NCBI GenBank assembly: GCA_041650995.1
Contig: JBAZJZ010000001.1
Coordinates: forward strand, 149,757 to 213,756
Direction: 5' to 3'
Length of the DNA stretch: 64,000 nt
Source of the DNA: Patescibacteria group bacterium
GTDB lineage: Bacteria; Patescibacteriota; Patescibacteriia; XYB2-FULL-38-15
In this document: piece after piece, positions 1-64,000 of the stretch
Numbering within the stretch: position 1 is the stretch's first letter
Layout of the letters: each line of letters opens with the position of its first letter
Notes under the pieces: model-generated
Seen by the model: the letters and a program-made list of their open reading frames with translations, nothing else
The model's database searches: none
Told to the model about the DNA's origin: nothing
Made by a program: the position numbers and the translations under genes

Positions 1-5
1 TAGTT

Positions 6-566
6 ATGATTGTTGCCGCAGCAGCAATTTTTGGTGTGAGATTTTTTAGTGAAGAAGACAGCTGGATTTGCGAAAATGGCGAATGGGTAAAGCACGGAAA
101 TCCGAGCGCGGCAAAACCAAATGAAGGTTGCGGTATTCTGCTGGTAAATCAGCCGGCAAACACGAACGCAGAAGAAACGATGACTGTGAAAGTATTTTTT
201 GGGAACAGCATTTTTGACCCGGAAGTTTTGGATTGCCAGAAAAATTTCGCGGTAGAAAGAACAATTCCGAAAACTGAAGCTGTGGCGCGCGCCGCATTAG
301 AGCAACTTTTATCCGGGCCAACTGACGCCGAAAAAGCAGAAGGATATTTTACGAGCATTAATCCGGGAGTGAAGATCCAGAGTTTGGTTGTGGCGAACGG
401 CATCGCCAATGTTGATTTTGATGAGCAATTGGAATTTCAGGTCGGCGGATCATGCCGGGTTGCGGCTATCGCGTCGCAAATCAGGGAAACTTTAAAACAA
501 TTTCCGACCGTGACGGACGTGGTGATTTCCATTAATGGACGAACTGAAGATATTTTGCAACCATAA
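6..566 (+). CDS. GerMN/Gmad-type domain protein (secreted or lipoprotein-like); may continue upstream of the window
   Basis: 186-aa ORF whose frame is open to the window edge. C-terminal part resembles GerMN-type domains. Similar Gmad2-like fold again at 4934..5500. Confidence 0.45.
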   Translation: MIVAAAAIFGVRFFSEEDSWICENGEWVKHGNPSAAKPNEGCGILLVNQPANTNAEETMTVKVFFGNSIFDPEVLDCQKNFAVERTIPKTEAVARAALEQLLSGPTDAEKAEGYFTSINPGVKIQSLVVANGIANVDFDEQLEFQVGGSCRVAAIASQIRETLKQFPTVTDVVISINGRTEDILQP

Positions 567-568
567 AA

Positions 569-1210
569 ATGGAAAAAAAAATAAAAAATGGAATCATTGC
601 CGTCCGAAAGCCAAAAGGCCCGACATCTTTTGATGTAATCCATAAGTTGCGGAAGATTTCCGGTATTAAAAAAATCGGTCACGCCGGAACTCTAGATACT
701 CTGGCTAGCGGAGTTTTGGTAGTTGGTATTGGCCGTGAGGCGACGAGAAAATTACATGAAATTGTGGAATTGGAAAAAGAATATATGGCGACGATTCGGT
801 TTGGCGAGGAAAGCACGACAGACGATGAGGCTGGAGAAAAATCAGTCGTGGAGTTTGTAAAAAAACCATCGCGAGCTGACGTGGAAAAAGCATTAGCCAA
901 GTTTAGTGGAAAAATTATGCAATTACCACCGAATTTCAGCGCGATAAAAATCGGCGGCGTGCGAGCTTATAAAATGGCGAGGCGGGGACAATCGCCGAAA
1001 TTAATAAAACGTCCGGTGGAAGTTAAAAAAATAAAAATTATAAAATATAAATGGCCGTTGCTCAAAATTAAAATTATCTCCGGCTCGGGATTTTATGTCA
1101 GGGCGCTGGCCCGCGATTTGGGAAGAAAATTAAAAGTCGGCGGATATTTGGCGGCACTCGAGCGGACGCGCGTCGGGCAGTTTAAAAAAAATATGGCCAT
1201 TAAAATATGA
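569..1210 (+). CDS. truB: tRNA pseudouridine(55) synthase TruB
   Basis: 213 aa with the GHAGTLD catalytic-Asp motif (KKIGHAGTLDTLASGVLVVGIG). Confidence 0.85.
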   Translation: MEKKIKNGIIAVRKPKGPTSFDVIHKLRKISGIKKIGHAGTLDTLASGVLVVGIGREATRKLHEIVELEKEYMATIRFGEESTTDDEAGEKSVVEFVKKPSRADVEKALAKFSGKIMQLPPNFSAIKIGGVRAYKMARRGQSPKLIKRPVEVKKIKIIKYKWPLLKIKIISGSGFYVRALARDLGRKLKVGGYLAALERTRVGQFKKNMAIKI

Positions 1211-2211
1211 ACTTAGAAAAATTAGAGAAAATTTTTGCGGATGAACCGACCTATCGCGTAAAACAGGCGCGAGAGGCGGTTTTTTCTAAATTGATTGAAA
1301 ATTGGGATGAAGCAACTAATTTGCCGGCGGCGTTACGTGAAAAATTAAATGAAGAATGTCCGCTTAAAATTGATTTTAAAAAAATTATTTCCGATGACGG
1401 CGCGACAATAAAATTTTTAATTACGCTCACGGATGATTTTAAAATTGAATCGGTTTTAATGCGCCATGAAGATCGAAATACTGTTTGCGTTTCCTCCGAA
1501 GTTGGCTGTCCATTGAATTGTGCTTTTTGCGCCACAGGGAAGATGGGGTTTAAAAGAAATCTTTTGCCCGGAGAAATTATTGAACAGGTTCTGTGTTCGG
1601 CGAGATTATTAAAAAAAGAAAAACAAAAAGTGGACAGCGTGGTTTTTATGGGAATGGGCGAACCGTTTTTAAATTATGAAAACGTATTGGCCGCTATCAA
1701 AATTTTAAATGATAAAGAAGGATTGGGTATTGGCGCCCGCCATATTTCCATTTCCACTGCTGGAGTTGTGGAAGGAATAAGAAAACTTTCTAAAGAATCA
1801 ATGCAAATTAATTTGGCAATTTCGCTTCACGCGCCGAATGATAAGCTGCGAAACGAAATTATGCCTGCTGGGAAAAAATATAGTATCAAGAAAATTATGG
1901 CGGCGGTTGGAGAATATCTTGAGGCGACAAGTAGAAAAATAATGTTTGAATATCTAATGATTAAAAATTTTAATGATCGGCCGGAACACGCGAGAGAATT
2001 GGCCGCGCTTTTGAGTCAGCTTCCGCGACAGCTAATTTTTGTAAATTTAATTTTATATAATCCGACAGGCGATTTTTTGCCGTCGAAAAAAGAGGCGGTC
2101 CAAAAATTTAAGGAAATTTTGCGGCGCGCCGGTGTTTCCACGACCGAGCGTTATCGTTTTGGCCGCGGAGTGAAAGGCGCCTGCGGGCAGTTGGCCGGTA
2201 AAAATTATTAA
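1207..2211 (+). CDS. rlmN: 23S rRNA/tRNA m2A methyltransferase RlmN (radical SAM)
   Basis: 334 aa with the CPLNCAFCAT radical-SAM CxxxCxxC cluster. ATGA overlap with truB. Confidence 0.85.
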   Translation: MNLEKLEKIFADEPTYRVKQAREAVFSKLIENWDEATNLPAALREKLNEECPLKIDFKKIISDDGATIKFLITLTDDFKIESVLMRHEDRNTVCVSSEVGCPLNCAFCATGKMGFKRNLLPGEIIEQVLCSARLLKKEKQKVDSVVFMGMGEPFLNYENVLAAIKILNDKEGLGIGARHISISTAGVVEGIRKLSKESMQINLAISLHAPNDKLRNEIMPAGKKYSIKKIMAAVGEYLEATSRKIMFEYLMIKNFNDRPEHARELAALLSQLPRQLIFVNLILYNPTGDFLPSKKEAVQKFKEILRRAGVSTTERYRFGRGVKGACGQLAGKNY

Positions 2212-2221
2212 ATTTGAAAAT

Positions 2222-2692
2222 ATGAGAATGAAGATGAGTTTTATTTTTATTCCGATTGCAGTTTTTGCCGTGGCCGCGCTCGGCTCTTGGCTCACGGGCG
2301 GAGGAATGGATTGGTACAAAACAATTAACTTGCCGAGCTTCACGCCGCCGGGTTCAGTGATTGGCACGGTCTGGACAATAATTTTTATTTTGACAGCAAT
2401 TTCCGCAATTATTTTCTGGCAAAAAGCGCCTCGTGATGGAAGGTTTTGGTGGGTTTTAGGATTTTTTATTTTAAATGGTTTATTAAATGTTTTTTGGAGT
2501 TTTTTATTTTTCAATCGTCATTGGCTTTACGCCGCAGTTTGGGAAGCGGGAATTCTTGATCTTAGTGTTGTAGTTTTGATTATTTTAATCTGGCCCGTTT
2601 CGCGTCTGGCTTCAACGCTTTTTATGCCGTACGCCGCCTGGACAACTTTCGCAACTTATTTAACTTATGTGATTTGGAGCTTGAATAAATAA
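2222..2692 (+). CDS. tspO: TspO/MBR tryptophan-rich sensory protein
   Basis: 156 aa, ~5 TM helices, Trp-rich (WLTGGGMDWYK, FWWVLGFFILNG), TspO family size. Confidence 0.7.
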   Translation: MRMKMSFIFIPIAVFAVAALGSWLTGGGMDWYKTINLPSFTPPGSVIGTVWTIIFILTAISAIIFWQKAPRDGRFWWVLGFFILNGLLNVFWSFLFFNRHWLYAAVWEAGILDLSVVVLIILIWPVSRLASTLFMPYAAWTTFATYLTYVIWSLNK

Positions 2693-2702
2693 TTTTATTT
2701 TT

Positions 2703-3515
2703 ATGTGTTTTGGGGAGAAGAAAAATAAAAAATACAAAGTCGGTTTAGCATTGGGGAGCGGAGGAGCTAGGGGTCTGGCGCACATCGGAGTGATTAAGGT
2801 TCTTTTGGAAAATAATATTCCAATTCATTGTATTGTGGGCTCAAGTATCGGAGCACTGATCGGCGGAATTTACGCCACAACCGGCGATGTTAGTGAAGTA
2901 GAAAAAATAGCTAGAGGAAATAATTGGCGGCAGCTTCTTGATTTAATGTGGGATCCTACATTAAAGGGAGGGCTGAACGGCGGTAAAAAAATTGAGATGT
3001 TTATAAGAAAACAAATTAATGGCGTAAACTTTTCCGACCTGAAAATGCGCTTTGCTGCCGTAGCAACAAATTTTGAAACGGGGGAGCCTGTAGTAATGAA
3101 GACTGGTGATGTCACATTAGCTATCAAAAGCAGTTTGTCGGTGCCGATTATTTTTAATCCGGTTGAGTTTAACGGAAAAATTTTAGTTGATGGCGGGCTT
3201 TCGGAACCAGTGCCAGTCGACGCGGTAAGAAAATTAGGCGCGGATTTTGTGATCGCCGTTAATTTGGATAATTGCCATTTGGTCAAAAAGAAAAAAATCG
3301 GATTTTTTGAGGCGGTCGAAGACTCTTTGAGTATTTTACGCCACCATTTATCTAAAGAAAAAGTTAAAGCTGCTGATATTTTGGTTGAACCGAAAGTTTT
3401 TCCACAATCTCTTATTGGTTGGCGCCAATTTATGGAAAGCGACAAATTCATTGCCGAGGGAGAAAGGGCCATGAGAGCGGCTTTGCCGAAATTAAAAAAG
3501 TTGATCGGCATGTAA
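2703..3515 (+). CDS. patatin-like phospholipase
   Basis: GSGGARG oxyanion motif, GSSIG (GxSxG) nucleophile motif, DGG dyad Asp (VDGGLS). Confidence 0.8.
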   Translation: MCFGEKKNKKYKVGLALGSGGARGLAHIGVIKVLLENNIPIHCIVGSSIGALIGGIYATTGDVSEVEKIARGNNWRQLLDLMWDPTLKGGLNGGKKIEMFIRKQINGVNFSDLKMRFAAVATNFETGEPVVMKTGDVTLAIKSSLSVPIIFNPVEFNGKILVDGGLSEPVPVDAVRKLGADFVIAVNLDNCHLVKKKKIGFFEAVEDSLSILRHHLSKEKVKAADILVEPKVFPQSLIGWRQFMESDKFIAEGERAMRAALPKLKKLIGM

Positions 3516-3517
3516 TT

Positions 3518-3991
3518 ATGATTGTGATTTTACATAATATCAGAAGCACGCATAATGTCGGTTCGATTTTTCGGACAGCCGACGCGGCAGGGTGCCAAAA
3601 AATTTATTTGTGTGGAATTACGTCGGCGCCGGTTGATCGGTTTGGCCGCGTGAATGAAAAAATCAGTAAAGTGGCCTTGGGCGCGGAAAAGTGGATCGCC
3701 TGGGAAAAAGTTGGCCAAACGACAAGGTTAATTGATAAAATAAAGAAGGACGGTTATAAAATTTTGGCGATTGAACAATCGCGTCGTTCAATCCCATATC
3801 AAAAAATAAAATTATCAAAAAAAGATTTGGCAAAAACGGCGCTTATCGTCGGTAATGAAATATGGGGTTTGCCGCCGGCAATTTTGCGCCGGACTGATAA
3901 AATTTTAGAAATTCCGATGCGCGGCAAAAAGGAATCGCTAAACGTCGCCGTAGCTTTTGGAGTCGTAGCCTTTAATTTAATCAATAAATAA
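3518..3991 (+). CDS. SpoU/TrmH-family RNA 2'-O-methyltransferase
   Basis: Start moved to the ATG at 3518 (the track ORF at 3419 overlaps the patatin gene). ~157 aa with IVGNEIWGLPP SpoU motif. Confidence 0.7.
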   Translation: MIVILHNIRSTHNVGSIFRTADAAGCQKIYLCGITSAPVDRFGRVNEKISKVALGAEKWIAWEKVGQTTRLIDKIKKDGYKILAIEQSRRSIPYQKIKLSKKDLAKTALIVGNEIWGLPPAILRRTDKILEIPMRGKKESLNVAVAFGVVAFNLINK

Positions 3992-3993
3992 TT

Positions 3994-4707
3994 ATGAAAG
4001 TGCACAGATTTATCAGTAATTTTAATTTTGATAAAAAAATTACATCAATTACAAATAAAGAAATTTATAATCAAATAAAAAATGTTTTGCATCTCCGGCC
4101 GGGCGAAGAAATTATTTTGGGCGATGGGGAGGGGAGAGAGGCGCGCGCGGGAATTATGGATTTTGGAAAGCAGAGCGTGGGGATAAAGATTTTTAAAGTG
4201 GAAGCAAACGAGACCGAGCCGGAAATGAAACCAATTCTTTACGCGGCGATTTTAAAAAAAGAAAATTTTGAGTTGGTGGCGGAAAAAGCGGTGGAAGCTG
4301 GTGTGGCGGAAATCATTCCGGTTATAACTGCGAAAACTATAAAAACAAATTTGCGAATGGACAGATTGGAAAAAATTGTCCGTGAGGCGGCGGAGCAGTC
4401 TGGCCGGGGAATTTTGCCAGCAGTGGGAAAGATTTTGAAATTTAAAGAAGCTTTGGCTCATGCCGAAGAAAATGATTCAAATTTATTTTTTGAAGTTCGC
4501 GCGCCGCGTTTTGAACAAAGAAAATTAGCGGTTGATGTTGGCCGGCGAGTGGGGGTTTGGATTGGGCCAGAAGGCGGCTGGGATGAAGAGGAAATAAAAG
4601 CGGTTCAGGAGAAAAATTTTCAACTTGTCAGTTTAGGAAAATTAACTTTGCGGGCCGAGACCGCGGCAATTGTTGCCAGCTATCTCGTTGCTTCGGCAAA
4701 AAATTAA
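3994..4707 (+). CDS. rsmE: 16S rRNA m3U1498 methyltransferase RsmE
   Basis: 237 aa, C-terminal GPEGGW motif, RsmE-like length. Confidence 0.75.
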   Translation: MKVHRFISNFNFDKKITSITNKEIYNQIKNVLHLRPGEEIILGDGEGREARAGIMDFGKQSVGIKIFKVEANETEPEMKPILYAAILKKENFELVAEKAVEAGVAEIIPVITAKTIKTNLRMDRLEKIVREAAEQSGRGILPAVGKILKFKEALAHAEENDSNLFFEVRAPRFEQRKLAVDVGRRVGVWIGPEGGWDEEEIKAVQEKNFQLVSLGKLTLRAETAAIVASYLVASAKN

Positions 4708-4708
4708 A

Positions 4709-4927
4709 ATGAAGATTTTTGTAAAAGCAAAACCGAGAGCGCACGAAGAAAAAGTGGAAAAAATTGACGACGCTCATTTTGAAGTGTCGGTTACGGCGCC
4801 GCCGGTCAAAGGTTTAGCAAATCAAGCGATTATCAAAACCATCGCCGAATATTTCAAAATCGCGCCGTCGCGCGTCAGAATTGTTTCAGGATTTACTTCA
4901 CGACAAAAAATTTTAGAAATAATTTAA
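4709..4927 (+). CDS. DUF167/YggU-family small protein
   Basis: Start at ATG 4709 right after the rsmE stop. ~72 aa, KIFVKAKP...VSGFTSRQKILEI matches the UPF0235/YggU pattern. Confidence 0.55.
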   Translation: MKIFVKAKPRAHEEKVEKIDDAHFEVSVTAPPVKGLANQAIIKTIAEYFKIAPSRVRIVSGFTSRQKILEII

Positions 4928-4933
4928 AAAACT

Positions 4934-5500
4934 ATGAAAACAAGAATCGCAATTTTATTAATCGTTCTTATTTTTCTTTCGGGCGGAGTATTTTATTACT
5001 ACAATTTTTACAAAGAAACTCCACTAGTCGGAAATGAAAATCAAAACGTTCCAGTCGTTACGGTTACAAATTTTGAAGAATGCGTTGCCACCGGAAATCC
5101 GGTTATGGAATCTTATCCGCGCCAATGCCGGGCGGGCAACCAAAATTTTATAGAATATATCGGCAATGAATTGGAAAAAACAGATTTAATAAAAATTGAT
5201 TCACCGCGGCCAAACACAGTTGTCACAAGTCCGCTTGAAGTGACGGGTCAAGCCCGCGGAACATGGTATTTTGAAGCCAGTTTTCCGGTGAAACTTTTGG
5301 ATGCGAACGGCGTGCAACTTGCCGTTATTCCGGCTCAGGCGCAAGGCGAATGGATGACTGAAGAATTTGTGTCGTTCAAAGCGACTTTAGAATTTACCGC
5401 GCCGACTACCGACACTGGTACTTTAGTTTTGGAAAAAGACAATCCCTCCGGCCTTCCGGAAAACGACGACTCGCTTATCGTACCAGTGAGGTTTAGATAA
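4934..5500 (+). CDS. secreted protein with Gmad2 Ig-like domain
   Basis: N-terminal TM/signal (IAILLIVLIFLSGGVFYYY). C-terminal beta-rich domain (VTSPLEVTGQARGTWYFEASFPVKLLDANG...) as found in GerMN-associated Gmad2. Confidence 0.5.
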   Translation: MKTRIAILLIVLIFLSGGVFYYYNFYKETPLVGNENQNVPVVTVTNFEECVATGNPVMESYPRQCRAGNQNFIEYIGNELEKTDLIKIDSPRPNTVVTSPLEVTGQARGTWYFEASFPVKLLDANGVQLAVIPAQAQGEWMTEEFVSFKATLEFTAPTTDTGTLVLEKDNPSGLPENDDSLIVPVRFR

Positions 5501-5515
5501 ATTAATTTAAATTTT

Positions 5516-6007
5516 ATGCGTGAAAAAATTGGTGCCGCTCCAGAGGGAAAAACCTCAAATTTAAAAACACCGGAAGGTTTTAGCGAGGCGGTAATACGAA
5601 AACCGAGCTCGGAAGAAATTTCACGGATTTCAGTGGAAGACACGGCGGAATTGATGAGAAAATTTTTAGGTTTGGCTTGGTTTTTGCCGCATTTAGAAAC
5701 ATACGGCGAAACTCCTGAAGCCGAGCGGGAATTAAAATCAGTAGTTGATAATACTCTTAAAACAATGAGAGAGCTCGATTTGGTACGGGACAGATTGGCT
5801 GCAAATAAATTAGACAAGAAATTAGTAGAAAAGAGCCGCGAGGCATTTATTAATCATTTATTTGATTATTTACAATTTGTCAAGGCAAGAATTGAAAGGT
5901 TTTTATTGCCATCAGCAAAATATAAAAAACAAGTAGCCGCTGGCGCTTCAGCAGTGCCAGTAAGTTTTAGAGAACTTCTTGAGGCGTATTTGAGAATGGT
6001 CCATTAA
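5516..6007 (+). CDS. hypothetical protein
   Basis: 163-aa ORF, helical/charged, no recognisable motif. Confidence 0.4.
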   Translation: MREKIGAAPEGKTSNLKTPEGFSEAVIRKPSSEEISRISVEDTAELMRKFLGLAWFLPHLETYGETPEAERELKSVVDNTLKTMRELDLVRDRLAANKLDKKLVEKSREAFINHLFDYLQFVKARIERFLLPSAKYKKQVAAGASAVPVSFRELLEAYLRMVH

Positions 6008-6019
6008 ATGTTTTGAAAT

Positions 6020-6056
6020 AAAAAAAGAGAGCTTGTCGAAGGCTCTCGGTCGGTTC
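6020..6056 (-). terminator. rho-independent terminator for the minus-strand ORFan (hairpin gagagc-N9-gctctc plus T-run on minus strand)
   Basis: Perfect 6-bp stem at 6036..6056. The A-run 6020..6035 on + reads as a U-run on -. Confidence 0.55.
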
Positions 6057-6074
6057 GCGTGTTTGCAAACCGTT

Positions 6075-6341
6075 TTACGACTTCCGCTGTCGCGTCTCGC
6101 GGTAATGTAGAATTATTCCCACGACCGTGATGATGAAGAAGAGTATTTGTACGGCACCAATGCGCCAGGCTCCAGACATGAATGCATCAATTCCGATGCC
6201 AAGTTGGCCGAGGAGCGAGAAGATCATGAAGAGTAAAAACTCCCGATCGTAAGTGAGCTTTGTGCCCTTGAGTGAAAGTCGCACCCATGCGATCGCTTGG
6301 AGGGTTATCAAGAAATACAGAACGAGTCGAAGTCCGTCCAT
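6075..6341 (-). CDS. small membrane protein, GC-elevated ORFan (88 aa from ATG; the track ORF starts at an upstream GTG)
   Basis: Only minus-strand gene in the first 60 kb. ~50 % GC versus ~33 % in the flanks. AAGGAGG RBS 5 nt before the ATG (plus CAT at 6339..6341). 2-3 TM helices. Confidence 0.55.
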   Translation of the reverse strand: MDGLRLVLYFLITLQAIAWVRLSLKGTKLTYDREFLLFMIFSLLGQLGIGIDAFMSGAWRIGAVQILFFIITVVGIILHYRETRQRKS

Positions 6342-6357
6342 TAGTTCCTCCTTCTTT

Positions 6358-6407
6358 ACCACAACTTTGTGGTCGTTTAATATTAATGGATATTAGAAAA
6401 TTGTCAA
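6358..6407 (-). promoter_or_regulatory. sigma70-like promoter for the minus ORFan (-35 TTGACA = plus 6402..6407, -10 TAATAT ~6380..6385) with a perfect palindrome ACCACAA-CT-TTGTGGT (6358..6373) at about +1
   Basis: Read from the reverse complement. The 7-bp-arm palindrome sits between promoter and RBS, an operator-like placement. Confidence 0.45.
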
Positions 6408-6438
6408 CATAAATTCAGTTTCGTCTTTTAGTGATTTT

Positions 6439-6448
6439 GTGCTATAAT
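6439..6448 (+). promoter_or_regulatory. extended -10 promoter (TGcTATAAT) upstream of hpf
   Basis: TTTTGTGCTATAAT. The same TTTTGTGnTATAAT box recurs before the genes at 15162, 17611, 19239, 25375, 25968 and 35368. Confidence 0.5.
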
Positions 6449-6476
6449 TTGATAATTAATCATTAATATTTTCCAT

Positions 6477-6773
6477 ATGCAAATTGACTATTTTTTCAAA
6501 AATTTAACCCCGAATGAAAAGAAGTGGTGTGAGGAATATGTTGAGACGAAAATTCCGCAGTTAGAAAAATTAATTCATCGGCAGGCGGAAGATTCAGTCT
6601 CGCTCCGAATAAAGGCGGAAAAGTTCAGCACCAATAGCGCTTACAAAATTACTTTCGATTTAAAACTGCCAAAACAAAGTTTTCTCGTGAGCGAGGATGA
6701 CCATACGATTGTTGAGGCGATTGATTTGGCTAAAGATAAATTGATCGCGCAATTAAAGAAATTAAAAAGATAA
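6477..6773 (+). CDS. hpf: ribosome hibernation-promoting factor / RaiA (YfiA family)
   Basis: 98 aa, typical HPF length and beta-alpha pattern (MQIDYFFKNLTPNEKKW...). Confidence 0.65.
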   Translation: MQIDYFFKNLTPNEKKWCEEYVETKIPQLEKLIHRQAEDSVSLRIKAEKFSTNSAYKITFDLKLPKQSFLVSEDDHTIVEAIDLAKDKLIAQLKKLKR

Positions 6774-6775
6774 CT

Positions 6776-7777
6776 ATGGCAAAAAATTTTGACGTCGTGA
6801 CGATTGGTGGCGCGGCGCGGGATATTACTTTTTATACCAAAGAAGGAAGATTAGTTGCCCAAATGAAAGATCCGTTGCGGCAGAAGCTTTTAGGATTTGA
6901 GTACGGCGCGAAAATCAATATTGAAAAATCATTTCAAACTTTTGGCGGAGGAGCGGCGAACGCGGCTGTGGCTTTGGCGCGCTTAGGTTTGAAGACCGCG
7001 GCGATCGCGCGAGTCGGAAAAGATGAAGACGGCCGGGCAGTCATCACAAATTTAGTGAAAAATAAAATTGACACAAAATTTATTCAAATTGATCCGGCCG
7101 CTAAAACCGGTTTTTCTTTTATTGTAACTTTTGGTCCGGAAGTTGAGCATACGGCGTTTCTATTCCGCGGGGCGAATAATAATTTAAAACTCGCGGCTCG
7201 CGATTTAAAATTAAAAACGGACTGGTTTTATGTCGCGTCGCTCTCTGGCGAGGGATGGCGCGGCGTGCTCGATTCCGTGGTCGCAAAAAAAGAAACGCGG
7301 CTTGCCTGGAATCCGGGAAACACGCAGCTTGCGGCAGGTCTTTCGGGTTTAAAAAAATACATGGCAAAAACGGCGATATTTTTTGTAAATAAAGATGAGG
7401 CAATTCAACTTGTTGTCTCTCTTCCAAAATATAAAAAAGCGAGCACGACTTGGCTAAATCAGCCGAAAAATCTTTTCGGGGTTTTGGCGGAATTTTGTCC
7501 GGGAATTTTGGTAATTACCGACGGTGCGAAAGGCGCATATGTTTTTTTTCGCGGGAAAATACATCACCAAATTTCTTTAAGTAAAAAAATTGTGGACACG
7601 ACCGGGGCTGGCGACACATTTTGCTCAAGCTTTCTCGCCGGCTACATTAATTATTGCGGAGATATTTTAAAAGCCGCCAAACTCGGTGCTATAAACAGCG
7701 CTTACAATTTAACTGGCATCGGAGCGCAAGAACCTCTTTTAACTTGGCGCGAGGCCGAAAAATTAATGGGAAAATAA
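6776..7777 (+). CDS. PfkB-family carbohydrate kinase (ribokinase-like)
   Basis: GGAANAAVALARLG N-terminal motif and DTTGAGDTF C-terminal motif. Confidence 0.8.
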   Translation: MAKNFDVVTIGGAARDITFYTKEGRLVAQMKDPLRQKLLGFEYGAKINIEKSFQTFGGGAANAAVALARLGLKTAAIARVGKDEDGRAVITNLVKNKIDTKFIQIDPAAKTGFSFIVTFGPEVEHTAFLFRGANNNLKLAARDLKLKTDWFYVASLSGEGWRGVLDSVVAKKETRLAWNPGNTQLAAGLSGLKKYMAKTAIFFVNKDEAIQLVVSLPKYKKASTTWLNQPKNLFGVLAEFCPGILVITDGAKGAYVFFRGKIHHQISLSKKIVDTTGAGDTFCSSFLAGYINYCGDILKAAKLGAINSAYNLTGIGAQEPLLTWREAEKLMGK

Positions 7778-7778
7778 T

Positions 7779-8360
7779 ATGAAAACAATAAAAGTAAAAG
7801 TGGAAATTTCCGCGCGCCACATTCATCTTAATCAAACTGATTTGGAAAAACTTTTTGGCGCGGGATATGAATTAAAAAAAATAAAAGATTTGTCGCAAGA
7901 AGGGGAGTTTGCCGCGGAAGAAACCGTGGCGCTCGTCGGACCAAAAAGAAAATTAGAAAATTTGCGAGTAGTCGGGCCGGTACGCCCAGCGACGCAAATT
8001 GAGCTTGCTTACACTGATGCTTTTTCGATTGGCCTTGATGTGCCGCTCCGGATTTCCGGAGATGTGGTCGGTTCGGCCGGGGCGAAAATTATTGGTCCAG
8101 CTGGTGAAGTTGATTTAGTTGAAGGTGTAATTGTCGCTAAACGCCATTTACACATTAATCAAAAAGAAGCTGATGAAATTGGCCTTAAAAATGATGATTT
8201 GGTAAAAGTTAAAGTCGCGGGTGAGCGGGGATTAGTTTTTGAAAATGTGGTTGTTCGCGTCAAACCTAATTTCCATACTTCAATCCACATTGATACCGAC
8301 GAAGCCAACGCTTGCGGTTGCGGAAAAGTTTGTAGTTTTGGCGAATTGATTTTGGAATAA
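7779..8360 (+). CDS. pduL: phosphate propanoyl/acetyl-transferase PduL-type
   Basis: 193 aa with the two PduL half-repeats (SARHIHL... and AKRHLHI...). ATG overlaps the upstream stop. Immediately followed by ackA. Confidence 0.7.
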   Translation: MKTIKVKVEISARHIHLNQTDLEKLFGAGYELKKIKDLSQEGEFAAEETVALVGPKRKLENLRVVGPVRPATQIELAYTDAFSIGLDVPLRISGDVVGSAGAKIIGPAGEVDLVEGVIVAKRHLHINQKEADEIGLKNDDLVKVKVAGERGLVFENVVVRVKPNFHTSIHIDTDEANACGCGKVCSFGELILE

Positions 8361-8363
8361 TTT

Positions 8364-9503
8364 ATGAAATATATTTTAGTTATCAATTCTGGTAGCGCGA
8401 CGCTGAAGTTTGCACTTTTTGAAAAAGAAACGCTTAAAAAGATTGCTTCAGGAATTGTTGAGCGCATCAATCTGCCTGGGAGTTTTTTAGAATGTAAAAT
8501 TGGACGCCAAGAATTGAAAATCAATCGCCAAGCTTCTAATCATGAAGCAGCTTTTAAGTTAGTGTTAGAAAAAATTTCTAGCCAATATTCAAAGGAGAAT
8601 ATTCTAATTGTCGGCCATCGCGTTGTTCACGGCGGAGAGGAGTTTACCAAGCCGACGGTTATTACGCCAACGGTATTGAAAAATTTAGCAAAATATGATA
8701 AGTTATCGCCGTTGCATAATCCGGCGAATTTGATGGGAATTCGGGCATGCTTGAAGCTTTTGCCTCGCGCTAAAAATGTCGCGGTTTTTGACACGGCATT
8801 TTATAAAACTTTACCCGACTACGCCTACACTTACGCTCTTCCGATAGATTTTTATAAGAAGCATGCAATTCGGCGTTATGGTTTTCATGGAATTTCACAC
8901 GAATTTGTTGCGCACGAGGCGGCAAGAATTTTTAAAAAACCGTTAGCAAAATTAAATTTGATAACATGCCACCTGGGAAGTGGCGCGAGTATTACAGCAA
9001 TCCGCAACGGCCGGGCGGTGGATACAAGCATGGGCTTTACGCCGCTCGAAGGGCTCGTGATGTCAACGCGTTCCGGCGACCTTGATCCAGCTATTTTGCT
9101 TTATTTAATTCGAGAATTAAAATTAAGCCCGCAGGAAGTTGATAATATTTTAAATAAAAAATCGGGTCTTCTCGGTCTTTCGGGGATGGCCGACATGCGT
9201 GATGTGCTCACGGCTGCGGGTTATAAAGTAGCGGGATTTAAGGGTAAAAAAGTCGATGCGAAAAAAAGAAAATTAGCTAAACTCGCACTTCAAGTTTTTG
9301 TTTATCGGGTACAAAAATATATTGCTGCTTACGCCGGGATTTTAGGAAAAATTGATGCCATAATTTTTACGGCCGGCATTGGAGAGAGAAATAAAACAGT
9401 CAGGGATCTAATAATGAAAAATTTAAAAATTTCCGGCCAGCCGAAAATTTTAGCCATTCCGACGAACGAAGAATTGATGATTGTTCGAAAATTAAAAATT
9501 TAA
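8364..9503 (+). CDS. ackA: acetate kinase
   Basis: 379 aa, N-terminal ILVINSGSATLKFALF sugar-kinase fold, AckA length. Confidence 0.85.
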   Translation: MKYILVINSGSATLKFALFEKETLKKIASGIVERINLPGSFLECKIGRQELKINRQASNHEAAFKLVLEKISSQYSKENILIVGHRVVHGGEEFTKPTVITPTVLKNLAKYDKLSPLHNPANLMGIRACLKLLPRAKNVAVFDTAFYKTLPDYAYTYALPIDFYKKHAIRRYGFHGISHEFVAHEAARIFKKPLAKLNLITCHLGSGASITAIRNGRAVDTSMGFTPLEGLVMSTRSGDLDPAILLYLIRELKLSPQEVDNILNKKSGLLGLSGMADMRDVLTAAGYKVAGFKGKKVDAKKRKLAKLALQVFVYRVQKYIAAYAGILGKIDAIIFTAGIGERNKTVRDLIMKNLKISGQPKILAIPTNEELMIVRKLKI

Positions 9504-9512
9504 GATAAAACC

Positions 9513-9782
9513 ATGGAAGATCAAAAAACATCAATGAAATTAGAAGTGATTGAAAAAATTTCTGGGTTGGCTACAGCTAGTTTGGGTTTGGTGGCGGCTT
9601 TGGCTTGGAACGAAGCGATTTTAGAATTATTTAAAAAGATTTTTGGTGAGCAAGGTACGTTAATAGCAAAATTTATTTACGCAGTAGCGGTTACGATTTT
9701 AGTCATCTTAATTACAATTCAGTTTGGTAGGGTAATTAATAAATTGAAGGGAAAAACGGAAAAAAAGAATGACATTGCGTAA
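9513..9782 (+). CDS. small membrane protein (DUF5654-like)
   Basis: 89 aa, two hydrophobic helices. Overlaps the murJ start by 14 nt. Confidence 0.5.
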   Translation: MEDQKTSMKLEVIEKISGLATASLGLVAALAWNEAILELFKKIFGEQGTLIAKFIYAVAVTILVILITIQFGRVINKLKGKTEKKNDIA

Positions 9783-11400
9783 TATTTTTAACGGCGAATC
9801 AAAAACTATCACCGGAGCTGCTCTTCTTTTGGGGGCAGCTTCTTTGGCATCCCGTTTTTTGGGAGTTCTTCGTGATAGAGTTTTAGCCGGCGAGTTCGGA
9901 GCGGGAGATATGTTGGATATTTATTACGCCGCATTCCGAATTCCGGATTTGATTTTTAATTTATTAATTTTGGGCGCTCTTTCCGCCGGATTTATTCCAA
10001 TTTTTACTGCCGCGATATGTTCAGCAAAAGAAAAAAATGAACACCCAAAAGAAGCTTGGGAAATAGTAAACAGCGTGATGAATATTATGGGCGTGGCGCT
10101 CGCCGTGCTTTGTGGTTTGTTTATGGCATTTGCTCCCTGGATTATTCCCTTGATCACCCCGGGATTTGGATCGGAAAAAATGGCCATGACCATCACAATG
10201 ACGCAGATAATGATGCTCTCGTCGATTTTTTTGGGTTTTTCCAATATTTTAGGAAGTGTTCTGCAGTCGTTTAAAAGATTTTTTATCTATGCCCTAGCAC
10301 CGATTTTTTATAATATCGGGATAATTGTTGGCGCGCTGTTTTTTACAAAATGGTGGAATATTTATGGTTTGGCGTGGGGTGTCGTTTTGGGAGCTGCGGC
10401 TCATATGTTAATTCAGGCACCTGCTGCCTGGCAGCTGGGATTTCGTTATCGTTTGTTTTTTGATTTAGCTAATAAAAAGATTCGGGCGATTGGAAAAATG
10501 ATGATTCCAAGAACTCTTGGTCTTGCTGTATCGCAAATAAATTTAGTGGTAATGACAATAATTGCTTCAACTCTGGTTCCGGGGAGTTTAGCTGTTTTTA
10601 ATTTAGCAAATAATTTACAATATTTTCCGGTGGGAATTATCGGAATTTCTTTTGCCGTGGCTGCTTTTCCGCTTTTGGGAGAATTCGCCGCCGCCGGGAA
10701 AAAAGAGGAAATGGTTAAAAGTTTTTCCCACACCACGCGGCAAATTGTTTTTTTTATTGTTCCCGCTTCGGTTTTGCTTTTGGTTCTTCGCGCCCAGATT
10801 GTTCGCGTTATTTTCGGCGCCGGATATTTTGATTGGGAAGACACGATTTTGACAGCTGATACGCTCGCGTATTTTGTTTTAAGTTTGTTTGCTCAAGCTT
10901 TAATCCCGCTTTTGGCTAGATTCTTTTACGCCCTTCAGGACACTAAGACGCCGTTTTTTATCGGTTTGGTTTCGGCAGTAATAAATATTTTAGCTGCGGT
11001 TTTTTTGGTAAAACCTTGGGGTGTCGCGGGTTTGGCCATGGCTTTTTCAATTGCCTCAATTTTAAATTTTTGTTTACTTTGGATAATGCTTCGGATAAAA
11101 TTCGGGCCGCTTGATGAAGGGAATATTTTAAAATCAACTTTTAAAATTTCCGCTGCGGCTTCGCTTATGGCTTTTGCCGCGCAAACGATGAAATCCATTC
11201 TCGCGCCTTACGTTGATATGCAGACATTTTTGGGTGTGCTTGGGCAAGGGTTTGGCGCGGGAACTGTGGGAATTTTTATTTTTTCTGTTGTCGCTTTAGT
11301 TCTCGGCTCCCGTGAGATGGCTGCCCTCCGCGACGCCATAAAATATAAATTATTTAGAATAAAACGGCCGATTGTTAATATTGAGGAAGGCCCGAGATAA
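9769..11400 (+). CDS. murJ: lipid II flippase MurJ (MviN)
   Basis: 543 aa, ~14 TM, N-terminal GAALLLGAASLASRFLGVLRDRVLA and FRIPDLIFNLL typical of MurJ. Confidence 0.85.
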   Translation: MTLRNIFNGESKTITGAALLLGAASLASRFLGVLRDRVLAGEFGAGDMLDIYYAAFRIPDLIFNLLILGALSAGFIPIFTAAICSAKEKNEHPKEAWEIVNSVMNIMGVALAVLCGLFMAFAPWIIPLITPGFGSEKMAMTITMTQIMMLSSIFLGFSNILGSVLQSFKRFFIYALAPIFYNIGIIVGALFFTKWWNIYGLAWGVVLGAAAHMLIQAPAAWQLGFRYRLFFDLANKKIRAIGKMMIPRTLGLAVSQINLVVMTIIASTLVPGSLAVFNLANNLQYFPVGIIGISFAVAAFPLLGEFAAAGKKEEMVKSFSHTTRQIVFFIVPASVLLLVLRAQIVRVIFGAGYFDWEDTILTADTLAYFVLSLFAQALIPLLARFFYALQDTKTPFFIGLVSAVINILAAVFLVKPWGVAGLAMAFSIASILNFCLLWIMLRIKFGPLDEGNILKSTFKISAAASLMAFAAQTMKSILAPYVDMQTFLGVLGQGFGAGTVGIFIFSVVALVLGSREMAALRDAIKYKLFRIKRPIVNIEEGPR

Positions 11401-11402
11401 TT

Positions 11403-13184
11403 ATGCAGCAAGATAAGATTAGGAATTTTTGTATCATCGCTCATATTGATCACGGAAAGTCGACGCTCGCCGACCGTCTTTTGGAATTTACCGGAACCGT
11501 GTCGCGGCGGGAAATGAAAAATCAACTGCTTGATATGATGGATTTGGAACGAGAGCGGGGGATTACGATAAAATTGCAGCCGGTTAGAATGAATTACAAA
11601 GATTTTATTTTAAATTTGATTGATACTCCCGGTCATGTTGATTTTAATTATGAAGTTTCTCGTTCGCTTGCCGCAGTGGAAGGCGCTCTGCTTTTGGTTG
11701 ACGCGACTCAAGGAGTTCAGGCACAAACCCTGGGAAATTTATATTTGGCCTTAGAACAGAATTTAGCGATTATTCCGGTTGTCAATAAAGTTGATTTAAA
11801 AAACGCTGAAGTAGAAAAAACAGTTCAGGAAATTGTGGCTCTTGTCGGCTGTAAAAAAGAAGAAGTGATTTTGGCGTCTGGAAAAACCGGTGTTGGGGTG
11901 CCGGAAATTTTGGAAGCGGTTGTTAAAAAAGTTCCGCCGCCGGTTGGTGAAATTAATAATCCTCTCCGAGCTCTTATTTTTGATTCCAAATACGATGATT
12001 ATAAAGGCGTGGTGGCTTACGTCCGAGCTGTTGATGGCGAAGTAAAACGTGGCGACAAGATGTTTTTAATGGCTACAAAAACTGAAAGTGAAGTTTTGGA
12101 AGTAGGGTATTTTAAACCAAAGTTTCAGCCAGCCGAAAAATTATCGGTCGGGGAAATTGGTTATATTGTTACGGGTTTGAAAGAAATTGAAAAGTGTAGA
12201 GTTGGCGATACGGTTACTGCTCGTGGTTCAGAGTTAATGGTTCAAAGTTTGCCCGGCTACAAAGAAGTTAAGCCCATGGTTTTCGCGGGAATTTTTTGCA
12301 AAGAAGGGGATGATTTTCCGAAACTCAGAGAGGCGATTTTAAAATTAAAACTAAACGACGCATCGCTTACTTTTGAAACAGAACAATCCAAGGCTTTGGG
12401 ATTTGGTTTTCGGTGCGGTCTTTTGGGACTTCTCCACCTTGAAATAGTGGAAGAGCGACTGCGACGGGAACATAATCTTGATGTTATTGTTACGGTGCCG
12501 TCCGTGGCTTACCGTATTACTACGGCAAAAAATGAAGTGATAATTGTAAAAAGTCCGATGGAGTTGCCCGATCCGTCACACGTAAAATTGATTGAAGAGC
12601 CATGGATTAAAATTGATGTTGTTTCCCCCGGAAATTTTATTGGTGGAATTATGCAGATGGTTCAGGAAAAGAGAGGGGTGTATCAGAACACGGAATATCT
12701 TGACGCTGATCGGGTAATTTTACATTATGAAATTCCTCTCTCGGCAATTCTTGTGGATTTTTATGACAAATTAAAAAGTGTAAGTTCTGGTTATGCATCC
12801 TTGAATTATGAATTTTTTGGATATAAAAAAGCCGACGTTGTAAAAATGGATATTTTGGTCGCGAGCGAACCAGTTGAAGCGTTGGCCACAATTGTTTACC
12901 GCGATACGGCTCAGGACGTTGGTCGGAGGATTGTTCAGTCTTTGAAAAAAGTTTTGCCGCGGCAGATGTTTGAAGTTAAAATCCAGGCGGCACTTGGCGG
13001 AAAAATTGTTGCTTCAGAACATTTGCCAGCGATGAAAAAAGACGTGACTGCTAAACTTTACGGGGGAGATGTAACACGCAAGAACAAACTTTTGGAAAAA
13101 CAGAAAAAAGGTAAGAAAAAAATGAAAGCTTTGGGCAAGGTTGATATTCCACCAGAGGCATTTTTAGCGGTTTTGAAAAAATAG
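11403..13184 (+). CDS. lepA: elongation factor 4 (LepA)
   Basis: 593 aa, G1 box IIAHIDHGKSTLADRL, DTPGHVDF, NKVD. LepA-specific C-terminal domain. Confidence 0.9.
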   Translation: MQQDKIRNFCIIAHIDHGKSTLADRLLEFTGTVSRREMKNQLLDMMDLERERGITIKLQPVRMNYKDFILNLIDTPGHVDFNYEVSRSLAAVEGALLLVDATQGVQAQTLGNLYLALEQNLAIIPVVNKVDLKNAEVEKTVQEIVALVGCKKEEVILASGKTGVGVPEILEAVVKKVPPPVGEINNPLRALIFDSKYDDYKGVVAYVRAVDGEVKRGDKMFLMATKTESEVLEVGYFKPKFQPAEKLSVGEIGYIVTGLKEIEKCRVGDTVTARGSELMVQSLPGYKEVKPMVFAGIFCKEGDDFPKLREAILKLKLNDASLTFETEQSKALGFGFRCGLLGLLHLEIVEERLRREHNLDVIVTVPSVAYRITTAKNEVIIVKSPMELPDPSHVKLIEEPWIKIDVVSPGNFIGGIMQMVQEKRGVYQNTEYLDADRVILHYEIPLSAILVDFYDKLKSVSSGYASLNYEFFGYKKADVVKMDILVASEPVEALATIVYRDTAQDVGRRIVQSLKKVLPRQMFEVKIQAALGGKIVASEHLPAMKKDVTAKLYGGDVTRKNKLLEKQKKGKKKMKALGKVDIPPEAFLAVLKK

Positions 13185-13254
13185 CGAACGAGATGGAGTG
13201 GCACCGCCTTGCGGTGCCAAAAAGTAACAGCGCAAGGCGCTGTCATTCCGGAAT

Positions 13255-13279
13255 CCACGCGAAAAGCGTGGATTTTTAT
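13255..13279 (+). terminator. rho-independent terminator after lepA (ccacgc-gaaaa-gcgtgg + TTTTTAT)
   Basis: Third of three consecutive hairpins (13199..13218, 13228..13242, 13255..13271). Only this one has a U-tail. Confidence 0.7.
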
Positions 13280-13388
13280 ATTGGCGTGGAGTTGTTTGAA
13301 TTAGTATATATTAGCAATAATTATGACAATTTATTTTGGCTAATTTAAGCTAAAATAATGAATTTTTTGGGAAATAGTGTCAGAAACC

Positions 13389-13418
13389 CTTGACAAAATA
13401 CGGAATATATGTTATACT
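13389..13418 (+). promoter_or_regulatory. near-consensus sigma70 promoter TTGACA-N18-TATACT driving a ~410-nt leader and the high-GC ORFan
   Basis: cccTTGACAaaatacggaatatatgtTATACTta. Extended TG present. Confidence 0.55.
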
Positions 13419-13830
13419 TACTTGTTAAGCTGAAATAGGCTTAAAGATTAAAAAAAGTGCTTGTCGTGCTGGAACAGATGCGCTTCGCGCGCTGTTCTCC
13501 TACGAATTACGAATCTATTACGAATATACGAATAGATTACGCACATTGAAAAAAGTGCCAGAGAAACTTGGAGGAGGAAAGTCTTCGTGAACCATTAATT
13601 GGTAACCACGAGACCCGGCATGAGGTTCAATTAAATTTCGGTGTCCGTCCTGCGGATTACTAAAAGTTAATTGACCAAAATGCCACCGGCCAGTCCTGTG
13701 TTATCAGGACAGGCCAACTCACCTCCAAATTCCTCTGGCACACTCCGTAGAATCGGAGAGCCAAAGGTCAGATCGTGGATGGTTCCCGGTCTGATTTTTC
13801 ATAACTGCCAAGAGAAGAAGGAGATTGGAT

Positions 13831-14910
13831 ATGGCGGAAGCGACGAAGATCGTCCCGGTGCCGGCAGGCACCCTGACCGACGAGGATTACGAGGAAATGA
13901 TCGTCGCCGCCATGCCGTCTCCCGTGGAGACGCAGGTGGCGCCGACCCTGGTCGTGACCGAGCCGGAGAAGCCGGCCGAGCCCAAGAAGCGGCGGGTTTG
14001 CAGCAAGTGCGGCCACCACGACGGGAACAGCGTCGGCAGGATCAGGCGTGGTCGACTGGCCGAGAAGTGGGACAAGGAGCGGGGCATCAGGGTGTACTAC
14101 GTCGATTGGTTCTGCCAGCCCTGCCTCGACCGCGAGTCCGAATTGCTCGAGCTCGAATGCGATCCGCGTCCGGTCGGCAAGGGCGGATACCTCATCGCCC
14201 TTTGCGGCCTCCGGAACAAGGAGGAGGCCGAGCGCTACGCCGCTCGGACCGCCAGGGAGCGGTACCAGGTGGCGAAGGCCACATGGCTCGCCATCCTGGC
14301 GGGCGAGAAGCCCTTCCTCGAGAACGTCGAGAGGGAGACGGGGTGCTGCGAGTTCGGCGGCTGCGACACCGAAGTGGACGCCGAGGTGTTCGCTGTCGTG
14401 AACGGCCAGCTTCGCCGCTTCTGTCGCCTCCACGCCGAGACGCTGCGGGAGATCAAGGTGAAGGGGCGGAACAAAGACCCGCGCCTCATGGCCTGGCGAG
14501 GTCCGGAAGCTGAGGCCAAGTGCCAGCGGCACTTGGCCTGGCTCAGGCACCAGGCCAAGGAAGCCGAGCGCCGCGCGACCCCGGCGAGCCCCGAGTTCGT
14601 CGATCGTCTGAAGGGCGTCTTCGACCGTCGCTCCAACGATGAGCGCAAGGCCGACAGGAGCGAGGCGTCTCGGACCGCCAAGGAGCGGCAGGCGGCCTAC
14701 GCCGCGGCGCTTCGGAACGGCGGGAGCCTCGCTGACGTCGTGTCCGTGTCCGAAGAGACGGTCGAGACCAGGGACGACGGCTCGGATCCGGTCTGGGCCG
14801 AGATCGTCGCCCACAACCACGCGGTCGACGCCCGCTGCGCCGGCAAGCGCAAGAAGGGTGGCGGCAAGAAGGACGGCAAGGACAAGGGCGGCAAGAACAA
14901 GCGCCGCTAG
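13831..14910 (+). CDS. high-GC ORFan: Cys-cluster (Zn-binding-like) protein with lysine-rich C-terminal tail
   Basis: AAGGAG RBS 13817..13822, ATG 13831. ~65 % GC with G/C at ~90 % of third positions in this frame only; the minus 13768..14952 and other-frame ORFs are shadows. CSKCGHH...CQPC and CCEFGGCD...C clusters. KRKKGGGKKDGKDKGGKNKRR tail. Confidence 0.7.
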   Translation: MAEATKIVPVPAGTLTDEDYEEMIVAAMPSPVETQVAPTLVVTEPEKPAEPKKRRVCSKCGHHDGNSVGRIRRGRLAEKWDKERGIRVYYVDWFCQPCLDRESELLELECDPRPVGKGGYLIALCGLRNKEEAERYAARTARERYQVAKATWLAILAGEKPFLENVERETGCCEFGGCDTEVDAEVFAVVNGQLRRFCRLHAETLREIKVKGRNKDPRLMAWRGPEAEAKCQRHLAWLRHQAKEAERRATPASPEFVDRLKGVFDRRSNDERKADRSEASRTAKERQAAYAAALRNGGSLADVVSVSEETVETRDDGSDPVWAEIVAHNHAVDARCAGKRKKGGGKKDGKDKGGKNKRR

Positions 14911-14941
14911 CCGTCCCCTCGGTTCGTTCCTTTCAATATTT

Positions 14942-15063
14942 TCTTGGAGCAAGTAGTCTGTGCAATGCAGACACTGTTTGCAAATCGAGAAATCGAGGCG
15001 TGACAGGATCTTGCTCCAAGTCCCTTTCCTCTGAATCAGTATAAGTTGGTTTGGAGGAAAGGG
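14942..15063. repeat. nested inverted repeats downstream of the high-GC ORF
   Basis: cttggagcaag (14942..14952) / cttgctccaag (15009..15019). tccctttcctc (15021..15031) / gaggaaaggga (15053..15063). Internal gtctg-N7-cagac and a tandem aaatcgag x2. Confidence 0.6.
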
Positions 15064-15121
15064 ATTAATAACAAAAACAAAATTTTAGTCATTTTTGACT
15101 ATATTTAAATCCCATACAAGA

Positions 15122-15148
15122 ACACTGCCGCTTGGCGGTGTTTTTGTT
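15122..15148 (+). terminator. terminator-like hairpin (cactgccgc-ttg-gcggtg) + TTTTTGTTTT
   Basis: GC stem with U-run, directly upstream of the recJ promoter box (TGcTATAAT at 15159..15167). Confidence 0.5.
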
Positions 15149-15195
15149 TTAAAAGATGTGCTATAATAGTCCAATATTTATTTCTTAATTTATTT

Positions 15196-15291
15196 ATGAA
15201 AAAAAGAAATTTATTGAAAATCGTTTGGATAATTTTAAGCGCCATGATTGTTTTTTCAATGGTTATTTGGACGGTAGCCCCGATGTTTTAA
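15196..15291 (+). CDS. 31-aa hydrophobic micro-ORF (MKKRNLLKIVWIILSAMIVFSMVIWTVAPMF) between the promoter and recJ
   Basis: ATG..TAA in the leader of recJ. Single TM-like helix. Not in the ORF track (<60 aa). Confidence 0.3.
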   Translation: MKKRNLLKIVWIILSAMIVFSMVIWTVAPMF

Positions 15292-15300
15292 ATTGAGTTT

Positions 15301-17025
15301 ATGAAGTGGAAAATTGCTGAACAAATCAATGGGGAGTTTAAAAATAAATTTCCGGAGATTGATCCGGTGATTTTGCAATTACTGGCAAATCGGGGAATTA
15401 AAACTCAGGAGCAGATTGACGAATTTTTATATCCTGATTACAGCCAGGATATTCATGATCCATATCTTTTTTTAGATATGGAAAAAGCAGTGGAAAGAAT
15501 TTTTTTGGCTTTAGAAAAAAAAGAAAAAATAATAGTACACGGCGATTACGACGCTGACGGAGTTTGTTCGGCGTTAGTTGTGGTTTCTACTCTTTTAGCT
15601 ATGGGAGCTGATGTTCAGGTTTATTTGCCTCATCGCGAACTTGAGGGTTATGGATTGAATATGCAGACTGTGGAAGAACTTGGAAAAAATGGAGTGAATT
15701 TAATTATCACAACAGATTGTGGCATTAGCAATCGTCTGGAAATAAAAAGAGCTGCGGAACTTGGGATAGACGTAATTATTACCGACCATCACGCCGAGCC
15801 CCCGAATTTGCCGGAAGCGGCGTTTGCGATTATTGATCCGCACCTTTCTCGTGAGAAATATCCATTTCGCGACTTGGCTGGGGCGGGAGTTGCTTTTAAA
15901 TTAGTTCAGGCGATTTTAAAAAGTCCACAGTTTAAATTCGGCGGTTTGCAGTTTGACCCTGAGGCTTTTGAAAAATGGTTATTGGATTTAGTAGCAATTG
16001 CTACGATTACTGATATAATGCCTCTTTTGGGAGAAAACCGGACTTTGGTAAAACATGGGCTTTTGGTTTTAAATAAAACTCAGCGCATTGGTTTAAAAAA
16101 ATTAGTTGAATCGTTGGGATTAAATAAAAATAAAGATCTTGATGCGAAAAATGTTGCTTTTCAAATTGGACCGCGCCTTAACGCCGCTGGCAGAATAGAT
16201 CATGCTAATCAAGCGTATGAACTTTTAAAAATCGATGATGTGGTTGAAGTCCAAAATTTGGTTGACGCCCTAAATAAAACAAATGAAGGCAGGCAAGGTT
16301 TAAGCGAGCGCGTGATGGCCGAAGCCAAGGCGCAAATTGGGGAAGATATTGGCGAGCAAAAAGTTTTATTTGCAAAAGGCGACGGGTGGCCGGTTGGGAT
16401 TGTTGGTTTGGTTGCAGGGAAAATCGCTGAAAATTTTTGGCGACCGACTTTTATTATGACAGAGAGAGAGGAGGATATAATGGGTTCTGGCAGAAGTATT
16501 CCAGAGTTTGATATTACAGAAGGGCTTCACGAGGCAAAAGATTTTTTATCTCATTATGGCGGACACGCCGGCGCTTGCGGCTTTACTTTAAAAAATAAAA
16601 AAGATTTAAAAAAATTTGAAAAAATATTGAAAAAATTTGTGGAGCAAAAATTATCTGGATTAGAGCTTGTGCCGACATTGAATATTGATGCAGAAGTGCG
16701 TTTGGAAAAAATAAACTGGGAATTGTTTGAACTTTTGGAAAAATTTGCGCCATTTGGCAAGGCAAATGAGCGGCCGCGGTATTTAGGACGAGAATTTACA
16801 GTGGAAAGTTTTGAAAGTGTGGGGACAAATGGGAATCATCTTAGAACAAATTTGAGCCAGGGGAATGGTGTCCGAAAAAAATTTATCGGGTTTTGTTTTG
16901 GTGAGTGGTGTCGGAAATTAAAAGTTGGGGATAAGATTGATGTGGTTTTTGAGGTTGATGTTAATGAGTGGAATGGAAATAGGGAACTGCAGATGAAAAT
17001 TATTGATTTAAAATTGAGTGAATAA
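15301..17025 (+). CDS. recJ: single-stranded-DNA-specific exonuclease RecJ
   Basis: 574 aa. DHH motifs (HGDYDADGVCS, ITDHHAE), DHHA1 (GGHAGACG). Confidence 0.85.
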   Translation: MKWKIAEQINGEFKNKFPEIDPVILQLLANRGIKTQEQIDEFLYPDYSQDIHDPYLFLDMEKAVERIFLALEKKEKIIVHGDYDADGVCSALVVVSTLLAMGADVQVYLPHRELEGYGLNMQTVEELGKNGVNLIITTDCGISNRLEIKRAAELGIDVIITDHHAEPPNLPEAAFAIIDPHLSREKYPFRDLAGAGVAFKLVQAILKSPQFKFGGLQFDPEAFEKWLLDLVAIATITDIMPLLGENRTLVKHGLLVLNKTQRIGLKKLVESLGLNKNKDLDAKNVAFQIGPRLNAAGRIDHANQAYELLKIDDVVEVQNLVDALNKTNEGRQGLSERVMAEAKAQIGEDIGEQKVLFAKGDGWPVGIVGLVAGKIAENFWRPTFIMTEREEDIMGSGRSIPEFDITEGLHEAKDFLSHYGGHAGACGFTLKNKKDLKKFEKILKKFVEQKLSGLELVPTLNIDAEVRLEKINWELFELLEKFAPFGKANERPRYLGREFTVESFESVGTNGNHLRTNLSQGNGVRKKFIGFCFGEWCRKLKVGDKIDVVFEVDVNEWNGNRELQMKIIDLKLSE

Positions 17026-17028
17026 TTT

Positions 17029-17091
17029 ATGATTTATAACAAACTTCAAATTTTTACCGACGGCGGCGCGCGAGGTAATCCCGGACCGTCG
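17029..17091 (+). repeat. 63-bp direct duplicate (62/63 identical) of the first 21 codons of rnhA, creating an upstream pseudo-start
   Basis: ATGATTTATAACAAACTTCAAATTTTTACCGACGGCGGCGCGCGAGGTAATCCCGGACCGTC matches 17199..17261. Separated from it by a 107-bp GC-rich hairpin-rich spacer. Confidence 0.8.
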
Positions 17092-17198
17092 GCGCTTCGC
17101 GCCTCTTTAAAACCCCTCGGTTTTAATATTTCCGCTACGGGAAAACTGCGCTTTCCCGACCCCTTTCCCTCGGTCCGGGCGTTATTTTATTTAACATT

Positions 17199-17612
17199 AT
17201 GATTTATAATAAACTTCAAATTTTTACCGACGGCGGCGCGCGAGGTAATCCCGGACCGTCCGGCATCGGCGTTGTGATTTGGTCTGGAAATGAATTAGTT
17301 GGTCAGTATAAAAAATATATTGGCGAGGCGACTAATAATCAGGCCGAATATAAGGCGGTAATTTTGGCTCTTGAAGAAGCCAAAAAATTGAGCCCGACTG
17401 AGCTGGAATTTTTTCTTGATAGTGAATTGGTTGTGAAACAATTAAATCGTGAATATAAAGTAAAGGATAAAGAGCTGGCGCCGCTTTTTGTTCAGGTTTG
17501 GAATTTAAGTATGGGATTTAAAAAGGTGACTTTTACGCACGTGCCGCGAGAGAAAAATAAGGAAGCGGATAAATTAGTTAATGAAGCGATGGATGAGGCG
17601 ACGCGAAAGTGA
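17199..17612 (+). CDS. rnhA: ribonuclease HI
   Basis: 137 aa, TDGGARGNPGPSGIGVVI (D), NNQAEYKAVILAL (E), DSELVV (D), RNase H fold. Confidence 0.85.
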   Translation: MIYNKLQIFTDGGARGNPGPSGIGVVIWSGNELVGQYKKYIGEATNNQAEYKAVILALEEAKKLSPTELEFFLDSELVVKQLNREYKVKDKELAPLFVQVWNLSMGFKKVTFTHVPREKNKEADKLVNEAMDEATRK

Positions 17613-17632
17613 TTTTGTGCTATAATTAAAGC

Positions 17633-19213
17633 ATGAAACAGGCAAGAAAAATTCTTGGCGGAAAAATTTTTAAATTAGCGCTGATTTTTGTTTTTATTTT
17701 TTTAGTCGGCGCTTTTTTGTTAGTAAAAGAAAAAATTAAAGAAGTGCGGGCGGGCGAGGATGATAATGTAGCTGGCTGGGCGTGGTCGTCAGATAATTTT
17801 GGCTGGTTTTCGGCTAATTGTTCAAATTTGGGATTATGTCCTGATGTTGGGAGAATTGATTATGGAATGAATGTGGAAGATGACGGAACGGTTAGTGGTT
17901 ATCTTTGGTCAGAAAACATTGGTTGGGTACGTTTCAGCAATCCTGAAGGAGAACTTGCGCCCGGCGGGGCAATAGCCAGAGCAATTTATGATAGAGTTCT
18001 TGGCAGAATTACCGGTTGGGCAAAAGTTTTGGCATTAGGTGATGGAGGGTGGTTGAAGCTTCGCGGGCCTGACGCTGGAATGCCAGGCGGGCCGTATCGC
18101 GCGTGCGCTGATTGCCAGGATGTGGAAATTCCCGGCGATCCGCCGACAATTGATTATCAATGCAATGTTTGTTTTACTGATAAATTTCCCGATCCGTCAG
18201 AAACGGGAGTTGGGAATATTTGCGGCCAGTGTTCTAATTGTGTTCGGGGAGCGCTGGAAGATACTTGCGCGGCTTGCACCTTTTGTGATAAATACGGCGT
18301 ATCGGTTGATCGGCAAAACGGCAGAATTATCGGCTGGGCATGGAATGGAAATAATGATCCGGCGGTCGGAGTTGGATGGATCAATTTTTCACCGACTCCG
18401 GGCGGTCTTGGTTTGTCTTCGCCCTGGCTTGAAACAAAATATGGAGAAATTTATGGAAAACTTTCGGTTGAATCACCTAGCGCTTTTGTGGAATTAATTA
18501 ATAAATACAACGCGACTTATTGCATTTTATCCACGGGCGCCATTACGAATTTTAGAAGTGGCGAGGGGTGTATTAGAACACCGTTTGAAAATTTTGATTT
18601 TCCCAAGGCAGGCAATCTTTACACCAACATTTTCGGTAAAATTGACTTAGCGGGAATTTCAGCGGGAAAGTATGGGTTGGTAAAAAATATTGCGGGCGAG
18701 GCAGACATCCCGGATTTACTCGCCGGCAAGGTTTATTATAAAAATGGTGATTTAACAATTGGTGCTAAAACTTTTAGTAATGGTTCGGGACGGCAAGATG
18801 GATCGGGCCTAATAGTCGTTAAAGGAAATTTAACGATTACCGGTAATCTTTCATATCAAGCCGGGGCGGTTATGAATTTAAAAAATTTAGCTTCAGTCGG
18901 CTGGCTCGTGCTTGACGACGGTTCTAAAACAAAAGGAAAAATAATTATTAATCCGTCAGTGGAAAAATTAGTGGGGGCGTTTTACGCGGAACAAGAAATC
19001 AGCACCGGAACAACTAATAATCGTCGGACTGACCTATCCCTCACGGTTCGCGGGTTAATGTTAGCCAAAAAATTAAATTTTGAGCGGCTTTGGCAGTCGG
19101 CGGAGCGCGGTTCGGAACAGGTTATTTATGATGGCCGGGTGCTTGCCAATACACCACCCGGAATGGCCGATTTAATGAGAGCTTTGCCTATTTGGCGAGA
19201 AGCAGCGCCGTAA
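17633..19213 (+). CDS. secreted/anchored Cys-rich protein with tandem GW(A/L)W...GW..F repeats, first gene of the pilus locus
   Basis: N-terminal TM. At least 4 repeats (NVAGWAWSSDNFGWFSANC, SGYLWSENIGWVRFSN, GRITGWAKV...GGWLKL, GRIIGWAWNGNNDPAVGVGWINF). Cys block CADCQD...CNVC...CGQCSNC...CAACTFC. Confidence 0.5.
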   Translation: MKQARKILGGKIFKLALIFVFIFLVGAFLLVKEKIKEVRAGEDDNVAGWAWSSDNFGWFSANCSNLGLCPDVGRIDYGMNVEDDGTVSGYLWSENIGWVRFSNPEGELAPGGAIARAIYDRVLGRITGWAKVLALGDGGWLKLRGPDAGMPGGPYRACADCQDVEIPGDPPTIDYQCNVCFTDKFPDPSETGVGNICGQCSNCVRGALEDTCAACTFCDKYGVSVDRQNGRIIGWAWNGNNDPAVGVGWINFSPTPGGLGLSSPWLETKYGEIYGKLSVESPSAFVELINKYNATYCILSTGAITNFRSGEGCIRTPFENFDFPKAGNLYTNIFGKIDLAGISAGKYGLVKNIAGEADIPDLLAGKVYYKNGDLTIGAKTFSNGSGRQDGSGLIVVKGNLTITGNLSYQAGAVMNLKNLASVGWLVLDDGSKTKGKIIINPSVEKLVGAFYAEQEISTGTTNNRRTDLSLTVRGLMLAKKLNFERLWQSAERGSEQVIYDGRVLANTPPGMADLMRALPIWREAAP

Positions 19214-19277
19214 ATTGGTTATTGGTTTATTTTTGTGTTATAATAAATTAATTGTTAAGCGTTAACTGTTTTAAAAT

Positions 19278-20330
19278 ATGACCAAAAGTTTTTTGGGTGT
19301 TGATTTGGGCGCGACGAGCATTAAAATTGTTGAATTAAAAGAAGAAGCAGGGAGGCCGAGGCTTTTAACTTACGGTTATACGGAACAAAGCGTTGGTTAT
19401 CCGGAAAAAGAATTTACAGAAACCCCCGAGCGGGCGATTGATTTAATTAAAAAAATTTCCATTAAAGCAAGAACCGTTTCCAAACAAGCAGTGGCGGCGT
19501 TGCCCTCTGCCTCGGTTTTTAGTTCGGTAATCAATATCCCAGCCGCGCCGGGCAAAGATTTGGCTGAAGCGGTGCGTTGGGAGGCGAAGAAGATCATTCC
19601 GTTGCCTTTAGAAGAGATGATTTTAGATTGGAAAGTTTTGACTCCAGAAGCTGCGGTTGGCGCCACCGTGCCGGTCATGCCGCAAAAGACGACCAGAGTT
19701 TTACTTACGGCAGCAGCAAAAAATTTAGTTAAAAAATATTTGGATATTTTTAAGGGCGCCGGTTTAAATTTAATAAGTTTGGAGACGGAAACTTTTGCCT
19801 TGGTCAGAGCTCTGGTTGGCGTTGATAAATCCACAGTGATTGTCGTGGATATGGGCGCGGCAAGCACAGCCATTTCCATTATCGAAAATGGTGTGCCTTT
19901 TTTAAACCGCTCTTTAAATGTCGGAGGAATAAATATTACCAAAGAAATCGCGGCGAGCCTTGGAACTGATTTTAATCAGGCTGAACAGATGAAATACGAT
20001 GTTGGAATGACGTCGGGCGCGGGCGGAGGAGTCTCGAAAATTGTAGAAAGAGCGTTATCAATGCTTTTGAATGAAATTAAATATTGCGCGAACATTTATC
20101 AAAATCAGGAAGGTGGAGCAGGGAAGAAAATTGAAAAAGTAATTTTAACCGGCGGCGGAGCGCTTCTTCCAAATTTTGTTGAATATCTTTCGGGCGCGCT
20201 AAATATGAGAGTTTACGCAGGCAATCCTTGGGCAAGAATAATTTATCCCGAGGAACTCCGTCCTATTTTAGATCAGATTGGACCAAAATTTTCCGTAGCA
20301 ATCGGTCTCGCGATGCGCGAATTGGAATAA
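19278..20330 (+). CDS. pilM: type IV pilus assembly ATPase-like protein PilM
   Basis: 350 aa actin-like fold, N-terminal LGVDLGATSIKIVELK. Confidence 0.8.
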   Translation: MTKSFLGVDLGATSIKIVELKEEAGRPRLLTYGYTEQSVGYPEKEFTETPERAIDLIKKISIKARTVSKQAVAALPSASVFSSVINIPAAPGKDLAEAVRWEAKKIIPLPLEEMILDWKVLTPEAAVGATVPVMPQKTTRVLLTAAAKNLVKKYLDIFKGAGLNLISLETETFALVRALVGVDKSTVIVVDMGAASTAISIIENGVPFLNRSLNVGGINITKEIAASLGTDFNQAEQMKYDVGMTSGAGGGVSKIVERALSMLLNEIKYCANIYQNQEGGAGKKIEKVILTGGGALLPNFVEYLSGALNMRVYAGNPWARIIYPEELRPILDQIGPKFSVAIGLAMRELE

Positions 20331-20506
20331 ACTAAAAATAAAAGATATATTGTTTTTTGCGTTGGTATTATTTCGAAGTTATGCCCCGCTAGAAATCGTC
20401 GGCAGAAAATTTTTATCAAAATTTTTTATTTGTGCAAAACGGGGCGGGCAGAATATTTTGTTATAGGGCAGACACTAAATAATTTTATTCAGATTTTTAA
20501 CGGGGT

Positions 20507-21550
20507 ATGCCCAACGGAAATAAAAATAGCGGGAATGATGACATAGAACTTTTGCCGGTTGAACTCCGGAGGCCGGAAGAGAAAAAGAAAAAGGAAGAAA
20601 AACAAGAAGTAAAATTATTCGTTCCCGAAACGGAAGAAAAATCCCAAAAATCAACTTTCATGGGAAAATTTTTTGGTTTGAAATCTGCTCCAAAACCCAT
20701 GGGTTCGCCAAAACCAGCCGCACCTCCACCGGAATCAGCCACAGAATCAGATCTGTCGGTTTTTAAAATGCAAAAAGAAGTTCCTAATGTCACTCCGCCG
20801 ACATCAGTTTTTTCTAGGTCAACACCCCCGCAACCGCGAGAAATTGTTCCTCCGCCAGCAAAACCGCCCGCGGAACAAAGACCCGCGCCACCGCAAAAAA
20901 TTGAACCAAAGCGCTCGCAAAATGGTGCGTCAAAAGGGAAATTATCAAAACCGTCAGGAGAAAAAATATCGCTTAGTCAGAAGCTCGGCATCACTTTGAT
21001 TCCAGAGGAAGAATCGGCGGTTAAAGAAAAAAGAAAAACGTCAAGGAAGGCGATCCTCCTGATTGTCGTGGCAATTATTTTAGTGTTAATCGGCGGGGGG
21101 TCATATTGGGCGTTAAAATGGTATCAGGGACAGGTTGATTTAGATTTACAAAAAGTTGAGGCAGATTTGAGCGTGATTAACGAAAAAAATAAAGCGTTGG
21201 ATTCAGAAAAAACTCAGGCTCAATTTTTTCAGAAAAAATTAAAAACTGCTGATAAACTTTTGGAAAATCATATTTATTGGACAAACTTTTTTTCTTTTTT
21301 AGAAAAAAATACCGTAGCGGATGTTTATTTTGTTAATTTAATCGGTGGGAGCGACGGACAGATTGTTATGTCGGGGGTGGCGAAAAGTTACAGAGCGATG
21401 GCAAGGCAGATTGTCGCCCTTAAGGCAGATGACAGGGTTTCTAAGGTTTCCGTTCTTTCCGCTTCAGCAAGCGTGGATACGGAAGGGAATGTGACGGAAA
21501 TTGATTTTGACGCGAAGCTGCAGATTAATTCGGAAATTTTTCTGAAATAA
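20507..21550 (+). CDS. pilN: PilN-like pilus assembly protein with Pro/Lys-rich N-terminal extension
   Basis: Low-complexity P/K/E N-terminus, single TM (AILLIVVAIILVLIGGGSYWAL), coiled-coil periplasmic part. Position between pilM and pilO. Confidence 0.55.
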   Translation: MPNGNKNSGNDDIELLPVELRRPEEKKKKEEKQEVKLFVPETEEKSQKSTFMGKFFGLKSAPKPMGSPKPAAPPPESATESDLSVFKMQKEVPNVTPPTSVFSRSTPPQPREIVPPPAKPPAEQRPAPPQKIEPKRSQNGASKGKLSKPSGEKISLSQKLGITLIPEEESAVKEKRKTSRKAILLIVVAIILVLIGGGSYWALKWYQGQVDLDLQKVEADLSVINEKNKALDSEKTQAQFFQKKLKTADKLLENHIYWTNFFSFLEKNTVADVYFVNLIGGSDGQIVMSGVAKSYRAMARQIVALKADDRVSKVSVLSASASVDTEGNVTEIDFDAKLQINSEIFLK

Positions 21551-21556
21551 AAAGAT

Positions 21557-22186
21557 ATGGAAAAAGTAGAAGAAAAAAAATCGAAAGAAGAGCAGAAAGA
21601 AGAGTCGAAGAAAAAAACATCTTCTTCTCTTTTGATATTTTTATTGATTGCGATTTTCGCAGTTGCGGGCTATCTTTTAATTTGGCCGGAATATAGCCGT
21701 CTGTTCGACGCTCGGGCAAAAATAGTTTTACAAAAACAAGCGTTGGAAAATGCATCTAAAGCTTTTGGGGAAATCAATAAATTGTTGGAAAACTACGCTG
21801 ATATTTCTTCGGAAGAGAAAGAAAAAATTGACGCGATGTTGCCAGATGAAGTTGATGAAGCGGGACTCTTTACTTTATTTGAAACTTTAGCACAAAAAAA
21901 TAAAATTATTGTCTTGGCGGTTGATATCAGCGAAAAAGAGTCAGCGGAAAATCTAAAAAATTTAGGGATTGTCGAAGTTCAGTCTTCCCTTAATCTTACC
22001 GCGGGTCCGGATTCGGAAGATTCATACGGTGATTTTAAAAAATTTTTAGTTGACGTAGAGGCAAGTTTAAGATTGGCAGACATCACTTCAATAAATTATA
22101 CGCCGGAAACAGCCACCTACACATTAAATCTAAAAACTTATCGCATGGCGCAGGCGCAAAGTTCCTTAGGACAACCTGCTCCGTAA
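21557..22186 (+). CDS. pilO: PilO-like pilus assembly protein
   Basis: Single TM after a charged N-terminus, then coiled coil. Synteny. Confidence 0.5.
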   Translation: MEKVEEKKSKEEQKEESKKKTSSSLLIFLLIAIFAVAGYLLIWPEYSRLFDARAKIVLQKQALENASKAFGEINKLLENYADISSEEKEKIDAMLPDEVDEAGLFTLFETLAQKNKIIVLAVDISEKESAENLKNLGIVEVQSSLNLTAGPDSEDSYGDFKKFLVDVEASLRLADITSINYTPETATYTLNLKTYRMAQAQSSLGQPAP

Positions 22187-22190
22187 ATTT

Positions 22191-22433
22191 ATGAAAAAAA
22201 GAGCACTGATTTTAATAGTTGTATTATTGCTTATCGCGGCAGGCGGATATTTTTTATATTATAAATTGATGAGCGAAGAAGTAGGCGGTACGCTTGGCAT
22301 TACAAAAACTATTGATACGAATTTTGACACAAAAATTTTTTCTAACAGTAAGTTTGACGGATTAAAAACATATGTAGTTTTGCCGGTTGAAGTCGGTCAG
22401 AAGGGAAAAATCAATCCCTTTATGAAGTTTTAA
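22191..22433 (+). CDS. small membrane-anchored pilus-locus protein (PilP-like?)
   Basis: 80 aa with N-terminal TM. TAATATG overlap with pilB. Confidence 0.35.
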   Translation: MKKRALILIVVLLLIAAGGYFLYYKLMSEEVGGTLGITKTIDTNFDTKIFSNSKFDGLKTYVVLPVEVGQKGKINPFMKF

Positions 22434-22434
22434 T

Positions 22435-24171
22435 ATGGATAATAGTCCCTTACTTAGTATTTTGCTCCAGGAAAAATTGATTGACGGAGAAAAAGCAGGT
22501 GTATTGATGGAGGAAAGTCAAAAAACAGGAAAAAGTATTGAAGCCCTTATTGACGAATCGGGCCAGATTGAAGAAGAAAAACTGGCCGAAGTAAAGGGCA
22601 AAGTTTTTAATTTGCCGTATGTTAATTTAGTCGGCCGTGAAATAAAATATGAAGATTTAAATATCATTCCAAAAGACGTGGCGGAAAATAATCATGTCGT
22701 TTCTTTTGAAAAACTTGATGGTGCGGTTAACGTTGGCATTATCAATCCGGGGAATATCGCAGCCATGGAGGCGATTGATTTTTTAGCTAAGGAGAAGAAA
22801 TTTTCCGTTAAATATTTTATAATTTCTCCGGCCAGTTTCAGGGATGCCGCGAAAAAATATGAGATTTTGAAAAAAGAAGTGGAAAAAGTTTTGGAAATCG
22901 CCGAGGAGAGATTTAAAGAAGAAGAAAAGGAAATTGAAGAGATTCCGGTGGGTGAGGTGGCAGAAGCGATTAAAAAAGCTCCAGTTTCCAAAATGGTTGC
23001 GATGATCATGAAATACTCCGTTGATAATAAAGCTTCGGATATTCACATTGAACCCGCGTTTAAAGAATCCCGAGTTCGTTATCGCATAGACGGCGTCCTC
23101 CGTCCGAGACTCGCCCTTCCAGCCTATATTCACGCAGCTGTAGTCGCAAGAATTAAGGTTTTAGCCAATTTAAAATTAGACGAGACGAGAATCCCTCAGG
23201 ATGGAAGAATTAGACAGGTTATCAACGGAAGAAACGTTGATTTTCGTATTTCCACGTTGCCTTTGATGGACCAAGAAAAAGTTGTGATGAGGGTTTTGGA
23301 GACCGCAACAAAAGCCGCAACACTTGAAGATCTTGGATTTCGCGGGCGGGCGGTGGAAATTATCAGTCGGGAAATAAAAAGACCGCATGGACTTTTGCTT
23401 GTTACCGGTCCGACTGGCTCTGGTAAATCCACAACTCTTTACACGGCGCTTTCTATGGTAAATCGTGAAGGAATCAACCTTGTAACTTTAGAAGACCCGA
23501 TAGAATATTATATTGGCGGAGTAAACCAGTCGCAAATTCGGCCGGAAATTGGATTTACTTTTGCCGCCGGACTTCGTTCTCTCTTGCGGCAGGATCCGAA
23601 TATTATTATGGTCGGCGAAATTCGCGACAATGAGACAGCGGAACTTGCTATTCACGCGGCGCTTACTGGCCACTTAATTTTTTCCACCCTGCACACAAAT
23701 GACGCCGCCGGAGCGATCCCGCGTTTGATTGATATGAAAGTAGAGCCGTTTTTATTATCATCAACCTTAAATGTAGTCGTCGCCCAGCGATTAGTTAGAA
23801 AAATTTGTTCTTTTTGTAAAGAAGAAGTTGCCATGCCCGTCGATGTTACAGAAAATATCAGAAACGAGCTGGTTTCCATGCCCAAGAAATTTTTGCCGTC
23901 AGGAGTTGATCTGGATTCTCCTTTCAAACTTTGGCACGGGGCAGGCTGCGCGCGTTGTAATAATGAAGGGTATATTGGTCGAGTCGTTATTTCTGAAGTT
24001 TTGGAGGTTACGGATAATTTAAAAAGAATTATCGCCGAGGGATTTAATATTAAAAATTTTAATGAGGAAAGAAAAAATCAGGGCATGGTCAGCATGAAAC
24101 AAGATGGGTTTTTAAAAGTACTTGAAGGATTAACAACCGTAGAAGAAGTTTTGCGTGCGACACAAGAATAA
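22435..24171 (+). CDS. pilB: type IV pilus assembly ATPase PilB (GspE family)
   Basis: Walker A GPTGSGKSTTL, Walker B IIMVGEIRD, His box, tetracysteine CSFCK...CARC. Confidence 0.9.
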   Translation: MDNSPLLSILLQEKLIDGEKAGVLMEESQKTGKSIEALIDESGQIEEEKLAEVKGKVFNLPYVNLVGREIKYEDLNIIPKDVAENNHVVSFEKLDGAVNVGIINPGNIAAMEAIDFLAKEKKFSVKYFIISPASFRDAAKKYEILKKEVEKVLEIAEERFKEEEKEIEEIPVGEVAEAIKKAPVSKMVAMIMKYSVDNKASDIHIEPAFKESRVRYRIDGVLRPRLALPAYIHAAVVARIKVLANLKLDETRIPQDGRIRQVINGRNVDFRISTLPLMDQEKVVMRVLETATKAATLEDLGFRGRAVEIISREIKRPHGLLLVTGPTGSGKSTTLYTALSMVNREGINLVTLEDPIEYYIGGVNQSQIRPEIGFTFAAGLRSLLRQDPNIIMVGEIRDNETAELAIHAALTGHLIFSTLHTNDAAGAIPRLIDMKVEPFLLSSTLNVVVAQRLVRKICSFCKEEVAMPVDVTENIRNELVSMPKKFLPSGVDLDSPFKLWHGAGCARCNNEGYIGRVVISEVLEVTDNLKRIIAEGFNIKNFNEERKNQGMVSMKQDGFLKVLEGLTTVEEVLRATQE

Positions 24172-24195
24172 AATAGAATTTAGGAAAATCTGCTT

Positions 24196-25281
24196 ATGGC
24201 GATGGATACAAATCTAGATAAATATATTGCGAAAATACCTTTTTTAAACCGAGTCCCGGCTAAAGACTTGGTTATTTTTGCTCGTCAGCTTTCGGTTATG
24301 ATTTCCGCCGACGTGCCAGTTGTTCAGGCTTTGAAAATTTTGATCCGGCAAACAGCTAACAAAAATTTACGAACTGTTGTGGCCAATCTCGCCGCTGATG
24401 TTGAGGGCGGCGCGAAACTTTCCATCGCCCTGGGACGGTACCCTCATATTTTTGACGATTTTTTTGTTAATATTATCCGTTCAGGTGAAACGACGGGAAA
24501 GCTAGACGAGGTTTTGGATTATTTGGCAACTCAACGGGAAAAAGATTATGATCTGCAAAGCAAAATAAAGGGCGCCATGATTTATCCAGCGTTTATTTTG
24601 TTTGGTTTGGTAGCGGTCGGCATTGTGATGATGATTTTCGTTATTCCTAAACTGACGGATATTTTAAAGGAAACGGGAGGGGTCCTACCTCTTTCTACGA
24701 GAATTTTAATTACAACTTCTGATGTGATGACAAATTATTGGTGGGCTCTGGCGGTCGTTGTTGTGGGTATTGTTTTAGGCGTGAGATATCTAATCAGTTT
24801 TCCTCTTGGCAGAAAATATTGGGATACGATGAAATTAAAGTTACCAATTTTCGGCCAATTATTTAAAAGAATTTACATAGTCCGTTTTACTCGCGGACTT
24901 TCAACGCTTCTTACTGGCGGAGTGGAAATTGTAGGAAGTTTGAAAATCGCCGGAGAGATTACTGGAAACGCGGTTTATAAAGAATTGATAACGGAAACCA
25001 TGAAAGAGGTGGAGGACGGCAATCCAATTACGACGGTTTTTGCCAAAAGCAAAGATATCCCAATAATGGTTACTCAAATGCTGGGCATTGGAGAGCAAAC
25101 CGGGAAAATTAGTGTTATTTTGGAAAGAATTACCGATTTTTATACGCGAGAGACGGAAAATATGGTTAGGAATTTAACCACGATTATGGAGCCGCTTATT
25201 ATGCTTTTGATGGGGGTGGGCGTTGGCATTATGGTCGCGGCGGTAATTTTACCAATGTACAGTCTGGCGACGCAGTTTTAG
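24196..25281 (+). CDS. pilC: type IV pilus platform protein PilC (GspF family)
   Basis: 361 aa with GspF repeats and 3 TM segments. Confidence 0.8.
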   Translation: MAMDTNLDKYIAKIPFLNRVPAKDLVIFARQLSVMISADVPVVQALKILIRQTANKNLRTVVANLAADVEGGAKLSIALGRYPHIFDDFFVNIIRSGETTGKLDEVLDYLATQREKDYDLQSKIKGAMIYPAFILFGLVAVGIVMMIFVIPKLTDILKETGGVLPLSTRILITTSDVMTNYWWALAVVVVGIVLGVRYLISFPLGRKYWDTMKLKLPIFGQLFKRIYIVRFTRGLSTLLTGGVEIVGSLKIAGEITGNAVYKELITETMKEVEDGNPITTVFAKSKDIPIMVTQMLGIGEQTGKISVILERITDFYTRETENMVRNLTTIMEPLIMLLMGVGVGIMVAAVILPMYSLATQF

Positions 25282-25335
25282 TTGTGGAACTTAAAATTTG
25301 AAACTCGCAACTCGTTGACAGTTTATCAAGCCCAA

Positions 25336-25363
25336 AGTTCCATGTTTCAAGTTCCATGTTTCA
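25336..25363 (+). promoter_or_regulatory. perfect tandem 14-bp direct repeat AGTTCCATGTTTCA x2 over the -35 region of the pilin promoter
   Basis: Repeats 25336..25349 and 25350..25363. Extended -10 TGtTATAAT at 25372..25380. Pilin ATG at 25454. Confidence 0.55.
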
Positions 25364-25453
25364 TGATTTTGTGTTATAATTTAATAATAATTTAATCCTA
25401 AAAAATCACAACTTAGAAGCTTAAAGTTGTGATGGACGAAAGGAGGTGGAAGA

Positions 25454-25894
25454 ATGTTTAAAAATAAAAAAGGTTTTACCTTGATTGAATTGCTCGTAGT
25501 TATTGCCATTATCGGCTTGCTTTCAACCTTGGCGGTCGTCGCTTTGACTTCAGCTAGAACTAAAGCCAGAGATTCAAAGAGAGTTGCGGACATGAAACAG
25601 GTCCAAACAGCTATGGAATTGTATTACAGCGCTAACAACGCTTATCCTCTTTGTGCTGCCGGAACATTGGTTTCTGCTTGCGGAGTTTTGGCGCCTGATT
25701 ATTTGCCCGGCGTTGCTAATTTGAAGGATCCGGGTGGAATTGCAGCGGCTTGCGCCGATCCAGCAGCAGCGAAGTGCAATTATTCTTTTGGCGCACCAGT
25801 AGCGGGCGAGTTTGAGGTCAATTTTTGGTTAGAGGGAGCGACAGGAGATTTAGCTGCAGGTGCTCATACGGTAACACCGGCTGGTCTCAAGTAA
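25454..25894 (+). CDS. pilA: major type IV pilin (prepilin)
   Basis: MFKNKKG|FTLIELLVVIAIIGLLS class III signal with Glu+5. 146 aa with C-terminal Cys pair. Confidence 0.85.
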   Translation: MFKNKKGFTLIELLVVIAIIGLLSTLAVVALTSARTKARDSKRVADMKQVQTAMELYYSANNAYPLCAAGTLVSACGVLAPDYLPGVANLKDPGGIAAACADPAAAKCNYSFGAPVAGEFEVNFWLEGATGDLAAGAHTVTPAGLK

Positions 25895-25925
25895 ATTTAG
25901 TCTCAAAATTTTGAGAGATCAAAAA

Positions 25926-25947
25926 ACTCCCGCGCGGGAGTTTTTTG
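25926..25947 (+). terminator. strong rho-independent terminator after pilin (actcccgcgcgggagt + TTTTTTGTTT)
   Basis: Perfect GC palindrome with a U-run. Also a 16-bp perfect palindrome tctcaaaattttgaga just upstream. Confidence 0.8.
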
Positions 25948-25979
25948 TTTGGTTTTTGCTTATTTTTGTGGTATAATTT

Positions 25980-26762
25980 TTGAATATGGTGATTACAATA
26001 GTTTTTATTTTTGGCTTAATTTTGGGAAGTTTTCTAAATGTCGTAATTTGGCGGATGCATGCCGGAGAGTCGGTTTTAACCGGCCATTCCCATTGCCCAA
26101 AATGCCGCCATATTTTAGGTCCTTTTGAATTAATTCCGGTTTTAAGTTTTCTAATTCAGAAGGGGAGGTGTCGGCATTGCGGAAAATCAATTTCCTGGCA
26201 ATATCCGCTCGTGGAACTTTCTACCGCGATTTTATTTTTGCTCGTTTATTTGCCGTACGATTTACGGTTTACAACCTATAATTTTTTTCTCTTAGCAAGA
26301 ACATGGTTTATCATTGCTACTCTGATAGTAGTTTTTGTTTATGATTTAAAATATTATTTAATTTTGGATAAAATAATTTATCCCGCAGCGGCGGTTGTTA
26401 TTATAACTTTGCCGTTAATTTATGGAGGAGAAATTTCTTGGTGGGGATTAGTTGGTCCGATTATCGCAGCAATTCTGGGCGGCGGATTTTTTCTTTTGCA
26501 GTATTTAATTTCAAAAGGTAAATGGATTGGCGGGGGAGATATAAAAATGGGAGCGTTGATGGGTTTGATTTTGGGAATTGGCGGGCTCGGCGTAGCTTTG
26601 TTTTTTGCGTATGTCGTCGGCGCGGTTATAGGGTTGATTTTAGTGGCCGGGAAAATTAAAACAATGAAAAGCCAAGTGCCATTTGGGACGTTTCTCGCCG
26701 CCGGAACTGTTTTCGCGATGTTTTTGGCTCGGCCAATTTTAAATTGGTATTTAAATTTTTAA
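25980..26762 (+). CDS. pilD: prepilin peptidase PilD (A24 family)
   Basis: CPKCRH...CRHCG zinc tetracysteine, 8 TM, two catalytic Asp regions. Confidence 0.85.
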   Translation: MNMVITIVFIFGLILGSFLNVVIWRMHAGESVLTGHSHCPKCRHILGPFELIPVLSFLIQKGRCRHCGKSISWQYPLVELSTAILFLLVYLPYDLRFTTYNFFLLARTWFIIATLIVVFVYDLKYYLILDKIIYPAAAVVIITLPLIYGGEISWWGLVGPIIAAILGGGFFLLQYLISKGKWIGGGDIKMGALMGLILGIGGLGVALFFAYVVGAVIGLILVAGKIKTMKSQVPFGTFLAAGTVFAMFLARPILNWYLNF

Positions 26763-26763
26763 A

Positions 26764-27279
26764 ATGAGAAAAGGTTTTACGATAATTGAACTGCTTGTTT
26801 CTTTGGGAATTTTTATTGTTGTGACGACCATGGTCGTGACGAATTTTCGGGGAGGCAGTCGGAGTGATGAATTGAAAATCGCGGCGGAAACGATTGCTTC
26901 CAATTTGCGGCGGGTACAAAATATGGCTTTGGCCGGCGAACTTACAGACGGAGTAACACCTCCGGGAGGATATGGTATTTATTTTAATTTGGGAAGTTCG
27001 GACCGCTATATAATTTTTGCCGACAAAAATGGAAATCTCGCTTACGACATGAACGAAGCTTTGCCGGACGGGACAATTATTTTAGCTAAAAACATAAGTT
27101 TGAGCGGCGTTTTTCCCGCGGTCGCGTCAACAGTAATTTTTAAGCCGCCAAAGCCGACAATCTACATTAATGGAGGCACGGCCGATAATGTTATTACGGT
27201 GACGATCAAGCATGCGTTAAGCGGAAAGATTAAAAAGATTTTGGCTAATAGAATTTCGGGCAGAGTTGACGTAGAGTAA
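26764..27279 (+). CDS. pseudopilin / minor pilin
   Basis: MRKG|FTIIELLVSLGIFIVV prepilin N-terminus. Confidence 0.75.
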   Translation: MRKGFTIIELLVSLGIFIVVTTMVVTNFRGGSRSDELKIAAETIASNLRRVQNMALAGELTDGVTPPGGYGIYFNLGSSDRYIIFADKNGNLAYDMNEALPDGTIILAKNISLSGVFPAVASTVIFKPPKPTIYINGGTADNVITVTIKHALSGKIKKILANRISGRVDVE

Positions 27280-27404
27280 ATAAAAGAGATTTGAGAATCG
27301 AGAATTGAGTTATGGGTTTTAATTTTCAAAATTTAAAAATTCGGCAATATCGTCTTTGGTTAAATCGTTTCCGCGCCAAAAATTTTAATCGGGAGATTGC
27401 TAAA

Positions 27405-28037
27405 ATGCTTTATCCACTAATGAAATATATAAAATTTAATTTTCAATACTCAGCTCTCGGTTCTCAATCCGGCCAGAGTTTAGTGGAAATGATTGTTGCC
27501 ATTGCCATAATTTTGACCGGTTTGGTGGGAGCTTTGTCGCTCACTATTTCCAACTTAAGCGGAGTGGACGAGGCGGGGACAAGGGTTGTAGCGTCAAATC
27601 TCGCGAGGGAGGGCGTTGAAGTTGTGCGTAATTTTCGCGATACAAATTGGCTCCAAAATTTAGATTGGGATACTGGACTTTTTTTAATAAATGATTTTAC
27701 GGCGATCGCCGTTTTTAATCCGCTAACAAATAAATGGCACCTAAATTTTACTCCGAACACTGTGGCTGATCCGGCGGCGAAATTATACCGCGGGGCGGAG
27801 AACATATATTTGCAGGATGTAGTTCCGCCGGGTGGCACGGCGACTTTTTATTCGAGACTTTTGACTCTTGATCCAATTTGTTTTAATGCATTGACCCAAA
27901 CAGAGAATATTACCGGGAATTCTTGCGGCGCGGGAGAAGAAAAAATTGGCATCAGGGTTAAGTCGGAAGTGATATGGAATTTATCTGGCCGTCCGCGAGA
28001 CGTAACATTAGAAGACAGAATTTATAATTGGCGGTAA
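27405..28037 (+). CDS. pseudopilin / minor pilin (start chosen at internal ATG 27405)
   Basis: GGGAG RBS 9 nt upstream. ...LGSQSG|QSLVEMIVAIAIILTG prepilin cleavage motif with Glu+5. The track ORF from 27312 would give an implausibly long leader. Confidence 0.6.
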   Translation: MLYPLMKYIKFNFQYSALGSQSGQSLVEMIVAIAIILTGLVGALSLTISNLSGVDEAGTRVVASNLAREGVEVVRNFRDTNWLQNLDWDTGLFLINDFTAIAVFNPLTNKWHLNFTPNTVADPAAKLYRGAENIYLQDVVPPGGTATFYSRLLTLDPICFNALTQTENITGNSCGAGEEKIGIRVKSEVIWNLSGRPRDVTLEDRIYNWR

Positions 28038-28046
28038 TAAGGGAGT

Positions 28047-28625
28047 ATGAATAAAAAAGGTTTTACACTCGTAGAAATGATGGTGGTGCTCGCGATTTTT
28101 TCCGTGGCAACGGTTGTCATTGTGGATATTTTTATGATGGCGGGCAAAGCGCAACGCCGGACTTTAGCGATAGAAAAAATTCAATCCGACGCGCGATATT
28201 CCATAGAAGCGATTTCTAAAGAAATAAAAATGGATATGATTGATTATGGTTGGGCGGGATACGTCGGCGGAATAACTTTGCCCGAAGATGCGCTTGCTCT
28301 TTTGGACGCGGACAACAATTCGATTATTTTTAAAAAAAGTGAGGATGATTGTCCTACGGGAACGACAAAATGTCTTGTGGTAAGTCTTGATGGCGGATTG
28401 ACCTGGGCGAGCATTACTTCTGAAGGAAATAATGTGGAGGATTTAAAATTTTATATTGATCCGCCGGTTGATCCGTTTGTAATGAATGCGGGAAATACTT
28501 ACGACTCGGATAATCAGCCGAGAGTTACTATTGTTCTTGCAACCAAAGGTATTGGCGGCCGGGCAGAGGAGCAGCAAACGATTTATTTGCAGACAACGGT
28601 GTCGAGTAGAATTTACCGCAGGTAA
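28047..28625 (+). CDS. pseudopilin / minor pilin
   Basis: MNKKG|FTLVEMMVVLAIFSVA. Confidence 0.75.
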   Translation: MNKKGFTLVEMMVVLAIFSVATVVIVDIFMMAGKAQRRTLAIEKIQSDARYSIEAISKEIKMDMIDYGWAGYVGGITLPEDALALLDADNNSIIFKKSEDDCPTGTTKCLVVSLDGGLTWASITSEGNNVEDLKFYIDPPVDPFVMNAGNTYDSDNQPRVTIVLATKGIGGRAEEQQTIYLQTTVSSRIYRR

Positions 28626-28638
28626 TTCAAAATTAAAA

Positions 28639-31601
<2,963 letters not shown>

Positions 31602-31631
31602 TTATGTTTTTAGGCGGTATAATAAGTAAAT

Positions 31632-31925
31632 ATGAAATTAACAAAACTTGAAGTTGAACACATCGCCACTTTGGCGCGATTGGAATTGACCGAAAAAGAA
31701 AAGGAAAAATTTGCCGAACAGTTGTCGGCGATTTTGGGATATTTTAAAGAGTTACAAAAAGTTGATTTGAAAAATGTTCTGCCAACGGCGCAGGTGACGG
31801 GATTGGAAAACGTTGCTCGGCCGGATGAAGTTAAAAAATGTGATGAAGAAAAAATGAAAAAATTAATTGTCGCCGCGCCGGAGAGGGTGGATAATTTGGT
31901 AAAAGTTAAAGCCGTGTTTGAGTAA
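31632..31925 (+). CDS. gatC: Asp/Glu-tRNA amidotransferase subunit C
   Basis: 97 aa, EHIATLARLEL...ILGYF pattern. Confidence 0.8.
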   Translation: MKLTKLEVEHIATLARLELTEKEKEKFAEQLSAILGYFKELQKVDLKNVLPTAQVTGLENVARPDEVKKCDEEKMKKLIVAAPERVDNLVKVKAVFE

Positions 31926-31952
31926 TGAATTATGAATTAGGAATTGTGAATT

Positions 31953-33374
31953 ATGAAGTTGAATGAGTTAACAATTAAACAAGCCCACGACGGCTTGGTA
32001 AAGAAAAAATTTACATCAGCCGAATTGACTTCGGCCTGTTTGACGCAAATAAAAAAGTTGAACAAAAAATTAAACGCGTTTATTACTGTGATGGAGCGTG
32101 AGGCTTTGGAGCAAGCGGAAGCGGTTGATAAAAAAATCGCCAAGGGTGGGAAGATTGGAATTTTGGAAGGAATACCAATGGCGCTAAAAGATAATATTTT
32201 AGTAAAAGGTTTTCGCGCGACTTCGGGTTCAAAAATTTTAGAAAATTATGTTGCGTCCTACGATGCGACAGTGGTGGAAAAATTGAAGGTGGCCGGAGCA
32301 ATAATTTTGGGAAAAACAAATATGGACGAATTTGCCATGGGCGCTTCAACCGAGACATCGTATTTTGGTCCGACAAAAAATCCGCATGACCCAACTCGTG
32401 TTCCGGGCGGATCGTCTGGCGGTTCGGCGGCGGCCGTGGCGGCAAATATGTGCATTTACGCGCTCGGTTCTGACACTGGCGGTTCAGTGCGCCAGCCGGC
32501 ATCTTTTTGCGGTGTTACGGGTTTAAAGCCGACTTATGGGGCAGTTTCTCGTTATGGTTTGATGGCTATGGCTTCGAGTCTAGATCAAATCGGACCGATT
32601 ACAAAAAGTGCGGAGGACGCGCAAGCGGTGTTTGAAGTAATAGCTGGCCATGATACGTTAGATTCTACTACGGTAGAAAAATCAAAAATAAAAAATCAAA
32701 AATCAAAATTACAATTTGAAATTAAAAATTTAAAAATAGGTATTCCGAAGGAATATTTTATTGGTGGAATAGATAATGGCGTTGAAAAAGTTGCACGAAC
32801 ATCTGTTGAAAAATTAAAAAATGCGGGCGCGAAAATAGTGGATGTCAGTTTGCCACACGCGGAATATGCCTTGGCTGTTTATTATTTAATTATGCCAGCC
32901 GAAGTTTCCGCCAATTTGGCGCGTTTTGATGGCGTGAGATATGGATACCAAACAAAAAAAGCAAAAACACTTTTGGATGTATATTTAAAAACTCGTGCTG
33001 AGGGTTTTGGTGATGAAGTTAAGCGCCGAATAATGCTTGGCACTTATGCCCTGTCGGCTGGCTATTATGATGCGTATTACTTGCAAGCGCAAAAAATGCG
33101 GACATTGATTCGCGAAGATTTTGAGAAAGTTTTTAAAGAAGTCGATTGTATTTTGACGCCGACAGCACCGACCACGGCCTTCAAGATTGGAGAAAAAATA
33201 GATGATCCGTTGACGATGTATCTGTCTGATGTTTTCACTGTTTCAGCGAACGTTGCCGGAGTGCCGGCAATTTCCGTGCCGTGTGGCGAGGTAAAAAAAA
33301 TGCCGGTGGGTTTGCAGATTATGGGAAAATGGTTTGATGAAGAAACAATATTGGAATTAGCAAAATTAATTTAA
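31953..33374 (+). CDS. gatA: Asp/Glu-tRNA amidotransferase subunit A
   Basis: Amidase signature GGSSGGSAAAVA, catalytic K/S/S context, 473 aa. Confidence 0.9.
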   Translation: MKLNELTIKQAHDGLVKKKFTSAELTSACLTQIKKLNKKLNAFITVMEREALEQAEAVDKKIAKGGKIGILEGIPMALKDNILVKGFRATSGSKILENYVASYDATVVEKLKVAGAIILGKTNMDEFAMGASTETSYFGPTKNPHDPTRVPGGSSGGSAAAVAANMCIYALGSDTGGSVRQPASFCGVTGLKPTYGAVSRYGLMAMASSLDQIGPITKSAEDAQAVFEVIAGHDTLDSTTVEKSKIKNQKSKLQFEIKNLKIGIPKEYFIGGIDNGVEKVARTSVEKLKNAGAKIVDVSLPHAEYALAVYYLIMPAEVSANLARFDGVRYGYQTKKAKTLLDVYLKTRAEGFGDEVKRRIMLGTYALSAGYYDAYYLQAQKMRTLIREDFEKVFKEVDCILTPTAPTTAFKIGEKIDDPLTMYLSDVFTVSANVAGVPAISVPCGEVKKMPVGLQIMGKWFDEETILELAKLI

Positions 33375-33380
33375 AATACA

Positions 33381-33974
33381 ATGAAAAAAATTAATGTTAA
33401 AAAAGGGAAGAAATCAACGAGTCAGACCGCGCTCACAAGATCAGTAAAAAATAAATTGACGGCAAGCCATACGCCGCGCGTTGCACCGAGCTGGTGGGAA
33501 CACGAAGTTAAAGGAAAAAAGCCGCTTCGCGTTTGTTCCCGTTGCGGCGCGGTTTATTTTGATGAGCATTGGCACACTATTCCGAATTTTCTGAAACTAT
33601 ATAAAAAAATGTTGTCTCCAAAACCGGTTGCGAAAGAATTATGCGCCGAGTGCAAATGGATTATGGGCGGAAAAAATAAAACCGGATGGGAAGGGGAGTT
33701 AGTTTTGGAAAATTTAGTGCCTGAAGAAAAAAGTGAAATTGTAAATTTAGTGCGAAATGTCGGTAAGCGCGCCTTTCTCCGCGATCCCGAAGATCAGATT
33801 ATAAAAATTGAAGACATGGGCCGCAAGGTGCGCGTCACAACCACGGAAAATCAACTGGCTGTTTCTATCGGTAAACAAGTCGCGAGCGCTTTTAAGGGTG
33901 GCCGCTTGGAAATAATCTGGTCGGATGAAGACGCGCCAGCGAGAGTTCGGTGGATAAGGAAAAATAAGAAATAA
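33381..33974 (+). CDS. hypothetical Zn-ribbon protein (basic N-terminus, CSRCG...C..C)
   Basis: 197 aa with CxxC...CxxC-like arrangement (CSRCGAV...CAEC). No family recognised. Confidence 0.4.
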   Translation: MKKINVKKGKKSTSQTALTRSVKNKLTASHTPRVAPSWWEHEVKGKKPLRVCSRCGAVYFDEHWHTIPNFLKLYKKMLSPKPVAKELCAECKWIMGGKNKTGWEGELVLENLVPEEKSEIVNLVRNVGKRAFLRDPEDQIIKIEDMGRKVRVTTTENQLAVSIGKQVASAFKGGRLEIIWSDEDAPARVRWIRKNKK

Positions 33975-33977
33975 GAT

Positions 33978-34433
33978 ATGACCGTTGAAGTCGATCTCTA
34001 CTCTTTAGTTAAATTTATCGGCGGGACGCTGGCCGCGATCGCTTTTATTTTTTTAATATACCGCGCGTACAAAGCTATTGCGGTATTTTTTAAAAGTAGG
34101 GAATATGATCTAGATAAGAGCGGCATAAAAAAACGTTGGCAGGAGATAGAAAAAATGCTCGATGGTCCCGGTGAAATGAATTATAAAATAGCCGTGATGG
34201 AAGCGGACAAAATGCTTGATTATGTTTTAAAATCAATGTCAATGGCTGGAAAAGATATGGGAGAGAGGATCCGATTCGCGAGTTTTAAATACAGCCGGCT
34301 AAGAAAAGTTTGGTGGGCGCATGTTTTACGAAATCAGCTTGTGCACGAAGCGACTTTTGTTTTGGATTATGGCATGGCCAAGAGAGCAATAAAAACATTT
34401 AGGCGCGCGCTCGAAGAATTGGGCGCGTTATAA
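33978..34433 (+). CDS. hypothetical membrane-anchored protein
   Basis: 151 aa with N-terminal TM (FIGGTLAAIAFIFLIY). Confidence 0.4.
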   Translation: MTVEVDLYSLVKFIGGTLAAIAFIFLIYRAYKAIAVFFKSREYDLDKSGIKKRWQEIEKMLDGPGEMNYKIAVMEADKMLDYVLKSMSMAGKDMGERIRFASFKYSRLRKVWWAHVLRNQLVHEATFVLDYGMAKRAIKTFRRALEELGAL

Positions 34434-34460
34434 ATAAATTAGTAATTAAGAGTAAATTTT

Positions 34461-35291
34461 ATGCAGTCAAAAAATTTAAATTTTTTTCTTGCTAATTTAT
34501 TTTTTGCCGCGATTATAATTCTATATATTTTTATTTTGTGGAAAGGTCAGGATATTGGCGGATTTTTTCTGACGGCGTTTTTTACTTTATCGGTTTTTAT
34601 TTTTACGCTTTGGCACGCCTTCAGGAAATTCGGCGCGAGAAACGCGATTCTCTTTCTTTTTTTAGTTTTATTTGTAAGTTTGGGAGCTGAGTTTATCGGC
34701 GCCAATTTGGCTAATAACTTTGAGGGGTATTACAAATATTCAGAATTTTTAGGATGGAAGTTTTTAAATATTCCGTTGCTTATAATTTTGATGTGGACGG
34801 CAATTATTTATCTTTCCTATCAGGTTTCGGAACACATTACCAATTTTCGATTTACGAAACAAACTCCGTTTTTACAAAAGTTTTGGGTTAGTTTCTGGTG
34901 CGCGCTTTTGACATCGCTTGTAGTTGTGGCTTGGGACTTTGCCCTTGAGCCGCTCGCGGTAGAGATGGGATGGTGGTCGTGGCTTCATCCCGGAGAATAT
35001 TTCGGCGTGCCGATTAATAATTTTTTCGGCTGGATGACGATTTCTTTCTCCACAGTTTTTCTTTATAAAATTTTCTTTGAGAGAGAAAGGCCGGAAGAGG
35101 CGACCTTGTTTGATTACGCTCCAATTATCGGATATGCCATGATTTGTTTTTTCACCATTCTTACGGCTATAAATATCAATAAGCCCATCTTTGCCCTGAT
35201 TGCTTTTACGGGAATGTTTCCCTTTGCCTGTATTATGGTTGTTAAATTCTTGGTTGGCCGGCTTAATTTTCCCGAACAATACAGGAAATAA
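34461..35291 (+). CDS. polytopic membrane protein (unknown family)
   Basis: 276 aa with ~7 TM helices. Trp/Phe-rich loops. Confidence 0.45.
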   Translation: MQSKNLNFFLANLFFAAIIILYIFILWKGQDIGGFFLTAFFTLSVFIFTLWHAFRKFGARNAILFLFLVLFVSLGAEFIGANLANNFEGYYKYSEFLGWKFLNIPLLIILMWTAIIYLSYQVSEHITNFRFTKQTPFLQKFWVSFWCALLTSLVVVAWDFALEPLAVEMGWWSWLHPGEYFGVPINNFFGWMTISFSTVFLYKIFFERERPEEATLFDYAPIIGYAMICFFTILTAININKPIFALIAFTGMFPFACIMVVKFLVGRLNFPEQYRK

Positions 35292-35400
35292 TCGTATAAA
35301 ACATCTTACCGCCGGCGAACATAGCTGGCGGTTTTCATTTGCTGTTAACCTTGACGCCCTTTTGTGGTATAATAAATGTAGATAGCAATACGCGAAGCAA

Positions 35401-35478
35401 GATTAATTAATTACTCAATTACTATCAATTACTTAATTACAACGAGGTAATTGGTAATTAGGTAATTAAGTAATTATT
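35401..35478. repeat. AATTAC x4 / GTAATT x4 convergent hexamer array (quasi-palindrome) in the 5' leader of the 35510 gene
   Basis: AATTAC at 35409, 35417, 35427, 35435. GTAATT at 35447, 35454, 35462, 35470. Putative promoter 35345..35373 upstream. Confidence 0.6.
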
Positions 35479-35509
35479 GTTTTGGTTTTGTGTTATTTAA
35501 ATTCAAGCG

Positions 35510-36916
35510 ATGATCACTATTGATTTGAGTTATTTTGATACTTTAGCGACAATGTCGCCGCTTGCGATTATGTGGCGGCTTTTCGCCGACGGAGGGTGGG
35601 CAATAATCCTCTGGGTTTTTCTTTGGGGATCTTGGGAAATTTGGGTTAATTGGCGGCAAAATCTTTATGAGGCCAAACGCCGTTGGATATTTTTGGCGGT
35701 GGATATTCCCAAGGCCGTCTTGGATGAGCCTGGCCAATCGCCGCGTGCCGTAGAAAATATATTTGCTCATTTGGACGGTGCTCACGGCTCTGACACTCTT
35801 TGGGAAAAGTATTGGGAAGGCAAAACTCAGGATTGGTTTAGTTTGGAAATAGTGAGCATCGAAGGGTACATCCAATTTGTCATTCGCACTCGCGATAAAT
35901 TTCGTGACCTAGTGGAAGCGGCGATTTACGCGCAATATCCCGACGCGGAAATTACGGAAGTTATTGATTACACCAAATGGGCGCCAAAGAAATTTCCCGA
36001 TCCTGAGTGGGATTTATTTGGTACAGAGTGGATTAAAGTTAGAAAAGAAGATGCCTACCCGCTTCGGACATATCATGATTTCGAAGATCCGGCGACTAAA
36101 GAATTTAAAGATCCTCTGGCAGCCGTGCTTGAAACGATGTCTAAAATGGGAAAAGGTGAACATATCTGGTTCCAAATAATTGTGACGCCGATCAGTCAGA
36201 AAGAATGGACTACGAAAGGTGTAAATTTAGTTAAAAAGTTAATCGGCGCGAAAGTGGAAGCTAAACAAACTTGGGCGGATAAAGCTTTTGATTTGCCGCT
36301 TAAGGTGGCCGATACCGCGCTTAGTCAAATTTTAAGCAGCGCGGAAGAGGCACCTAAGAAAAAAGAAGAAAAAAAAGAAGCATCGCAAATGCAATATCTT
36401 TCTCCCGGAACAAAAACTTTAGTGGAAGCCATTGAGAAAAAAATTTCCAAGATTGGTTTGCAAACAAAGGTAAGGATGATTTATCTCGCTCGAAAAGAAG
36501 TTTTTAAAAAGTCCCGCGCTGCGCATCCAATGGTTGGGGCTATTAAACAATTTAATACGCTGGATGGTCAAAGCATAAAGCCTGAGTATAAAAAAGTTGG
36601 CACAGCCGCCCATTATATTTTGGTAAAGAAAAGAGTGGCTTGGAAAAAAGAAAAAATCATGAGGGCTTACAAGGGACGCAGCCCCTCGCGCGGGATTGGT
36701 AAGGGTTTTGTTTTAAATATTGAAGAATTGGCTACAATGTGGCATTTTCCGGCGTTTTGGATTAAAGCACCGCCAGTTAAGACCGTGGAGAGTAAGCGAG
36801 GCGTTCCGCCCATTAATTTGCCTTTTGAAGAGCCGTCTTACATGAAAGCAATCGCGGAAACAGCGGGTGAGGAAGAATTGGAAAAAGAAATTCCGCCAAA
36901 CCTGCCCACGGCGTAG
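35510..36916 (+). CDS. membrane-anchored hypothetical protein partnered with the VirD4/HerA-like ATPase
   Basis: 468 aa. Two N-terminal TM helices (AIMWRLFADGGWAIILWVFLWGSWEIW), large soluble domain, K/E-rich linker. Confidence 0.45.
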   Translation: MITIDLSYFDTLATMSPLAIMWRLFADGGWAIILWVFLWGSWEIWVNWRQNLYEAKRRWIFLAVDIPKAVLDEPGQSPRAVENIFAHLDGAHGSDTLWEKYWEGKTQDWFSLEIVSIEGYIQFVIRTRDKFRDLVEAAIYAQYPDAEITEVIDYTKWAPKKFPDPEWDLFGTEWIKVRKEDAYPLRTYHDFEDPATKEFKDPLAAVLETMSKMGKGEHIWFQIIVTPISQKEWTTKGVNLVKKLIGAKVEAKQTWADKAFDLPLKVADTALSQILSSAEEAPKKKEEKKEASQMQYLSPGTKTLVEAIEKKISKIGLQTKVRMIYLARKEVFKKSRAAHPMVGAIKQFNTLDGQSIKPEYKKVGTAAHYILVKKRVAWKKEKIMRAYKGRSPSRGIGKGFVLNIEELATMWHFPAFWIKAPPVKTVESKRGVPPINLPFEEPSYMKAIAETAGEEELEKEIPPNLPTA

Positions 36917-36954
36917 AGATCTAATGTGGAAAATATTAAGTATAAATACTCACA

Positions 36955-39075
36955 ATGGAGGAAGTCGCATTGTTCGCTGAAACAAATTTTCGGGGGGAGC
37001 GGAAACGTTTCGGCATAAAAACCGACGATCGCCGTCGGCACATGTATATCATCGGTAAAACCGGCATGGGAAAAACTACCACGCTGGAGAATTTGATTAT
37101 CTCCGATATCAGAGCGGGTCGCGGTGTGGGCGTGGTTGATCCACATGGCGACTTAGCGGAAAAAATTCTTGATTTCATCCCGGCGGATAGAATTAACGAC
37201 GTGGTTTATTTTAATCCGGCTGACTTGGATTGGCCGATTGCTTTTAATATTTTGGAATCAATTGATCCAAGATATAAACACCTTGTCGCTTCCGGTATGA
37301 TGGGAGTTTTCAAAAAAATCTGGCCGGATGTTTGGTCGGCCCGAATGGAATATATTTTGAATAATACAATTTTAGCGCTCTTGGATTGTCCGGGGTCCAC
37401 GATGCTTGGCATCAACCGGATGTTGGCCGACAAGGATTATCGGAAAAAAGTTATTCTTAAATTGAAAGATCCGGTGGTTAAAGCTTTTTGGGTTGATGAA
37501 TTTGCAAAATATAATGAAAGATTTGCCACTGAAGCGATCGCACCAATTCAGAATAAAGTTGGTCAGTTTTTATCGGCTTCAATCGTTAGAAATATTGTTG
37601 GCCAGGTGAAATCTACGATTGATATGCGCGAGATAATGGACAGCCAAAAGATTTTTATAATGAATTTAGCAAAAGGCCGGATAGGTGAAGACGCGAGCGC
37701 TCTTTTGGGAAATATGCTTGTTACAAGAATTCAGTTGGCAGCCATGGGGCGCGTTGATATTCCGGAACCTCAGAGAAAAGATTTTTATCTCTATGTCGAC
37801 GAATTTCAAAATTTTGCCACGCTGAGTTTTGCCAATATTTTATCCGAGGCCAGAAAATATCGTTTGAATTTGATTTTAGCTCATCAATATATTGAACAGT
37901 TGGCCGAAGAAGTTGCCGCCGCTGTTTTTGGCAATGTCGGAACAATTGTTGCTTTTCGAATTGGCGCGGCTGATGCCGAGGTTTTGGAAAAGGAATTTTC
38001 ACCAACCTTCACGTCTGAAGATTTGGTAAATCTGACTAAGTACGACACGTACATGAAATTGATGATCAATGGAGTATCATCAACGCCTTTTTCCGCTTCG
38101 GGTTTGCCGCCAGTTATGGGCCCGACTGATAATCGAGATAAAGTCATCCGCGTTTCCCGGGAACGTTATGCCAAGCCGAAGGAAATCGTTGAAGAAAAAA
38201 TTATTCGCTGGAGCGGAATGCAGGTTATTGGCACTGAAGAAAAATCAGATGAAGAACTTGAAGCGGAGATTAAAAAGTCAATTGAAGAAAAAAAGAAAGA
38301 GGCAGAAGGTCTAAAAAGCGGAGTAGCGGAGGCGGGAGAAAAGAAAAAACCGGAAATGTCTCAAGTCGAACTTGAAGAACGTGCCATTACCGCTCGTGAA
38401 GCATTTTTGGAAAAATCAAAAGTTCAAGCGGTTGATTTCTTAAAAATTTTTGCTTCAGAACCAGAAGAAAGGGAAAAGATTATTGAAGAACAAGAAATAA
38501 AAAAGGAAGTGGCTGCTCCAACCGTGATTGTACGCCCGCCGAAAGTTGTGATTAAACCGACAGAACAAATTAATATAGATATACAAATAAAGGAACCGCA
38601 GCGGCATGAAAAGCCGGCAAGGGAAGAAAAAAGGGTGCCGGTTCAAAAACAAGAAAAAGCTGTCCCTCAAAAATCAGCGACAGAGGAAGATCTTCCGTCG
38701 CCCCTGAAGCTGGATGAGCCGGAGGAGAAAAAAATTGCATCTGTTTCGGAAAATCTCCCTACAGTTTCTTTGGATAAAAAATCAACTCCGGCTGTGATGC
38801 CCGCGCCTCCAGCTGTTTTGCCGATTAAAAAAGAAGAAAAGAAAAAAGAAGAGGATAGGGATAAAAAGACATTTGAAGAAAAATTTCCTTACGAAATAAT
38901 TTGCTCGGCTTGCGGAAAACCGGATAGAGTTTCTTTTAACCCCGATCCGAATCGGCCAGTTTATTGTAAGGCCTGTCTCAAAATTGAAAAAGAAAAGGAA
39001 AGGCAGGCGAAGAAAAATAAAAATAGACAGAAACAAGTGCCACGAGCCGCAGGAACGGAGCCGAAGAGTTCATAA
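36955..39075 (+). CDS. VirD4/TraG-like (DUF87/HerA-FtsK superfamily) P-loop ATPase with K/E-rich linker and C-terminal CxxC...CxxC zinc ribbon
   Basis: Walker A IIGKTGMGKTT, Walker B FYLYVDEFQNF, 'TraD/TraG' type DNA-binding core. Terminal CSACGKPDRVSFNPDPNRPVYCKAC. Confidence 0.65.
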   Translation: MEEVALFAETNFRGERKRFGIKTDDRRRHMYIIGKTGMGKTTTLENLIISDIRAGRGVGVVDPHGDLAEKILDFIPADRINDVVYFNPADLDWPIAFNILESIDPRYKHLVASGMMGVFKKIWPDVWSARMEYILNNTILALLDCPGSTMLGINRMLADKDYRKKVILKLKDPVVKAFWVDEFAKYNERFATEAIAPIQNKVGQFLSASIVRNIVGQVKSTIDMREIMDSQKIFIMNLAKGRIGEDASALLGNMLVTRIQLAAMGRVDIPEPQRKDFYLYVDEFQNFATLSFANILSEARKYRLNLILAHQYIEQLAEEVAAAVFGNVGTIVAFRIGAADAEVLEKEFSPTFTSEDLVNLTKYDTYMKLMINGVSSTPFSASGLPPVMGPTDNRDKVIRVSRERYAKPKEIVEEKIIRWSGMQVIGTEEKSDEELEAEIKKSIEEKKKEAEGLKSGVAEAGEKKKPEMSQVELEERAITAREAFLEKSKVQAVDFLKIFASEPEEREKIIEEQEIKKEVAAPTVIVRPPKVVIKPTEQINIDIQIKEPQRHEKPAREEKRVPVQKQEKAVPQKSATEEDLPSPLKLDEPEEKKIASVSENLPTVSLDKKSTPAVMPAPPAVLPIKKEEKKKEEDRDKKTFEEKFPYEIICSACGKPDRVSFNPDPNRPVYCKACLKIEKEKERQAKKNKNRQKQVPRAAGTEPKSS

Positions 39076-39096
39076 TTTACAAAACATAAAAGAAAA

Positions 39097-39121
39097 ACAA
39101 GCTCTTGAAAAGCTTGTTTTT
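39097..39121 (+). terminator. rho-independent terminator (acaagct-cttgaaa-agcttgt + TTTTT)
   Basis: Perfect 7-bp stem with a U-run after the ATPase gene. Confidence 0.75.
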
Positions 39122-39142
39122 ATGTGGTAAAATTGGTTCGCT

Positions 39143-39688
39143 ATGAATTTAACTAAACCTAAATTATTACTTCATATTTGTTGCGGCGTTTGCGGGGCAT
39201 GGGTGCCTAAAAAGCTGTCCGCAGATTTTGACGTAACTTTATATTTTTTTAATCCAAATATTGCTCCGGAGGAAGAGTACAAAAAAAGATTGGCTGCGGC
39301 GTGGGAGGTAGCAAAAGAGGCACAAATAGAATTGGCTGAAGGGCAGTATCAGCCGCAGGAATGGCTGGCTTTAGTTCGTGGCCACGAGAGTGACCCGGAA
39401 GGCGGAGCACGATGTGAAATGTGTTTTAGTTTACGTCTCGGGGAAACCGTAAAACATGCCAAAGAAAATGGTTTTGAATATTTTGCTTCAACCTTGACCA
39501 TTGGCCGGAATAAAAAAGCGGCGGTGATAAATCCGCTCGGGGAAAAATGGGCAAAACAATTTGGCCTGAAATTTTTGGCGGAAGATTTTAAAAAGGGCGG
39601 CGGGCAGGTAGAGACCGACAAAGAGTCGCGTCGCCTGCACTTATATCGGCAAAATTATTGTGGTTGTATTTTTTCAATAAAAAAATAA
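39143..39688 (+). CDS. queH: epoxyqueuosine reductase QueH (DUF208)
   Basis: N-terminal LLLHICCGVCG and conserved Cys pattern (CEMC). 181 aa. Confidence 0.65.
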   Translation: MNLTKPKLLLHICCGVCGAWVPKKLSADFDVTLYFFNPNIAPEEEYKKRLAAAWEVAKEAQIELAEGQYQPQEWLALVRGHESDPEGGARCEMCFSLRLGETVKHAKENGFEYFASTLTIGRNKKAAVINPLGEKWAKQFGLKFLAEDFKKGGGQVETDKESRRLHLYRQNYCGCIFSIKK

Positions 39689-39748
39689 AAAAGAAAGAGT
39701 TGACAAAATTGTTTTTTTAATATATCCTCTCTCCAAGAGGAGGAGCAA

Positions 39749-40054
39749 ATGTTGGACGACGGTGGAATAGACTGGGGTGATGATGTCCGCGAGGGGAGGA
39801 TGGTTCGTTGGCGCGATCCGCGAAACGCGGAATTGTTCAACAGCGGTCCTGGACCATTCCGCGCGGTGAGAGTTAGAGAAGATGAAGCTGCTCCCGTTTG
39901 TACTTGCGGTGGTAATGGCGGTGGTTTGCTCGACGATGGGCACAGTTTTCATTGTGAAATTCGAGTGAAGCGGGTTGTGGCAACGTTCGTGACGGTCGTA
40001 ATGAACGGACGGCATTGTTCTTTTGACGCAGATCTCTTCGAGGTCGAGAAGTGA
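39749..40054 (+). CDS. GC-rich ORFan, 101 aa, Cys/His-containing
   Basis: Own promoter (TTGACA at ~39701), strong RBS AGAGGAGGAG 6 nt before the ATG. ~60 % GC with GC-rich third positions. VCTCGGNGGG...HSFHC...C. Confidence 0.55.
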   Translation: MLDDGGIDWGDDVREGRMVRWRDPRNAELFNSGPGPFRAVRVREDEAAPVCTCGGNGGGLLDDGHSFHCEIRVKRVVATFVTVVMNGRHCSFDADLFEVEK

Positions 40055-40061
40055 GGACAGA

Positions 40062-40094
40062 AAGCGATGGTTAAAAGCCGTCGCTTGTTTTTTA
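40062..40094 (+). terminator. rho-independent terminator after the GC-rich ORFan (gcgatgg-ttaaaag-ccgtcgc + TTTTTT)
   Basis: Stem with one G-U pair and a U-run. Confidence 0.6.
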
Positions 40095-40122
40095 TCAAGA
40101 ATTGTTGTAAAATTGGGTAATT

Positions 40123-41181
40123 ATGGTTAAAAAGAATAAAAAAGTAATGGTGGCAATGTCAGGCGGGGTTGACTCCTCGGTCGCGGCCGCACTTTTGAAA
40201 AAGCAGGGCTATGATGTCGTTGGCGTCTTTATGCGTTTTTGGTCAGAGTCGTCCAGCGGCGCAGGGTCGGCGATGAATAAGTGTTGTTCGTTTGAAGCGT
40301 ATTCCGACGCACGGCGCGTGGCGCAAAAATTAGGAATTCCGATTTATACGCTGAACATGAGGGTTCGATTTAAGAAGTCGGTGGTCGATTATTTTTTAAA
40401 AGAATATCAAGCCGGGCGGACGCCGAATCCTTGCGTGGAATGCAACAGGTTTATAAAATTCGGTGAACTATTAAAGAAAGCGCGGGCGATGGACCTGGAT
40501 TATATTGCGACCGGCCATTACGCGCGAGTGTACGGAGCGAAATTATTAAAAGGAAAAGATTCAAAAAAAGATCAATCATATTTTTTGTATACTTTGACGC
40601 AAGATAAGTTAAAACAGGTTTTGTTTCCGGTAGGAAATTATAAAAAACCGAAAGTTCGCGAGATGGCAAAAAAGTTTGGTTTGCCGGTGCATTTGAAAAA
40701 TGATAGTCAGGAAGTTTGTTTTGTCGGGGCGAGTTTGAAAAATTTTTTGAAAAAATATTTAAAAGTTAAAAGTGGAAAAATTATAGAATTGAAAAGTAAA
40801 AAAGTTTTGGGTAGACATGAAGGTTTGCCATTTTATACAACTGGCCAGAGAAGAGGACTCGCGCTTGGCGGTGGACCGTGGTATGTTGTGAAAATTGATG
40901 TAAGAAAAAATGTTTTGTATGTTAGTCGCGATCAAAAAAAGTTATTAACTAAAGAATTGACAGCCGGAAAAGTTAGTTGGATTTCCGGTGTGGCGCCGAA
41001 GTTGCCGATTCGCGCGAAAGTGAAAATCAGATATAAGCATAAAGAAGCGCCAGCCGCGATTCGAAAAATAAAAAATAATTATAAAATAATTTTTGATAAA
41101 CCTCAGAGAGCCGTGACAGCCGGACAGTCAGCAGTTTTTTACAAAGGTGACGAAGTCCTCGGCGGAGGAGTTATAAAATAA
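40123..41181 (+). CDS. mnmA: tRNA-specific 2-thiouridylase MnmA
   Basis: PP-loop VAMSGGVDSSVAA, catalytic Cys pair. 352 aa. Confidence 0.9.
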   Translation: MVKKNKKVMVAMSGGVDSSVAAALLKKQGYDVVGVFMRFWSESSSGAGSAMNKCCSFEAYSDARRVAQKLGIPIYTLNMRVRFKKSVVDYFLKEYQAGRTPNPCVECNRFIKFGELLKKARAMDLDYIATGHYARVYGAKLLKGKDSKKDQSYFLYTLTQDKLKQVLFPVGNYKKPKVREMAKKFGLPVHLKNDSQEVCFVGASLKNFLKKYLKVKSGKIIELKSKKVLGRHEGLPFYTTGQRRGLALGGGPWYVVKIDVRKNVLYVSRDQKKLLTKELTAGKVSWISGVAPKLPIRAKVKIRYKHKEAPAAIRKIKNNYKIIFDKPQRAVTAGQSAVFYKGDEVLGGGVIK

Positions 41182-41185
41182 AATT

Positions 41186-43135
41186 ATGACAGCAAAAGAA
41201 CTAAGAGAAAAATTTTTAGAGTTTTTTAAGGAACGCAGTCATGCCGTTCTTCCTTCGGCTTCTTTAATTCCGGAAAATGATCCGACCGTGCTTTTCACAA
41301 CAGCTGGCATGCATCCGCTTGTCCCGTTTTTGCTTGGCGAAAAACATCCGGCCGGGAAGCGGTTAGCGAGCGTTCAAAAATGCATTCGTACTGGCGATAT
41401 TGATGAAGTTGGCGACAATTGGCACAACACCTTTTTTGAAATGCTTGGCAACTGGTCGCTTGGAGATTATTTTAAAGAAGACGCGATTAAATGGAGCTGG
41501 GAATTTTTAACAGATAAAAAGTGGCTCGGTCTTGATCCGAGGAATTTAGCAGTTTCAGTTTTTGCCGGAGACGCTGACGCGCCGTTTGACGAAGAGGCAT
41601 ATAAAATTTGGCGTGAGTTGGATGTGAGTGAAGAAAGAATTGCCCGACTGCCAAAAGAGGATAACTGGTGGGGACCAGCCGGCACAGTCGGACCATGCGG
41701 ACCAGACACGGAGATGTTTTTTTGGGCGGGGGAAGGCGAGGCGCCAAAAAAATTTGATCCTCAAAATAAAAATTGGGTGGAAATCTGGAATGATGTTTTC
41801 ATGGAATTTACCAAGAGAATTAAACCGAATAAAATGGATGAGCATGATAAATTATTAGTCCAGGGAGAACCAATACCAGAGGATTTTTATGAATATGTAA
41901 AATCTGAACAAAAAAACATTGACACTGGCATGGGCCTTGAGCGGACGATCGGAGTTTTGAATGGTTATAAAAGTGTTTATGAAACAGAATTTTTCTCAGA
42001 TCTTATTAAAAAAATTGAGGAAATCTCTGGTAAAAAGTATATTGACTGTCAACGGGAAATGAGAATTATCGCTGATCATGTTAAAGCGGCAGTGATGATC
42101 TTGGGCGATGATAAAGGAATTACCCCTTCTAAAACAGGGAGAGGTTATGTTGTAAGAAAATTAATTAGGAGAGCTATTAGAAATGGTTGGCTGGTAATGG
42201 ATAAAGGTAACTGGAATATTTCAATTTTTGCGAAGATTGTTATCCAAAATTATGAGAAAGTTTATGAAGAATTGCGGAGGAATGAAAAATTTATAGTTGA
42301 TAATTTAATCGAAGAAGAAGATAAATTTAATAAAACGTTAGAGAGGGGGTTAAGAGAACTCCATAAATTAGGTTATAATATTTCAGGGAAGGAAGGTTTT
42401 GATTTATATCAAAGTTACGGACTAACGGAAGAAATAATTTTAGATGAATTAAAATATCATTATTTTTATAGCGTTGATAATGAATTGCTGGTTGAGGCTG
42501 GTTGGGATTCAAAAAAAATCCAGGTTGAAAAAGAAAAAAATGAAGCCCTAATAAGGGGATTCGATAGTTTTAAAAAGAAGTTTAAGAAGGAATTTAATGA
42601 GGCTTTTAAAAAGCACCAAGAACTTTCGCGAACTGCTTCGGCTGGACAATTTAAAGGTGGTTTGGCAGATGCCGGCGTGGAGACGACTCGACTGCACACC
42701 GCGGCACATTTGATGCTCGCGGCTCTGCGGCAAGTTTTGGGCGATCATGTTCAGCAAAAGGGAAGTAACATCACTGCCGAGCGATTGCGCTTTGATTTTT
42801 TTCATCCACAAAAGGTAACGCCGGAAGAAATAAAAAAAGTGGAAGATATAGTTAATAATGAAATCAGCAAAAAAACACAGGTGCAAATGGAAGAGATGAC
42901 AGTTGACGAAGCAAAGGCAGCGGGCGCGACCGGAGTTTTTGAACATAAATACGGCGATAAAGTTAAAGTTTATACAATCGGCGACCCCCGATCAGGTCGA
43001 GGGCAAGCTTTCAGTAAAGAAATTTGTGGCGGTCCGCATGTGGATAATACCGGAGAATTAGGTCATTTTAAGATTATAAGGGAAGAGGCTTCAAGTGCCG
43101 GAATTCGTCGAATTAAAGCGGTTTTGGAACAATAG
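41186..43135 (+). CDS. alaS: alanine--tRNA ligase, short form lacking the C-terminal C-Ala domain
   Basis: N-terminal catalytic core (FTTAGMHPLVPF, GNWSLGDYFKE), editing-domain HxxxH (TAAHLMLAAL) and Cys (ICGGPHV). 649 aa versus ~870 typical. Confidence 0.85.
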   Translation: MTAKELREKFLEFFKERSHAVLPSASLIPENDPTVLFTTAGMHPLVPFLLGEKHPAGKRLASVQKCIRTGDIDEVGDNWHNTFFEMLGNWSLGDYFKEDAIKWSWEFLTDKKWLGLDPRNLAVSVFAGDADAPFDEEAYKIWRELDVSEERIARLPKEDNWWGPAGTVGPCGPDTEMFFWAGEGEAPKKFDPQNKNWVEIWNDVFMEFTKRIKPNKMDEHDKLLVQGEPIPEDFYEYVKSEQKNIDTGMGLERTIGVLNGYKSVYETEFFSDLIKKIEEISGKKYIDCQREMRIIADHVKAAVMILGDDKGITPSKTGRGYVVRKLIRRAIRNGWLVMDKGNWNISIFAKIVIQNYEKVYEELRRNEKFIVDNLIEEEDKFNKTLERGLRELHKLGYNISGKEGFDLYQSYGLTEEIILDELKYHYFYSVDNELLVEAGWDSKKIQVEKEKNEALIRGFDSFKKKFKKEFNEAFKKHQELSRTASAGQFKGGLADAGVETTRLHTAAHLMLAALRQVLGDHVQQKGSNITAERLRFDFFHPQKVTPEEIKKVEDIVNNEISKKTQVQMEEMTVDEAKAAGATGVFEHKYGDKVKVYTIGDPRSGRGQAFSKEICGGPHVDNTGELGHFKIIREEASSAGIRRIKAVLEQ

Positions 43136-43145
43136 GAGCTTTTAT

Positions 43146-43208
43146 TTGACAGAAATACGAGTATTCTGTATAATATTACTTGACACCTTTTAAGGGGAAT
43201 AATATAAT
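43146..43208 (+). promoter_or_regulatory. two tandem consensus sigma70 promoters (TTGACA-17-TATAAT twice) for the infA/alpha ribosomal operon
   Basis: P1 has -35 at 43146..43151 and TGtATAAT with -10 at 43169..43174. P2 has -35 at 43180..43185 and -10 at 43203..43208. A 110-nt leader follows. Confidence 0.6.
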
Positions 43209-43318
43209 AATTCCAGTAATAACGAAATCAAAATTTTAGGACTGGGGACTCGGAGGAGATTCCGGGTTCTGCGGTTTTTATTTTAGTTATCAAAGAGAAA
43301 ATTAAGAAAGTTCACCTT

Positions 43319-43543
43319 ATGGTGCAAGACACAAGTAAAGATTTTATTGAAGTAACTGGCACGGTAGAAGAACTTTTGCCGGCAGCTACTTTTAAAATCA
43401 AACTGGAGGACGGCCATGTTATTTTGGGCCATCTCTCCGGCAAGATGCGTTTAAATAAAATTAGATTGCTTCCCGGTGATAAAGTTAAAGTGGAAATGAC
43501 GCCGTATGATTTGACTAAGGGGAGAGTGGTTTATAGATTTTAA
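43319..43543 (+). CDS. infA: translation initiation factor IF-1
   Basis: 74 aa S1-like OB fold, [20 protein letters not shown]. Confidence 0.9.
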
Positions 43544-43549
43544 AAAATT

Positions 43550-43663
43550 ATGAAAGTCAGAGCTTCAGTCAAAAAAATTTGTCCGTCATGTAAAGTTATA
43601 AAACGCGGCAAGCGGATTTTTGTCATTTGTAAAACAGCTAAACATAAACAAAGACAAGGCTGA
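43550..43663 (+). CDS. rpmJ: 50S ribosomal protein L36
   Basis: [37 protein letters not shown], 37 aa. Not in the ORF track (<60 aa). Confidence 0.85.
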
Positions 43664-43742
43664 CCGACGCGGTGCGTGTAAATTTGCTTGGGCTGTTATC
43701 ACGCAACAAGTCGATAGAAATTAATTTAACAAGAATTTATTT

Positions 43743-44135
43743 ATGGTAGTTAGAATCGCGGGTTTAGTTCTCCCACAAAACAAAAGAATAGAAATCGCAT
43801 TAGGTTATTTATATGGTATTGGCCGATCTCAGGCGAATAAAATTTTGGCGGCCACAAAAATTAATCCCAACACAAGAACTAACGCCTTGACCGACGATGA
43901 GGTTAATAAATTAAGAGAATTTATTGAAAAGAATTATAAAGTTGAAGGTGATTTAAAAAGAGATGTTTTTAGCAATATTAAAAGATTAAAAGAAATTGGC
44001 GCGTATCGCGGAACACGGCATGCTCGGGGACTTCCGGCGCGCGGACAGAGAACAAAAACAAATTCCAGAACTGTTCGCGGTAATACCAGAAGAACAATGG
44101 GTAGTGGACGAAAAGCTGCGGGACAAAAAACCTAA
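43743..44135 (+). CDS. rpsM: 30S ribosomal protein S13
   Basis: RIAGLVLP...[12 protein letters not shown]...[10 protein letters not shown]...[22 protein letters not shown]. Confidence 0.9.
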
Positions 44136-44165
44136 AATAACTCAAAAGTCAAAATAAAATAATTT

Positions 44166-44627
44166 ATGGCAGAAGAACAAATTGTAAAAACCGAAGCAGC
44201 CACAGAGGGCGAGAAAAAACCCGTAGAGAAAACCGGAGTCGCCCCAAAAGCAAAAGCTAAAAAGAAAAAAGTTGTAAGGCATGTGCCGAGTGGTCGAGCT
44301 TATATTCAGGCTACTTACAATAATACGATAGTTACTTTGACTGATCCGAATGGAAATGTTTTGGCATGGTCTTCGTCCGGACTTTGTGGTTTTAAAGGTC
44401 CTAAAAAGGCCACACCTTACGCGGCAGGCATTGTTGTGAAGAACGCGGCGGAAAAAGCCGCGGATTATGGTTTGCAAGAAGTGAATGTTTTAGTGAAGGG
44501 TGTCGGCTCTGGACGAGAAGCGGCAGTTCGCGCCTTAAATGCAAATGGATTAAATGTTTTATCAATTAAGGATATGACCCCGATTCCGCACAACGGTTGC
44601 CGGGCGCCAAAACCAAGGAGAGTTTAA
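44166..44627 (+). CDS. rpsK: 30S ribosomal protein S11 (with N-terminal K/E-rich extension)
   Basis: [20 protein letters not shown]...[13 protein letters not shown].... Confidence 0.85.
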
Positions 44628-44635
44628 ACTGAAAT

Positions 44636-45265
44636 ATGGCAAGAAATTTAAAAGCTAGATGTGCGCAATGTCGCCGAGAGGGAGAAAAACTTTTTTTAAA
44701 AGGGGATCGTTGTAATTTGGCTAAATGCGCGATTGTCCGCAGAGGTTATCCGCCGGGCGTGCACGGTCCAAAAGGGAAAATTAGATTGACTGGCTATGGA
44801 ACACAGCTTCGAGAAAAACAAAAAGCCAAACATATTTATGGAATTTTAGAAAGACAATTCAGAAATTATTTCGAAAAAGCTATAAAGAGAACCGGGGATA
44901 CGAGCGAATTTTTACTCCAACTTCTGGAAATGCGCCTTGATAATACTGTTTATCGTCTTGGAATCAGCAAATCGCGCCAGGGAGCAAGGCAATTTGTCGG
45001 CCATGGGCTTTTAGCAGTAAATGGGAAAAAAGTTACGATTCCTTCATACCAGGTAAAAATTGGTGATGTAATTTCTATTAAAACAAGCGCCACGCCAAAA
45101 AAAGTTTTCCAAAATTTATCGCAGACACTTGCGAAGTATGAACCGCCGGCATGGCTTGCGCTTGATATTGTTAAAATGGAAGGAAAAGTTACAAGAAAGC
45201 CAAATAAAGACGACGTGAAGACGCAGTTTGATCTCAAAATGATTATTGAGTTTTATTCTCGTTAA
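44636..45265 (+). CDS. rpsD: 30S ribosomal protein S4
   Basis: Zn-ribbon CAQCRREGEKLFLKGDRCNLAKC and S4 domain (RLDNTVYRLGISKSRQGARQFVGHG). Confidence 0.9.
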   Translation: MARNLKARCAQCRREGEKLFLKGDRCNLAKCAIVRRGYPPGVHGPKGKIRLTGYGTQLREKQKAKHIYGILERQFRNYFEKAIKRTGDTSEFLLQLLEMRLDNTVYRLGISKSRQGARQFVGHGLLAVNGKKVTIPSYQVKIGDVISIKTSATPKKVFQNLSQTLAKYEPPAWLALDIVKMEGKVTRKPNKDDVKTQFDLKMIIEFYSR

Positions 45266-45292
45266 TAATTTAAACGAGTTTAGCAAATTCTT

Positions 45293-46111
45293 ATGGAACC
45301 AATTATTTTACCGTCCAAAATCGAAATCAAAAAAGGAAAAAACAAAAACGAGGCGACTATTGTAGTTGAACCTTGCTATTACGGTTATGGAACGACTTTG
45401 GGCAATGCCATCCGGCGCGTGATACTTTCTTCCTTACCGGGAGCGGCGGCGACAGCCGTTAAAATAAAAGGCGTCCAGCATGAATTTTCCACAATTCCGC
45501 ACGTGAAAGAAGATGTGGTGGAAGTTCTCCTGAATATTAAACAGTTGAGATTAAAAGTCTTTTCAACTGAACCGGTGCGTTTGGTTTTGAAAGCCAAGGG
45601 AGAAAAAGAAGCGACAGCCGCTGACATTTTAAAATCTTCTGACGTGGAAATCATAAATAAAGATTTACATATTGCCACTTTGACTAGTAAAAATGCTGAT
45701 TTAGAAATGGAAATTTTTGTAAGCCAGGGGAGAGGATTTTTGCCGGTGGAAGCGCGGGAAAAAGAAAAATTAGAACTTGGGGCCATTGCCGTTGATTCAA
45801 TTTTCGCTCCGATTAAGAATATTGGTTATAAAGTGGAAAATGTTCGTGTTGGTGATATAACAAATTATGATCGTTTGATTTTAGATATTGAAACTGACGG
45901 AACAATTACTCCGGAAGAAGCCCTAAAACAAAGCGTCCAGATTTTAATTGATCATTTCAATTTATTTTTAAACGGAACAGATTCAAAAGAGGAAATTTCA
46001 GAAAAAGTTAAGGACGAGGAAGGGGAAGAGGAAGTTGTTCAGGAAAAAGAGGAAGAAGCTCCGGCCGAAGATAAGGCGAAGAAAAAAAGAGGAAGACCAA
46101 AAAAAAGCTAA
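45293..46111 (+). CDS. rpoA: RNA polymerase alpha subunit, N-terminal domain only, with acidic + AT-hook-like (KKKRGRPKK) tail
   Basis: alpha-NTD motifs (GYGTTLGNAIRRVLLSS, LPVEAREKE). 272 aa, no alpha-CTD. Confidence 0.8.
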   Translation: MEPIILPSKIEIKKGKNKNEATIVVEPCYYGYGTTLGNAIRRVILSSLPGAAATAVKIKGVQHEFSTIPHVKEDVVEVLLNIKQLRLKVFSTEPVRLVLKAKGEKEATAADILKSSDVEIINKDLHIATLTSKNADLEMEIFVSQGRGFLPVEAREKEKLELGAIAVDSIFAPIKNIGYKVENVRVGDITNYDRLILDIETDGTITPEEALKQSVQILIDHFNLFLNGTDSKEEISEKVKDEEGEEEVVQEKEEEAPAEDKAKKKRGRPKKS

Positions 46112-46148
46112 AAGTTAAAACTGCAAAGCGTAAAGTTAAAAGTCATTT

Positions 46149-46499
46149 ATGAGACACAGAAAAAAGGGAAAAATTTTAGATAGAAAAGTTGGACCAAGAA
46201 CCGCCTTACTCAGAGGATTGGCGGTAAGTTTGATTTTGTATGAAAAGATGCAAACTACTAAGGCTAAGGCAAAAACCGTAAAGCCGATTGTGGAAAGATT
46301 AATTACGCGCGGTAGAGAGAATACTTTGGCGGCCAGACGTTATTTATTGAAATATTTGTATAAAGAAGCGGCAGTTAAAAAAGTTCTTGAAGAAATTGGG
46401 CCGAGATATAAAGATAGAAAAGGCGGTTATACGAGAATTATAAATGTCGGTCGTCGGCAGGGAGATGGAGCGGAAATTGTTCAAATTGAATTAGTATAA
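46149..46499 (+). CDS. rplQ: 50S ribosomal protein L17
   Basis: MRHRKKGKILDRKVGPRTALLRGL.... Confidence 0.9.
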   Translation: MRHRKKGKILDRKVGPRTALLRGLAVSLILYEKMQTTKAKAKTVKPIVERLITRGRENTLAARRYLLKYLYKEAAVKKVLEEIGPRYKDRKGGYTRIINVGRRQGDGAEIVQIELV

Positions 46500-46511
46500 A
46501 TTTAACGGGAT

Positions 46512-46877
46512 ATGCCAAAAGCAATAATAAAAAGACAAATACATACAATTGACGCGGCGGGCGTGCCTCTCGGAAGATTGGCGACGCACGTTGCCATGCT
46601 TCTGCGTGGAAAAAATAAAACGACTTTTAGATTTGATGTTGATGGCGGGGATTTTGTTAATGTCCTTAATGCTACCAAGGTAAAATTTACCGGTAAAAAA
46701 TTTACTGATAAAAAATATTTTTGGCATACTTTTTTTCCGGGCGGGGCGAAGCAGCCGACAATCGAACAGTTATTCAAGAAGAGCCCGCAAAAAGTTATTT
46801 GGAAAGCCGTATGGGGAATGTTACCTACAAATAGATCAAGAAAAAATATAATCAAAAGGTTAAAAATCAGCAAATAA
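46512..46877 (+). CDS. rplM: 50S ribosomal protein L13
   Basis: IDAAGVPLGRLATHVAMLLRGKNK. Confidence 0.9.
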   Translation: MPKAIIKRQIHTIDAAGVPLGRLATHVAMLLRGKNKTTFRFDVDGGDFVNVLNATKVKFTGKKFTDKKYFWHTFFPGGAKQPTIEQLFKKSPQKVIWKAVWGMLPTNRSRKNIIKRLKISK

Positions 46878-46880
46878 AGT

Positions 46881-47429
46881 ATGACTGCGGAAACAAAAAA
46901 ACCTAAAAAAACAACAACCAAGGCTGTTAAACCGGTCGTGAAAAAAGTTGTCAAGAAGAAGATAGCCGAAGGAAAACCCAAAATGGAAGAAGAAAAAGAA
47001 GTGGTGGCGGTTCAAGAAAAAGTAACCGAAGATAAAAAATCGGGATATATTTATGCTATCGGCCGGCGCAAACAAGCTATTGCCACCGTGAAGCTTCATA
47101 AAAATGGTAAGGGGAAAATTACGGTAAACGGAAAATTATATACTGAATATTTTCCAACTGATGAAATGGAACAGATTGTCTCTGGACCATTGAAATCGGT
47201 CGGGCAGGCGGATAAAGTTGATATTGAAGCAAAATCTTTTAGTGGCGGTCTTCGCGGCCAGGCTGAGGCGGTTCGTTTAGGCATTTCCAGAGCTCTCGTT
47301 CAGTTGAATGTAAATTTTAAAAAGAATTTGCGCAAAGCAGGATACTTAACTCGCGACCCGAGAGTAAAAGAAAGAAAGAAACCGGGATTGAAAAAAGCGC
47401 GTCGAGCCCCGCAATGGCAAAAGAGATAG
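46881..47429 (+). CDS. rpsI: 30S ribosomal protein S9 (with Lys-rich N-terminal extension)
   Basis: GRRKQAIATVKL...GGLRGQAEAVRLGISRAL...TRDPRVKERKK. Confidence 0.9.
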   Translation: MTAETKKPKKTTTKAVKPVVKKVVKKKIAEGKPKMEEEKEVVAVQEKVTEDKKSGYIYAIGRRKQAIATVKLHKNGKGKITVNGKLYTEYFPTDEMEQIVSGPLKSVGQADKVDIEAKSFSGGLRGQAEAVRLGISRALVQLNVNFKKNLRKAGYLTRDPRVKERKKPGLKKARRAPQWQKR

Positions 47430-47481
47430 CGCCACGCGCCACAACCGCATAAATTTCCTATAAAATAGCGGAAATTAGCGA

Positions 47482-47514
47482 AACTACACACTCTATGAAG
47501 TGTGTAGTTTTTTG
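47482..47514 (+). terminator. rho-independent terminator after rpsI (actacacac-N7-gtgtgtagt + TTTTTTG)
   Basis: Perfect 9-bp stem and a U-run. Marks the end of the ribosomal operon and the host/phage-like boundary. Confidence 0.75.
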
Positions 47515-47606
47515 TTATGTTCTGCCGGTCTTGAAGGGAGGTTGTCCGCTGTGGATAACCACGAACTACACACTCGCTCTTCAAGCCGGGCAAAAAATAA
47601 TAATTC

Positions 47607-47638
47607 TTAATCTCACACCAAGGTGTGAAGAAAGGAAA
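47607..47638 (+). promoter_or_regulatory. 32-bp operator+RBS module copy 1 (TTAATC-TCACACCAAGGTGTGA-AGAAAGGAAA), 16-bp perfect palindrome
   Basis: Identical 32-mer at 48175..48206. Palindrome TCACACC-AA-GGTGTGA at 47613..47628 ends 12 nt before the ATG. Confidence 0.65.
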
Positions 47639-47640
47639 CT

Positions 47641-47847
47641 ATGGATCAGAAATTTGATCAAGCATTTGTGAATTACAATCTTGATTTGAAAGCGGCACGT
47701 ATCCGGAATGGCACGGATCACGGCCCGGTATCCAACCTCAGCTACAAGTGTGTTGAGTGCGGAAAATTCGTGAGCGGCCGGGTGGTTGATTTTTACGATG
47801 GAGAGGTTGAGAGAGTCCGGTGCTACGAGTGCCAAAATAAAGAATAA
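47641..47847 (+). CDS. small Zn-ribbon protein (CVECGKF...CYECQ)
   Basis: 68 aa, two CxxC pairs. First gene after operator copy 1. Confidence 0.5.
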   Translation: MDQKFDQAFVNYNLDLKAARIRNGTDHGPVSNLSYKCVECGKFVSGRVVDFYDGEVERVRCYECQNKE

Positions 47848-47856
47848 TTTTAAATT

Positions 47857-48159
47857 ATGGAAAATCAAAAATCAGTTTATACGCAGTACGCCGAAGTGGA
47901 CAAACAAATTAAAGATCTCCAAGAAAAACAAAAAATACTTCAGGTTGAGTGCTTAGTAGAAATGGAAAAAAGAAAAGCCACTCAAATAAAAACAGATCTC
48001 GGAATTTTCTCGGTAGCCGAAAGAAGAACCTGGACTTATAGCGCGGACTTGAAAAAAGAAGAAACAAACATCAAGGCCCTAAAAAAGGCGGAGGAAATTT
48101 CGGGCAAGGCGACGTGTGAAATTTCAAAGTCAATGAGATTTCTAAAAGCAAAAGAGTAA
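47857..48159 (+). CDS. hypothetical coiled-coil protein
   Basis: 100 aa, charged/helical. Confidence 0.4.
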   Translation: MENQKSVYTQYAEVDKQIKDLQEKQKILQVECLVEMEKRKATQIKTDLGIFSVAERRTWTYSADLKKEETNIKALKKAEEISGKATCEISKSMRFLKAKE

Positions 48160-48174
48160 AAATTTATAAAAACT

Positions 48175-48206
48175 TTAATCTCACACCAAGGTGTGAAGAA
48201 AGGAAA
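48175..48206 (+). promoter_or_regulatory. 32-bp operator+RBS module copy 2
   Basis: Identical to 47607..47638. Palindrome at 48181..48196. ATG of the next gene at 48210. Confidence 0.65.
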
Positions 48207-48209
48207 AGT

Positions 48210-49022
48210 ATGGCTGATACCATGAAGCCGGAAAATGAAAAAAGAGAACCGACACAAATTGTTAAAGCAGGAGAAAGTTTACCGCCGCAATTGATTGATC
48301 CGGCTAAGCAAGTTGAATTTGCCGGCCGCGCGGCCAAAGTTTTGATGGATATTATCAAAACAAAACCAAAAAAATTAGTTTTAAATGGTGAGCAATACAT
48401 TGAGTTTGAGGATTGGCAGACTGTCGCGCGGTTCTACAACATGACGGTTGGCGTTGACTGGACAAGAGAGATTATGCGTGAAGGAAAAATCCACGGATTT
48501 GAAGCCAAGGCAAATGTCTACAATTCTGGCGGAACAATAATCTCGTCGGCCGAAGCATCTTGTTTAAGGGATGAACCAAAATGGAATACCCGATCAAAAT
48601 ACGAATATAAAAATGGTAAGAGAAATAAAGTTAGTGACGAATTGGTCCCAGAATTTCAGTTAAAAAGTATGGCACAGACGCGGGCCTCTGCCAAGGCGTT
48701 GCGCAACGTGCTGGCCTGGGTTGTAGTGCTGGCTGGGTTCAAGGCCACGCCGGCTGAAGAAATGGATGGTGTAGAGGGTTTTGAGAGCCGGGCCGCAGCG
48801 CCGCCCGCAGGGTCAGTTGCCAGACCGGCAGTAAGACCTCCGGTTGCACCGGTCGCAAAAGATACATCGGCCAATGTTCCGGGAATTCCTGAAGAAAAAT
48901 TAATCTGCGCGATGACCGGTGTTAAAATCACTCAGGAAGAATATGCCTACAGCATGCGCAAATACGGAATGCCTTTAAGCCGGGCCGCGCAAAGAGAACA
49001 GCAGCAAGGAGGGGGAAATTAA
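48210..49022 (+). CDS. putative phage single-strand annealing protein (RecT/ERF-like), tentative
   Basis: 270 aa. Central region (LVLNGEQYIEFEDWQTVARFYNMTV...KSMAQTRASAKALRNVLAWVV) resembles RecT/Redbeta-type SSAPs. Ala/Pro-rich C-terminus. Adjacent to an exonuclease and RusA. Confidence 0.35.
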   Translation: MADTMKPENEKREPTQIVKAGESLPPQLIDPAKQVEFAGRAAKVLMDIIKTKPKKLVLNGEQYIEFEDWQTVARFYNMTVGVDWTREIMREGKIHGFEAKANVYNSGGTIISSAEASCLRDEPKWNTRSKYEYKNGKRNKVSDELVPEFQLKSMAQTRASAKALRNVLAWVVVLAGFKATPAEEMDGVEGFESRAAAPPAGSVARPAVRPPVAPVAKDTSANVPGIPEEKLICAMTGVKITQEEYAYSMRKYGMPLSRAAQREQQQGGGN

Positions 49023-49023
49023 T

Positions 49024-49302
49024 ATGGCAAATCCCATGGGAAAATTCGCGACTGGATGGAAAACAAATAAATTTAAAAGACTTGTCGGAGCAAAAAAGAT
49101 GTTGAATGTCGCGGCTATAAATCTTAATTCTGTATCAAAAGAAATCGGACGCGCGATTAAGGACGAGGAGCATGGGAGTGAGGAATTAGTCAGAGCCTTG
49201 GATTACGCCGTAAAAATAGGACAGATAAGCGAAGAGGTTGGAATGGAACTTCTAAGTGACAAGCAGAAGGCGGATAAATTTCTTTCGACGGGGGAAGTCT
49301 AA
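49024..49302 (+). CDS. hypothetical protein
   Basis: 92 aa. TAATATG overlap with the upstream gene. Confidence 0.35.
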   Translation: MANPMGKFATGWKTNKFKRLVGAKKMLNVAAINLNSVSKEIGRAIKDEEHGSEELVRALDYAVKIGQISEEVGMELLSDKQKADKFLSTGEV

Positions 49303-49324
49303 CTAACCACTAAACGCTTGTCTT

Positions 49325-49834
49325 ATGGCTACGCGAAAAAGAATGTTAGCGCCAAACATTTGGCAGGACTCAGGGTTTGGCCTTCTCTCTCAGGTTGGCA
49401 AATTGCTTTGGATCGGATGTATCACTCAGGCTGATGATGAGGGACGATTGACTGGCAATCCGGTTGTCTTAAAAGGCATTCTGTTTCCTTTTGGCGATCC
49501 TGATTTGAATGATGTTTTTGACGGAGTAGAAGAACTGCGCCAAACGATGAAAAATTTTATTCTTTACGAGGTTGGCGGTGAATGTTTCATCCAGTTAAAA
49601 AATTGGAAAATACATCAAATTTTGAGAGCAGACAGAAAGGCCGATTCGACCTTTCCTGCGCCACCTCGGGAGGCATTGGTTGATAAACGGTTGTCGGGCG
49701 GTTGTCAGGTGGGGACACAAGTAAGTAAGGAAGTAAGTAAGCAAGGAAGCAATGACGCCGCAATAAAAATTTTAAACCATTGGCGGACCGAACTGGAGAG
49801 CAAGGGAATTCTTACTAAAAAAAAGTTAATTTAA
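49325..49834 (+). CDS. putative replication initiation / replisome-organizer N-terminal domain protein, tentative
   Basis: 169 aa. Winged-helix-like N-terminal segment (WIGCITQADDEGRLTGNPVVLKGILF). Position within the replication/recombination module. Confidence 0.3.
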   Translation: MATRKRMLAPNIWQDSGFGLLSQVGKLLWIGCITQADDEGRLTGNPVVLKGILFPFGDPDLNDVFDGVEELRQTMKNFILYEVGGECFIQLKNWKIHQILRADRKADSTFPAPPREALVDKRLSGGCQVGTQVSKEVSKQGSNDAAIKILNHWRTELESKGILTKKKLI

Positions 49835-49838
49835 TTTT

Positions 49839-50048
49839 ATGACAGAACAGGAATTGAGAAAAGATAAAAATTTAGTTCTTTGCAGTCATTGTGACACACC
49901 GGCAAGTTGGGATTTATCATGCGAAGCTGGATGGGTTGGCTGTGCGCCATGTATCACTGGAGAGGCGGCAAGTTTTGATCCGGGAGATTTAATTGCTGCC
50001 GACAAAGATTGTACTGATTCTTTTTTGGAAGAATTTAATAAAAAATAA
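49839..50048 (+). CDS. small Cys-rich protein
   Basis: 69 aa, CSHCD...C...CAPC. Confidence 0.35.
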   Translation: MTEQELRKDKNLVLCSHCDTPASWDLSCEAGWVGCAPCITGEAASFDPGDLIAADKDCTDSFLEEFNKK

Positions 50049-50053
50049 ACAAA

Positions 50054-50470
50054 ATGACCCCCTCGGAAATTAGAGAAAATTTCCAACTCTACCAGTCCGG
50101 CAAGATCTCGCTTGCGGACTATACTCACCGAATCACGCCGGCCGGTAGAGTTATTGCGCCGGTTCCGCAAACTATGCAGATTCCATTTTTTGACGCCGCA
50201 AAAACTCAAAGAGCAAAACTACTCAATTTATTGCAAGATGGTTTGCCACATTCTACGCCGGAAATTATGCAAAAAGTTTATGGCAACGAGCATTGTGGCA
50301 TCGCGCGAATCGGCGCGCGAATAAACGATCTTGTAAAAGAGGGTTATGTATTCGTTGACGAAAATGGGATTGAACTTAAAGAGAATCGGCGCGGTTGGGC
50401 TGACAAAAATGACAGATCGGTTTACTGGTATTGTCTTAAAGAATTTAGACAAAAATGGTATGCGAAATAA
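50054..50470 (+). CDS. hypothetical protein, possible winged-helix DNA-binding domain
   Basis: 138 aa. LPHSTPEIMQKVYGNEHCGIARIGARINDLVKEGYVFVD resembles a wHTH. Confidence 0.3.
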   Translation: MTPSEIRENFQLYQSGKISLADYTHRITPAGRVIAPVPQTMQIPFFDAAKTQRAKLLNLLQDGLPHSTPEIMQKVYGNEHCGIARIGARINDLVKEGYVFVDENGIELKENRRGWADKNDRSVYWYCLKEFRQKWYAK

Positions 50471-50492
50471 TTTATAAATAATTAATTTTTCC

Positions 50493-51065
50493 ATGAAAAT
50501 AATTTATTTTGATACTGAAACGACCGGCCTCAATCCAGTGGTTAATGACATAATTCAATTTGCCGGAATAATTGAAATTGATGGTGAAGAAAAAGAAAGA
50601 TTTGATTTTAAATTACAGCCATTCAGTTACGAAAATATAAATCAGTCCGCGATGTCTGTTCACGGAATTACCGCTGAGCAACTTAAAAATTTTGATTCTC
50701 CCGGAGAAGCCTATAATAAAATAATTTCTATTTTTGACAAATACATTGATAAATATGATAAAAACGATAAATTTATTGTTTGCGGGTATAACGTAAAATT
50801 TGATGTAGATTTTTTAAAAGAATTTTTTTCTAAAAATAAAAATAATTATTTATTTTCATATTTTGGGGTTGTTAAAGATCCATTGCCCGTTCTCGGATAT
50901 TTGAAGAGCATTAATAAAATAGATTGCGAGAATTTAAAACTTGAATCAGTTTGTAAAATATTTGGAATAGAAATTTTTAATGCTCACAATGCCTTGGCTG
51001 ATATTGATGCGACAAGATCGGTTATAAAAAAAGTTGATGAGATATTAAATTCGGTCAAACTTTAA
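50493..51065 (+). CDS. DEDDh 3'-5' exonuclease (DnaQ/epsilon-like)
   Basis: Exo I YFDTETTGL, Exo II (FIVCGYNVKFDVDFL), Exo III (HNALADIDATRSV). Confidence 0.75.
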   Translation: MKIIYFDTETTGLNPVVNDIIQFAGIIEIDGEEKERFDFKLQPFSYENINQSAMSVHGITAEQLKNFDSPGEAYNKIISIFDKYIDKYDKNDKFIVCGYNVKFDVDFLKEFFSKNKNNYLFSYFGVVKDPLPVLGYLKSINKIDCENLKLESVCKIFGIEIFNAHNALADIDATRSVIKKVDEILNSVKL

Positions 51066-51083
51066 TCATTAAATAAAAATATT

Positions 51084-51320
51084 ATGGCTGGTATGCCAAG
51101 TAAAGGGGAAATTACAATCACGAGTAAAAATGCCGCTAAAATTTTTGATGCTGCCAGAGAAAAAATAGACAATTTAGTGATTGGAAATGCGAAATGGATA
51201 TGTCCGATTTTTTGGATGTATTGTCCGCGGTGTTTAAAAGTTCATGTCTTCAATAAAAAAACAAATAAAAAATGCAGAGATCAAATAATGAAAATTATAT
51301 CGGCCCAACTGGCAAAGTAA
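51084..51320 (+). CDS. small Cys-containing hypothetical protein
   Basis: 78 aa. WICPIFWMYCPRCLK. Confidence 0.3.
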   Translation: MAGMPSKGEITITSKNAAKIFDAAREKIDNLVIGNAKWICPIFWMYCPRCLKVHVFNKKTNKKCRDQIMKIISAQLAK

Positions 51321-51523
51321 AATGCCAAGAAATACAGCTCAAAGGCGGTGCCAAAGTGATTGTCAACTGGAGTAGTAAAACAAAATGCAAATGCGGCGCA
51401 GAATTTTGGTGGGCATGCACTAAAAATCACAAAATGATTCCGATTGTTTTGGTTGGTCATTGTGAATGGGCCGCACACTTCGCCGATTGTCCGCTTGCGG
51501 GTAAATTTAGAAAAAATAAATAA
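51272..51523 (+). CDS. small Cys-rich hypothetical protein (overlaps previous ORF by 49 nt, start uncertain)
   Basis: 83 aa. KCKCGAEFWWAC...HCEWAAHFADCP. Confidence 0.3.
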   Translation: MQRSNNENYIGPTGKVKCQEIQLKGGAKVIVNWSSKTKCKCGAEFWWACTKNHKMIPIVLVGHCEWAAHFADCPLAGKFRKNK

Positions 51524-51528
51524 ATTTT

Positions 51529-51780
51529 ATGCCAAACACTAAAATCGCAGAGCCGATGGATATAAATAAACCGGAGGCAATGCCAGCCAAAATTTATGTC
51601 ATTATTACAAGTGAAAAAGGAGAGGTTGTTTTTCCGAAAGGTCAGGGAGTTCAAATTATAAAGGGTTATTCACTTGAAGACGCTTTCGCCACTATTCGCA
51701 AGGAAAGGCCGGGTACACGAGACGTGACTTTTGTTGCATCACTTCTGCTTGATGATTTTCAAAAGAGTTTGGAGATTTAA
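51529..51780 (+). CDS. hypothetical protein
   Basis: 83 aa. Confidence 0.3.
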   Translation: MPNTKIAEPMDINKPEAMPAKIYVIITSEKGEVVFPKGQGVQIIKGYSLEDAFATIRKERPGTRDVTFVASLLLDDFQKSLEI

Positions 51781-52076
51781 AAATATGAAATGGTTTATTT
51801 GGGCAATTCTTAATTTAATACTTGGATCAATCTATGTAGGTTTGGAGCGCTACGGAATGGCGACATTTATGCTTGGGATATTTTTGTATGGAATGTTCAT
51901 TTCTTTAATTGAGAGAGAAAAATAATTTTTAAAAATGCTTGGTTTTCTTCGTTCTTTATAACAAAAATTTAATCATACCTTTTTGTCTGTTTTTATCAGA
52001 AAGGAGTAAGGGCAAGCATCGTCCGTCAATAAATCATCTTTGAGAAAACAAAAGACGGGCAAGAAATTAAAATATT

Positions 52077-52508
52077 ATGCCAATTAAAAATTATACCACG
52101 ACCGTCCCGGCCAATCGAAGCATTGAAGAAATACAGAGCGCTTTAGTTAAACACGGTGCGTCCGGCGTGCTTTACGAATACGAAAAGGGGACCGGGAGGA
52201 TCGCGGCATTGAAATTTAAACTTCAAATTGGAGAACAGGCGGTGGCATTTTCTCTGCCGGTCAGCTGGCGTCGTTTTCAGGCGGTGTTAGAGGAGCAGCA
52301 AGTTAAGCGCAGCAACGATGAGGATTATGTTTATCGCGTTTCTTGGAGAAATATCAGGGACTGGGTACTAGCGCAGCTCGCGCTTTATGAAACGGAGATG
52401 GTGGAATTGCCTCAAGTATTTTTACCATTCGCGACCGGAAAGGATGGTAGCACTCTTTATGACCGAGTGCTAAATCAAGGCTTTTTATTAACTGATGGTG
52501 AAAAATAA
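52077..52508 (+). CDS. hypothetical protein
   Basis: 143 aa. Confidence 0.35.
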   Translation: MPIKNYTTTVPANRSIEEIQSALVKHGASGVLYEYEKGTGRIAALKFKLQIGEQAVAFSLPVSWRRFQAVLEEQQVKRSNDEDYVYRVSWRNIRDWVLAQLALYETEMVELPQVFLPFATGKDGSTLYDRVLNQGFLLTDGEK

Positions 52509-52642
52509 TTTTATGAAAGAAAGAACAAAAGAGTTAGTAAATCTTCTAGCGATATGTATTTTCTGTATCGGAATTATAACATTTTTAATTATTGTGACAG
52601 TGAGATGTTGGAACATACCACTTATGGAAAGGACCGGGGTTT

Positions 52643-52897
52643 GTGCCATGCAGTTTATGTCACGTTAAATTTATGGATAAACCAAAAAAGTGTTGTGGGC
52701 TTGGAGAGTTTAAATGTCAAATTCCGATGCCAATTAAAGGACGAAGCCAAGACATTGATTTTTGTATAGCAGATATTGTTGCCGCCCTAAACGCCGCAAA
52801 TATCATCACGATTGCCTCTTGTTGCGGACACAAAAAATTTGATGGAAATATTATTTTAGAGGACGGCAGAGAATTGATTATTAAAATTAAAAAATAA
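52643..52897 (+). CDS. small Cys-rich protein
   Basis: 84 aa. CSLCHV...CCGLGEFKCQ...CIADIV...SCCGH. Confidence 0.35.
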   Translation: MPCSLCHVKFMDKPKKCCGLGEFKCQIPMPIKGRSQDIDFCIADIVAALNAANIITIASCCGHKKFDGNIILEDGRELIIKIKK

Positions 52898-53103
52898 ACC
52901 CACGAATAAACCCTGAGAGACAAATAGGCGGAAAGAATTAAAATTTTAGAGTATGAAGGAAAAATGTAATGGCTGCGGAAAAGAGGGTGGTGTGATCAAG
53001 CACTACATCATTGCCGACGATTTGGAAAATCCCCGCCCTTACCACCAGTCTTGTTTTAGAAATATGATTTGGCGCGCCTGGCAGAAATGGAAGGAGGCGA
53101 AGA

Positions 53104-53457
53104 ATGATTAAAATTTTGATGGATAATATCCGGCCGCTTTCAGTTAATGAGGCATGGCAAGGCCGGAGGTTTAAAACAAAAAAGTATAAAAATTATGAGC
53201 GTGAGCTGCTGTACTCTTTGCCGGCCAGGGAGAAGATTCTGGGAACCGTGGGAGTGGATATTAAGTTTTATTTTAAAAATCCGAATTGCCGGGATGTAGA
53301 CAATCCAATTAAGCCGCTGCTCGATATTCTGGACAAAAAAGGATATTTTGAAAATGACAAAAAAATTGTTTGTCTTCACGTGGAGAAAATAAAAAGTGAA
53401 ATGGAAGGTTTTGAAGTTTGTATTTATCCGACTATTTATGTGTCAAAGCAAAATTAA
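53104..53457 (+). CDS. rusA: Holliday-junction resolvase RusA
   Basis: 117 aa. PLSVNEAWQGRRFKTKKYKNYE..., DVDNPIKPLLDIL, ENDKKIV pattern of the RusA family. Confidence 0.65.
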   Translation: MIKILMDNIRPLSVNEAWQGRRFKTKKYKNYERELLYSLPAREKILGTVGVDIKFYFKNPNCRDVDNPIKPLLDILDKKGYFENDKKIVCLHVEKIKSEMEGFEVCIYPTIYVSKQN

Positions 53458-53624
53458 AAAACTCCGGCAACTGTACAAGAGGGAGTTTCGGGAAAAACTT
53501 TTGAACGGCTGGGTACATCTGCCGAGCGCCATTTGGGAGCTGATAAAGCCGAAGCCAAAATGGATGCCGCAATTTTTGTGGGTTAAATTAATAAGATTAG
53601 TTTTAAAAATTGACGAAGTAGAAA

Positions 53625-54908
53625 ATGGAAATAAAACAAATCAAAATCAAGGAACTCCTCCCGTCGGAATACAACCCCCGGATAATGCCGGACGACGAGA
53701 TGAAAAAACTGATTAGATCGATTCAGGAATTTGGTTTTGTGGAGCCGGTAGTGGTAAACCAGCATCCGGGGAGGGAGAACATCATCATCGGCGGCCACCA
53801 GAGAGTTCTGGCTGCCAAAACGCTCGGCTACGAAGAGGTGCCGGTTGTTTTTGTCAGCCTTACGCCGGAGAAAGAAAAGTTGCTGAATCTCGCGCTGAAC
53901 AGAATTTCCGGATCGTGGGAAGAAGAAAAGCTGGCCGCGCTTTTGTCCGAACTGGAAGAAGCAGACGTTGATTTATTTTTATCCGGTTTTAATTCGGCCG
54001 AGATAGACGAGCTGCTGAAAAATTTTCATGAGACAAAGGAAGAAGATTTTAATGCCGTAGAGGAATTGGAAAAAATTACCACACCGGAATCTAAGCCCGG
54101 GGAAATTTATGAGTTGGGCCGGCATAGATTGCTTTGCGGTGATAGTACGGAAATTCTGAATCTGAAAAAATTGATAGGAGAGAATATAATAGATTTGGTT
54201 TTTACTGATCCGCCGTTCAACGTCGGTTATAAATCAAGCGGCAAAAATCGGGACAAGTGGTCTGAAGCGTATGGAGATGATGATTACACGGACGAGGGCT
54301 TTGATGAATTTTGTATAAAAGTATTTGGAAATTTTAAGAAATTTTTAAAGGGTGGTGGTGCTTATTATGTTTGCTCGGGCTGGAGTTCCTGGGCATCTTT
54401 TTGGCAGGCGTTGAAGAAAAACAATTTGAAGCCAAAGGGATGTATTATCTGGGACAAGGGGCATGGCGGGATGGGATGGTCTGATTACTGGTACCAGCAT
54501 GAATTAATCGCAGCCGGGCTGAAATTTGAGGCCACCGGCGACACAGAAAGTGAAGTCTATGAGATGGTGGTTTACGGCTTTGACGAAAAGGCAAAACATT
54601 ATTTTGCCAAGAGGGGCGGCGCGCGGCTTACCGATGTTTGGCGTATTCCGCGAGATCCGAATAACAAGTATGAACATCCAACGCAAAAGCCGCTGAAATT
54701 AATTGAGAACGCGATTTATAACAGCTCGAGGATTGGTGACAAAGTTTTGGATATGTTTGGTGGTTCCGGATCAACTTTAATCGCGTGCGAGCGGACCGGG
54801 CGAACAGCTTTTTTAATTGAGCGTTCGCCTTTGTTTTGTGATGTTATTAGAAAAAGATATGAAAAATTCACCGGAGGAAGAGCAGTTAAAATTACCCCTA
54901 CCGGATGA
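53625..54908 (+). CDS. ParB-like nuclease domain fused to N6-adenine/N4-cytosine DNA methyltransferase
   Basis: ParB N-terminus (LLPSEYNPR...GGHQRVLAA). MTase motif IV DPPFN (TDPPFNVGY) and motif I-like MFGGSGST. Confidence 0.75.
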   Translation: MEIKQIKIKELLPSEYNPRIMPDDEMKKLIRSIQEFGFVEPVVVNQHPGRENIIIGGHQRVLAAKTLGYEEVPVVFVSLTPEKEKLLNLALNRISGSWEEEKLAALLSELEEADVDLFLSGFNSAEIDELLKNFHETKEEDFNAVEELEKITTPESKPGEIYELGRHRLLCGDSTEILNLKKLIGENIIDLVFTDPPFNVGYKSSGKNRDKWSEAYGDDDYTDEGFDEFCIKVFGNFKKFLKGGGAYYVCSGWSSWASFWQALKKNNLKPKGCIIWDKGHGGMGWSDYWYQHELIAAGLKFEATGDTESEVYEMVVYGFDEKAKHYFAKRGGARLTDVWRIPRDPNNKYEHPTQKPLKLIENAIYNSSRIGDKVLDMFGGSGSTLIACERTGRTAFLIERSPLFCDVIRKRYEKFTGGRAVKITPTG

Positions 54909-54940
54909 GGATAGTTGGGTCTTTGATTTAATAGAAAAAT

Positions 54941-55528
54941 ATGGAGGACAAGAATAAAAAAATGGATCAGAAACAAGGTTCCGCCTTTATGGCGTACTGG
55001 GGTTTGGGTGGAGATAGAAGTTTAGAACGGTTGTACCGAGAATGGACTAAATTACTACCGAATCTTAATCGGCCGCGGAGTATTACAACGCTGAAAAATT
55101 GGTCTTCTAAATTCAGATGGCAGGAGGAGATGGAAAAGATGGATGATGATGCTAACAAAAATCTCTTTGATGAAGCTAAGAATGTAGCGCGGGAAAGCAG
55201 GATTGATATTTTAAAGGTTTTTAGAGCCGTAGTTTTGAGATTTGCCACACAACTTAAAAATAACCCGGGCAAAGAAATTAACAGTTCTGACGTGGCAACT
55301 TTCTGGAAGATGGTAAGAGTGGAGATGGGATTACCGGCCGAACAAAGCAAAATGGAAATTAGTGAGGCAAAAACTCTTGATGACTTATTAAAAGAAGACG
55401 AAGAGGACTATGAGAACCAACAAAGAATTAATAGAGGGCCTGCTGAGAATTCAGAACAAAAAGCAGCAAAAAGTAAAATTCAAACTAAACGCAGTTCAGG
55501 CAAAATACGAAAAGGAACAAACAAATAG
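54941..55528 (+). CDS. putative terminase small subunit
   Basis: 195 aa. Position directly upstream of and overlapping the large terminase. Charged/helical. Confidence 0.4.
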   Translation: MEDKNKKMDQKQGSAFMAYWGLGGDRSLERLYREWTKLLPNLNRPRSITTLKNWSSKFRWQEEMEKMDDDANKNLFDEAKNVARESRIDILKVFRAVVLRFATQLKNNPGKEINSSDVATFWKMVRVEMGLPAEQSKMEISEAKTLDDLLKEDEEDYENQQRINRGPAENSEQKAAKSKIQTKRSSGKIRKGTNK

Positions 55529-56804
55529 GGATCTGATTCTTAAGGCTCGTCAAGAAGGTTTTTCAAGTTATATTTTGGCGGATTATTTTATTGATTGTTT
55601 ACGAGCTCCAACCTCTGCAGTGGTAATCTCTCATGAGTATGAAGCGACTCACAGACTTTTGGAAAAGGTAAAATATTATATTGGTAATCTTAAAGTTAAA
55701 CCGGGAATTAAGTATGAAACAAAGCAGGAGATTACTTTTCCAAAACTGCCAAGTTCGTTTTATATAGGCACGGCCGGGCAGAGGTCTTTTGGCCGCGGCG
55801 ACACAATTCACCGGGCACATCTTTCAGAGGTTGCTTTTTGGAATAATGCGCCAAATATTATTTCCGGCATAACAGAGGCAGTGCCACTTTCCGGAAAGAT
55901 CAGGATTGAAAGTACTCCGTTCGGCCGCGGCAATTGGTTTTATGATGAATGCCAAAAAGCTAAGGCACACGAAAGTTCATACACATTTCATTTTTATCCT
56001 TGGTGGTTGAATCAGGAATATTCGGCCGAGTATTTGACTGAAGAAGACAGGGCAAATCTACCGCCAAAAATCGCAGAGCTCTTTTTAATACCGGATGCTG
56101 AATTTAAATTAACAGATGAAGAAAATGATTTGGTTTTAAAAAATAATTTAACCATAGGTCAAATAAAATGGCGGCGATATAAGGTTTGGGATCTGGGTGA
56201 TCTTTTTGTGCAGGAATATCCGGAAGATGATGTCACTTGTTTTTTACAATCGGGCAGACCAGTCTTCCGGACCGTCAATATTTCTACTCAAGAACCATTG
56301 GTGGAAAAACATTTTTATCTTGGAGGATTGGACGGAGCGGAGGGCATTGAGAATGGAGACAGACATTGTTTTTCTTTAATTGATCCCTGGACTAAACCGG
56401 CAAAAACTGTTTTTGAAATTGTAAGTAATGAGCCAATTGAGATTTTTGATTTTAAAGTATCAGAAATTTGTAAAAAATATAGTGTAAAGTTGGGAGTGGA
56501 AAAAAATGGTATTGGAGTTGCGCATTGCCAGAAGTTAAGAGATTTGGGAGTTGATTTTGAAGAATGGGAGACAACCTCAGCAAGTCGTCCTTTGATGCTT
56601 GTTGAACTTGAGGAGGCGCTTCGTAAGGATGAATTGCGCGAATGTTATCTTGAGGCGAAAAATGAATTTTTGGACATGGTTTACGATGAAAAAAACCGGC
56701 CGACGCATACATCAGGAAAACATGATGATAGAGTTTTTTCCCGCGCCATCGCGTGGCAAATGCGCAAATCATTAATGGCTAACTGTGAAGTCAAATGGCT
56801 TTAG
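55410..56804 (+). CDS. phage terminase large subunit
   Basis: 464 aa. N-terminal ATPase region (LKARQEGFSS deviant P-loop) and C-terminal RNaseH-like nuclease Asp residues (GKHDDRVFSRAIA). Overlaps TerS by 118 nt in another frame. Confidence 0.6.
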   Translation: MRTNKELIEGLLRIQNKKQQKVKFKLNAVQAKYEKEQTNRDLILKARQEGFSSYILADYFIDCLRAPTSAVVISHEYEATHRLLEKVKYYIGNLKVKPGIKYETKQEITFPKLPSSFYIGTAGQRSFGRGDTIHRAHLSEVAFWNNAPNIISGITEAVPLSGKIRIESTPFGRGNWFYDECQKAKAHESSYTFHFYPWWLNQEYSAEYLTEEDRANLPPKIAELFLIPDAEFKLTDEENDLVLKNNLTIGQIKWRRYKVWDLGDLFVQEYPEDDVTCFLQSGRPVFRTVNISTQEPLVEKHFYLGGLDGAEGIENGDRHCFSLIDPWTKPAKTVFEIVSNEPIEIFDFKVSEICKKYSVKLGVEKNGIGVAHCQKLRDLGVDFEEWETTSASRPLMLVELEEALRKDELRECYLEAKNEFLDMVYDEKNRPTHTSGKHDDRVFSRAIAWQMRKSLMANCEVKWL

Positions 56805-57004
56805 GTAACAAAACAAAAGTGATGAGGGAGATCCCGGCGGAGTGGGACAGACTGATCAAGTTTGCCGAGGCGTTGAAATTTGGTGAGGCAAAGGTTGTTT
56901 TTCAAAATGGCCGGCCGGTTCGGATTGACCACGCGATTCAGCAAATCAAAATTGATAATGAAAAAGATTTTGATGACGGACTTAAAACAATTCCGCTGAT
57001 TTAA
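56795..57004 (+). CDS. hypothetical protein
   Basis: 69 aa. ATG overlaps the terL end. Confidence 0.3.
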   Translation: MALGNKTKVMREIPAEWDRLIKFAEALKFGEAKVVFQNGRPVRIDHAIQQIKIDNEKDFDDGLKTIPLI

Positions 57005-57121
57005 TAAAGTTGTAATAATTTTGTGATAGAGTATTTGTGGATAAGTTTTCTTGCGCGGATTTTTTTAAAGTTGTATAGTTAAATTAACAATTTATTTTTC
57101 GGGCTGAGTTGATTACCAATA

Positions 57122-57172
57122 GGCTCGCAATCTAATCTGATTTTTAATCGGGTTCGGTTGCGAGCCTTTTTT
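57122..57172 (+). promoter_or_regulatory. long hairpin (ggctcgcaa-N27-ttgcgagcc) followed by a T-run, immediately upstream of the portal gene
   Basis: Perfect 9-bp stem. Possible terminator, attenuator or packaging-related structure. Confidence 0.4.
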
Positions 57173-57178
57173 GTTTAT

Positions 57179-59323
57179 ATGAAACTTTTAGATAAATTTT
57201 TAGATACCATCGGCTTGGTTAGGAAATCTTTTACCACGCCATCGGCCTTGATCGCCGGGATGACAGGGTGGCTCTCCGGCGGCGGCATCAGTAAAGACGT
57301 GTTGATGGATTCAGGAAGGAACTGGGTTTATACCTGCATGCGCGCGATTGCCGAAGAGGTTGGGAAAATTGAATTGCGGCTCATCTCGATTAAAAAAGAT
57401 GGCACGGAAGAAGAAATTTTTGAACACGAGTTGCTGGATGTTATTTATAAGGCCAACAACTTCATGACAAAAAACGAACTCTTTGAGTTATTGTCAATGC
57501 ACTGGGATTTGGCCGGTAATGCATATTGGTTTATGGAAGGAGTAAATAAGCCGGGAGATCTGCCGACCGCTTTTTATCCTCTGAACCCAAAATATTTAAA
57601 AATTAAAAAAGGCAAGTGGCCGGTTCTGATTGAAAAATACGCGTACAAGGAACCGGATCAGCAGGGCGCGGAGTATGATCCTTTTAAAATTTTACATTTT
57701 CGGTTGCCAAATCCAAACAATTTAGCCGAGGGGCTGGGAACGGTTGAGGCGATTGCTGAATGGGTTGATGTTGAAAATTTTGCGACAAAGTGGAATCGCT
57801 TGTGGTTTTGGAATGGCGCGCGGCCGGATCTCGCCCTGACAACTGAGAATAATCTGACCGCCGACCAGCAGGAAATTTTGCGTACTTCATTTGAATCGGT
57901 CTACAAAGGCGTTGAGAACGCGCACAAAGTGGCGATCATGCCCAAGGGGACCGACCTTAAAGACATCAGCAAATCGCACAAGGACATGGATTTTACCGAG
58001 TTGGACCGGGTGTATCGCGATAAGATTTTGGCCGGCTTCAGAGTGCCGCGCACAGCGCTCGGAATTACCGATGATGTTAACCGCGCGAACGCCGAAGTGA
58101 CAAATTATGTTTTTGCTCTTCGCACAATCAAACCGCGCCTGCAGAGGATTGTTGATTATTTGAATGAATTTTTGGTGCCGCGATATGGCGAAAATATTTA
58201 TTTAACTTTCAAAGACCCGGTGCCGGAGAATAGAGAGCTCGAGCTCGAGGAAAATAAAGCGGCTCTGGGTGGTCAACCTTACAAGAGTGTTAATGAAGTT
58301 AGAGAAAATGATGGACTACCGGCGATTGAAAACGGCGACGCGGTCAGCACTAATTTCTCGCTTGTGCCACTTGGCAAACCGATTGAGAAGGCACAGCCGA
58401 AAAAGATTCAAATAAAAAAACGGCCGGGTCAAAGAAAAAAAGATGAGATTTTATCGGGAGTAGCATCGGCCGCGGCCAAGATGGTGACAGCAGAAATCAA
58501 GGCGGTGGTGGAGAAAAAATCTTTTAAGAATGAAGATTTAAAAAATGATGATCTGTGGGGTGCGGCCTGGAAATTATTTATTGGAAGAGTGACGCCTTAT
58601 GAAAAAGCGCTCAGGGAAGAGATTAAAAAATACAACGAAAAACAAAAAGAAAAAGTGTTGGCCGCCTTGTCCGGATTGGTTAAAGGAGTAAAGGCGATTA
58701 ATCCAAAAGATTTATTGAACGTGAAAGATGAGATTGGAGCGTTCATTAAACTTGCCACGCCAGTTTTGTTTGAATTATTTGGAAAAGAAGGCGAAGCGGC
58801 GCTGGCTTTAATCGGCGCGGATCAGGCCTTTGATTTCACTTCTCAAAAGGTCAAAGAAAAATTAAATGCGGCAATTAATCTCTTGGCCGAAAGCTATAAC
58901 GAAACGACGCTTGATTTGCTTAAAACAAAATTGAGTGAGGGGCTGGATGCCGGTGAGGGGCTGGATCAGCTAAAAGACAGAGTCTCAACGATCTACGAAT
59001 TCAGCGATGAATACCGGGCGGCGAGAGTAGCGCAAACGGAAACATTCAGGACCGGGAACGCGGCCACGCGCGAGGCGTGGAAACAATCCGGTGTGGTTAA
59101 AACCTTGAAATGGTACACGGCCGAGGATGAGCAAGTTTGTGAATTCTGCGGGCCGATGCACGACAAGACGGTCGGCGTAGAGGAAAAATGGTTTGACAGG
59201 GGAGAGGAAATCACCGGCGCGGATGGTGGGAAATTGAATGTTGATTATGTTGATATTGAAAATCCGCCGTTGCACGCCAACTGCCGCTGTTACATTCGTC
59301 CCGAGGAAATTTCAATTGAATAA
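57179..59323 (+). CDS. phage portal protein fused to MuF/SPP1-gp7-like head morphogenesis domain
   Basis: Start chosen at ATG 57179 (the track begins at a TTG at 57158). Portal-like N-terminal part. C-terminal AARVAQTETFRTGN...CEFCGPMHD...NPPLHANCRCYIRP MuF-family signature. Confidence 0.6.
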   Translation: MKLLDKFLDTIGLVRKSFTTPSALIAGMTGWLSGGGISKDVLMDSGRNWVYTCMRAIAEEVGKIELRLISIKKDGTEEEIFEHELLDVIYKANNFMTKNELFELLSMHWDLAGNAYWFMEGVNKPGDLPTAFYPLNPKYLKIKKGKWPVLIEKYAYKEPDQQGAEYDPFKILHFRLPNPNNLAEGLGTVEAIAEWVDVENFATKWNRLWFWNGARPDLALTTENNLTADQQEILRTSFESVYKGVENAHKVAIMPKGTDLKDISKSHKDMDFTELDRVYRDKILAGFRVPRTALGITDDVNRANAEVTNYVFALRTIKPRLQRIVDYLNEFLVPRYGENIYLTFKDPVPENRELELEENKAALGGQPYKSVNEVRENDGLPAIENGDAVSTNFSLVPLGKPIEKAQPKKIQIKKRPGQRKKDEILSGVASAAAKMVTAEIKAVVEKKSFKNEDLKNDDLWGAAWKLFIGRVTPYEKALREEIKKYNEKQKEKVLAALSGLVKGVKAINPKDLLNVKDEIGAFIKLATPVLFELFGKEGEAALALIGADQAFDFTSQKVKEKLNAAINLLAESYNETTLDLLKTKLSEGLDAGEGLDQLKDRVSTIYEFSDEYRAARVAQTETFRTGNAATREAWKQSGVVKTLKWYTAEDEQVCEFCGPMHDKTVGVEEKWFDRGEEITGADGGKLNVDYVDIENPPLHANCRCYIRPEEISIE

Positions 59324-59338
59324 TTAATTTAAAAATTT

Positions 59339-59623
59339 ATGTACCAAAAAAGCACACTTTACAACAAAACATTGACGCTCGCGGACACGGAGTATTCCCA
59401 AGCGCTGCCGACTGACACGAGAAAAGTTTTAATTAGTGAACGATCAGGCGGGGCTGATTTGAAACTGGCTTATGTTTCAGGGGAATCAGGTACAAAATTT
59501 ATTACCATTCGGGCCGGGAGTTCTAAATATCTTGAGGGAGTTTATTTGAGCGGGGTTACTCTCTATATGCAGAGCCCGACGGCCGGCGCGGTGATTGAGA
59601 TTGAGGTTTGGCAGGATCAATAA
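59339..59623 (+). CDS. hypothetical protein
   Basis: 94 aa, beta-rich. Confidence 0.35.
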   Translation: MYQKSTLYNKTLTLADTEYSQALPTDTRKVLISERSGGADLKLAYVSGESGTKFITIRAGSSKYLEGVYLSGVTLYMQSPTAGAVIEIEVWQDQ

Positions 59624-59648
59624 AATTTTAAAAATAATTTTATAAGCT

Positions 59649-61091
59649 ATGCAAAAACTTTTCAATTCAAAGTGGTTTAAAAGAATATCCATTGGCATTT
59701 TAGCCGTGGCTATTTTAATAATTCCACTCATTACGGCCGCGCAGATGGGCGGAGGTATCAGCGTGCCAAATTTCTTTAAGAGAGTAGGCAACGCCATAAA
59801 CCCGACAAACTCCTCCTGGACTCTCGGTTCTTCCGGCACACCTCTTGCCAACGGCTACTTCACGGCGCTCACCGCGGGCACGCTTACAATCTCTTCCACT
59901 GTCTCCGGCGACTTATCAGTGGGGGGCGTGATTAAGGCAAGTGCCGGCACCGCCGCCGCACCTTCCATAACTTTTACGGCCAATCCTGATACCGGATTTT
60001 ATTATAGTGCCGATACTATGGGCGTTGTTATAAACGGAACAATCGTTGGCAGTTTTACCGGATCAGGAGTACGAGCGACACAATTTATGAATACGGCGGC
60101 AGCTCACGTGTCCATTTTGGGCATGAACGCCGACGGAGCTACGGCTTATGCAACAAAAATTGGAAGCAATACGGCATTGACAACCGTCGGAGCAAAAATA
60201 GTTGGATTTTATAATGATGGATTTGTAACCGAAAAAGCGTACATTGATAAAGACGGCAATATGTATTTAGGCGGTGGGGCGATGATTGCCTTAACTTCAA
60301 ATACTGCGGCTTATTTCGCTGGAAACATAAGCAATGGTGCTTCTGCTATCGGAGTACAAATTGGAAATATAAACGCACTAAGCACGGCTGGAGCTAAGAT
60401 TGTAAGTTTTTACTCTGATAACAGAACAACTGAAAAAGCTTATGTAGATTATCTCGGTTCTTTCAATGCCGGTGCAGGGACTGCTTTATTGCCTGCTTAC
60501 TCGTTTGTTGCTGACCCGAATACTGGTATCTATTCGTATGGCGCTGACCAGATTGGATTTACTACAAACGGAGTTGCAAGAGCTTCATTAGACCAAACTG
60601 CTTTCTGGAATAGTACCTTTTATTCATTTGGTGCGGCGACCATTACAATGAAGGGTCAAGTTGCGGATGGAGCAAGTGCTGTTGGGGTTACTCTCGGTTC
60701 TTATGTATCCCAGACAACGGCAGGCGGAAAACTGTTATCTGTCGTAAACAACACGACGGAAAAGGCCTTTATAGACAAAGACGGCGCTTTCGGCTCGGTT
60801 CTCGGCGCGGCGACTATCGCGAACGCCGCTACTACTTTTGCGGCGCAAGGCAATGTAATGACCGTTACCGGCGATGCTGGCGGAAATACCGTGGCGACAA
60901 TTACGGCGGGCGTGGTCGGACAACGGCTCACGATGAAATTTGTTGACGCTTTGGTAACAATTACTGATACGGACGCGGCCACCGCGAACACAGTCAATTT
61001 AAGTGCGGCGTTTACTTCCACGGCGAACGACACGATGACGATTGTTTTTGACGGAAATAAATGGTTTGAAGTTTCTAGAGCGATTAATTAA
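59649..61091 (+). CDS. secreted Gly/Ala/Thr-rich repeat protein (3 x ~80-aa repeats ending TEKA(Y/F)(I/V)D..G)
   Basis: N-terminal signal/[22 protein letters not shown]. Repeats ...[24 protein letters not shown], ...[24 protein letters not shown], ...[22 protein letters not shown]. Confidence 0.5.
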
Positions 61092-61660
61092 TGTTTCAAT
61101 CTTGGATTATGGAATTTGCGATGTTCGGCGCGAGACATTAATTGTAGATTTTCAAGCCGATTATCAAGTTTATTTCCATTATTATGGTGGACAATTTCCG
61201 AAGTAATGAGTTTTCTTTTTAGATGTTTTTCCATGATAAGCCGATGTTCGCTGACCCGTTTTCCTTTAATAGAAAAAACCTTATATCCTTTCACAAGAAA
61301 TCCACTTCCATCATTAATTAATTTTAGGGGATCACCGTGTCGTAAAAATCTATGATAATGCATTGCACAAAATCCATGAGAGCCACCCTTATAAGTATCA
61401 GAAATATTATTGCAATTTTCTATAATACATTTTTTGGGTATAGAGTGGAATTTACGGAGACAAGACATAGAGCAAAATTGTGTTTTTCGTTGTTCAGAAT
61501 GAAAAGTAATATGGCAAAATTTACATTCTTTATCTGGAACTTTATGATGAAGAAGTTTTATTGGATCACCATATCTTCTCCAACGAGTGTAATGCATTAG
61601 ACAAAAATCTTTGATAATTCTCGTCGTGTTGTGGCAATTCTTGATTGAGCAATGTTTCAT
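61088..61660 (-). CDS. HNH endonuclease with duplicated N-terminal Cys/His zinc-finger modules
   Basis: HNH core [25 protein letters not shown]. Two repeats C..NC.N...FC.MHY.R..R.GDP. Confidence 0.7.
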
Positions 61661-61747
61661 AAAATTAAATAATTATTAATTATTTAATCATATCATAATT
61701 GCTATGAAATAACAAGAAGTGTCAATTAAATCTTAACTTTCAAAAAA

Positions 61748-61957
61748 ATGGACTCATCAAAAAAATCAATTCTCGTTGGATTTTCGTTGGGCATTATGGC
61801 CGCAATTTTGGGTTTTGGAATTTACTTTTTTATAGGATTGCGGACGCTCACAATTCAAAATGTTTCAGCCACAAATTATATTGTCAGTTTCTTGGCCAGT
61901 AAATATCCTGATTTTGGCCAGGCGCCGCAAGCGCAACCTACGCAACCGCAAGAGTAA
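61748..61957 (+). CDS. small membrane protein (holin-like candidate)
   Basis: 69 aa with TM ILVGFSLGIMAAILGFGIYFFIGL. Confidence 0.35.
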   Translation: MDSSKKSILVGFSLGIMAAILGFGIYFFIGLRTLTIQNVSATNYIVSFLASKYPDFGQAPQAQPTQPQE

Positions 61958-62008
61958 TCTGGGCAAAATAAATACAAACTGGGTAAATAATAATTAATTT
62001 AAAAAAGT

Positions 62009-62191
62009 ATGGACTACATCAAAAAACTTCTTAAATCAAAAACTGTCTGGGCTGGCATTGTCGCGGTCGTCACCGGCTTCGGGCTTTTTATGACCGGCGA
62101 GCAAGAACTTTCAGAATTTCTTTTTGGAGCGAGTGGCGTTCTTTCAATTATCTTGCGCTCGATGACTAATCAGCCGATTGAAAATAAATAG
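62009..62191 (+). CDS. small two-TM membrane protein (holin-like candidate)
   Basis: 60 aa. VWAGIVAVVTGFGLFMTG and GASGVLSIIL. Confidence 0.35.
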   Translation: MDYIKKLLKSKTVWAGIVAVVTGFGLFMTGEQELSEFLFGASGVLSIILRSMTNQPIENK

Positions 62192-62558
62192 TATGGAAAA
62201 TAAAGCAAAACAAATCGCTCTTGGCTTAGCACTGCTCGGCACTATGGTCGGCGGGGTTTTTACTTGGAACGAAGGAACGAGGCCTGAGCCGTTATCTTTT
62301 GAAGAGCAGGAAACACTACACAAAATATGGAATTACGAAATTGAAAAAGCGGGTGGGACGATCACACTGGAAAATACCACAGCAGATAATATCATCGTGA
62401 AAATTAACGAACGATTGTCCGACCCCTCTAAAGTGGAAACAAAAGATGTAAAACTGGACGGCGAAGAAGCGTTGACCGCTACGGAATACGAAACTTTAAA
62501 AGCTGGGTTGATGGATAAGGCCGAACAGAAGACAGCGATTGGCGAACTTTTACAATAA
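62178..62558 (+). CDS. membrane-anchored protein (spanin/antiholin-like candidate)
   Basis: 126 aa with N-terminal TM ALGLALLGTMVGGVF. Confidence 0.3.
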   Translation: MKINSMENKAKQIALGLALLGTMVGGVFTWNEGTRPEPLSFEEQETLHKIWNYEIEKAGGTITLENTTADNIIVKINERLSDPSKVETKDVKLDGEEALTATEYETLKAGLMDKAEQKTAIGELLQ

Positions 62559-62593
62559 CAACCAAAGGCGGCAGATAGAAAGAGAGGACGGAA

Positions 62594-62788
62594 ATGATGG
62601 TCTATGAGGTGTTCAAGTGTCCGCAGTGCAAGTGTGTCCATTCGTGCAAGTGGGGCGAGCAGATGAGCCGCTGTGCTACTTGCCCGCCCTCGGCGCAAGC
62701 GTCGTGTTCTATGCACGAAACGGCGACGAGGGTGTGGACTTATTGCGAAGACTGCAAGGGAGGTGACGGAAAGAAGGCAAGGCGATGA
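62594..62788 (+). CDS. small Cys-rich Zn-ribbon protein
   Basis: 64 aa. CPQCKCVHSCKW...CATCPPS...CEDCKGG. Confidence 0.4.
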   Translation: MMVYEVFKCPQCKCVHSCKWGEQMSRCATCPPSAQASCSMHETATRVWTYCEDCKGGDGKKARR

Positions 62789-62964
62789 ATATCCGCTACT
62801 GGGTTCGATCAAACTTGCGGTGTCCGCATTGCGACCGGAATCTCACGGAAATACTACTGGAAGATGATCCTCTCAATTACTACTGGTGTCAGCCGTGTCG
62901 CAAACTTTTTCGGCTTTCAAGAAATCCGAAGAAGTTGCTCTCGCTCGCACCGCCGAAGGAATGA
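62785..62964 (+). CDS. small Zn-ribbon protein (59 aa; CPHCDRN...CQPCRK), ATGA-coupled to the previous gene
   Basis: Read directly from the sequence. Not in the ORF track (<60 aa). Confidence 0.35.
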   Translation: MNIRYWVRSNLRCPHCDRNLTEILLEDDPLNYYWCQPCRKLFRLSRNPKKLLSLAPPKE

Positions 62965-63137
62965 GCAAACTCTGCCGCCATTCCTTTAATTCTTAAAAGA
63001 AAACTTATGAACAAAATTAAATGGTTAATCGTTAGTGTCGTTTTTTAGTCGGGATTTTTATTCAGGGGTTTGCCTGGAAGAATTACGAAACTTTTGACAA
63101 GGACTGGATACACAAAGGCGGCGTTGCTCACAGGGAA

Positions 63138-63503
63138 TTGAAGGTTGAAATTACAGCCGAGCCACAGAAAAACGAAACAGGGAGGGAGCAGATAGTGTTG
63201 GCGAATGGGAATTCCGAAATCAAAGATTATATCCGAAGTTTGTGGGGTGATGAAACAGAGAGGGCGTTTGAAATAGTGAATTGTGAGAGTGGCTGGAAAA
63301 CAGCAATTATCTCGCGGACAAATGATGTTGGGTTGTTTCAAATAAACCTCGCGGCTCACTGGGCGCAAATACCAGGGGAAGACAGAGCGGAAAAGATTTT
63401 ATGGCTTCAGAATTGGCGTAATAATGTTGAATTCGCCTATATGCTCTGGGCGGATCAGGGGTGGAGGCCGTGGGTATGCTCAAGAATTAAAAACTATTTA
63501 TGA
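63138..63503 (+). CDS. lytic transglycosylase / lysozyme-like (SLT-domain) putative endolysin
   Basis: SLT signature CESGW...TNDVGLFQIN (E-S...GLMQ pattern). Confidence 0.55.
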   Translation: MKVEITAEPQKNETGREQIVLANGNSEIKDYIRSLWGDETERAFEIVNCESGWKTAIISRTNDVGLFQINLAAHWAQIPGEDRAEKILWLQNWRNNVEFAYMLWADQGWRPWVCSRIKNYL

Positions 63504-64000
63504 TCCACTTTAATACTTACATACCGGAAAGAATCAAAAAGGGAAACGCCATTTATGAAATGATTTTTGGCGCAGGTGTGAAAACAGAGTCCTTTGACTG
63601 GTTAAAATATTTGCCGGATCGCGAGCGGCAGTGGTGGTTGCCTTTTTGTGTAGCGTTCAGCCGCCTGGACTGCGCCGAAGCGGTGGCGAGAAAAGCCGGA
63701 AAGACGCTTGATTTTTCAGATAGACGGCTCGCGGTTGAAAGCGGAACGAGTAAAAGAGGCAATACTCTTGATGCCGTCTCTGATTGTTTTCGTAAGAACG
63801 GCGTGGACAAAGAAGAAGATACTCCTTTAACAGCAAAGATGATAGCCGACGGCTGGAACGCCTGGGAAGCGATTAACAAGTTGCCTCGGGCCGGTGAAAG
63901 ATATTTTGGCGGGTCGCACTCTTGGGTATTAAGCAAGGCCGCGATGATAGACGCGCTTGATCATTCGCCGCTTCAAATCGCGGTCGGAGAGACGGACGCA
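63500..64000 (+). CDS. 3'-truncated ORF (>=167 aa), ATGA-coupled to the lysin; possible additional cell-wall hydrolase/peptidase
   Basis: Open frame from ATG 63500 to the window end. Not in the ORF track (no stop). Confidence 0.3.
   Translation, partial: MIHFNTYIPERIKKGNAIYEMIFGAGVKTESFDWLKYLPDRERQWWLPFCVAFSRLDCAEAVARKAGKTLDFSDRRLAVESGTSKRGNTLDAVSDCFRKNGVDKEEDTPLTAKMIADGWNAWEAINKLPRAGERYFGGSHSWVLSKAAMIDALDHSPLQIAVGETDA

Follow-up and report, generated by a model that had tools for sequence, protein, structure and literature searches.

A conserved gene pair of Patescibacteria encoding a membrane-anchored DUF8128-like protein and a VirB4/VirD4-class ATPase: a candidate coupling-type translocase split over two genes

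Background

In TrwB-type coupling proteins the N-terminal part is a short transmembrane domain only, and it is in the same polypeptide as the motor. In Patescibacteria, which are ultra-small bacteria, Quinonero-Coronel et al. 2025 (PMC12102498), whose focus is the neighbourhoods of virB4, found that 2,918 of 3,035 genomes (96%) have T4CP homologues and 2,417 (80%) have VirB4, and that only 148 of 5,713 T4CP homologues lie near virB4. Relaxases are rare in the phylum, 109 having been counted in 103 genomes, and canonical conjugative DNA processing is therefore absent. In S. epibionticum the type IV secretion system (T4SS) is essential for epibiotic growth and the t4cp homologue is not, and the T4SS cluster of this organism has no recognisable coupling protein (PMC10633639).

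Here we describe a gene pair found in a window, that is, the whole stretch of 64,000 nucleotides analysed, from a Patescibacteria group bacterium. The ATPase encoded by the second gene almost certainly belongs to the family of the published orphan T4CP homologues. Neither the DUF8128 partner encoded by the first gene, nor the split architecture, nor the VirB4-like fold is mentioned in the consulted sections of PMC12102498, and no mention of the partner was found in the other published work consulted.

The gene pair and its flanking signals

The unit and its flanks contain the following features.

35308..35332, + strand: terminator-like hairpin with a T-run, closing the upstream CruF-like gene and isolating the unit
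35345..35373, + strand: promoter-like site, TTAACC and TATAAT with a 17-nt spacer and TG upstream (10 of 12 matches)
35379..35499, + strand: AT-rich leader hairpin of AATTAC/GTAATT repeats (-36 kcal/mol, z = -5.2)
35510..36916, + strand: partner gene, probable DUF8128 family, 468 aa, membrane anchor and cytoplasmic VirB4-N-terminal-domain-like domain
36955..39075, + strand: ATPase gene, 706 aa, VirB4/VirD4-class motor, charged linker and zinc ribbon
39093..39121, no strand assigned: palindrome forming a terminator-like hairpin at the end of the unit, with a 13-bp stem between runs of A and T

The two genes lie on the same strand with 38 nt between them, and an ORF check returned both exactly as the initial annotation describes them. 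That annotation had proposed a two-gene unit, and this is supported. The unit has its own promoter-like site and terminator-like hairpins on both flanks. The sequence of the upstream hairpin is conserved in one of the two closest relatives (L005), the promoter-like TTAAC..TGnTATAAT is conserved in both (L005 and L006), and the downstream hairpin overlaps the promoter-like site of queH. The repeat-laden leader that had been assigned to the unit does exist, and its AATTAC/GTAATT repeats occur nowhere else within the window, but it was not found in L005 or L006. Since it is missing from these closest relatives while the promoter-like site is conserved there, the leader hairpin is probably a local, lineage-specific insertion that lies outside the conserved unit, and for the same reason a regulatory role for it across the family was rejected. 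An Rfam scan of the unit and of the entire window gave zero matches, and a tRNA search found none.

The partner protein

The features of the partner are listed below.

35558..35653, + strand: hydrophobic stretch containing a conserved GGW, aa 17-48, and then RQNLYEAKRRW (sequence and AlphaFold model)
35684..36772, + strand: folded domain of alpha+beta type, aa 59-421, similar to EccE and to the N-terminal domain of VirB4
36716..36751, + strand: conserved NIEELATMWHFP motif, with counterparts in fused plasmid and haloarchaeal homologues
36806..36823, + strand: PPxNLP motif, first of two, where the disordered tail begins, equivalent to the inter-domain linker of fused proteins
36893..36907, + strand: PPNLP motif, second of two, at the very end of the protein (from the alignment)

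In place of the two N-terminal transmembrane helices proposed earlier, a single one is more likely. The sole hydrophobic stretch of the partner is about 32 aa long (aa 17-48) with KRR after it, and the AlphaFold model has one long helix at aa 17-56, from which the partner is predicted to be probably a single-pass membrane protein with a cytoplasmic C-terminus. The large soluble domain claimed at the same time is indeed there, as the folded domain at aa 59-421. When this protein was compared with known structures by Foldseek, the best 12 matches were all TrwK chains. The matches listed include no structure of TrwB, of HerA or of the VirB4 C-domain alone, so that it is the VirB4 N-domain that the partner resembles. 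The likeness is structural only; the partner profile had no similarity to PDB sequences, to the VirB4 of Shouchella (E 0.6) or to TrsD (hhalign E 0.35), a search of PDB sequences with the partner sequence returned nothing relevant, and both AlphaFold models were built on alignments of limited diversity.

The partner is a member of a large family, with more than 2,282 homologues and at least 3,215 clusters at 50% identity. No family was matched when the partner was scanned locally with Pfam and NCBIfam. A precomputed PF26449 (DUF8128) match is present on 119 of 120 of the homologues listed and is marked weak on a 48%-identical homologue, and the local Pfam scan returned PF26449 neither for the window partner nor for homologues that carry the precomputed match. 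The counterparts of NIEELATMWHFP are PELAALAHLP in fused plasmid homologues and DELAGVAHIP in a haloarchaeal homologue. In the tail, at least one [NGSED]LP triplet is found in 67 of 78 partner orthologues and at least two in 38 of 78, and the full PPxNLP form is visible in the alignment. The second PPNLP motif could be a docking peptide for the ATPase.

The ATPase

The motifs of the ATPase are as follows.

37054..37080, + strand: Walker A GKTGMGKTT, aa 34-42; G34, K35, T36, G37, G39 and K40 invariant in 40 orthologues
37789..37815, + strand: Walker B LYVDEFQNF, aa 279-287; V281 to F287 invariant and L279 and Y280 at least 90% in 40 orthologues
38215..38889, + strand: K/E/P-rich low-complexity linker, about aa 421-645, of varying length among orthologues
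38890..38982, + strand: CxxC-x17-CxxC zinc ribbon (zf_Tbcl_2 / TIGR04272), aa 646-676

Both Walker motifs, the K/E-rich linker and the C-terminal CSACGK...YCKAC (aa 650-674) are as first described. The C-terminal 286 aa contain 42% charged residues, the zinc ribbon scored 41 bits with Pfam zf_Tbcl_2 (cutoff 27) and 37.3 with TIGR04272 (cutoff 36), and the CxxC-x(15-20)-CxxC pattern was found in 49 of 66 ATPase orthologues. Domains of the zf_Tbcl_2 type bind zinc in small proteins of M. mazei (PMC12704099). An all-alpha domain is inserted within the nucleotide-binding domain, and there is no hydrophobic segment outside the core fold of the ATPase, the anchor being on the separate partner protein.

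In the homology search with the ATPase all 8,000 scored candidates were significant, and like the many homologues of the partner this shows that the pair is not a product of chance. The ATPase is of the VirB4 C-domain/VirD4 class, with TrwB_AAD_bind at 46.3 bits (cutoff 20.5) and TraG-D_C at 29.5 bits (cutoff 22), together with partial sub-threshold NCBIfam matches to two models, TraD and the VirD4-like CD1115 family. When the ATPase profile was aligned by hhalign with F TraD, F TraC, Shouchella VirB4, and TrsK and TrsE of pGO1, the E values were 4e-5 to 3e-2, and these weak and partial matches place the motor no nearer to VirB4 than to VirD4. Two outcomes had been set beforehand as speaking against the proposal, namely firm clustering of the ATPase with FtsK or SpoIIIE and a partner of well-known function, and neither was seen. 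The ATPase does not cluster with FtsK, the FtsK_SpoIIIE motor domain was not above threshold, and the partner is without a well-known function. It is very unlikely that the pair is a housekeeping pump for chromosome segregation or septal DNA, analogous to FtsK/SpoIIIE, even though it is membrane-tethered, belongs to the ASCE superfamily too, shows very high conservation and has housekeeping genes around it.

Fused homologues

When proteins that match both genes were examined, it was found that the pair together corresponds to a single-chain protein made of an anchor, a VirB4-N-domain-like domain and a motor. In PHROG 5156 (824 positions) the partner matches profile positions 74-289 and the ATPase 407-821, and gp156 of phage G (825 aa) matches both the partner (E 3e-6) and the ATPase (E 2e-43). 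The N-terminus of an 883-aa protein of a Shouchella plasmid aligned to the partner profile with an hhalign probability of 96.5% (E 8.9e-10), and an 812-aa protein of Embleya is colinear, with a hydrophobic segment, RRRR, the N-domain, PELAALAHLP, PPxxxP and GATGSGKST in this order. Haloarchaeal plasmids carry the split form, in which a 391-aa protein upstream of the ATPase matched the partner profile with a probability of 80% (E 1.4e-5). A protein search with the N-terminal region of phage G gp156 gave zero matches. Rather than an effector, the partner is the N-terminal half of the ancestral protein, with its anchor and VirB4-N-domain-like fold, now detached from the motor.

The fused form is present in Bacillus phages, and on plasmids of Bacillota and Actinomycetota it adjoins VirB4 and Replic_Relax. 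The gene order on the Embleya plasmid is PrgI, VirB4-like, fused protein, Replic_Relax and NlpC/P60; on the Shouchella plasmid the fused protein is found with Replic_Relax, conjugal transfer genes and VirB4; and in phage G the fused gene adjoins a VirB4-like gene. A conjugation-like ancestry in DNA translocation, in line with the earlier suggestion, fits these contexts.

Conservation, genomic context and alternative functions

The ATPase gene is directly downstream of the partner gene in 66-67 of 80 sampled Patescibacteria loci, with a median gap of 7 nt, and in 12 of the 80 loci, with full flanks, the partner has no ATPase within 6 kb. With the two closest relatives excluded, identity is 62-74% in the motor domain and 39-52% in the partner. 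The recurrent neighbours in the 80 loci are SecDF, a sigma70-r4/HARE-HTH protein, MnmA and AlaRS. The window has no relaxase and no mating-pair-formation genes, no T4SS or relaxase is among the frequent neighbour families of the 80 loci, and linkage to VirB3, VirB6 or VirB8 is absent from both. A remnant of an integrated conjugative element was rejected in view of the conserved housekeeping synteny and of a motor that is 62-74% identical across lineages.

Could the pair supply the coupling protein that the Patescibacteria T4SS lacks? It would act in trans, with its VirB4-like N-domain docked on VirB4 or on the inner-membrane complex, and deliver proteins or DNA to the host. Consistent with this, the fused homologues adjoin VirB4 in T4SS clusters, as does the phage G gene a VirB4-like one, and Patescibacteria T4SS clusters are without a coupling protein while T4CP homologues are found elsewhere in the genome. 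We regard this as a tentative explanation that is probably not correct, because the frequent neighbours in the 80 loci include no T4SS family, T4CP homologues are commoner than VirB4 in the published survey, and the motor is far more conserved than would be expected of a secretion accessory. In addition, that S. epibionticum can dispense with its t4cp homologue but not with its T4SS argues against obligate coupling to the T4SS, on the assumption that this homologue is orthologous to the pair.

Another explanation is that the tethered translocase pulls single-stranded DNA through ComEC, which is the role of ComFA in Bacillota. Coupling proteins of the VirD4 class act on DNA, and the charged arm and zinc ribbon could bind nucleic acid. 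In the literature the conserved com set of CPR bacteria comprises ComEC, DprA and ComFC with no mention of ComFA, and these three are dispensable in S. epibionticum like the t4cp homologue. This is rather unlikely, however, since com and pilus genes are not recurrent neighbours in the 80 loci, nucleic-acid binding by the zinc ribbon is putative, and translocation could run in either direction. The pilus genes of the window (PilM 19278, PilB 22435, PilC 24196, prepilin peptidase 25980) are not near the unit, as had been claimed, but about 9-16 kb upstream, with LigA, GatC, GatA and others in between, and a pilus or competence link drawn from proximity is weak.

A defence module against phages or plasmids, with a HerA/mad8/DptH-like ATPase and an effector partner, had also been put forward. 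Its sole signal is a generic match of the ATPase to mad8. The partner is a VirB4-N-domain-like anchor in which neither a nuclease nor Sir2 nor any further effector fold is present, no further mad or dnd genes or other defence partner gene are adjacent, and a scan of IMG/VR with the partner profile found no relatives. The pair is core, near-universal, highly and vertically conserved and in housekeeping synteny, which is the opposite of patchy defence islands, and a defence function is highly improbable.

Proposed mechanism

Our best guess, with a probability of roughly 0.65, is that the two genes encode one membrane-tethered machine split in two, a domesticated coupling-type translocase. Gene 1 provides the N-terminal anchor and a cytoplasmic domain of VirB4 N-terminal fold, and gene 2 a P-loop motor of the VirB4 C-domain/VirD4 class with its helical insertion, a flexible charged arm and a terminal zinc ribbon. 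A probable origin is the plasmid fused protein, which lies beside VirB4 and Replic_Relax, a putative relaxase, just where a conjugative coupling protein would be encoded; Patescibacteria would have inherited a split copy without the relaxase, which then came under strong purifying selection among housekeeping genes. The partner would tether the ATPase at the inner membrane face, with docking probably through the conserved EELAxLWHFP / PPxNLP region, which in fused homologues links the two domains. Like VirB4, VirD4 and HerA, the ATPase is most likely a ring, and ATP hydrolysis would then pass a polymer substrate, recruited by the zinc-ribbon arm, to a membrane channel. Nucleic acid is our best guess for the substrate. 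For the channel, the Patescibacteria T4SS in trans is a possibility to which we give somewhat less than even odds, and the ComEC DNA-uptake route is doubtful.

Implications

With a dedicated membrane partner, its VirB4 N-domain fold and the recognition of the pair as a split form of a monoderm coupling protein, an orphan annotation is turned into testable hypotheses. These are T4SS docking, participation in DNA uptake and recruitment of substrate through the zinc-ribbon arm, all of which can be addressed in the genetically tractable Saccharibacteria. A large DUF family also gains a fold and a context. More speculatively, and on balance unlikely, DUF8128 and the ATPase could be a third lineage of the VirB4/VirD4 superfamily that had not been recognised before, with a VirB4-type N-domain and a VirD4-type coupling role, serving as coupling protein in monoderm conjugative elements. 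Patescibacteria would then have domesticated a split copy at the root of their phylum, where it became a core translocase independent of relaxases. This lineage may be an evolutionary intermediate between VirB4 and VirD4. If so, the core translocase could serve DNA/RNA exchange or cargo delivery to the host and would be a central, hitherto overlooked part of the epibiotic lifestyle.

Comparison with known systems

With the orphan T4CP homologues of Quinonero-Coronel et al. 2025 (PMC12102498) the ATPase shares near-universal occurrence and a location far from virB4. With VirD4/TrwB/TraD/TraG (TrwB_AAD_bind, TraG-D_C, T4SS-DNA_transf) it shares the P-loop domain, intact Walker motifs and the all-alpha insertion. 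VirD4 and TrwB, however, carry the anchor in the same polypeptide, whereas here a VirB4-N-domain-like domain of about 360 aa is on a separate gene; a charged arm with a zinc ribbon takes the C-terminal place of the TraM- or IcmSW-binding tail of coupling proteins; and there is no relaxase or T4SS nearby, a linkage that only the fused plasmid homologues have.

The architecture of an N-terminal domain followed by a C-terminal ATPase is common to the pair and to VirB4/TrwK/TraC, but the VirB4 models are unmatched by the pair (TIGR00929 17.6 bits, cutoff 643; no CagE_TrbE_VirB and no AAA_10), the pair is not linked to VirB3, VirB6 or VirB8 as VirB4 is, and genomes with the fused form also encode a separate bona fide VirB4. 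TrsD and TrsE of pGO1 are a naturally split VirB4, and the partner has no similarity to TrsD. EccE of the mycobacterial type VII (ESX) system is a weak structural match to the partner without sequence similarity, and no ESX components other than the EccE-like partner are present. The analysis as a whole hints that VirB4, VirD4 and EccE are structurally linked. The ATPase also resembles those of HerA-NurA, Sir2-HerA, DUF4297-HerA, MADS mad8 and DptH, but HerA-type systems pair the ATPase with an effector, whereas here there is neither an effector fold nor any cognate system gene adjacent.

The fused DUF8128-ATPase proteins (PHROG 5156; phage G gp156 and TP-84 gp48; Shouchella and Embleya) are colinear over both genes and have the same motifs as the pair, ELAxLxHxP, PPxxxP and Walker A and B. 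They differ in being single polypeptides on mobile elements and not two chromosomal genes, in lacking the zinc-ribbon arm, and in a sequence identity to the pair of only 22-33%. The pair is the split form of a coupling protein from monoderm conjugative elements.

Layout of the unit and its setting

The window lies in a Patescibacteria (CPR) chromosome with a GC content of about 41%; nearly all of its genes are on the + strand and most are housekeeping genes (LigA, GatCA, MnmA, AlaRS, LepA, MurJ). It also contains a type IV pilus locus and, near its end, a prophage-like segment. The two-gene unit described in the initial annotation was found with both ORFs on the + strand and 38 nt between them, in the following arrangement.

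35308-35332, terminator-like hairpin that ends the upstream CruF-like gene
35345-35373, promoter-like site TTAACC-17-TGnTATAAT
35399-35481, insertion of AT-rich inverted repeats (AATTAC/GTAATT units) within the leader
35510-36916, + strand, partner ORF, 468 aa
36955-39075, + strand, ATPase ORF, 706 aa
39093-39121, palindromic hairpin, flanked by A and T runs, that ends the unit just before queH

As read from the sequence, the two genes form a conserved unit that is transcribed separately. The repeat-laden leader and the terminator attributed to it are both present, but the strong AT-rich hairpin that the AATTAC/GTAATT repeats form in the leader (-36 kcal/mol, z = -5.2) is probably not part of the unit, because it is missing in L005 and L006, the two closest relatives, in which the promoter-like site is kept. 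Since, in addition, the hairpin had no match in Rfam and its repeats were found nowhere else in the window, we treat it as a local insertion, for which slippage and a small palindromic element are the candidate origins.

The genes upstream of the unit (33381-35291) code for a protein with a sub-threshold match to the BCAM0308 family, a membrane protein of 151 aa and another membrane protein that resembles CruF/Caroten_synth. A family related to carotenoids would not be expected in the genome of a Patescibacteria member. A GC-rich island at 13600-15000 (0.52 compared to about 0.41 in the remaining window) holds a K/R/E- and Cys-rich ORF of 361 aa (13825-14910, + strand), with long overlapping ORFs in another frame and on the opposite strand; this ORF had no match in Pfam and the island has only two short tandem repeats. 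Several ORFs of the prophage-like segment (53625-61100) are without a family match, and two fusions were recognised in it.

53625-54908, ParB_N fused to an N6/N4 DNA methylase
57158-59323, portal protein fused to a Mu-F-like protein

The ATPase is a VirB4/VirD4-class motor

The ATPase has a Walker A motif at aa 34-42 (GKTGMGKTT) and a Walker B motif at aa 279-287 (LYVDEFQNF), and the core residues of both are invariant across 40 orthologues. The class assigned initially holds, as Pfam families TrwB_AAD_bind (aa 24-365), TraG-D_C and, marginally, DUF87 all matched above threshold. FtsK_SpoIIIE and HerA_C of Pfam remained below threshold, and the NCBIfam matches, which included TraD and the CD1115 VirD4-like family, were partial and sub-threshold. 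The fold comparison gave the following ranking.

Fold ranking of the ATPase (score)
VirB4 C-terminal domain, T. pseudethanolicus, 28.6 (327 of 374 residues aligned)
DptH/DndH C-domain, 28.3
TrwB, 25.3
DotL, 23.5
HerA, 22.3
Cag-beta, 21.8
FtsK, TcpA and EccC, about 17

The pair is unlikely to work as an FtsK-like DNA pump, given this order of folds and the fact that papers on Saccharibacteria TM7x discuss ftsK. No membrane segment was found in the ATPase itself. The charged low-complexity linker and the terminal zinc ribbon were both confirmed: the linker begins after aa 420 and is about 225 aa long, 42% of the C-terminal 286 residues are charged, and the ribbon (CxxC-x17-CxxC, aa 646-676) is above the Pfam and TIGRFAM thresholds and its motif occurs in 49 of 66 orthologues. 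Small M. mazei proteins carrying the same ribbon domain bind zinc (PMC12704099).

The partner is a probable DUF8128 protein with a predicted VirB4-like fold

The local family libraries (Pfam, NCBIfam) gave no match for the partner, and a precomputed match to Pfam PF26449 (DUF8128) was found on nearly all of its listed homologues. The family is very large: more than 2,282 of the scored candidates matched significantly, and an exhaustive profile search gave 3,215 clusters at 50% identity. All the named homologues among the matches listed are annotated as Patescibacteria or an unclassified "bacterium". The copy in the window is a typical member of this already annotated DUF family, and we found no literature on DUF8128 or PF26449.

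In the AlphaFold model, which is of good quality (pLDDT 81.8, pTM 0.76), a single long helix (aa 17-56) spans the sole hydrophobic stretch (aa 17-48), which is followed by KRR, and then come an alpha+beta domain (aa 59-421) and a disordered tail. The membrane anchor and the large soluble domain proposed for this protein agree with the model but the two N-terminal TM helices do not, and we read it as a protein that probably crosses the membrane once and lies mostly in the cytoplasm. When the model was searched independently with Foldseek the top twelve matches were TrwK chains (probability 0.96-1.0), with EccE3 next. The partner has no P-loop, and the structure of the VirB4 C-domain only, TrwB and HerA were absent from its structure-match list; from this it follows that the similarity must be to the N-terminal domain of VirB4. 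Sequence profiles of the partner reached no match with VirB4, TrsD or PDB entries, and on the model the likeness to VirB4 is structural only. At the level of predicted structure, folds can now be given to both halves of the pair.

Conservation of the pair and its neighbours in Patescibacteria

We examined the context of 80 loci from different species. In 66-67 loci the ATPase gene directly follows that of the partner, with a median gap of 7 nt; in twelve loci with full flanks it was not found within 6 kb. Sequence comparison indicates that the intact ATPase is under strong purifying selection. Excluding the two closest relatives, identity was 62-74% for the motor domain and 39-52% for the partner. 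The recurrent same-strand neighbours were SecD/SecF (53 loci), MnmA (25-28), SecA (18) and AlaRS (12-13), and in 36 of the 80 loci (within L007-L084) a sigma70-region-4 protein with HARE-HTH is encoded on the same strand directly upstream of the pair, at a median distance of 88 nt. This protein is absent from the window, in whose lineage the Sec and HARE-HTH neighbours were lost and MnmA and AlaRS are still downstream.

The sigma70-region-4/HARE-HTH gene is itself preceded by SecD/SecF, with a PPIase-containing form of SecD in the two examples checked. A partner without ATPase within 6 kb downstream was seen in L047, L051, L052, L058, L059, L062, L069, L076, L077 and L083, and on short contigs in L024, L056 and L068; in such loci the DUF8128 gene is mostly 3' of SecDF.

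T4SS, relaxase, com and defence families were not among the frequent neighbour families of the 80 loci. That the pair is a defence module, as had been considered, is unlikely because it has no effector and its distribution is that of a core gene pair. The link to the pilus and competence by proximity was not upheld either, as no com family was among these frequent neighbours and the pilus locus is about 9-16 kb upstream, with LigA, GatC, GatA and others in between.

19278-26762, type IV pilus locus (PilM 19278, PilB-type ATPase 22435, PilC 24196, prepilin peptidase 25980)

A probable working of the pair is that the partner anchors the motor on the cytoplasmic side of the membrane, where the motor would assemble as a ring like its relatives, that the charged arm and zinc ribbon would recruit a substrate, and that ATP hydrolysis would drive it into a channel. 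One candidate for this channel is the T4SS of Patescibacteria with the pair acting in trans, for which the VirB4-like N-domain of the partner is a plausible means of docking. According to PMC12102498, VirD4-type T4CP homologues were identified in 2,918 genomes out of the 3,035 of Patescibacteria, virB4 is nearby for only 148 of 5,713, and few relaxases occur; in S. epibionticum the T4CP homologue is dispensable whereas the T4SS is essential. This dispensability, and a distribution wider than that of VirB4, argue against obligate coupling to the T4SS, and the T4SS cluster of S. epibionticum is described in PMC10633639 as lacking a recognisable coupling protein. The other candidate is ComEC, since the literature names ComEC, DprA and ComFC as the conserved com genes of CPR, a set with no ComFA-type motor.

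Split and fused homologues on plasmids and in phages

Sequence comparison with single-chain homologues indicates that the pair is one protein divided over two genes. In PHROG 5156, a phage profile of 824 positions whose function is not annotated, the partner aligned at 74-289 and the ATPase at 407-821, and Bacillus phage G gp156 (825 aa) matched both the partner (E 3e-6) and the ATPase (E 2e-43); this fused DUF8128-like and ATPase gene follows and adjoins the VirB4-like gp155 (L003, the phage G locus, 1154-5296), which makes a pair of secretion-type ATPases that is puzzling in a phage. ATPase homologues were also seen as the 754-aa gp48 of phage TP-84 (L004, 3747-6011) and in SPO1-like phages, CP-51 and D6E.

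The break point in the window is in the inter-domain linker directly after the first PPxNLP motif, and the partner tail terminates with a second PPNLP motif, which may be a docking peptide; 38 of 78 orthologues have a second [NGSED]LP triplet in their tail. In the literature on T4CP and T4SS of Patescibacteria, as far as its available text goes, we found no description of the partner or of this split architecture, and the recognition of the partner fold and of the split and fused relationship is apparently new. Overall, the initial observation on the pair was confirmed with small corrections and its interpretation was right in part.

When plasmids were searched by tblastn with the ATPase as query, 293 records matched, mainly from Streptomyces, Bacillus, Staphylococcus, Clostridium, Sulfolobus and haloarchaea. 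An ATPase-only homologue of 395 aa, which shares 42% identity with the motor of the window, was seen on a plasmid of the alphaproteobacterium Sulfitobacter mediterraneus (L085, 6941-8128) beside transposase and recombinase genes, with no DUF8128 gene, and may reflect horizontal transfer. On the haloarchaeal plasmid of Halomontanus rarus (L088, 911-9697) two genes share the module, as they do in the window. The first codes for a protein of 391 aa that matched the profile of the partner with a probability of 80% (E 1.4e-5), and it extends over the start of the second, which codes for an ATPase of 1,026 aa. Another putative pair of similar arrangement is just upstream on this plasmid.

With hhalign, the N-terminal region of an 883-aa protein from a Shouchella clausii plasmid matched the profile of the partner at a probability of 96.5% (E 8.9e-10). 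This protein is followed by Replic_Relax, genes for conjugal transfer and, where VirB4 would be, an ATP-binding protein of 837 aa. An Embleya plasmid encodes, in this order, PrgI (VirB3-like), a VirB4-like protein, a fused protein of 812 aa, Replic_Relax and NlpC/P60, and the 812-aa protein is colinear with the window pair through a hydrophobic segment, RRRR, the N-domain, PELAALAHLP, PPxxxP, a beta-hairpin and GATGSGKST. With fused homologues beside VirB4 and Replic_Relax on plasmids, the conjugation-like ancestry proposed for the unit holds, and these sequence relationships indicate that the window pair is homologous to fused proteins whose genes stand in the place of the coupling protein in conjugative modules of monoderms.

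Follow-up and report, generated by a model that had tools for sequence, protein, structure and literature searches.

A short gene between queH and mnmA of a Patescibacteria genome has a composition and expression signals that set it apart from its neighbours, and the locus raises the question of whether it is a foreign cassette recently wedged between two housekeeping genes, as a sequence-only reading had proposed, or a resident gene of the lineage, and of what its 101-residue product might do. The analysis covered the whole stretch of 64,000 nucleotides in which the gene lies (contig JBAZJZ010000001.1, positions 149,757 to 213,756; hereafter the window) and related loci.

Layout, signals and composition of the unit

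The flanking genes code for QueH and MnmA (Pfam E-values of 7e-62 and 7e-79, respectively). Directly after the queH stop codon begins a sigma-70-type promoter-like site on the forward strand (39700 to 39728), consisting of TTGACA (39700-39705), a 17-nt spacer and TATCCT ending at 39728, which reached a score of 10 out of 12 in the promoter scan. It is followed by the Shine-Dalgarno (SD) sequence AGAGGAGGAG (39736 to 39745, forward strand), whose AGGAGG core (39738-39743) ends 5 nt before the ATG at 39749. The gene itself, 101 codons and a stop (39749 to 40054, forward strand), encodes a Cys/His protein with the stretch VCTCGGNGGG...HSFHC, the product including VCTCGGNGGGLLDDGHSFHC; the identical NCBI entry is MFA5128521.1, 'hypothetical protein WC445_00990 [Patescibacteria group bacterium]', on a 567-kb contig. 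An antisense ORF of 113 aa overlaps it. The codons of a putative structural zinc site, C51-x-C53-x11-H65-x3-C69 (PVCTCGGNGGGLLDDGHSFHC), are found at 39899 to 39955 of the forward strand. An intrinsic terminator follows at 40062 to 40094 on the same strand, composed of a hairpin of 11 pairs at 40062-40086 (AAGCGATGG-TTAAAAG-CCGTCGCTT) and GTTTTTT. Promoter, ribosome-binding site, Cys/His ORF, terminator and flanking genes had all been pointed out by the sequence-only reading, and each was recovered.

The gene was also found in 12 related loci (L001, L004, L007 to L013, L015, L094 and L095), and its signals are conserved with it. A TTGAC(A/G) box after the queH stop and an A/T-rich -10-like box are kept in all 12, as is the GCGATGG...CCGTCGC hairpin with its T-run, in which stem changes preserve the pairing (U-G to U-A in L004, variant stems in L013 and L094). 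An SD of the GGAGG or GGGAGG type lies 5 to 8 nt before the ATG in 11 of the 12 relatives, L094 having the weaker AGGAGA. The unit thus appears to be self-contained from promoter to terminator, both of which are consensus matches backed by this conservation, and the gene appears to have a leader of about 20 to 25 nt with a strong SD. Since no terminator separates queH from the gene in the window, read-through from queH is possible. Pairing of the SD with an upstream pyrimidine stretch, CCUCUCUCC, was predicted in the window (39722-39745) and in L007, L004 and L095. An SD-sequestering leader hairpin was nevertheless dropped as a family feature, because it is absent from the predictions for L010 to L012; the pairing may reflect a lineage-specific translational control or chance.

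The composition of the unit is atypical, as had been claimed. The GC content of the ORF is 0.54, compared to 0.416 for the window and 0.40 to 0.43 for queH, mnmA and alaS, and such a value is attained by just 0.45% of the host 101-codon windows. By codon position it amounts to 0.65, 0.46 and 0.51, against about 0.50, 0.36 and 0.39 in the host. The third positions had been called GC-rich, which holds in relative terms only: the GC3 of 0.51 is about 2.5 standard deviations above the host mean and is attained by 5.4% of the host 101-codon windows, and most of the GC excess of the ORF is due to amino-acid content. The product is enriched in D, R, G and V, depleted in K, I and L, and lacks Q and Y. 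Codon adaptation to the host, proposed earlier as a check, gave a synonymous codon-usage score of z -4.4, the poorest fit among the 58 forward-strand genes of the window that were compared, only the gene of the 13.8-kb cassette described below scoring lower. Atypical composition, by which genomic islands are commonly recognised, is therefore found here (GC of 0.54 against 0.42, z of -4.4).

The translation signals are equally unusual. No SD-like motif is present within 22 nt of the start of 50 of the 61 forward-strand genes of the window, in agreement with the earlier remark that host genes rarely carry one, and a full AGGAGG precedes just three of 61 other window genes, two of them being a pilin-like gene and a RusA gene. 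Many host genes have instead a TAnAAT-like box 6 to 12 nt upstream of the ATG. These boxes, together with the scarcity of SD sequences, suggest that host mRNAs are predominantly leaderless or near-leaderless.

The protein family and its predicted fold

The gene had been described as an ORFan, a term that does not hold. Seven homologue clusters with 55 to 91% identity were found by sequence search and 34 by profile search, and phmmer against 1.84 billion representatives brought up further small proteins of the family. The homologues are 92 to 102 aa long, with the exception of P0012 (66 aa), which looks truncated. Across the related loci the identity of the protein ranges from about 40% to 91%, and is 43% at the most divergent locus compared. 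Among about 15 billion proteins, no homologue was detected beyond the clade, nor was the 101-aa gene found in phage and plasmid collections (tblastn) or in a scan of viral contigs, and the family is single-copy within the window. As delimited by these searches, it is a small protein family confined to one Patescibacteria clade.

The dN/dS ratio of the gene lies between 0.05 and 0.5, mostly between 0.1 and 0.24 (Nei-Gojobori, eight pairs); the same pairs give 0.06 to 0.17 for queH and mnmA. Judged from these ratios, which are below 1 throughout, the gene is under purifying selection; its protein changes at 2 to 4 times the rate of its neighbours.

Structure prediction, which had been suggested earlier, was carried out with AlphaFold on 34 sequences and gave a model with a mean pLDDT of 79. 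The first 10 residues are disordered in the model, and strands are predicted at residues 18-21, 37-47, 76-85, 88-93 and 97-99, with a short helix at 25-29. The predicted fold is a five-stranded, partly open SH3-like beta-barrel. At the level of the fold it can be superposed on known members of this group, with Z-scores no higher than 6 and no family-level match, and such a generic match carries little information on the partner. Residues 48-75 form a 28-residue loop between strands 2 and 3, where the confidence of the model is the lowest of the folded part and where the motif C-x-C-x11-H-x3-C is located. C51, C53 and H65 are invariant among the 34 family members, as are W21, G35, F37 and R88, and C69 is present in 33 of them. 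The motif is probably a structural zinc site. A rubredoxin-like iron site, built of two C-x2-C knuckles, was rejected, as C-x-C...H-x3-C contains no C-x2-C pair. The isoelectric point is between 4.6 and 6.8 in 30 of the 34 members, and this mostly acidic charge argues against simple nucleic-acid binding.

The protein was compared to several databases. In Pfam-A nothing reached the gathering score, the best hits being zf-DPOE (12.6 bits, cutoff 21) and Terpene_syn_C_2 (11.9 bits, cutoff 23.7), and the precomputed annotation of the 34 profile homologues contains no Pfam domain. The Pfam KOW model did not match at E-values up to 1, so that the likeness to KOW is one of fold only. A profile search of PDB sequences returned only chance matches with E-values above 1, PADLOC and PHROGs gave no family at E-values up to 0.1, and nothing in a BFVD fold search had an E-value of 0.001 or better (best 0.02). 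Giant repeat proteins with DUF7507/DUF11 domains were picked up by phmmer and rejected: they cover only residues ~28-73, their scores add up over many repeats, and the resemblance, with a profile-profile probability of 1.4%, stays at the level of an NG-G-LLD-G motif.

The reading that we favour, with a probability of roughly 0.6, is that of a resident, conserved gene of the clade with its own signals and a standing raised GC content, coding for a zinc-stabilised SH3-like binding module. The product would be cytoplasmic, mostly acidic and about 100 residues long, with a Cys-Cys-His-Cys zinc site pinning the long loop between strands 2 and 3, and the barrel would act as a small binding module, an adaptor or a regulator, for a protein or nucleic-acid partner. 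As its translation would depend on an SD in a largely SD-less, apparently leaderless genome, its expression could be controlled separately.

Inheritance and exchange at the queH-mnmA slot

The identity of the small protein varies from 43% to 78% across relatives in which both QueH and MnmA keep a uniform 81 to 85% identity to those of the window; the window and L010, for example, share 43% in this protein, 85% in QueH and 81% in MnmA. In nucleotide alignments, the promoter and 5' end of the L015 gene are 96-100% identical to L008 and less so to L011, the central ~160 nt are 49-62% identical to L008 and 82-87% to L011, and the last ~110 nt with the terminator are again 96-100% identical to L008 and less to L011. 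Such patterns indicate that the alleles of the small gene are mosaics that arose by homologous recombination between clade members. In a comparison for tree congruence between the gene and its flanks, pairwise identities correlate weakly (rho of 0.33 between the gene and QueH, 0.11 between the gene and MnmA, 0.41 between QueH and MnmA), the clade being star-like. A suspected small inserted element (ATGCCCCGT..) at the gene starts in L012 and L096 was rejected, as it is not recurrent.

The slot itself is variable. The window QueH was used to scan 185,579 species genomes, and two close relatives were obtained, L015 (81% identical), which carries the gene, and L014 (87%), which does not. L014 is the closest sequenced genome, and the gene is thus dispensable there; its slot is occupied by an unrelated 276-aa ORF with a GC content of 0.60, a GC3 of 0.74 and an AGGAGG SD. 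In the slot of L001 the small gene is retained, and behind it lie two paralogues of the 276-aa protein, 38% and 29% identical to it, and an ORF of 72 aa; each of these extra genes has its own TTGACAAAC box, an SD of the AGGAGG or GGAGA type and a long hairpin terminator.

These larger genes make up a second GC-rich family of the slot (276, 284 and 275 aa; L014 4630-5460, L001 8397-10640), which replaces the small gene in L014 and sits beside it and the 72-aa ORF in L001. Its units are closed by a long hairpin of near-identical sequence, GCTGGCCAAATTGCGCAACGGCGCGATCGGCCAGC, with a T-run behind it, and the L014 276-aa and L001 284-aa proteins, when scanned, matched nothing in Pfam, PHROGs or PADLOC. 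A terminator or attC-like motif shared between the cassettes was considered and rejected, as GCGATGG...CCGTCGC occurs once in the window and its partial resemblance to the long hairpins of the ~280-aa cassettes found no support in a motif search across loci.

The uneven divergence of the small gene could reflect a module of one gene with a part in conflict, for example an immunity, anti-phage or anti-defence protein or an inhibitor of a competitor or host factor, with divergent alleles kept by frequency-dependent selection in an exchangeable slot. The spread of 43 to 78% beside uniform flanks, the mosaic alleles with a trough of divergence in the middle of the gene and near-identical ends, the alternative GC-rich genes of the slot and the combination of a small acidic protein with strong expression signals all point in this direction. 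Against it, neither PADLOC nor PHROGs gave a match and BFVD no significant viral structural match, dN/dS remains below 1, and no partner gene was found, nor were mobile-element genes seen beside the slot. We consider such a role unlikely.

The surroundings of the slot are stable. In all 12 loci the gene lies between queH and mnmA, or beside whichever of the two the contig reaches, and in the 11 loci that extend upstream it is located directly 3' of queH, the L094 contig starting 96 nt before the gene. The conserved block comprises DUF8128, a TrwB-like ATPase, queH, the gene, mnmA, alaS, infA, rpsM, rpsK, rpsD, rpoA and rplQ, and genes for a sigma factor and a DUF5667 protein are found upstream of queH in L008, L012, L013 and L095. 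The ATPase of the window (36955-39075, 706 aa) is a TrwB/TraG-like coupling protein with a C-terminal treble-clef zinc finger, and the pair that it forms with the preceding DUF8128 gene is conserved across the clade. L015 is an 886-kb 'chromosome' (OZ246416.1) titled 'uncultured Gammaproteobacteria bacterium'; it has the Patescibacteria-type syntenic block and the small gene, and its title is probably a mislabel.

The constant position next to queH could mean that the protein serves QueH, or QueH and MnmA, for instance as a docking or electron-relay subunit that brings reductant to the Fe-S enzyme QueH, in which case the Cys/His site might bind iron. The adjacency holds in 11 of 11 loci, including those with other genes upstream of queH; to our knowledge, it has not been established which reductant QueH uses physiologically, and the barrel recalls the ferredoxin-docking subunits NdhS and PsaE. 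However, these two are just two among many equally scored SH3-like matches, and adjacency carries little weight where the whole block is syntenic in a shallow clade. The gene is served by a conserved promoter-like site and a terminator of its own, L014 keeps a QueH that is 87% identical without it, and none of 78 more distant QueH loci, including those of the Patescibacteria L016 and L086, carries the small-gene family. A dedicated function with QueH is accordingly improbable in our view.

The proposal with which the locus was introduced, a foreign cassette from a GC-richer donor recently inserted between housekeeping genes, accounts for the outlying composition and codon usage and for the use of an SD unlike that of the host genes. 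It also fits a variable slot (the 276-aa gene of 60% GC in L014, the three extra GC-rich genes in L001) and mosaic alleles, which imply exchange of DNA at the locus. The exchange observed, however, is between clade members and involves no outside donor, and no homologue was found beyond the clade, whether among the proteins or in phages, plasmids and viral contigs. The same position and the same regulatory signals occur in the 12 relatives, down to about 40% protein identity. Moreover, the gene has diverged at synonymous sites about as much as queH and mnmA have (dS of 0.95 against 1.32 and 0.86 between the window and L004; 1.36 against 1.26 for queH between L001 and L009), which fits inheritance together with the neighbours. 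Absence from the site in close relatives or an outside donor, which would mark a genomic island, is not what was seen, since 12 of 13 related loci contain the gene.

The sequence-only reading had regarded conserved presence in relatives with a host-like composition as evidence against a foreign origin, and had proposed comparing the queH-mnmA interval across genomes. The slot did prove to be variable and to take other GC-rich genes, the small gene itself being retained in 12 of the 13 related loci, but its composition is host-like in none: its GC content is 0.53 to 0.575 and its GC3 0.50 to 0.69 in all 13 loci with the window included, compared to a GC3 of 0.32 to 0.51 for queH and mnmA in the 11 loci where the flanks were measured. 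As the raised GC is kept although synonymous sites have largely turned over between several of the lineages (dS of about 1), it is an equilibrium property rather than the un-ameliorated trace of a recent import; it may be maintained by GC-biased gene conversion at a hot spot of recombination or by selection acting on synonymous sites. The idea of a recently wedged-in alien element is therefore largely refuted, and we regard it as very improbable.

The shortness of the ORF, the overlapping antisense ORF and the lack of a known domain might suggest that it arose by chance in a GC-richer stretch that is non-coding or codes for an RNA. The probability of this is close to nil, as it is already refuted by a substitution pattern with dN/dS well below 1, near-invariant Cys, His, Trp and Gly columns and frame-preserving indels, to which is added the correctly spaced SD in 11 of 12 relatives. 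Rfam gave no meaningful match in the whole window or, at E-values up to 1, at the locus, and an RNA element was consequently rejected.

Other GC-rich units and known systems

Two further cassettes of the window, at 13.8 kb and 6.1 kb, had been likened to the queH-mnmA unit, and the likeness is borne out, as both combine TTGACA, an AGGAG(G) SD and a raised GC3. The 13.8-kb cassette (WC445_00860; 13390-15130) has a TTGACAAAAT box at 13390, a leader of ~430 nt and an ORF at 13831-14910 for a Cys- and Lys-rich protein of 359 aa, with a GC content of 0.68 and a GC3 of 0.89. A homologue with 70% identity occupies the same lepA-X-recJ slot of L096. Between the window and L096 the dS of this gene is 0.35, compared to ~0.9 for lepA and recJ, and its dN/dS is 0.54; by eye, the two copies hardly differ in the long leader and in the 3' region, and no Rfam match was found for the cassette. 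Synonymous sites and untranslated regions of this unit thus look more constrained than its protein. The 6.1-kb cassette (6010-6410, minus strand), which is among the very few convincing minus-strand genes of the window, encodes a hydrophobic protein of 88 aa (6075-6341; GC3 of 0.60), with TTGACA near 6405, the SD AGGAGGAAC and a hairpin terminator near 6025-6045, in the same architecture as the 101-aa unit.

Of the eight genes that fit the host codon usage worst, six (47857, 49024, 49325, 50054, 52077 and 53625) cluster in a different region, at ~47800-54900 of the window. This region also contains an SD-led gene for a RusA endonuclease at 53104, and its GC content falls to 0.28 at 50400-51200. 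It may be a prophage or mobile-element remnant.

It is conceivable, although improbable, that the clade has a distinct class of genes made of short autonomous units with TTGACA, a strong SD and a hairpin, whose GC content is actively maintained and which are swapped between strains in fixed slots. What keeps the GC high would then be either selection at synonymous positions or, at recombination hot spots, GC-biased gene conversion, and the candidate members are the 101-aa, 88-aa and 359-aa genes of the window and the ~280-aa and 72-aa genes of the relatives. If such a class were real, an accessory gene pool of these ultra-small symbionts that recombines and is regulated separately would be recognisable from its composition and translation signals. 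Taken with the other GC-rich SD-led units, the 101-aa gene suggests that a limited group of genes differs from the leaderless bulk in its translation, and perhaps in its regulation, and recombines between strains. A resident gene can evidently have an 'alien' composition and 'alien' signals as stable traits that are inherited, which calls for caution in composition-based calling of islands in reduced genomes. Uncharacterised lineage-restricted small proteins are common in Patescibacteria. Should this one prove to be a partner of QueH or a factor in conflicts at the level of strains, it would offer a way into the redox supply of tRNA modification or on the population biology of uncultured episymbionts.

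With regard to known systems, the protein shares its predicted fold with SH3-like small beta-barrels such as Tudor, the KOW domains of Spt5/NusG, SH3, PsaE, NdhS and R67 DHFR. It has no sequence relation to them (no Pfam and no PDB sequence match) and no KOW motif, and its 28-residue loop with four conserved Cys/His residues is missing from the families named. By sequence comparison, it belongs to no described family. It resembles CCHC zinc knuckles and structural zinc loops in its four conserved ligand-type residues, which lie within 19 residues in a Gly-rich loop. The retroviral knuckle has the spacing C-x2-C-x4-H-x4-C, from which the C-x-C-x11-H-x3-C of the 101-aa protein differs, and the zinc knuckle is a free-standing finger, whereas the putative site described here is embedded in a loop of the barrel.

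Integron cassettes and genomic islets have in common with the queH-mnmA slot that a single site takes alternative or added short genes, each ending in a hairpin. Integron cassettes are, however, typically promoterless, whereas the units of the slot carry their own promoter and SD, and the slot hairpins end in T-runs like ordinary terminators, with a short GC stem at the 101-aa gene. No integrase was seen among the neighbouring genes in the related loci, nor an attI, and the exchange observed at the slot is, unlike that of integron cassettes, homologous recombination between alleles. From its sequence features, the 101-aa unit is not an integron gene cassette.

FESNov-type catalogues collect families without a known domain, from uncultivated lineages, under purifying selection and with conserved neighbours (PMC10849945). 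The 101-aa family has all of these properties, and would stand out among such families by the shallow clade to which it belongs (flanking proteins 75-94% identical), by its distinct composition and by the mosaicism of its alleles.

Follow-up and report, generated by a model that had tools for sequence, protein, structure and literature searches.

We found that the phage-like right-hand part of the window, the 64,000-nt stretch of DNA analyzed here, very probably represents the left-hand 16.6 kb of a temperate prophage of the siphovirus type, 32.1 kb long and intact-looking, that is integrated at the rpsI/queA site of a Patescibacteria (CPR) chromosome. An earlier note had proposed a prophage of a CPR-type host, and this reading is borne out by both host junctions, an att repeat and related prophages at the same site. 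The prophage is ~32.1 kb long and flanked by a 20-nt direct repeat. It follows the host ribosomal operon rpsM-rpsK-rpsD-rpoA-rplQ-rplM-rpsI (43743-47429; Pfam), whose last gene, rpsI, encoding ribosomal protein S9 (46881..47429, + strand; Pfam Ribosomal_S9, E 1e-41), is the integration target. The proteins are labelled “Patescibacteria group bacterium” at NCBI, and a relative with ~82% nucleotide identity has a complete chromosome of 886 kb.

A blastn-short comparison of both junctions placed the attL core, CCGCAATGGCAAAAGAGATA, at 47409..47428 (+ strand) and the attR core, CCGCAGTGGCAAAAGAGATA, at composite positions 79505-79524, outside the window and 32,096 nt downstream of attL. The 20-nt repeat, CCGCA[A/G]TGGCAAAAGAGATA, contains one mismatch and corresponds to the 3′ end of rpsI; the attL and attR copies alike read ...PQWQKR*. 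In the present genome, the identity block at the junctions comprises 14 nt, TGGCAAAAGAGATA, and in a related phage strand exchange is limited to TGGCAAAA. On the left, the prophage is bounded by the att core at 47409-47428 rather than by position 47515, where the region had originally been taken to start. The hairpin at 47480..47511 (+ strand; 13 pairs and a T-run in a terminator scan), previously regarded as the rpsI terminator, lies inside phage DNA and is missing from the empty site of the relative L106. Its arms consist of the motif ACTACACACT, further copies of which occur at 47565 and, inverted, 3 nt to the left of the attR core; three copies fall in the window against 0.01 expected, and a fourth lies at composite position 79492. 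A DnaA-box-like 9-mer, TGTGGATAA (47550..47558, + strand), is a candidate accessory or arm site, with copies 122 nt to the right of attL and 99 nt to the left of attR; it is kept beside att in L093, L094 and L096 and beside the attP-like site of L103. These repeated motifs near att may serve as binding sites. A 32-nt exact repeat on the + strand carries a hairpin (7 bp in the first copy) and a Shine-Dalgarno sequence, at 47607..47638 just upstream of the ORF at 47641 and at 48175..48206 upstream of the ORF at 48210; in L096, its hairpin shows compensatory changes, including a G-U pair.

As the earlier note had anticipated, the element continues beyond position 64000. Between 47515 and 64000 there is no integrase, tRNA, capsid or tail-tube gene; tRNA and tmRNA genes are absent from the whole window, and an Rfam scan of it gave no match. 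Contigs 100% identical to the window carry the element through to the right junction with host queA: Logan SRR8542065_47206 and ENA k141_674185 encode a capsid protein (PF05065), Phage_tube_2, TMP_3 and an integrase (PF00589), followed by queA, and ENA contig k141_3117236 shows the identical rpsI–phage left junction. The extension contigs and the window possibly derive from one sample, making them independent assemblies, not independent samples. The resulting gene order runs from early recombination and replication genes through TerS, TerL and portal-MuF, an inserted block, scaffold and capsid, head-tail connectors, tail tube, tape measure and distal tail to an Xer-like tyrosine integrase, after which a small helix-turn-helix (HTH) gene adjoins attR. 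The siphovirus-type element has an HK97-fold capsid, a non-contractile tail tube and a tape measure, several of the tail gene calls being weak or positional. A search for a repressor or excisionase recognized none, the only candidates being a 48-aa ORF with a weak HTH and several minus-strand ORFs.

Within the window, the phage-side ORFs (47641-64000) lie on the + strand throughout, with the sole exception of one HNH gene (61088-61660). The early module opens with a 68-aa Zn-ribbon protein (47641..47847; CxxC...CxxC read from the sequence), which had no family match and is 90% identical in L096, and a 100-aa protein (47857..48159) that is 89% identical there. The following 270-aa protein (48210..49022; phrog_19042, function unknown), first described as RecT/ERF-like, matched no Pfam family, RecT, ERF and Rad52 included. 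Its family has 2,334 members, and its AF2 model (pLDDT 81) gave RAD52 and Mgm101 as top PDB matches (E 5e-4, TM 0.25-0.49). It is probably a single-strand annealing protein, the annealing role being retained through a predicted Rad52-like fold and the RecT/ERF family assignment dropped. Like members of the Rad52/Sak/Erf superfamily, it has a predicted beta-beta-beta-alpha core that fits RAD52 and Mgm101, and its gene is grouped with the exonuclease and RusA genes in an early recombination module; unlike them, it lacks a RecT, ERF or Rad52 Pfam profile match, and its TM-scores are low.

Next in the module is a 169-aa protein (49325..49834) without a Pfam match, whose N-terminal domain resembles replication initiators (phrog_16167, E 4e-15; phrog_1408 “replication initiation protein”, E 8e-13), in keeping with its earlier description as replication-organizer-like. 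Family searches also supported the remaining hallmark calls, from the exonuclease to the HNH nuclease. The DnaQ/RNase T-type 3′-5′ exonuclease (50493..51065; Pfam RNase_T, E 8e-22; phrog_192, E 5e-37) precedes a cluster of small ORFs (51084..52897), several Cys-rich or with a transmembrane segment, that is not kept in a related prophage. The RusA Holliday-junction resolvase (53104..53457; Pfam RusA, E 1e-12; phrog_11573, E 7e-25) and a fusion of ParB_N to an N6/N4 DNA methyltransferase (53625..54908; Pfam ParB_N, E 1e-11; N6_N4_Mtase, E 3e-31; phrog_498, E 6e-129) complete the module. Packaging begins with the terminase small subunit TerS (54941..55528; phrog_6299, E 1e-14) and the putative large subunit TerL (55410..56804; phrog_2, E 6e-24), which had no Pfam, NCBIfam or PDB sequence match and whose start is uncertain, other gene callers beginning at 55620; the TerL call, like those of the lysis genes, is weak or positional. 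A fusion of portal and MuF-like head-morphogenesis protein follows (57179..59323; Phage_portal, E 4e-57; Phage_Mu_F, E 3e-13; phrog_2662, E 2e-107).

Synteny with distant relatives in IMG/VR (L084-L088), in which portal, p427 and capsid are contiguous, revealed a ~5.3-kb block inserted between portal and scaffold/capsid (59339..64000, ending at composite position 64648). Its 480-aa protein with an N-terminal hydrophobic segment (59649..61091), formerly called a secreted repeat protein, is instead tail-fibre- or depolymerase-like (weak Phage_depo_C match, E 1.5e-4; weak tail-fibre PHROG). Homologs are mosaic, 300-830 aa long and encoded on phage-sized contigs, some being named tail fiber, and the protein evolves fast (46% identity in a related prophage versus 85-95% for flanking genes); it is probably a receptor-binding protein. 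The HNH endonuclease gene (61088..61660, − strand) matched Pfam HNH_3 (E 6e-9) as well as many HNH PHROGs; the related prophage L094 lacks it, and it probably represents one of the two homing-type HNH insertions in the element. Downstream lie three small membrane proteins (69, 60 and 121 aa; 61748..62558) with hydrophobic segments and without family matches, which may be holin-type. The proposed lysis module gained a Pfam SLT match to a 121-aa protein (63138..63503), a candidate lytic transglycosylase bearing CES and GLFQI motifs, although at 22.8 bits over 33 residues this match only just clears the cut-off of 21.3; the L094 homolog has a “faint” SLT match, and the structure model is unreliable (pLDDT 41). 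A 295-aa ORF without a family match starts at 63500 and runs off the window, as seen from gene calls on the identical contigs. The block probably contains a lysis cassette.

The same site is phage-free in three relatives. In L106, rpsI and queA are separated by 52 nt, and L004 and L005 carry an insert of ~100 nt without phage genes, synteny with the latter two breaking at the rpsI stop codon. Two other MAGs hold related prophages at rpsI/queA (68-96% protein identity), with both junctions present in GCA_040961035.1 and the right junction seen in the Falkowbacteria MAG GCA_016214745.1. Furthermore, in three cases a k=31 contig stops precisely 30 nt away from an att divergence point, and, by arithmetic on contig ranges, one 32,525-bp contig runs exactly from attL-30 to attR+30; therefore, other site configurations coexist with the lysogen in those samples. 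The attP junction of an excised circle was not found in IMG/VR or JGI contigs. The prophage may still be inducible, a suggestion drawn only from its intactness and the contig ends.

We considered whether assembly had fused a free or episomal phage genome to the chromosome by mistake, through a short stretch common to both. The assemblies do break inside the element or at its ends (ENA contigs at 60300-60440; the Logan contig spans 54509-79540 only), and a single sample may be the source of all data on this exact phage. However, the sequence shared at the junctions (14-20 nt) is shorter than the k-mer sizes of 31 and 141, the left junction occurs in two assemblies and the right one on a 543-kb contig, and both show precisely the attL/attR arrangement expected from site-specific integration. 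Given that two other MAGs hold related prophages there and that relatives have empty sites, the misjoined episome suggested earlier is highly improbable. Even less credible is a mis-binned or recently transferred phage of another bacterium, such as a proteobacterial partner. Its tail tube is 52-58% identical to proteins of Parerythrobacter, Nitrosomonas, gammaproteobacteria and uncultured Caudovirales, but the element is contiguous with CPR ribosomal genes on 106-567 kb contigs, its attP mimics the host’s own rpsI end, and its closest relatives (90-96% identity) reside in other Patescibacteria and Falkowbacteria MAGs. Composition also agrees with the host: tetranucleotide profiles correlate at r 0.95-0.96, and mean GC is 41.8% for 47515-64000 and 42.2% for the whole prophage versus 41.5% for the host part. 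The reported patchiness holds for local peaks of up to 63% on a 200-nt scale, whereas a generally higher GC does not.

Somewhat less remote, though still unlikely, is a defective or domesticated remnant, or a satellite, unable to form virions or excise. The missing repressor, excisionase and clear endolysin, the lack of attP in public contig sets, and a head module broken up by two homing-type HNH insertions and the inserted block would fit this reading, and the small integrase-less inserts at rpsI/queA in relatives demonstrate that decay of elements of this kind does happen. Against this, every expected module persists as long open frames (TerS, TerL, portal, capsid, adaptor, neck, tube, tape measure, distal tail and integrase). 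A second prophage in another MAG shares 85-95% identity across the structural genes, and contig ends show a polymorphic site within three samples. A satellite is excluded by the element’s own full structural set, and the degraded or satellite-like alternative raised previously gives way to an intact-looking prophage.

Lambdoid and HK97-like temperate siphoviruses use att sites at the 3′ ends of genes, examples being phage 21 and e14 in icd. The present prophage shares with them a tyrosine integrase, an attP that supplies a replacement 3′ end for a housekeeping gene, an HK97-fold capsid, a tube and tape-measure tail, and an early module with RusA and an annealing protein. Unlike them, it has no recognizable CI/Cro switch, a lambda-type arm-binding domain was not detected in its short, Xer-like integrase of two domains, and its head module encloses a fibre-like gene along with the probable lysis cassette. 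No similarity to GenBank phages exceeded 29% (capsid) or 27% (portal) identity.

In streptococci, ICEs, prophages and PICI-like elements use tyrosine integrases to enter the rpsI 3′ end (PMC4701971, PMC7487436). They resemble the present case in their S9 3′-end target, recombinase class, restored gene end and use of the site as a hotspot for several element types; however, the phylum is unrelated, and the site here holds a siphovirus-type prophage or tiny inserts lacking an integrase rather than ICEs. Among Patescibacteria, prophages flanked by att sites have been described in Absconditicoccaceae (bioRxiv 10.1101/2024.03.08.584096), prophages of ~44 kb in Paceibacteria (PMC12455944) and further CPR prophages in groundwater surveys (PMC12960796, PMC12911398). 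By description, these are likewise integrated tailed phages of 30-45 kb in ultra-small genomes, with an integrase, att repeats and an accessory DNA methylase, whereas the present host uses the standard genetic code and has relatives labelled Falkowbacteria, and its att site, empty site and polymorphism are resolved to the nucleotide. The element is one more temperate tailed prophage, Patescibacteria prophages and rpsI-3′ integration having both been described already.

We propose that the Xer-like integrase, encoded by the phage at its right-hand extremity outside the window, catalyzed recombination of attP with the rpsI 3′ end. The attP brings synonymously recoded last S9 codons (PQWQKR-stop), such that the host rpsI end is now phage-supplied and essential rpsI remains whole. 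The strong phage hairpin just downstream (47480-47511) may terminate transcription in place of the native terminator, now 32 kb away, and would keep read-through of the ribosomal operon out of the early operon, which runs in the same direction.

Exact-protein look-ups identified contigs 100% identical to the window: Logan contig SRR8542065_47206 (25,032 bp, beginning at 54509) and two contigs of ENA assembly ERZ27247363, k141_3117236 (105,796 bp, aligning to 43625–60440, where the contig ends) and k141_674185 (542,883 bp, covering 60300 onward). In these look-ups, the portal protein matched from the ATG at 57179, and no match was returned for the portal read from a TTG start or for RpsI. We joined the window to k141_674185, yielding a composite whose coordinates equal those of the window, and followed the phage genes past position 64000. 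To the right of the window's last genes lie proteins of 295, 84, and 427 aa, the last in the scaffold or protease position, followed by an HK97-type major capsid protein (65975–67174; PF05065, Phage_capsid), a head–tail adaptor, an HNH/NUMOD-like insert (68687–69064, or 8388–8765 of L092, the right part of the element), a neck (gp10-like) protein, the tail tube protein P0001 (L092 9770–10744; PF18906, Phage_tube_2), a tape measure protein of 626 aa that matches TMP_3 and numerous tape-measure PHROGs, and four proteins of the distal tail. Next come ~800 nt of accessory sequence and a minus-strand tyrosine integrase of 311 aa (78191–79126; PF00589), 380 nt from attR. A 48-aa ORF with a weak HTH match separates the integrase from host queA, which occupies 79577 onward.

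The element thus carries the virion hallmarks terminase, portal, HK97-type capsid, tail tube, and tape measure; no repressor was recognised in it. The earlier note had proposed a prophage of a CPR-type host that might run past 64000, and the capsid, tail, integrase, and host queA found on identical contigs bear this out; extending the sequence, as it had suggested, also uncovered 20-nt repeats at both host junctions. The note had alternatively entertained a satellite-like element. The PICI- or P4-like types are defined by lacking capsid and tail genes of their own, and here a full structural module is present. Its other fallbacks, a degraded element or an episomal phage misjoined to the chromosome, were not supported either, as the element is complete and both of its junctions are with host DNA. 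These results identify the element as a complete and probably functional temperate tailed phage (a Caudoviricetes prophage) that has integrated into a Patescibacteria chromosome at the rpsI 3′ end.

Next, we located the attachment sites. The final 20 nt of rpsI, CCGCAATGGCAAAAGAGATA (47409–47428), recur as CCGCAGTGGCAAAAGAGATA at 79505–79524, 52 nt upstream of queA, so the core-to-core length of the prophage is 32,096 nt. Each copy of the core translates to PQWQKR-stop. In a related prophage from GCA_040961035.1, attL (...CACAATGGCAAAAGAGATAG) and attR (...CCGCAGTGGCAAAAACGTTAA) have TGGCAAAA as the sole block in common, which places strand exchange within those 8 nt. The attP-type sequence GTGCACCGCAGTGGCAAAAGAGATAGCGCCACGCGCC is identical in this phage and the window's phage; attL retains ...PQWQKR-stop in the phage-type codons AAG AGA TAG, and in the relative the host-type end, AAA CGT TAA, has moved to attR. 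The same comparison shows that the phage attP encodes the S9 C-terminus in synonymous codons, which take the place of the host's. The predicted attB of the window's site is ...GAGCCCCGCAATGGCAAAAGAGATAAAGAGCATTTTC..., and the predicted attP of its phage is ...GTGTAGTGCACCGCAGTGGCAAAAGAGATAGCGCCACGCGCC.... A phage-borne hairpin of 13 bp followed by a T-run (47480–47511) stands right of attL, and the native hairpin stands right of attR. The hairpin-arm motif ACTACACACT occurs in four copies clustered around both att sites (0.01 expected in the window), and four of the five copies of the 9-mer TGTGGATAA in 81 kb fall inside the prophage, two of them ~100–120 nt from the cores. Both motifs are kept in relatives, and we infer that they are putative binding sites for the recombinase or an accessory factor.

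A tRNA-type att site was rejected: ARAGORN returned no tRNA in the window, in an extension up to the tape measure gene (L001), or in two relatives' loci (L004 and L005), and Rfam searches were also empty; within the window, neither a tRNA, a tmRNA, nor any Rfam family was detected. A scan of IMG/VR and JGI contigs with the att core found no attP of the window's phage. One contig, L103 (Ga0265296_1008925), holds an attP-like site at ~1907–1926 that matches the attR side exactly over 26 nt and has a similar right arm and TGTGGATAAC at +80. Neither an integrase nor phage genes lie near that site, and the contig is otherwise unrelated, encoding Fic/DOC, YgjP peptidase, exonuclease, and PIF1 helicase genes.

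The integrase combines a catalytic domain (PF00589, 114 bits against a cut-off of 27.1) with a SAM-like core-binding domain (PF02899, 29 bits against 22.3). It is closest to XerA and XerD; its best solved relative is XerA (5hxy, E 7e-25), with R/HxxR/H/Y residues in GVRIGEL, HSCRHGF, LGHAS, and QIYIH versus GVRVGEL, HVLRHTF, LGHAS, and QIYTH in XerA. An assignment as the chromosomal XerC/XerD dimer-resolution recombinase was rejected on NCBIfam scores (157 versus 329.6 bits for XerD and 144 versus 335 for XerC), as was a XerA equivalog (162 bits versus a cut-off of 220), the gene also being inside a mobile element. On domain and active-site sequence, the protein is classed as a Xer-like phage tyrosine site-specific recombinase.

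We then analyzed the rpsI–queA site in relatives by scanning with RpsI and with the att core. In L004 (an 886-kb complete chromosome) and L005, all phage genes are absent at the site: synteny at ~82% nucleotide identity stops at the rpsI stop codon, and queA follows after an insert of ~100 nt. L106 presents a clean empty site consisting of rpsI, 52 nt (the queA leader), and queA, and L104 holds an insert of ~960 nt with attL/attR-like copies at its bounds. Related prophages occupy the site in a Falkowbacteria MAG, GCA_016214745.1, where the right junction was visible and the phage shares 95% identity in the tube protein and 68% in the integrase, and in GCA_040961035.1, where both junctions were visible and the corresponding identities are 90% and 96%. 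Given these varied occupants, the rpsI/queA site counts as a hotspot, for which at least four allelic states are documented. Among 80 rpsI loci fetched, a Peribacteria MAG (L062) has an integrase ~3 kb downstream of rpsI, and a Bacilli MAG (L075) has a tyrosine integrase (10616–11050) immediately 3′ of rpsI on the opposite strand, the latter fitting the hotspot known from Streptococcus. In that genus, the rpsI 3′ end is an established integration hotspot for ICEs, prophages, and PICI-like elements (PMC4701971; PMC7487436), and the present prophage resembles those elements in its insertion in the rpsI 3′ end and in restoring the coding end.

Contig ends imply that the site is not uniform within the sampled populations. 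In Logan contigs, which are built at k=31, two contigs of the relative's phage (L097 and L098) start precisely 30 nt ahead of the first base where attL leaves the predicted attB, and a third (L095) ends precisely 30 nt past the last base where attR differs from attB. L097 (32,525 bp) occurs in three samples and is exactly as long as the NCBI contig's stretch from attL−30 to attR+30. The contig of the window's own phage, SRR8542065_47206, ends at composite position 79540, that is, 79510 + 30. Such 30-nt offsets are the mark of branch points in the de Bruijn graph, here at both att sites. Therefore, as judged from contig ends in three samples, a second rpsI–queA configuration coexists with the lysogen; it could be the empty site or a different occupant. 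No out-branch was seen at the core, so attP was not evident.

The close relatives carry integrase-less mini-inserts at the exact core used by the phage, of ~100 nt (L004 and L005) and ~960 nt (L104), each lying between attL/attR-like copies of the S9 C-terminal sequence in which codons are recoded. The larger one, in a closer relative (Ga0265297_10208567, reverse-complemented, 121–1103), encodes only a 259-aa HTH–HNH–Zn-finger protein and is flanked by CAGTGGCAAAAGAGATAA and CAATGGCAAAAACGTTAA. The core of the smallest is an 85-nt GC-rich element that also occurs in the window at 17088–17168, with a copy of the initial 60 nt of rnhA, which encodes RNase HI, on either side (17030–17090 and 17199–17259, within 17027–17260). 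Right after rpsI in L004 (10558–10640) and L005 (6878–6944), it is ~90% identical and in the opposite orientation, and in L004 a duplicated 23-nt stretch of the rpsI end (the phage att core) brackets it. The element has no Rfam match, is not a tRNA, has no copy in IMG/VR, and folds marginally better than shuffled sequences (z −1.7 to −2.2). Its place inside the 60-nt rnhA duplication raises the possibility that it is independently mobile and makes unusually long target duplications. A broader reading, in which a family of CPR mobile elements shares rpsI-3′/queA as its landing site, the mini-inserts are satellite- or CIME-like and mobilised in trans by the phage integrase, and the 85-nt element is itself mobile, strikes us as rather unlikely.

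Within the window, phage-like gene content begins at 47641 (profile searches). Profile searches upheld the note's calls of an RNase T/DnaQ exonuclease (50493–51065), RusA (53104–53457), a ParB_N–N6/N4 methyltransferase fusion (53625–54908), TerS (phrog_6299), TerL (55410–56804; phrog_2), a portal–MuF fusion (57179–59323; Phage_portal profile), and a reverse-strand HNH nuclease (61088–61660), and detected a replication-initiator-like N-terminus in the protein at 49325–49834. Other calls changed. The supposed RecT/ERF protein (48210–49022) matched no Pfam or NCBIfam family at E ≤ 0.01; its AlphaFold model (pLDDT 81) has RAD52 and Mgm101 as top Foldseek matches (probability 0.9–1.0, E 5e-4, low TM of 0.25–0.49), and the modelled fold makes it a likely candidate for the Rad52 superfamily of annealing proteins. 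The "secreted repeat protein" (59649–61091) is one of a family of mosaic proteins that resemble tail fibres or depolymerases and are encoded on phage-sized contigs. Of the proposed lysis module, a Pfam SLT (family-1 lytic transglycosylase) match in 63138–63503 was recovered; it is borderline (22.8 bits versus a cut-off of 21.3, across 33 residues) and was not firmed up by PHROG, NCBIfam, or PDB, where no match was found, or by a single-sequence AF2 model, which was unusable (pLDDT 41). PDB sequence searches with TerL and the fibre-like protein were equally empty. Directly upstream of the ORFs at 47641 and 48210, an exact 32-nt repeat, TTAATCTCACACCAAGGTGTGAAGAAAGGAAA (47607–47638 and 48175–48206), combines a 7-bp hairpin with a Shine–Dalgarno sequence. 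Its stem shows compensatory changes, a G–U pair among them, in a related prophage (L096), suggesting that the repeat is probably a 5′-UTR RNA hairpin.

Distant IMG/VR relatives encode the 427-aa protein and capsid directly after portal–MuF; here, a block of ~5.3 kb (59339–64648) is inserted between them. It comprises the fibre-like, HNH, SLT-like, 295-aa, and 84-aa ORFs together with three small membrane proteins and two Zn-ribbon ORFs, and provides the sole candidate for a lysis cassette. With tblastn (E ≤ 1e-5), no similarity was detected between TerL and the same-position protein of L096 (18712–20073), amid neighbour genes that are 86–95% identical, indicating mosaicism through a module swap. 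The related phage has a HerA-like ATPase and a YopX gene, both absent from the window's phage. Two HNH/homing-endonuclease-like genes, the reverse HNH nuclease and the HNH/NUMOD-like insert, interrupt the structural operon, and both are absent from the related prophage (L094). The ENA MEGAHIT assembly breaks inside the tail-fibre-like gene (60300–60440, a 141-nt overlap), and the Logan contig begins within the methylase gene, at 54509. An internal tandem repeat explains neither break, none being found in the 480-aa tail-fibre-like gene, and we suspect co-occurring phage variants or mosaic relatives behind both breaks.

On the host side, queH, mnmA, and alaS precede the ribosomal operon rpsM–rpsK–rpsD–rpoA–rplQ–rplM–rpsI (43743–47429; Pfam). 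The plus strand carries nearly all coding in the 64-kb window, for host and phage genes alike; GC skew is positive throughout (1–64000), and the prophage is co-oriented with the host genes. The higher GC that the note ascribed to the phage region was not recovered, as means were 41.8% in the flagged region and 42.2% across the whole element versus 41.5% in the host part, with ~60% reached in local peaks only. Elsewhere, a 1.1-kb island of 65–73% GC (13850–14950; genome, 41%) lies between lepA (11403–13184) and recJ (15301–17025). It holds one ORF (13825–14910) for a Cys-containing protein of 361 aa without a Pfam family or an exact-protein match, and could be foreign DNA or an assembly artefact.

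No close phage was found in GenBank, the capsid being at most 29% and the portal at most 27% identical. The tail tube is 52–58% identical over its full length to proteins of Parerythrobacter, Nitrosomonas, gammaproteobacteria, and freshwater uncultured Caudovirales, an unusually high identity considering the distance between the phages' hosts. Host-like composition and physical linkage argue that this is a genuine CPR phage. Prophages in Patescibacteria MAGs are documented (bioRxiv 10.1101/2024.03.08.584096; PMC12455944; PMC12960796; PMC12911398), and this case leaves general knowledge of prophages unchanged. Because CPR/Patescibacteria are mostly uncultured, their phage–host links are usually statistical guesses; here, a physically linked pair is described at nucleotide resolution, with attP and attB defined, a candidate integrase identified, and empty, occupied, and mini-occupied alleles documented for one site. 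The case offers a possible marker for following lysogeny in these populations, and a Xer-like integrase with a ~20-nt target in an essential, conserved gene is a possible starting point for a CPR integration tool.

Follow-up and report, generated by a model that had tools for sequence, protein, structure and literature searches.

The 32-nt repeat that precedes two early genes of a prophage in the 64-kb window (the whole stretch of DNA that was analysed) very probably functions as an RNA hairpin rather than as a double-stranded DNA operator. From the comparison of related sequences, it appears to be a lineage-specific, cis-acting mRNA element composed of a hairpin and a Shine-Dalgarno-like tract. 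It is reasonable to regard the two genes as placed under one shared post-transcriptional signal. The main argument is that base pairing is kept in this element and sequence is not, which indicates an mRNA signal rather than a repressor-binding DNA site.

The repeat, TTAATCTCACACCAAGGTGTGAAGAAAGGAAA, is found exactly at 47607-47638 (copy 1) and 48175-48206 (copy 2) of the plus strand. There are no other matches with up to three mismatches, and none are expected (100 shuffles). Both these positions and the spacing to the start codons agree with the first-pass annotation of this DNA: the distance from the end of the repeat to the start codon is 2 nt for copy 1 (ATG at 47641) and 3 nt for copy 2 (ATG at 48210). 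Copy 1, in the 5' leader of a zinc-ribbon gene, scores 67.5 bits with our covariance model R1, and copy 2, intercistronic and placed before the gene of an annealing protein, scores 62.6 bits. In copy 1, the sequence TTAATC is followed by a 16-nt hairpin and then by AGAAAGGAAA. The annotation had described a perfect palindrome of 16 bp. The inverted repeat of 7+2+7 (TCACACC-AA-GGTGTGA) is indeed present, but it is not strictly perfect because the central AA is not self-complementary. As RNA, it becomes a 6-bp stem with a 4-nt loop (UCACAC-CAAG-GUGUGA) of the YNMG tetraloop type, with a minimum free energy (MFE) of -7.2 kcal/mol, at 47613-47628 in copy 1 and 48181-48196 in copy 2 (plus strand). 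The Shine-Dalgarno-like purine tract AGAAAGGAAA occupies 47629-47638 of the plus strand, 2 nt before the ATG. Directly 5' of the first hairpin lies an A/U-rich single-stranded tract (47592-47612, plus strand), which has its counterpart at 48160-48180 before the second hairpin and spans at least 14 nt at every module in the relatives. The cores of the two copies are the same only in the window phage; gene conversion between the copies is the simplest explanation of this identity.

The module is present at the same two places in four related phages (L007, L010, L013, and L149), which together with the window gives five phage variants and nine distinct modules. These nine modules use four stem sequences: UCACAC, CCACGC, UCUCGC, and CCUCAC. 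In an alignment of eight sequences (A2), Watson-Crick pairing is observed in all 48 of the 48 pair cells and double changes affect three of the six pairs (U-A/C-G, U-A/A-U, and A-U/G-C). None of 500 shuffles reached the observed covariation, and shifted registers pair in only 29-69% of the cases. The most informative comparison is the one within single genomes. In L007, L010, and L013, copies 1 and 2 differ at two of the six positions of each arm, as in CCACGC/GCGTGG versus TCTCGC/GCGAGA, and the differences are always compensated. That the arms differ and each copy is nevertheless perfectly self-complementary indicates selection for pairing, not for the recognition sequence of one protein. 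In four modules, T...G occupies the seventh position of the arms, a combination that pairs as RNA but not as DNA, and the positions that close the loop are C...G or U...G. The loops CAAG, CACG, and UACG match YNMG (where Y is C or U and M is A or C; PMC2346598) on the coding (mRNA) strand only. The predicted hairpins are stable (-7.2 to -10.6 kcal/mol) and the stem pairs with a probability of 0.93-1.00 in native contexts of 60-160 nt, the value for copy 1 being 0.93. Some positions never vary, namely the C-G pairs at stem positions 2, 4, and 6, the A at loop position 2, and the flank AAUC; the C-G pairs and the loop A could reflect sequence-specific contacts with a protein, beyond mere stability. 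The window had no match to Rfam 15 at gathering score, and nothing credible was found around the site at E values up to 10. We also considered an intrinsic terminator and rejected it: the hairpin is followed by AGAAAGGAAA with no U-tract, and the terminator scan makes no plus-strand call there.

The purine tract is the same in all nine distinct modules bar one A-to-G change in copy 1 of L010, and, in contrast to the changing stems, the tract and its spacing from the start codon show almost no variation. The conserved 6-bp stem stops 1 nt upstream of the tract, which leaves the Shine-Dalgarno tract outside the core stem. The sequence AGAAAGGA is complementary to the UCCUUUCU tail of Bacillus-type 16S rRNA; the window contains no rRNA of the host. 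Were AGAAAGGA to pair with the 16S tail in the canonical register, only 2-3 nt would separate it from the AUG, versus 6-11 nt in the other Shine-Dalgarno-led genes of this DNA. The use of Shine-Dalgarno sequences by the host is rare, with a lenient match in 7 of 47 genes, and upstream regions have 75% A+T. Most of the host's own genes start from AT-rich leaders that lack a Shine-Dalgarno tract.

Structure predictions place a weak lower helix, in which a pyrimidine tract pairs with AGGAA, in eight of the nine modules. It consists of A-U and G-U pairs of marginal energy, shifts register between copies with no compensatory change, and is absent from copy 2 of L013 (AAAAAAUAAUA). In most modules, the MFE fold (60-100 nt of context) lengthens the stem by 2 bp and adds a helix of 4-5 bp over AGGAA. 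The accessibility of the region between the tract and the AUG is 0.43-0.75 with the stem versus 0.54-0.87 when the stem is disrupted in silico. We thus rejected, as the main role of the hairpin, that of an insulator holding the ribosome-binding site open, because in-silico disruption of the stem did not reduce accessibility. The first-pass annotation had also considered an RNA hairpin occluding the Shine-Dalgarno tract and had proposed to compute its free energy relative to that tract. The hairpin itself is supported and is predicted to be stable, with the value given above. However, the conserved stem stops before the tract and does not occlude it, and the lower helix, which could, is weak and not conserved.

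The prophage sits in the 3' end of rpsI. Its left junction (attL region, 47410-47429, plus strand) consists of the last rpsI codons (encoding ..PQWQKR and the stop), which are common to the phage attP. In L013 and L010, only those rpsI codons are present and are preceded by unrelated DNA (attP-form contigs), and L007 is a related prophage at the same rpsI site. The protein of 209 aa encoded beside attP in L013 is not a recognisable integrase. The intrinsic terminator that closes the rpsI operon (47480-47511, plus strand), identified by the terminator scan, comes from the phage side of the attachment site; the same terminator hairpin, with compensated changes, follows the homology to the rpsI tail in L013 and L010. 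The interval between this terminator and copy 1 contains a structured leader (47523-47591, plus strand), with an outer stem and an inner hairpin (47540-47560) that carries TGTGGATAA at 47550-47558. The fold of 47516-47645 has a free energy of -42.4 kcal/mol (z -4.5), and the structured leader is kept, with some covariation, in L007, L013, L149, L010, and L001.

A simple consensus scan identified no sigma-70-like promoter on the plus strand near 47607 or 48175. Host promoters elsewhere have the textbook form TTGACA-N17-TATAAT, and the attP-form contigs have a canonical sigma-70-like early promoter on the far side of attP. A conserved box, GTGGATAAC, adjoins this promoter and is a better operator candidate than the hairpin module. 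We rejected a promoter inside the module: there are AT hexamers resembling a -10 box but no -35 box, and the leader is missing at copy 2 of L013, which begins 2 nt past the upstream stop codon and thus has almost no leader.

The first prophage gene (47641-47847, plus strand, from the list of open reading frames) encodes a protein of 68 aa with two CxxC pairs. The earlier label of zinc ribbon is consistent with these four cysteines, and no Pfam family matches at threshold. Only three homologues of this protein were found in 5.8 billion proteins. The gene located between the modules (47857-48159, plus strand; 100 aa) lacks a hairpin and has the AT-rich start region typical of the host. This cassette varies among the relatives: it is whole in L007 and L149, truncated in L010, and absent in L013, and its product has one homologue. 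The third gene (48210-49022, plus strand) encodes a protein of 270 aa that we assign, on evidence at the level of the fold, to the Rad52-fold single-strand annealing proteins. It had been labelled RecT-like, and it matches neither Pfam RecT nor, by sequence, any PDB entry. Its AlphaFold model (pLDDT 80) matches RAD52/Mgm101 in the PDB (Foldseek, prob 0.99) and, in BFVD, phage proteins named Erf, RecT, and Bet. These matches make the designation of single-strand annealing protein right at the superfamily level. A Magasanikbacteria element (L001) has a homologous pair of zinc-ribbon and annealing-protein genes without the hairpin module, which makes the zinc-ribbon protein more likely to be a partner of the recombinase.

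In the material scanned, each phage has exactly two copies of the module, only before the cistrons of the zinc-ribbon and annealing proteins. Copies were searched by mismatch, by a regular expression for hairpin, Shine-Dalgarno tract, and ATG in all loci, and by a scan of the window for perfect stems with YNMG loops. The model R1 was applied to about 0.94 Mb of related loci and then exhaustively to the window and L153. The search for further copies that the first-pass annotation had suggested gave no third one in the 64-kb window by exhaustive model scoring, and R1 found none in the late region of the same phage. Scans of genomes, metagenomes, and viruses covered about 135 more distant loci, where the annealing protein has 26-64% identity, and the module was found in none of them. 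The exact 24-mer is absent from IMG/VR, and GenBank phages gave neither a DNA nor a protein match. A degenerate pattern matched a single unrelated phage family of about 60 kb (L150-152) in the public collections, before a gene of the tail region and in a genome where Shine-Dalgarno tracts are common. This match has 36 bits with R1, mostly forced by the search pattern, and we regard it as either a putative analogue or a chance match.

We tentatively favour a model, to which we give slightly less than an even chance, where the module is a protective or processing-boundary hairpin close to the 5' end, combined with a strong ribosome-loading site. Initiation or cleavage of the early transcript within the A/U-rich tract that precedes the hairpin would leave this structure 5'-terminal, or nearly so, in the message segments for the zinc-ribbon and annealing proteins. 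There it would block decay that depends on the 5' end, and the adjoining purine tract would recruit the 30S subunit. The result would be long-lived and heavily translated mRNAs for two proteins that the phage requires in large amounts at an early stage of infection. Several points count against this model. The 5'-proximal position of the hairpin is putative, copy 2 of L013 has almost no leader, and folding does not show the hairpin freeing the ribosome-binding site. The aligned Shine-Dalgarno sequence would be only 2-3 nt from the AUG, the invariant C-G pairs and loop A could reflect protein contacts, and the sample is of five phage variants. A scan of ten large host proteins found no RNases among them.

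We consider two other explanations very improbable. The first-pass annotation had proposed a dimeric-repressor operator of the CI/Cro type, with the winged-helix protein encoded at 50054-50470 among the candidate regulators; on this model, both genes would be shut off. A 7-bp inverted repeat occurring twice in an early region is what one expects of such a system, heteroimmune phages can alter both half-sites together and thus mimic covariation between phages, and a repressor could be encoded at the right end of the prophage, which lies beyond the window. However, sites within one phage differ at two of six positions per arm and are still symmetric, whereas sets of real operators do the reverse. 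The T...G at the seventh position breaks the DNA symmetry in four modules, neither site overlaps a -35/-10 promoter, and it is the start codon, rather than a promoter, that fixes the position of the module. No helix-turn-helix protein was found at threshold in 47.4-53 kb, and the proposed 138-aa regulator has only a sub-threshold match to HTH_39 (E 0.11), with nothing tying it to the site. A different conserved box, GTGGATAAC, stands beside the real early promoter of the attP-form contigs. The repeat could also be a recombination boundary with no regulatory role, left by the shuffling of cassettes and acting as a patch of homology for the gain or loss of intervening genes. The variable segment between the copies, the 32-nt identity in the window phage, which suggests conversion, the annealing protein encoded by the phage itself, and the precedent of PeSL (PMC2839356) all fit this explanation. 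Against it, the observed deletion end points are outside the module, the repeated compensatory substitutions indicate selection on the hairpin itself, and PeSL comprise a promoter and a terminator, neither of which is present here.

The remaining alternatives accept the hairpin and change its role. A translational regulator bound to it is a serious rival to the stabiliser model, even if rather unlikely in our view: a protein would recognise the loop A, the C-G pairs, and the flanks and set the translation of both cistrons. In agreement with this, the hairpin of each copy lies right next to the ribosome-binding site, at a constant distance, its invariant positions exceed the needs of stability, and the lower helix over AGGAA could be opened or closed by the binder. 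The small Cys4 protein encoded in the same operon is an attractive candidate, acting on its own message and on that of the annealing protein. The loop uCACGg is that of the enteroviruses, where it is bound by the viral 3C protein. The same loop, of the YNMG class, is that of one of two hairpins studied in PMC2346598, and Com of phage Mu provides a precedent for such a regulator (PMC6483171). However, the zinc-ribbon protein lacks similarity to Com or to any RNA-binding family, the gene pair of L001 has no module, and three stem positions are free to vary, also between the copies of a single phage. We consider it doubtful that the hairpins are specifically the RNA targets of the 68-aa protein, in a self-contained circuit with the logic of Com and an unrelated sequence. 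If true, the phage of an ultra-small CPR bacterium would use this circuit to time the production of its zinc-ribbon protein and of its Rad52-type recombinase. An occlusion switch is, in our opinion, improbable. Here, the hairpin would nucleate a longer helix between the purine tract and an upstream pyrimidine tract (UUCUU or CUUU), and the ribosome-binding site would stay half closed until opened by upstream ribosomes (coupling at copy 2), by temperature (as in fourU elements), or by a helicase. The 4-5 bp helix over AGGAA in most MFE folds fits this scheme, as do an unpaired probability of about 0.5 from tract to AUG, which increases upon in-silico stem disruption, and the location of copy 2 of L013 within the ribosome footprint of the upstream stop codon. 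Yet, the lower helix changes register without compensation, is missing in that same copy, and has marginal A-U and G-U pairing, whereas the strongly conserved upper stem does not touch the Shine-Dalgarno tract. There is also no convincing upstream reading frame for coupling at copy 1.

Almost all that is known of phages of CPR bacteria (Patescibacteria) comes from metagenomes, and how they control their genes is uncharted (PMC12911398, PMC13578794). In this context, the module is a small and cleanly supported cis-regulatory RNA motif, with exact compensation despite the few sequences. It marks two early genes that the phage treats unlike all others, in a host seldom using Shine-Dalgarno tracts. 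More generally, a palindrome beside a ribosome-binding site need not be an operator, a point that the comparison of two copies in one genome settles. The integration in rpsI, the early promoter beyond attP, and the GTGGATAAC box provide better handles on the control of lysis and lysogeny in this group of phages.

The module can be compared with several known systems. Like the CI/Cro operators of lambda OR/OL, it contains a short inverted repeat that recurs in the early region. In contrast to them, its sites differ and remain symmetric, are fixed to the start codon, do not overlap a promoter, and have no adjacent repressor gene in 47.4-53 kb. The boxB element of lambda nut has a GNRA-like pentaloop, a boxA partner, and no tie to a start codon. 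As in N antitermination, there are two small hairpins in the early transcripts of a temperate phage, but here they have a YNMG tetraloop and a fixed distance to the AUG, and both copies are in one operon. RNA thermometers of the fourU and ROSE types are hairpins that sequester the Shine-Dalgarno sequence. In our predicted folds, a U/C-rich tract can likewise pair with the AGGA of the purine tract, but this pairing is weak and unconserved and changes register, and the conserved stem does not include the Shine-Dalgarno tract. The PeSL of T4-type phages are repeated stem-loop motifs that flank small variable early genes and, like the module, could mediate their shuffling, but they combine a strong sigma-70 promoter with a terminator stem-loop (PMC2839356, PMC4122927). 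The module has no promoter or U-tract, and its stem-loop is joined to a ribosome-binding site. The resemblance to Com/mom of Mu (PMC6483171) lies in a small Cys4 zinc protein whose gene is part of the same operon and in a short hairpin just upstream of a ribosome-binding site, a site that an adjacent helix can partly cover. It differs in that the zinc-ribbon protein has no match to the Com family even at E values up to 10, in that there are two candidate target sites and not one, and in that the zinc-ribbon gene is also found in L001 without the hairpin.

The 5' stabilisers of Gram-positive bacteria are the systems to which the stabiliser model appeals. The STAB-SD of cryIIIA (GAAAGGAGG) belongs to the same class as the polypurine stabiliser of Hue et al., an element reportedly from phage SP82. 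Like the module, these stabilisers place a stable hairpin, a purine-rich Shine-Dalgarno-like tract, or both at the start of the mRNA; they also share with it a stem that is independent of sequence, an association with highly expressed genes and, in one precedent, a phage origin. Precedents cited in PMC3997798 are the aprE leader of B. subtilis, where a 5' stem-loop together with ribosome binding stabilises the mRNA, and the polypurine 5' stabiliser of Hue et al. 1995. In the hbs mRNA, ribosomes initiating at a strong Shine-Dalgarno tract block RNase J1 (PMC5737220). The combination of a hairpin and a ribosome-binding site is thus already well known as a general principle. In contrast to these elements, the module belongs to a Patescibacterium host with few Shine-Dalgarno-led genes. 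It fuses hairpin and purine tract with a spacing of 1 nt and occurs twice per operon.

Two exact copies of a 32-nt module, TTAATCTCACACCAAGGTGTGAAGAAAGGAAA, lie on the + strand at 47607-47638 and 48175-48206; the window holds no third match at up to three mismatches, where chance would give none. The modules precede genes 1 and 3 of a rightward early operon. Copy 1 stops 2 nt short of the ATG of a 68-aa ORF with two CxxC pairs (47641-47847, the zinc-ribbon gene) and copy 2 stops 3 nt short of that of a 270-aa ORF (48210-49022, the annealing-protein gene), as the first-pass annotation had described for an identical element before two genes. What it called a perfect 16-bp palindrome is indeed an inverted repeat, of the form 7+2+7, and in RNA form it makes a stem of 6 bp capped by a 4-nt loop. 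Neither Pfam nor PDB has a sequence match to the 270-aa protein, but its predicted structure (pLDDT 80) matches RAD52 and Mgm101 as well as phage proteins that bear the names Erf, RecT, and Bet. The earlier label "RecT-like" thus agrees with the fold and not with Pfam, and on the structural prediction the protein belongs with the single-strand annealing proteins of the Rad52 superfamily. The 68-aa protein has generic zinc-ribbon matches only, all sub-threshold. Between the modules lies a gene that, depending on the variant, is intact, truncated, or absent.

Four more phage variants (L007/8/9, L010/11/12, L013, and L149) carry the module at the same two positions. The hairpin is UCACAC-CAAG-GUGUGA in both window copies, CCACGC-CACG-GCGUGG (copy 1) and UCUCGC-UACG-GCGAGA (copy 2) in L007, CCUCAC-UACG-GUGAGG and UCUCGC-CACG-GCGAGA in both L010 and L013, and CCACGC-UACG-GCGUGG in copy 1 of L149, whose contig stops ahead of copy 2. 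In an alignment of eight sequences, all stem pair cells (48/48) are Watson-Crick. Three of the six pairs show both-sided changes, including one A-U/U-A flip, and the remaining three are C-G without variation. None of 500 shuffles reached this level of pairing and covariation; with the register shifted, pairing falls to 29-69%. All modules share the 3' flank AGAAAGGAAA, unaltered apart from one A-to-G substitution in one of them, and it lies 2-3 nt from the ATG throughout.

The palindrome had been read as the double-stranded DNA operator of a dimeric repressor, with an RNA hairpin as the alternative. Sites of one repressor are alike and tolerate internal asymmetry. The copies within L007, L010, and L013 show the reverse, since they differ at two positions per arm and each is perfectly self-complementary, which argues for RNA and against an operator. 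Half-sites changing together between phages could in principle mirror heteroimmune repressors, but the within-genome comparison is decisive. The loops CAAG, CACG, and UACG all match the stable tetraloop class YNMG (Y = C/U, M = A/C; PMC2346598), on the coding strand only, and the would-be seventh pair of the palindrome is U...G in four modules. Computed stabilities range from -7.2 to -10.6 kcal/mol, and in 60-160 nt of native sequence the hairpins are computed to form with a probability of 0.93 or more. The module keeps its position relative to the start codon rather than to any promoter, and a promoter scan with a simple consensus found no sigma-70-like promoter overlapping it; host promoters are clearly of the TTGACA-N17-TATAAT type. 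Compensated stems, coding-strand YNMG loops, and predicted stability bear out the RNA alternative. The operator reading is not supported: a double-stranded DNA operator is unlikely, as is a pure recombination scar. Judged by sequence comparison, the module is a genuine and conserved RNA hairpin, specific to its lineage and joined to a ribosome-binding site.

The window comes from the chromosome of a Patescibacteria MAG; in it, a run of host genes (S13, S11, S4, RpoA, L17, L13, S9) ends at 47429. A prophage extends from there to past 63.5 kb and encodes a replication-initiator-like protein, exonuclease, RusA, ParB-methylase, portal protein, HNH nuclease, and SLT lysin. A related prophage occupies the same insertion place in another genome (L007), and the short contigs L013 and L010 have only the last rpsI codons (PQWQKR*/AQWQKR*) with unrelated DNA ahead, the attP form. 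Hence, the phage integrates into the rpsI 3' end. The terminator at 47480-47511 is phage-supplied, being present in the attP-form contigs too; as these hold just the last rpsI codons and the terminator, the phage replaces the rpsI end and its terminator (junction and terminator at 47410-47511 in the window, 900-1010 in L013, and 330-425 in L010). The HNH endonuclease gene (61088-61660, - strand) lies opposite to an otherwise co-directional late operon and looks like an inserted homing-type gene. In the host region, a coupling protein of the TrwB/TraG type that contains a treble-clef zinc finger (36955-39075) is encoded near type IV pilus/secretion ATPase genes, and the same gene also occurs in the L007 genome. 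A 64-nt direct repeat (17027-17090 and 17197-17260; 98% identical, 170 nt apart) spans a host gene start (ATGATTTATAA...).

Between the terminator and copy 1, separate from the module, lies a conserved structured leader (47523-47591) without a match in Rfam. It has an outer stem, with an A-U/U-A swap, and an inner 8-bp hairpin around a box; it is also found in the distant L001 locus. Leader and module together fold at -42.4 kcal/mol (z -4.5 versus shuffles). The box, TGTGGATAA, is the reverse complement of the DnaA-box consensus TTATCCACA. TGTGGATAA(C) occurs three times in the window against 0.45 expected (43039-47, 47550-47558, and 57036-57044), and in relatives at ~806 (L013), ~236 (L010), ~1079 (L003), and ~5565 (L001). 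The same box, as GTGGATAAC, sits just upstream of the -35 of sigma-70-like TTGACA promoters in L013, L010, and L003, and at 57036 it precedes the portal gene. The box makes a stronger candidate for an operator than the hairpin does and a better place to seek the regulator. In the attP form, a strong sigma-70-like promoter (TTGACA-17-TAAATT / TAAAAT; L013 823-851, L010 251-279) faces the early operon from the attP far side, ~290 nt upstream of the module, so that integration would cut it off from the early genes. The prophage in the window has no TTGACA promoter of this kind in the stretch from the terminator to copy 1, and the promoter of the attP form has no counterpart inside the window.

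A covariance model of the module (R1) finds exactly two copies per phage within the phage parts at hand. The further copies that the first-pass annotation had proposed to search for did not appear in the whole window, scored with filters off, in the late region of this phage (L153), or in ~135 loci that encode remoter relatives of its 270-aa protein; at 64% identity, L014 comes nearest among them and has a plain AT-rich start region. Neither Rfam nor GenBank phages gave a match to the module, and the clade has very few members in current databases. Unrelated IMG/VR phages of ~60 kb (L150 10031-10074(-), L151 293-336(-), L152 10622-10665(+)) carry AATCGCUC-CAAG-GGGCG-U-AGAAAGGAAAAUUAUG ahead of a 204-aa tail-region gene, a striking likeness (36 bits with R1) mostly forced by the search pattern itself. 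In the window, a UUCUAC-UACG-GUAGAA hairpin at 32663 precedes the second copy of a 68-nt AT-rich repeat (28614-28681 and 32669-32736, 82% identical).

Only 7 of 47 host genes (~15%) have even a lenient Shine-Dalgarno match in -20..-4, and host upstream regions are 75% A+T, many with AATAATTAATTTAAAA-like leaders. As the host seldom uses Shine-Dalgarno tracts, the module is a special start signal. In most host and phage genes there is no such tract, and the start follows an AT-rich motif like AATAATTAATTTAAAA (e.g. 4914, 33364, 59319, 61989). Upstream of every module is an A/U-rich tract, where the message may start or be cut; this would leave a tight 5'-proximal hairpin directly followed by a purine tract holding the 30S subunit. 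By analogy with Gram-positive systems, the combination would stabilise the message, which would fit proteins needed in bulk, such as the annealing protein. We infer that the module probably works as such a hairpin stabiliser with a ribosome-holding purine tract.

Several observations speak against the stabiliser step. Ribosome-site accessibility in folding is no higher with the stem (0.43-0.75) than with it disrupted (0.54-0.87), so opening of the site by the hairpin is not shown by folding, and the Shine-Dalgarno tract, once aligned, would lie only a short distance from the start codon. That the loop A and three of the C-G pairs never vary is a hint that a protein reads them. A protein-bound translational operator is a serious alternative, in which the neighbouring zinc-ribbon protein could act like Mu Com (PMC6483171). 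However, that protein has no homology to Com, and the gene pair exists without the hairpin: L001 has a zinc-ribbon gene of weak homology ahead of its annealing-protein gene, with no module. An occlusion switch through a weak lower helix is possible, although this helix is poorly conserved. The stabiliser reading has its closest parallels in the aprE leader and the polypurine element of Hue et al. 1995 (both cited in PMC3997798) and in hbs (PMC5737220), where this combination stabilises Gram-positive messages. The module adds a fresh example to a well-known class of signal, from a phage-host pairing that is itself unfamiliar.
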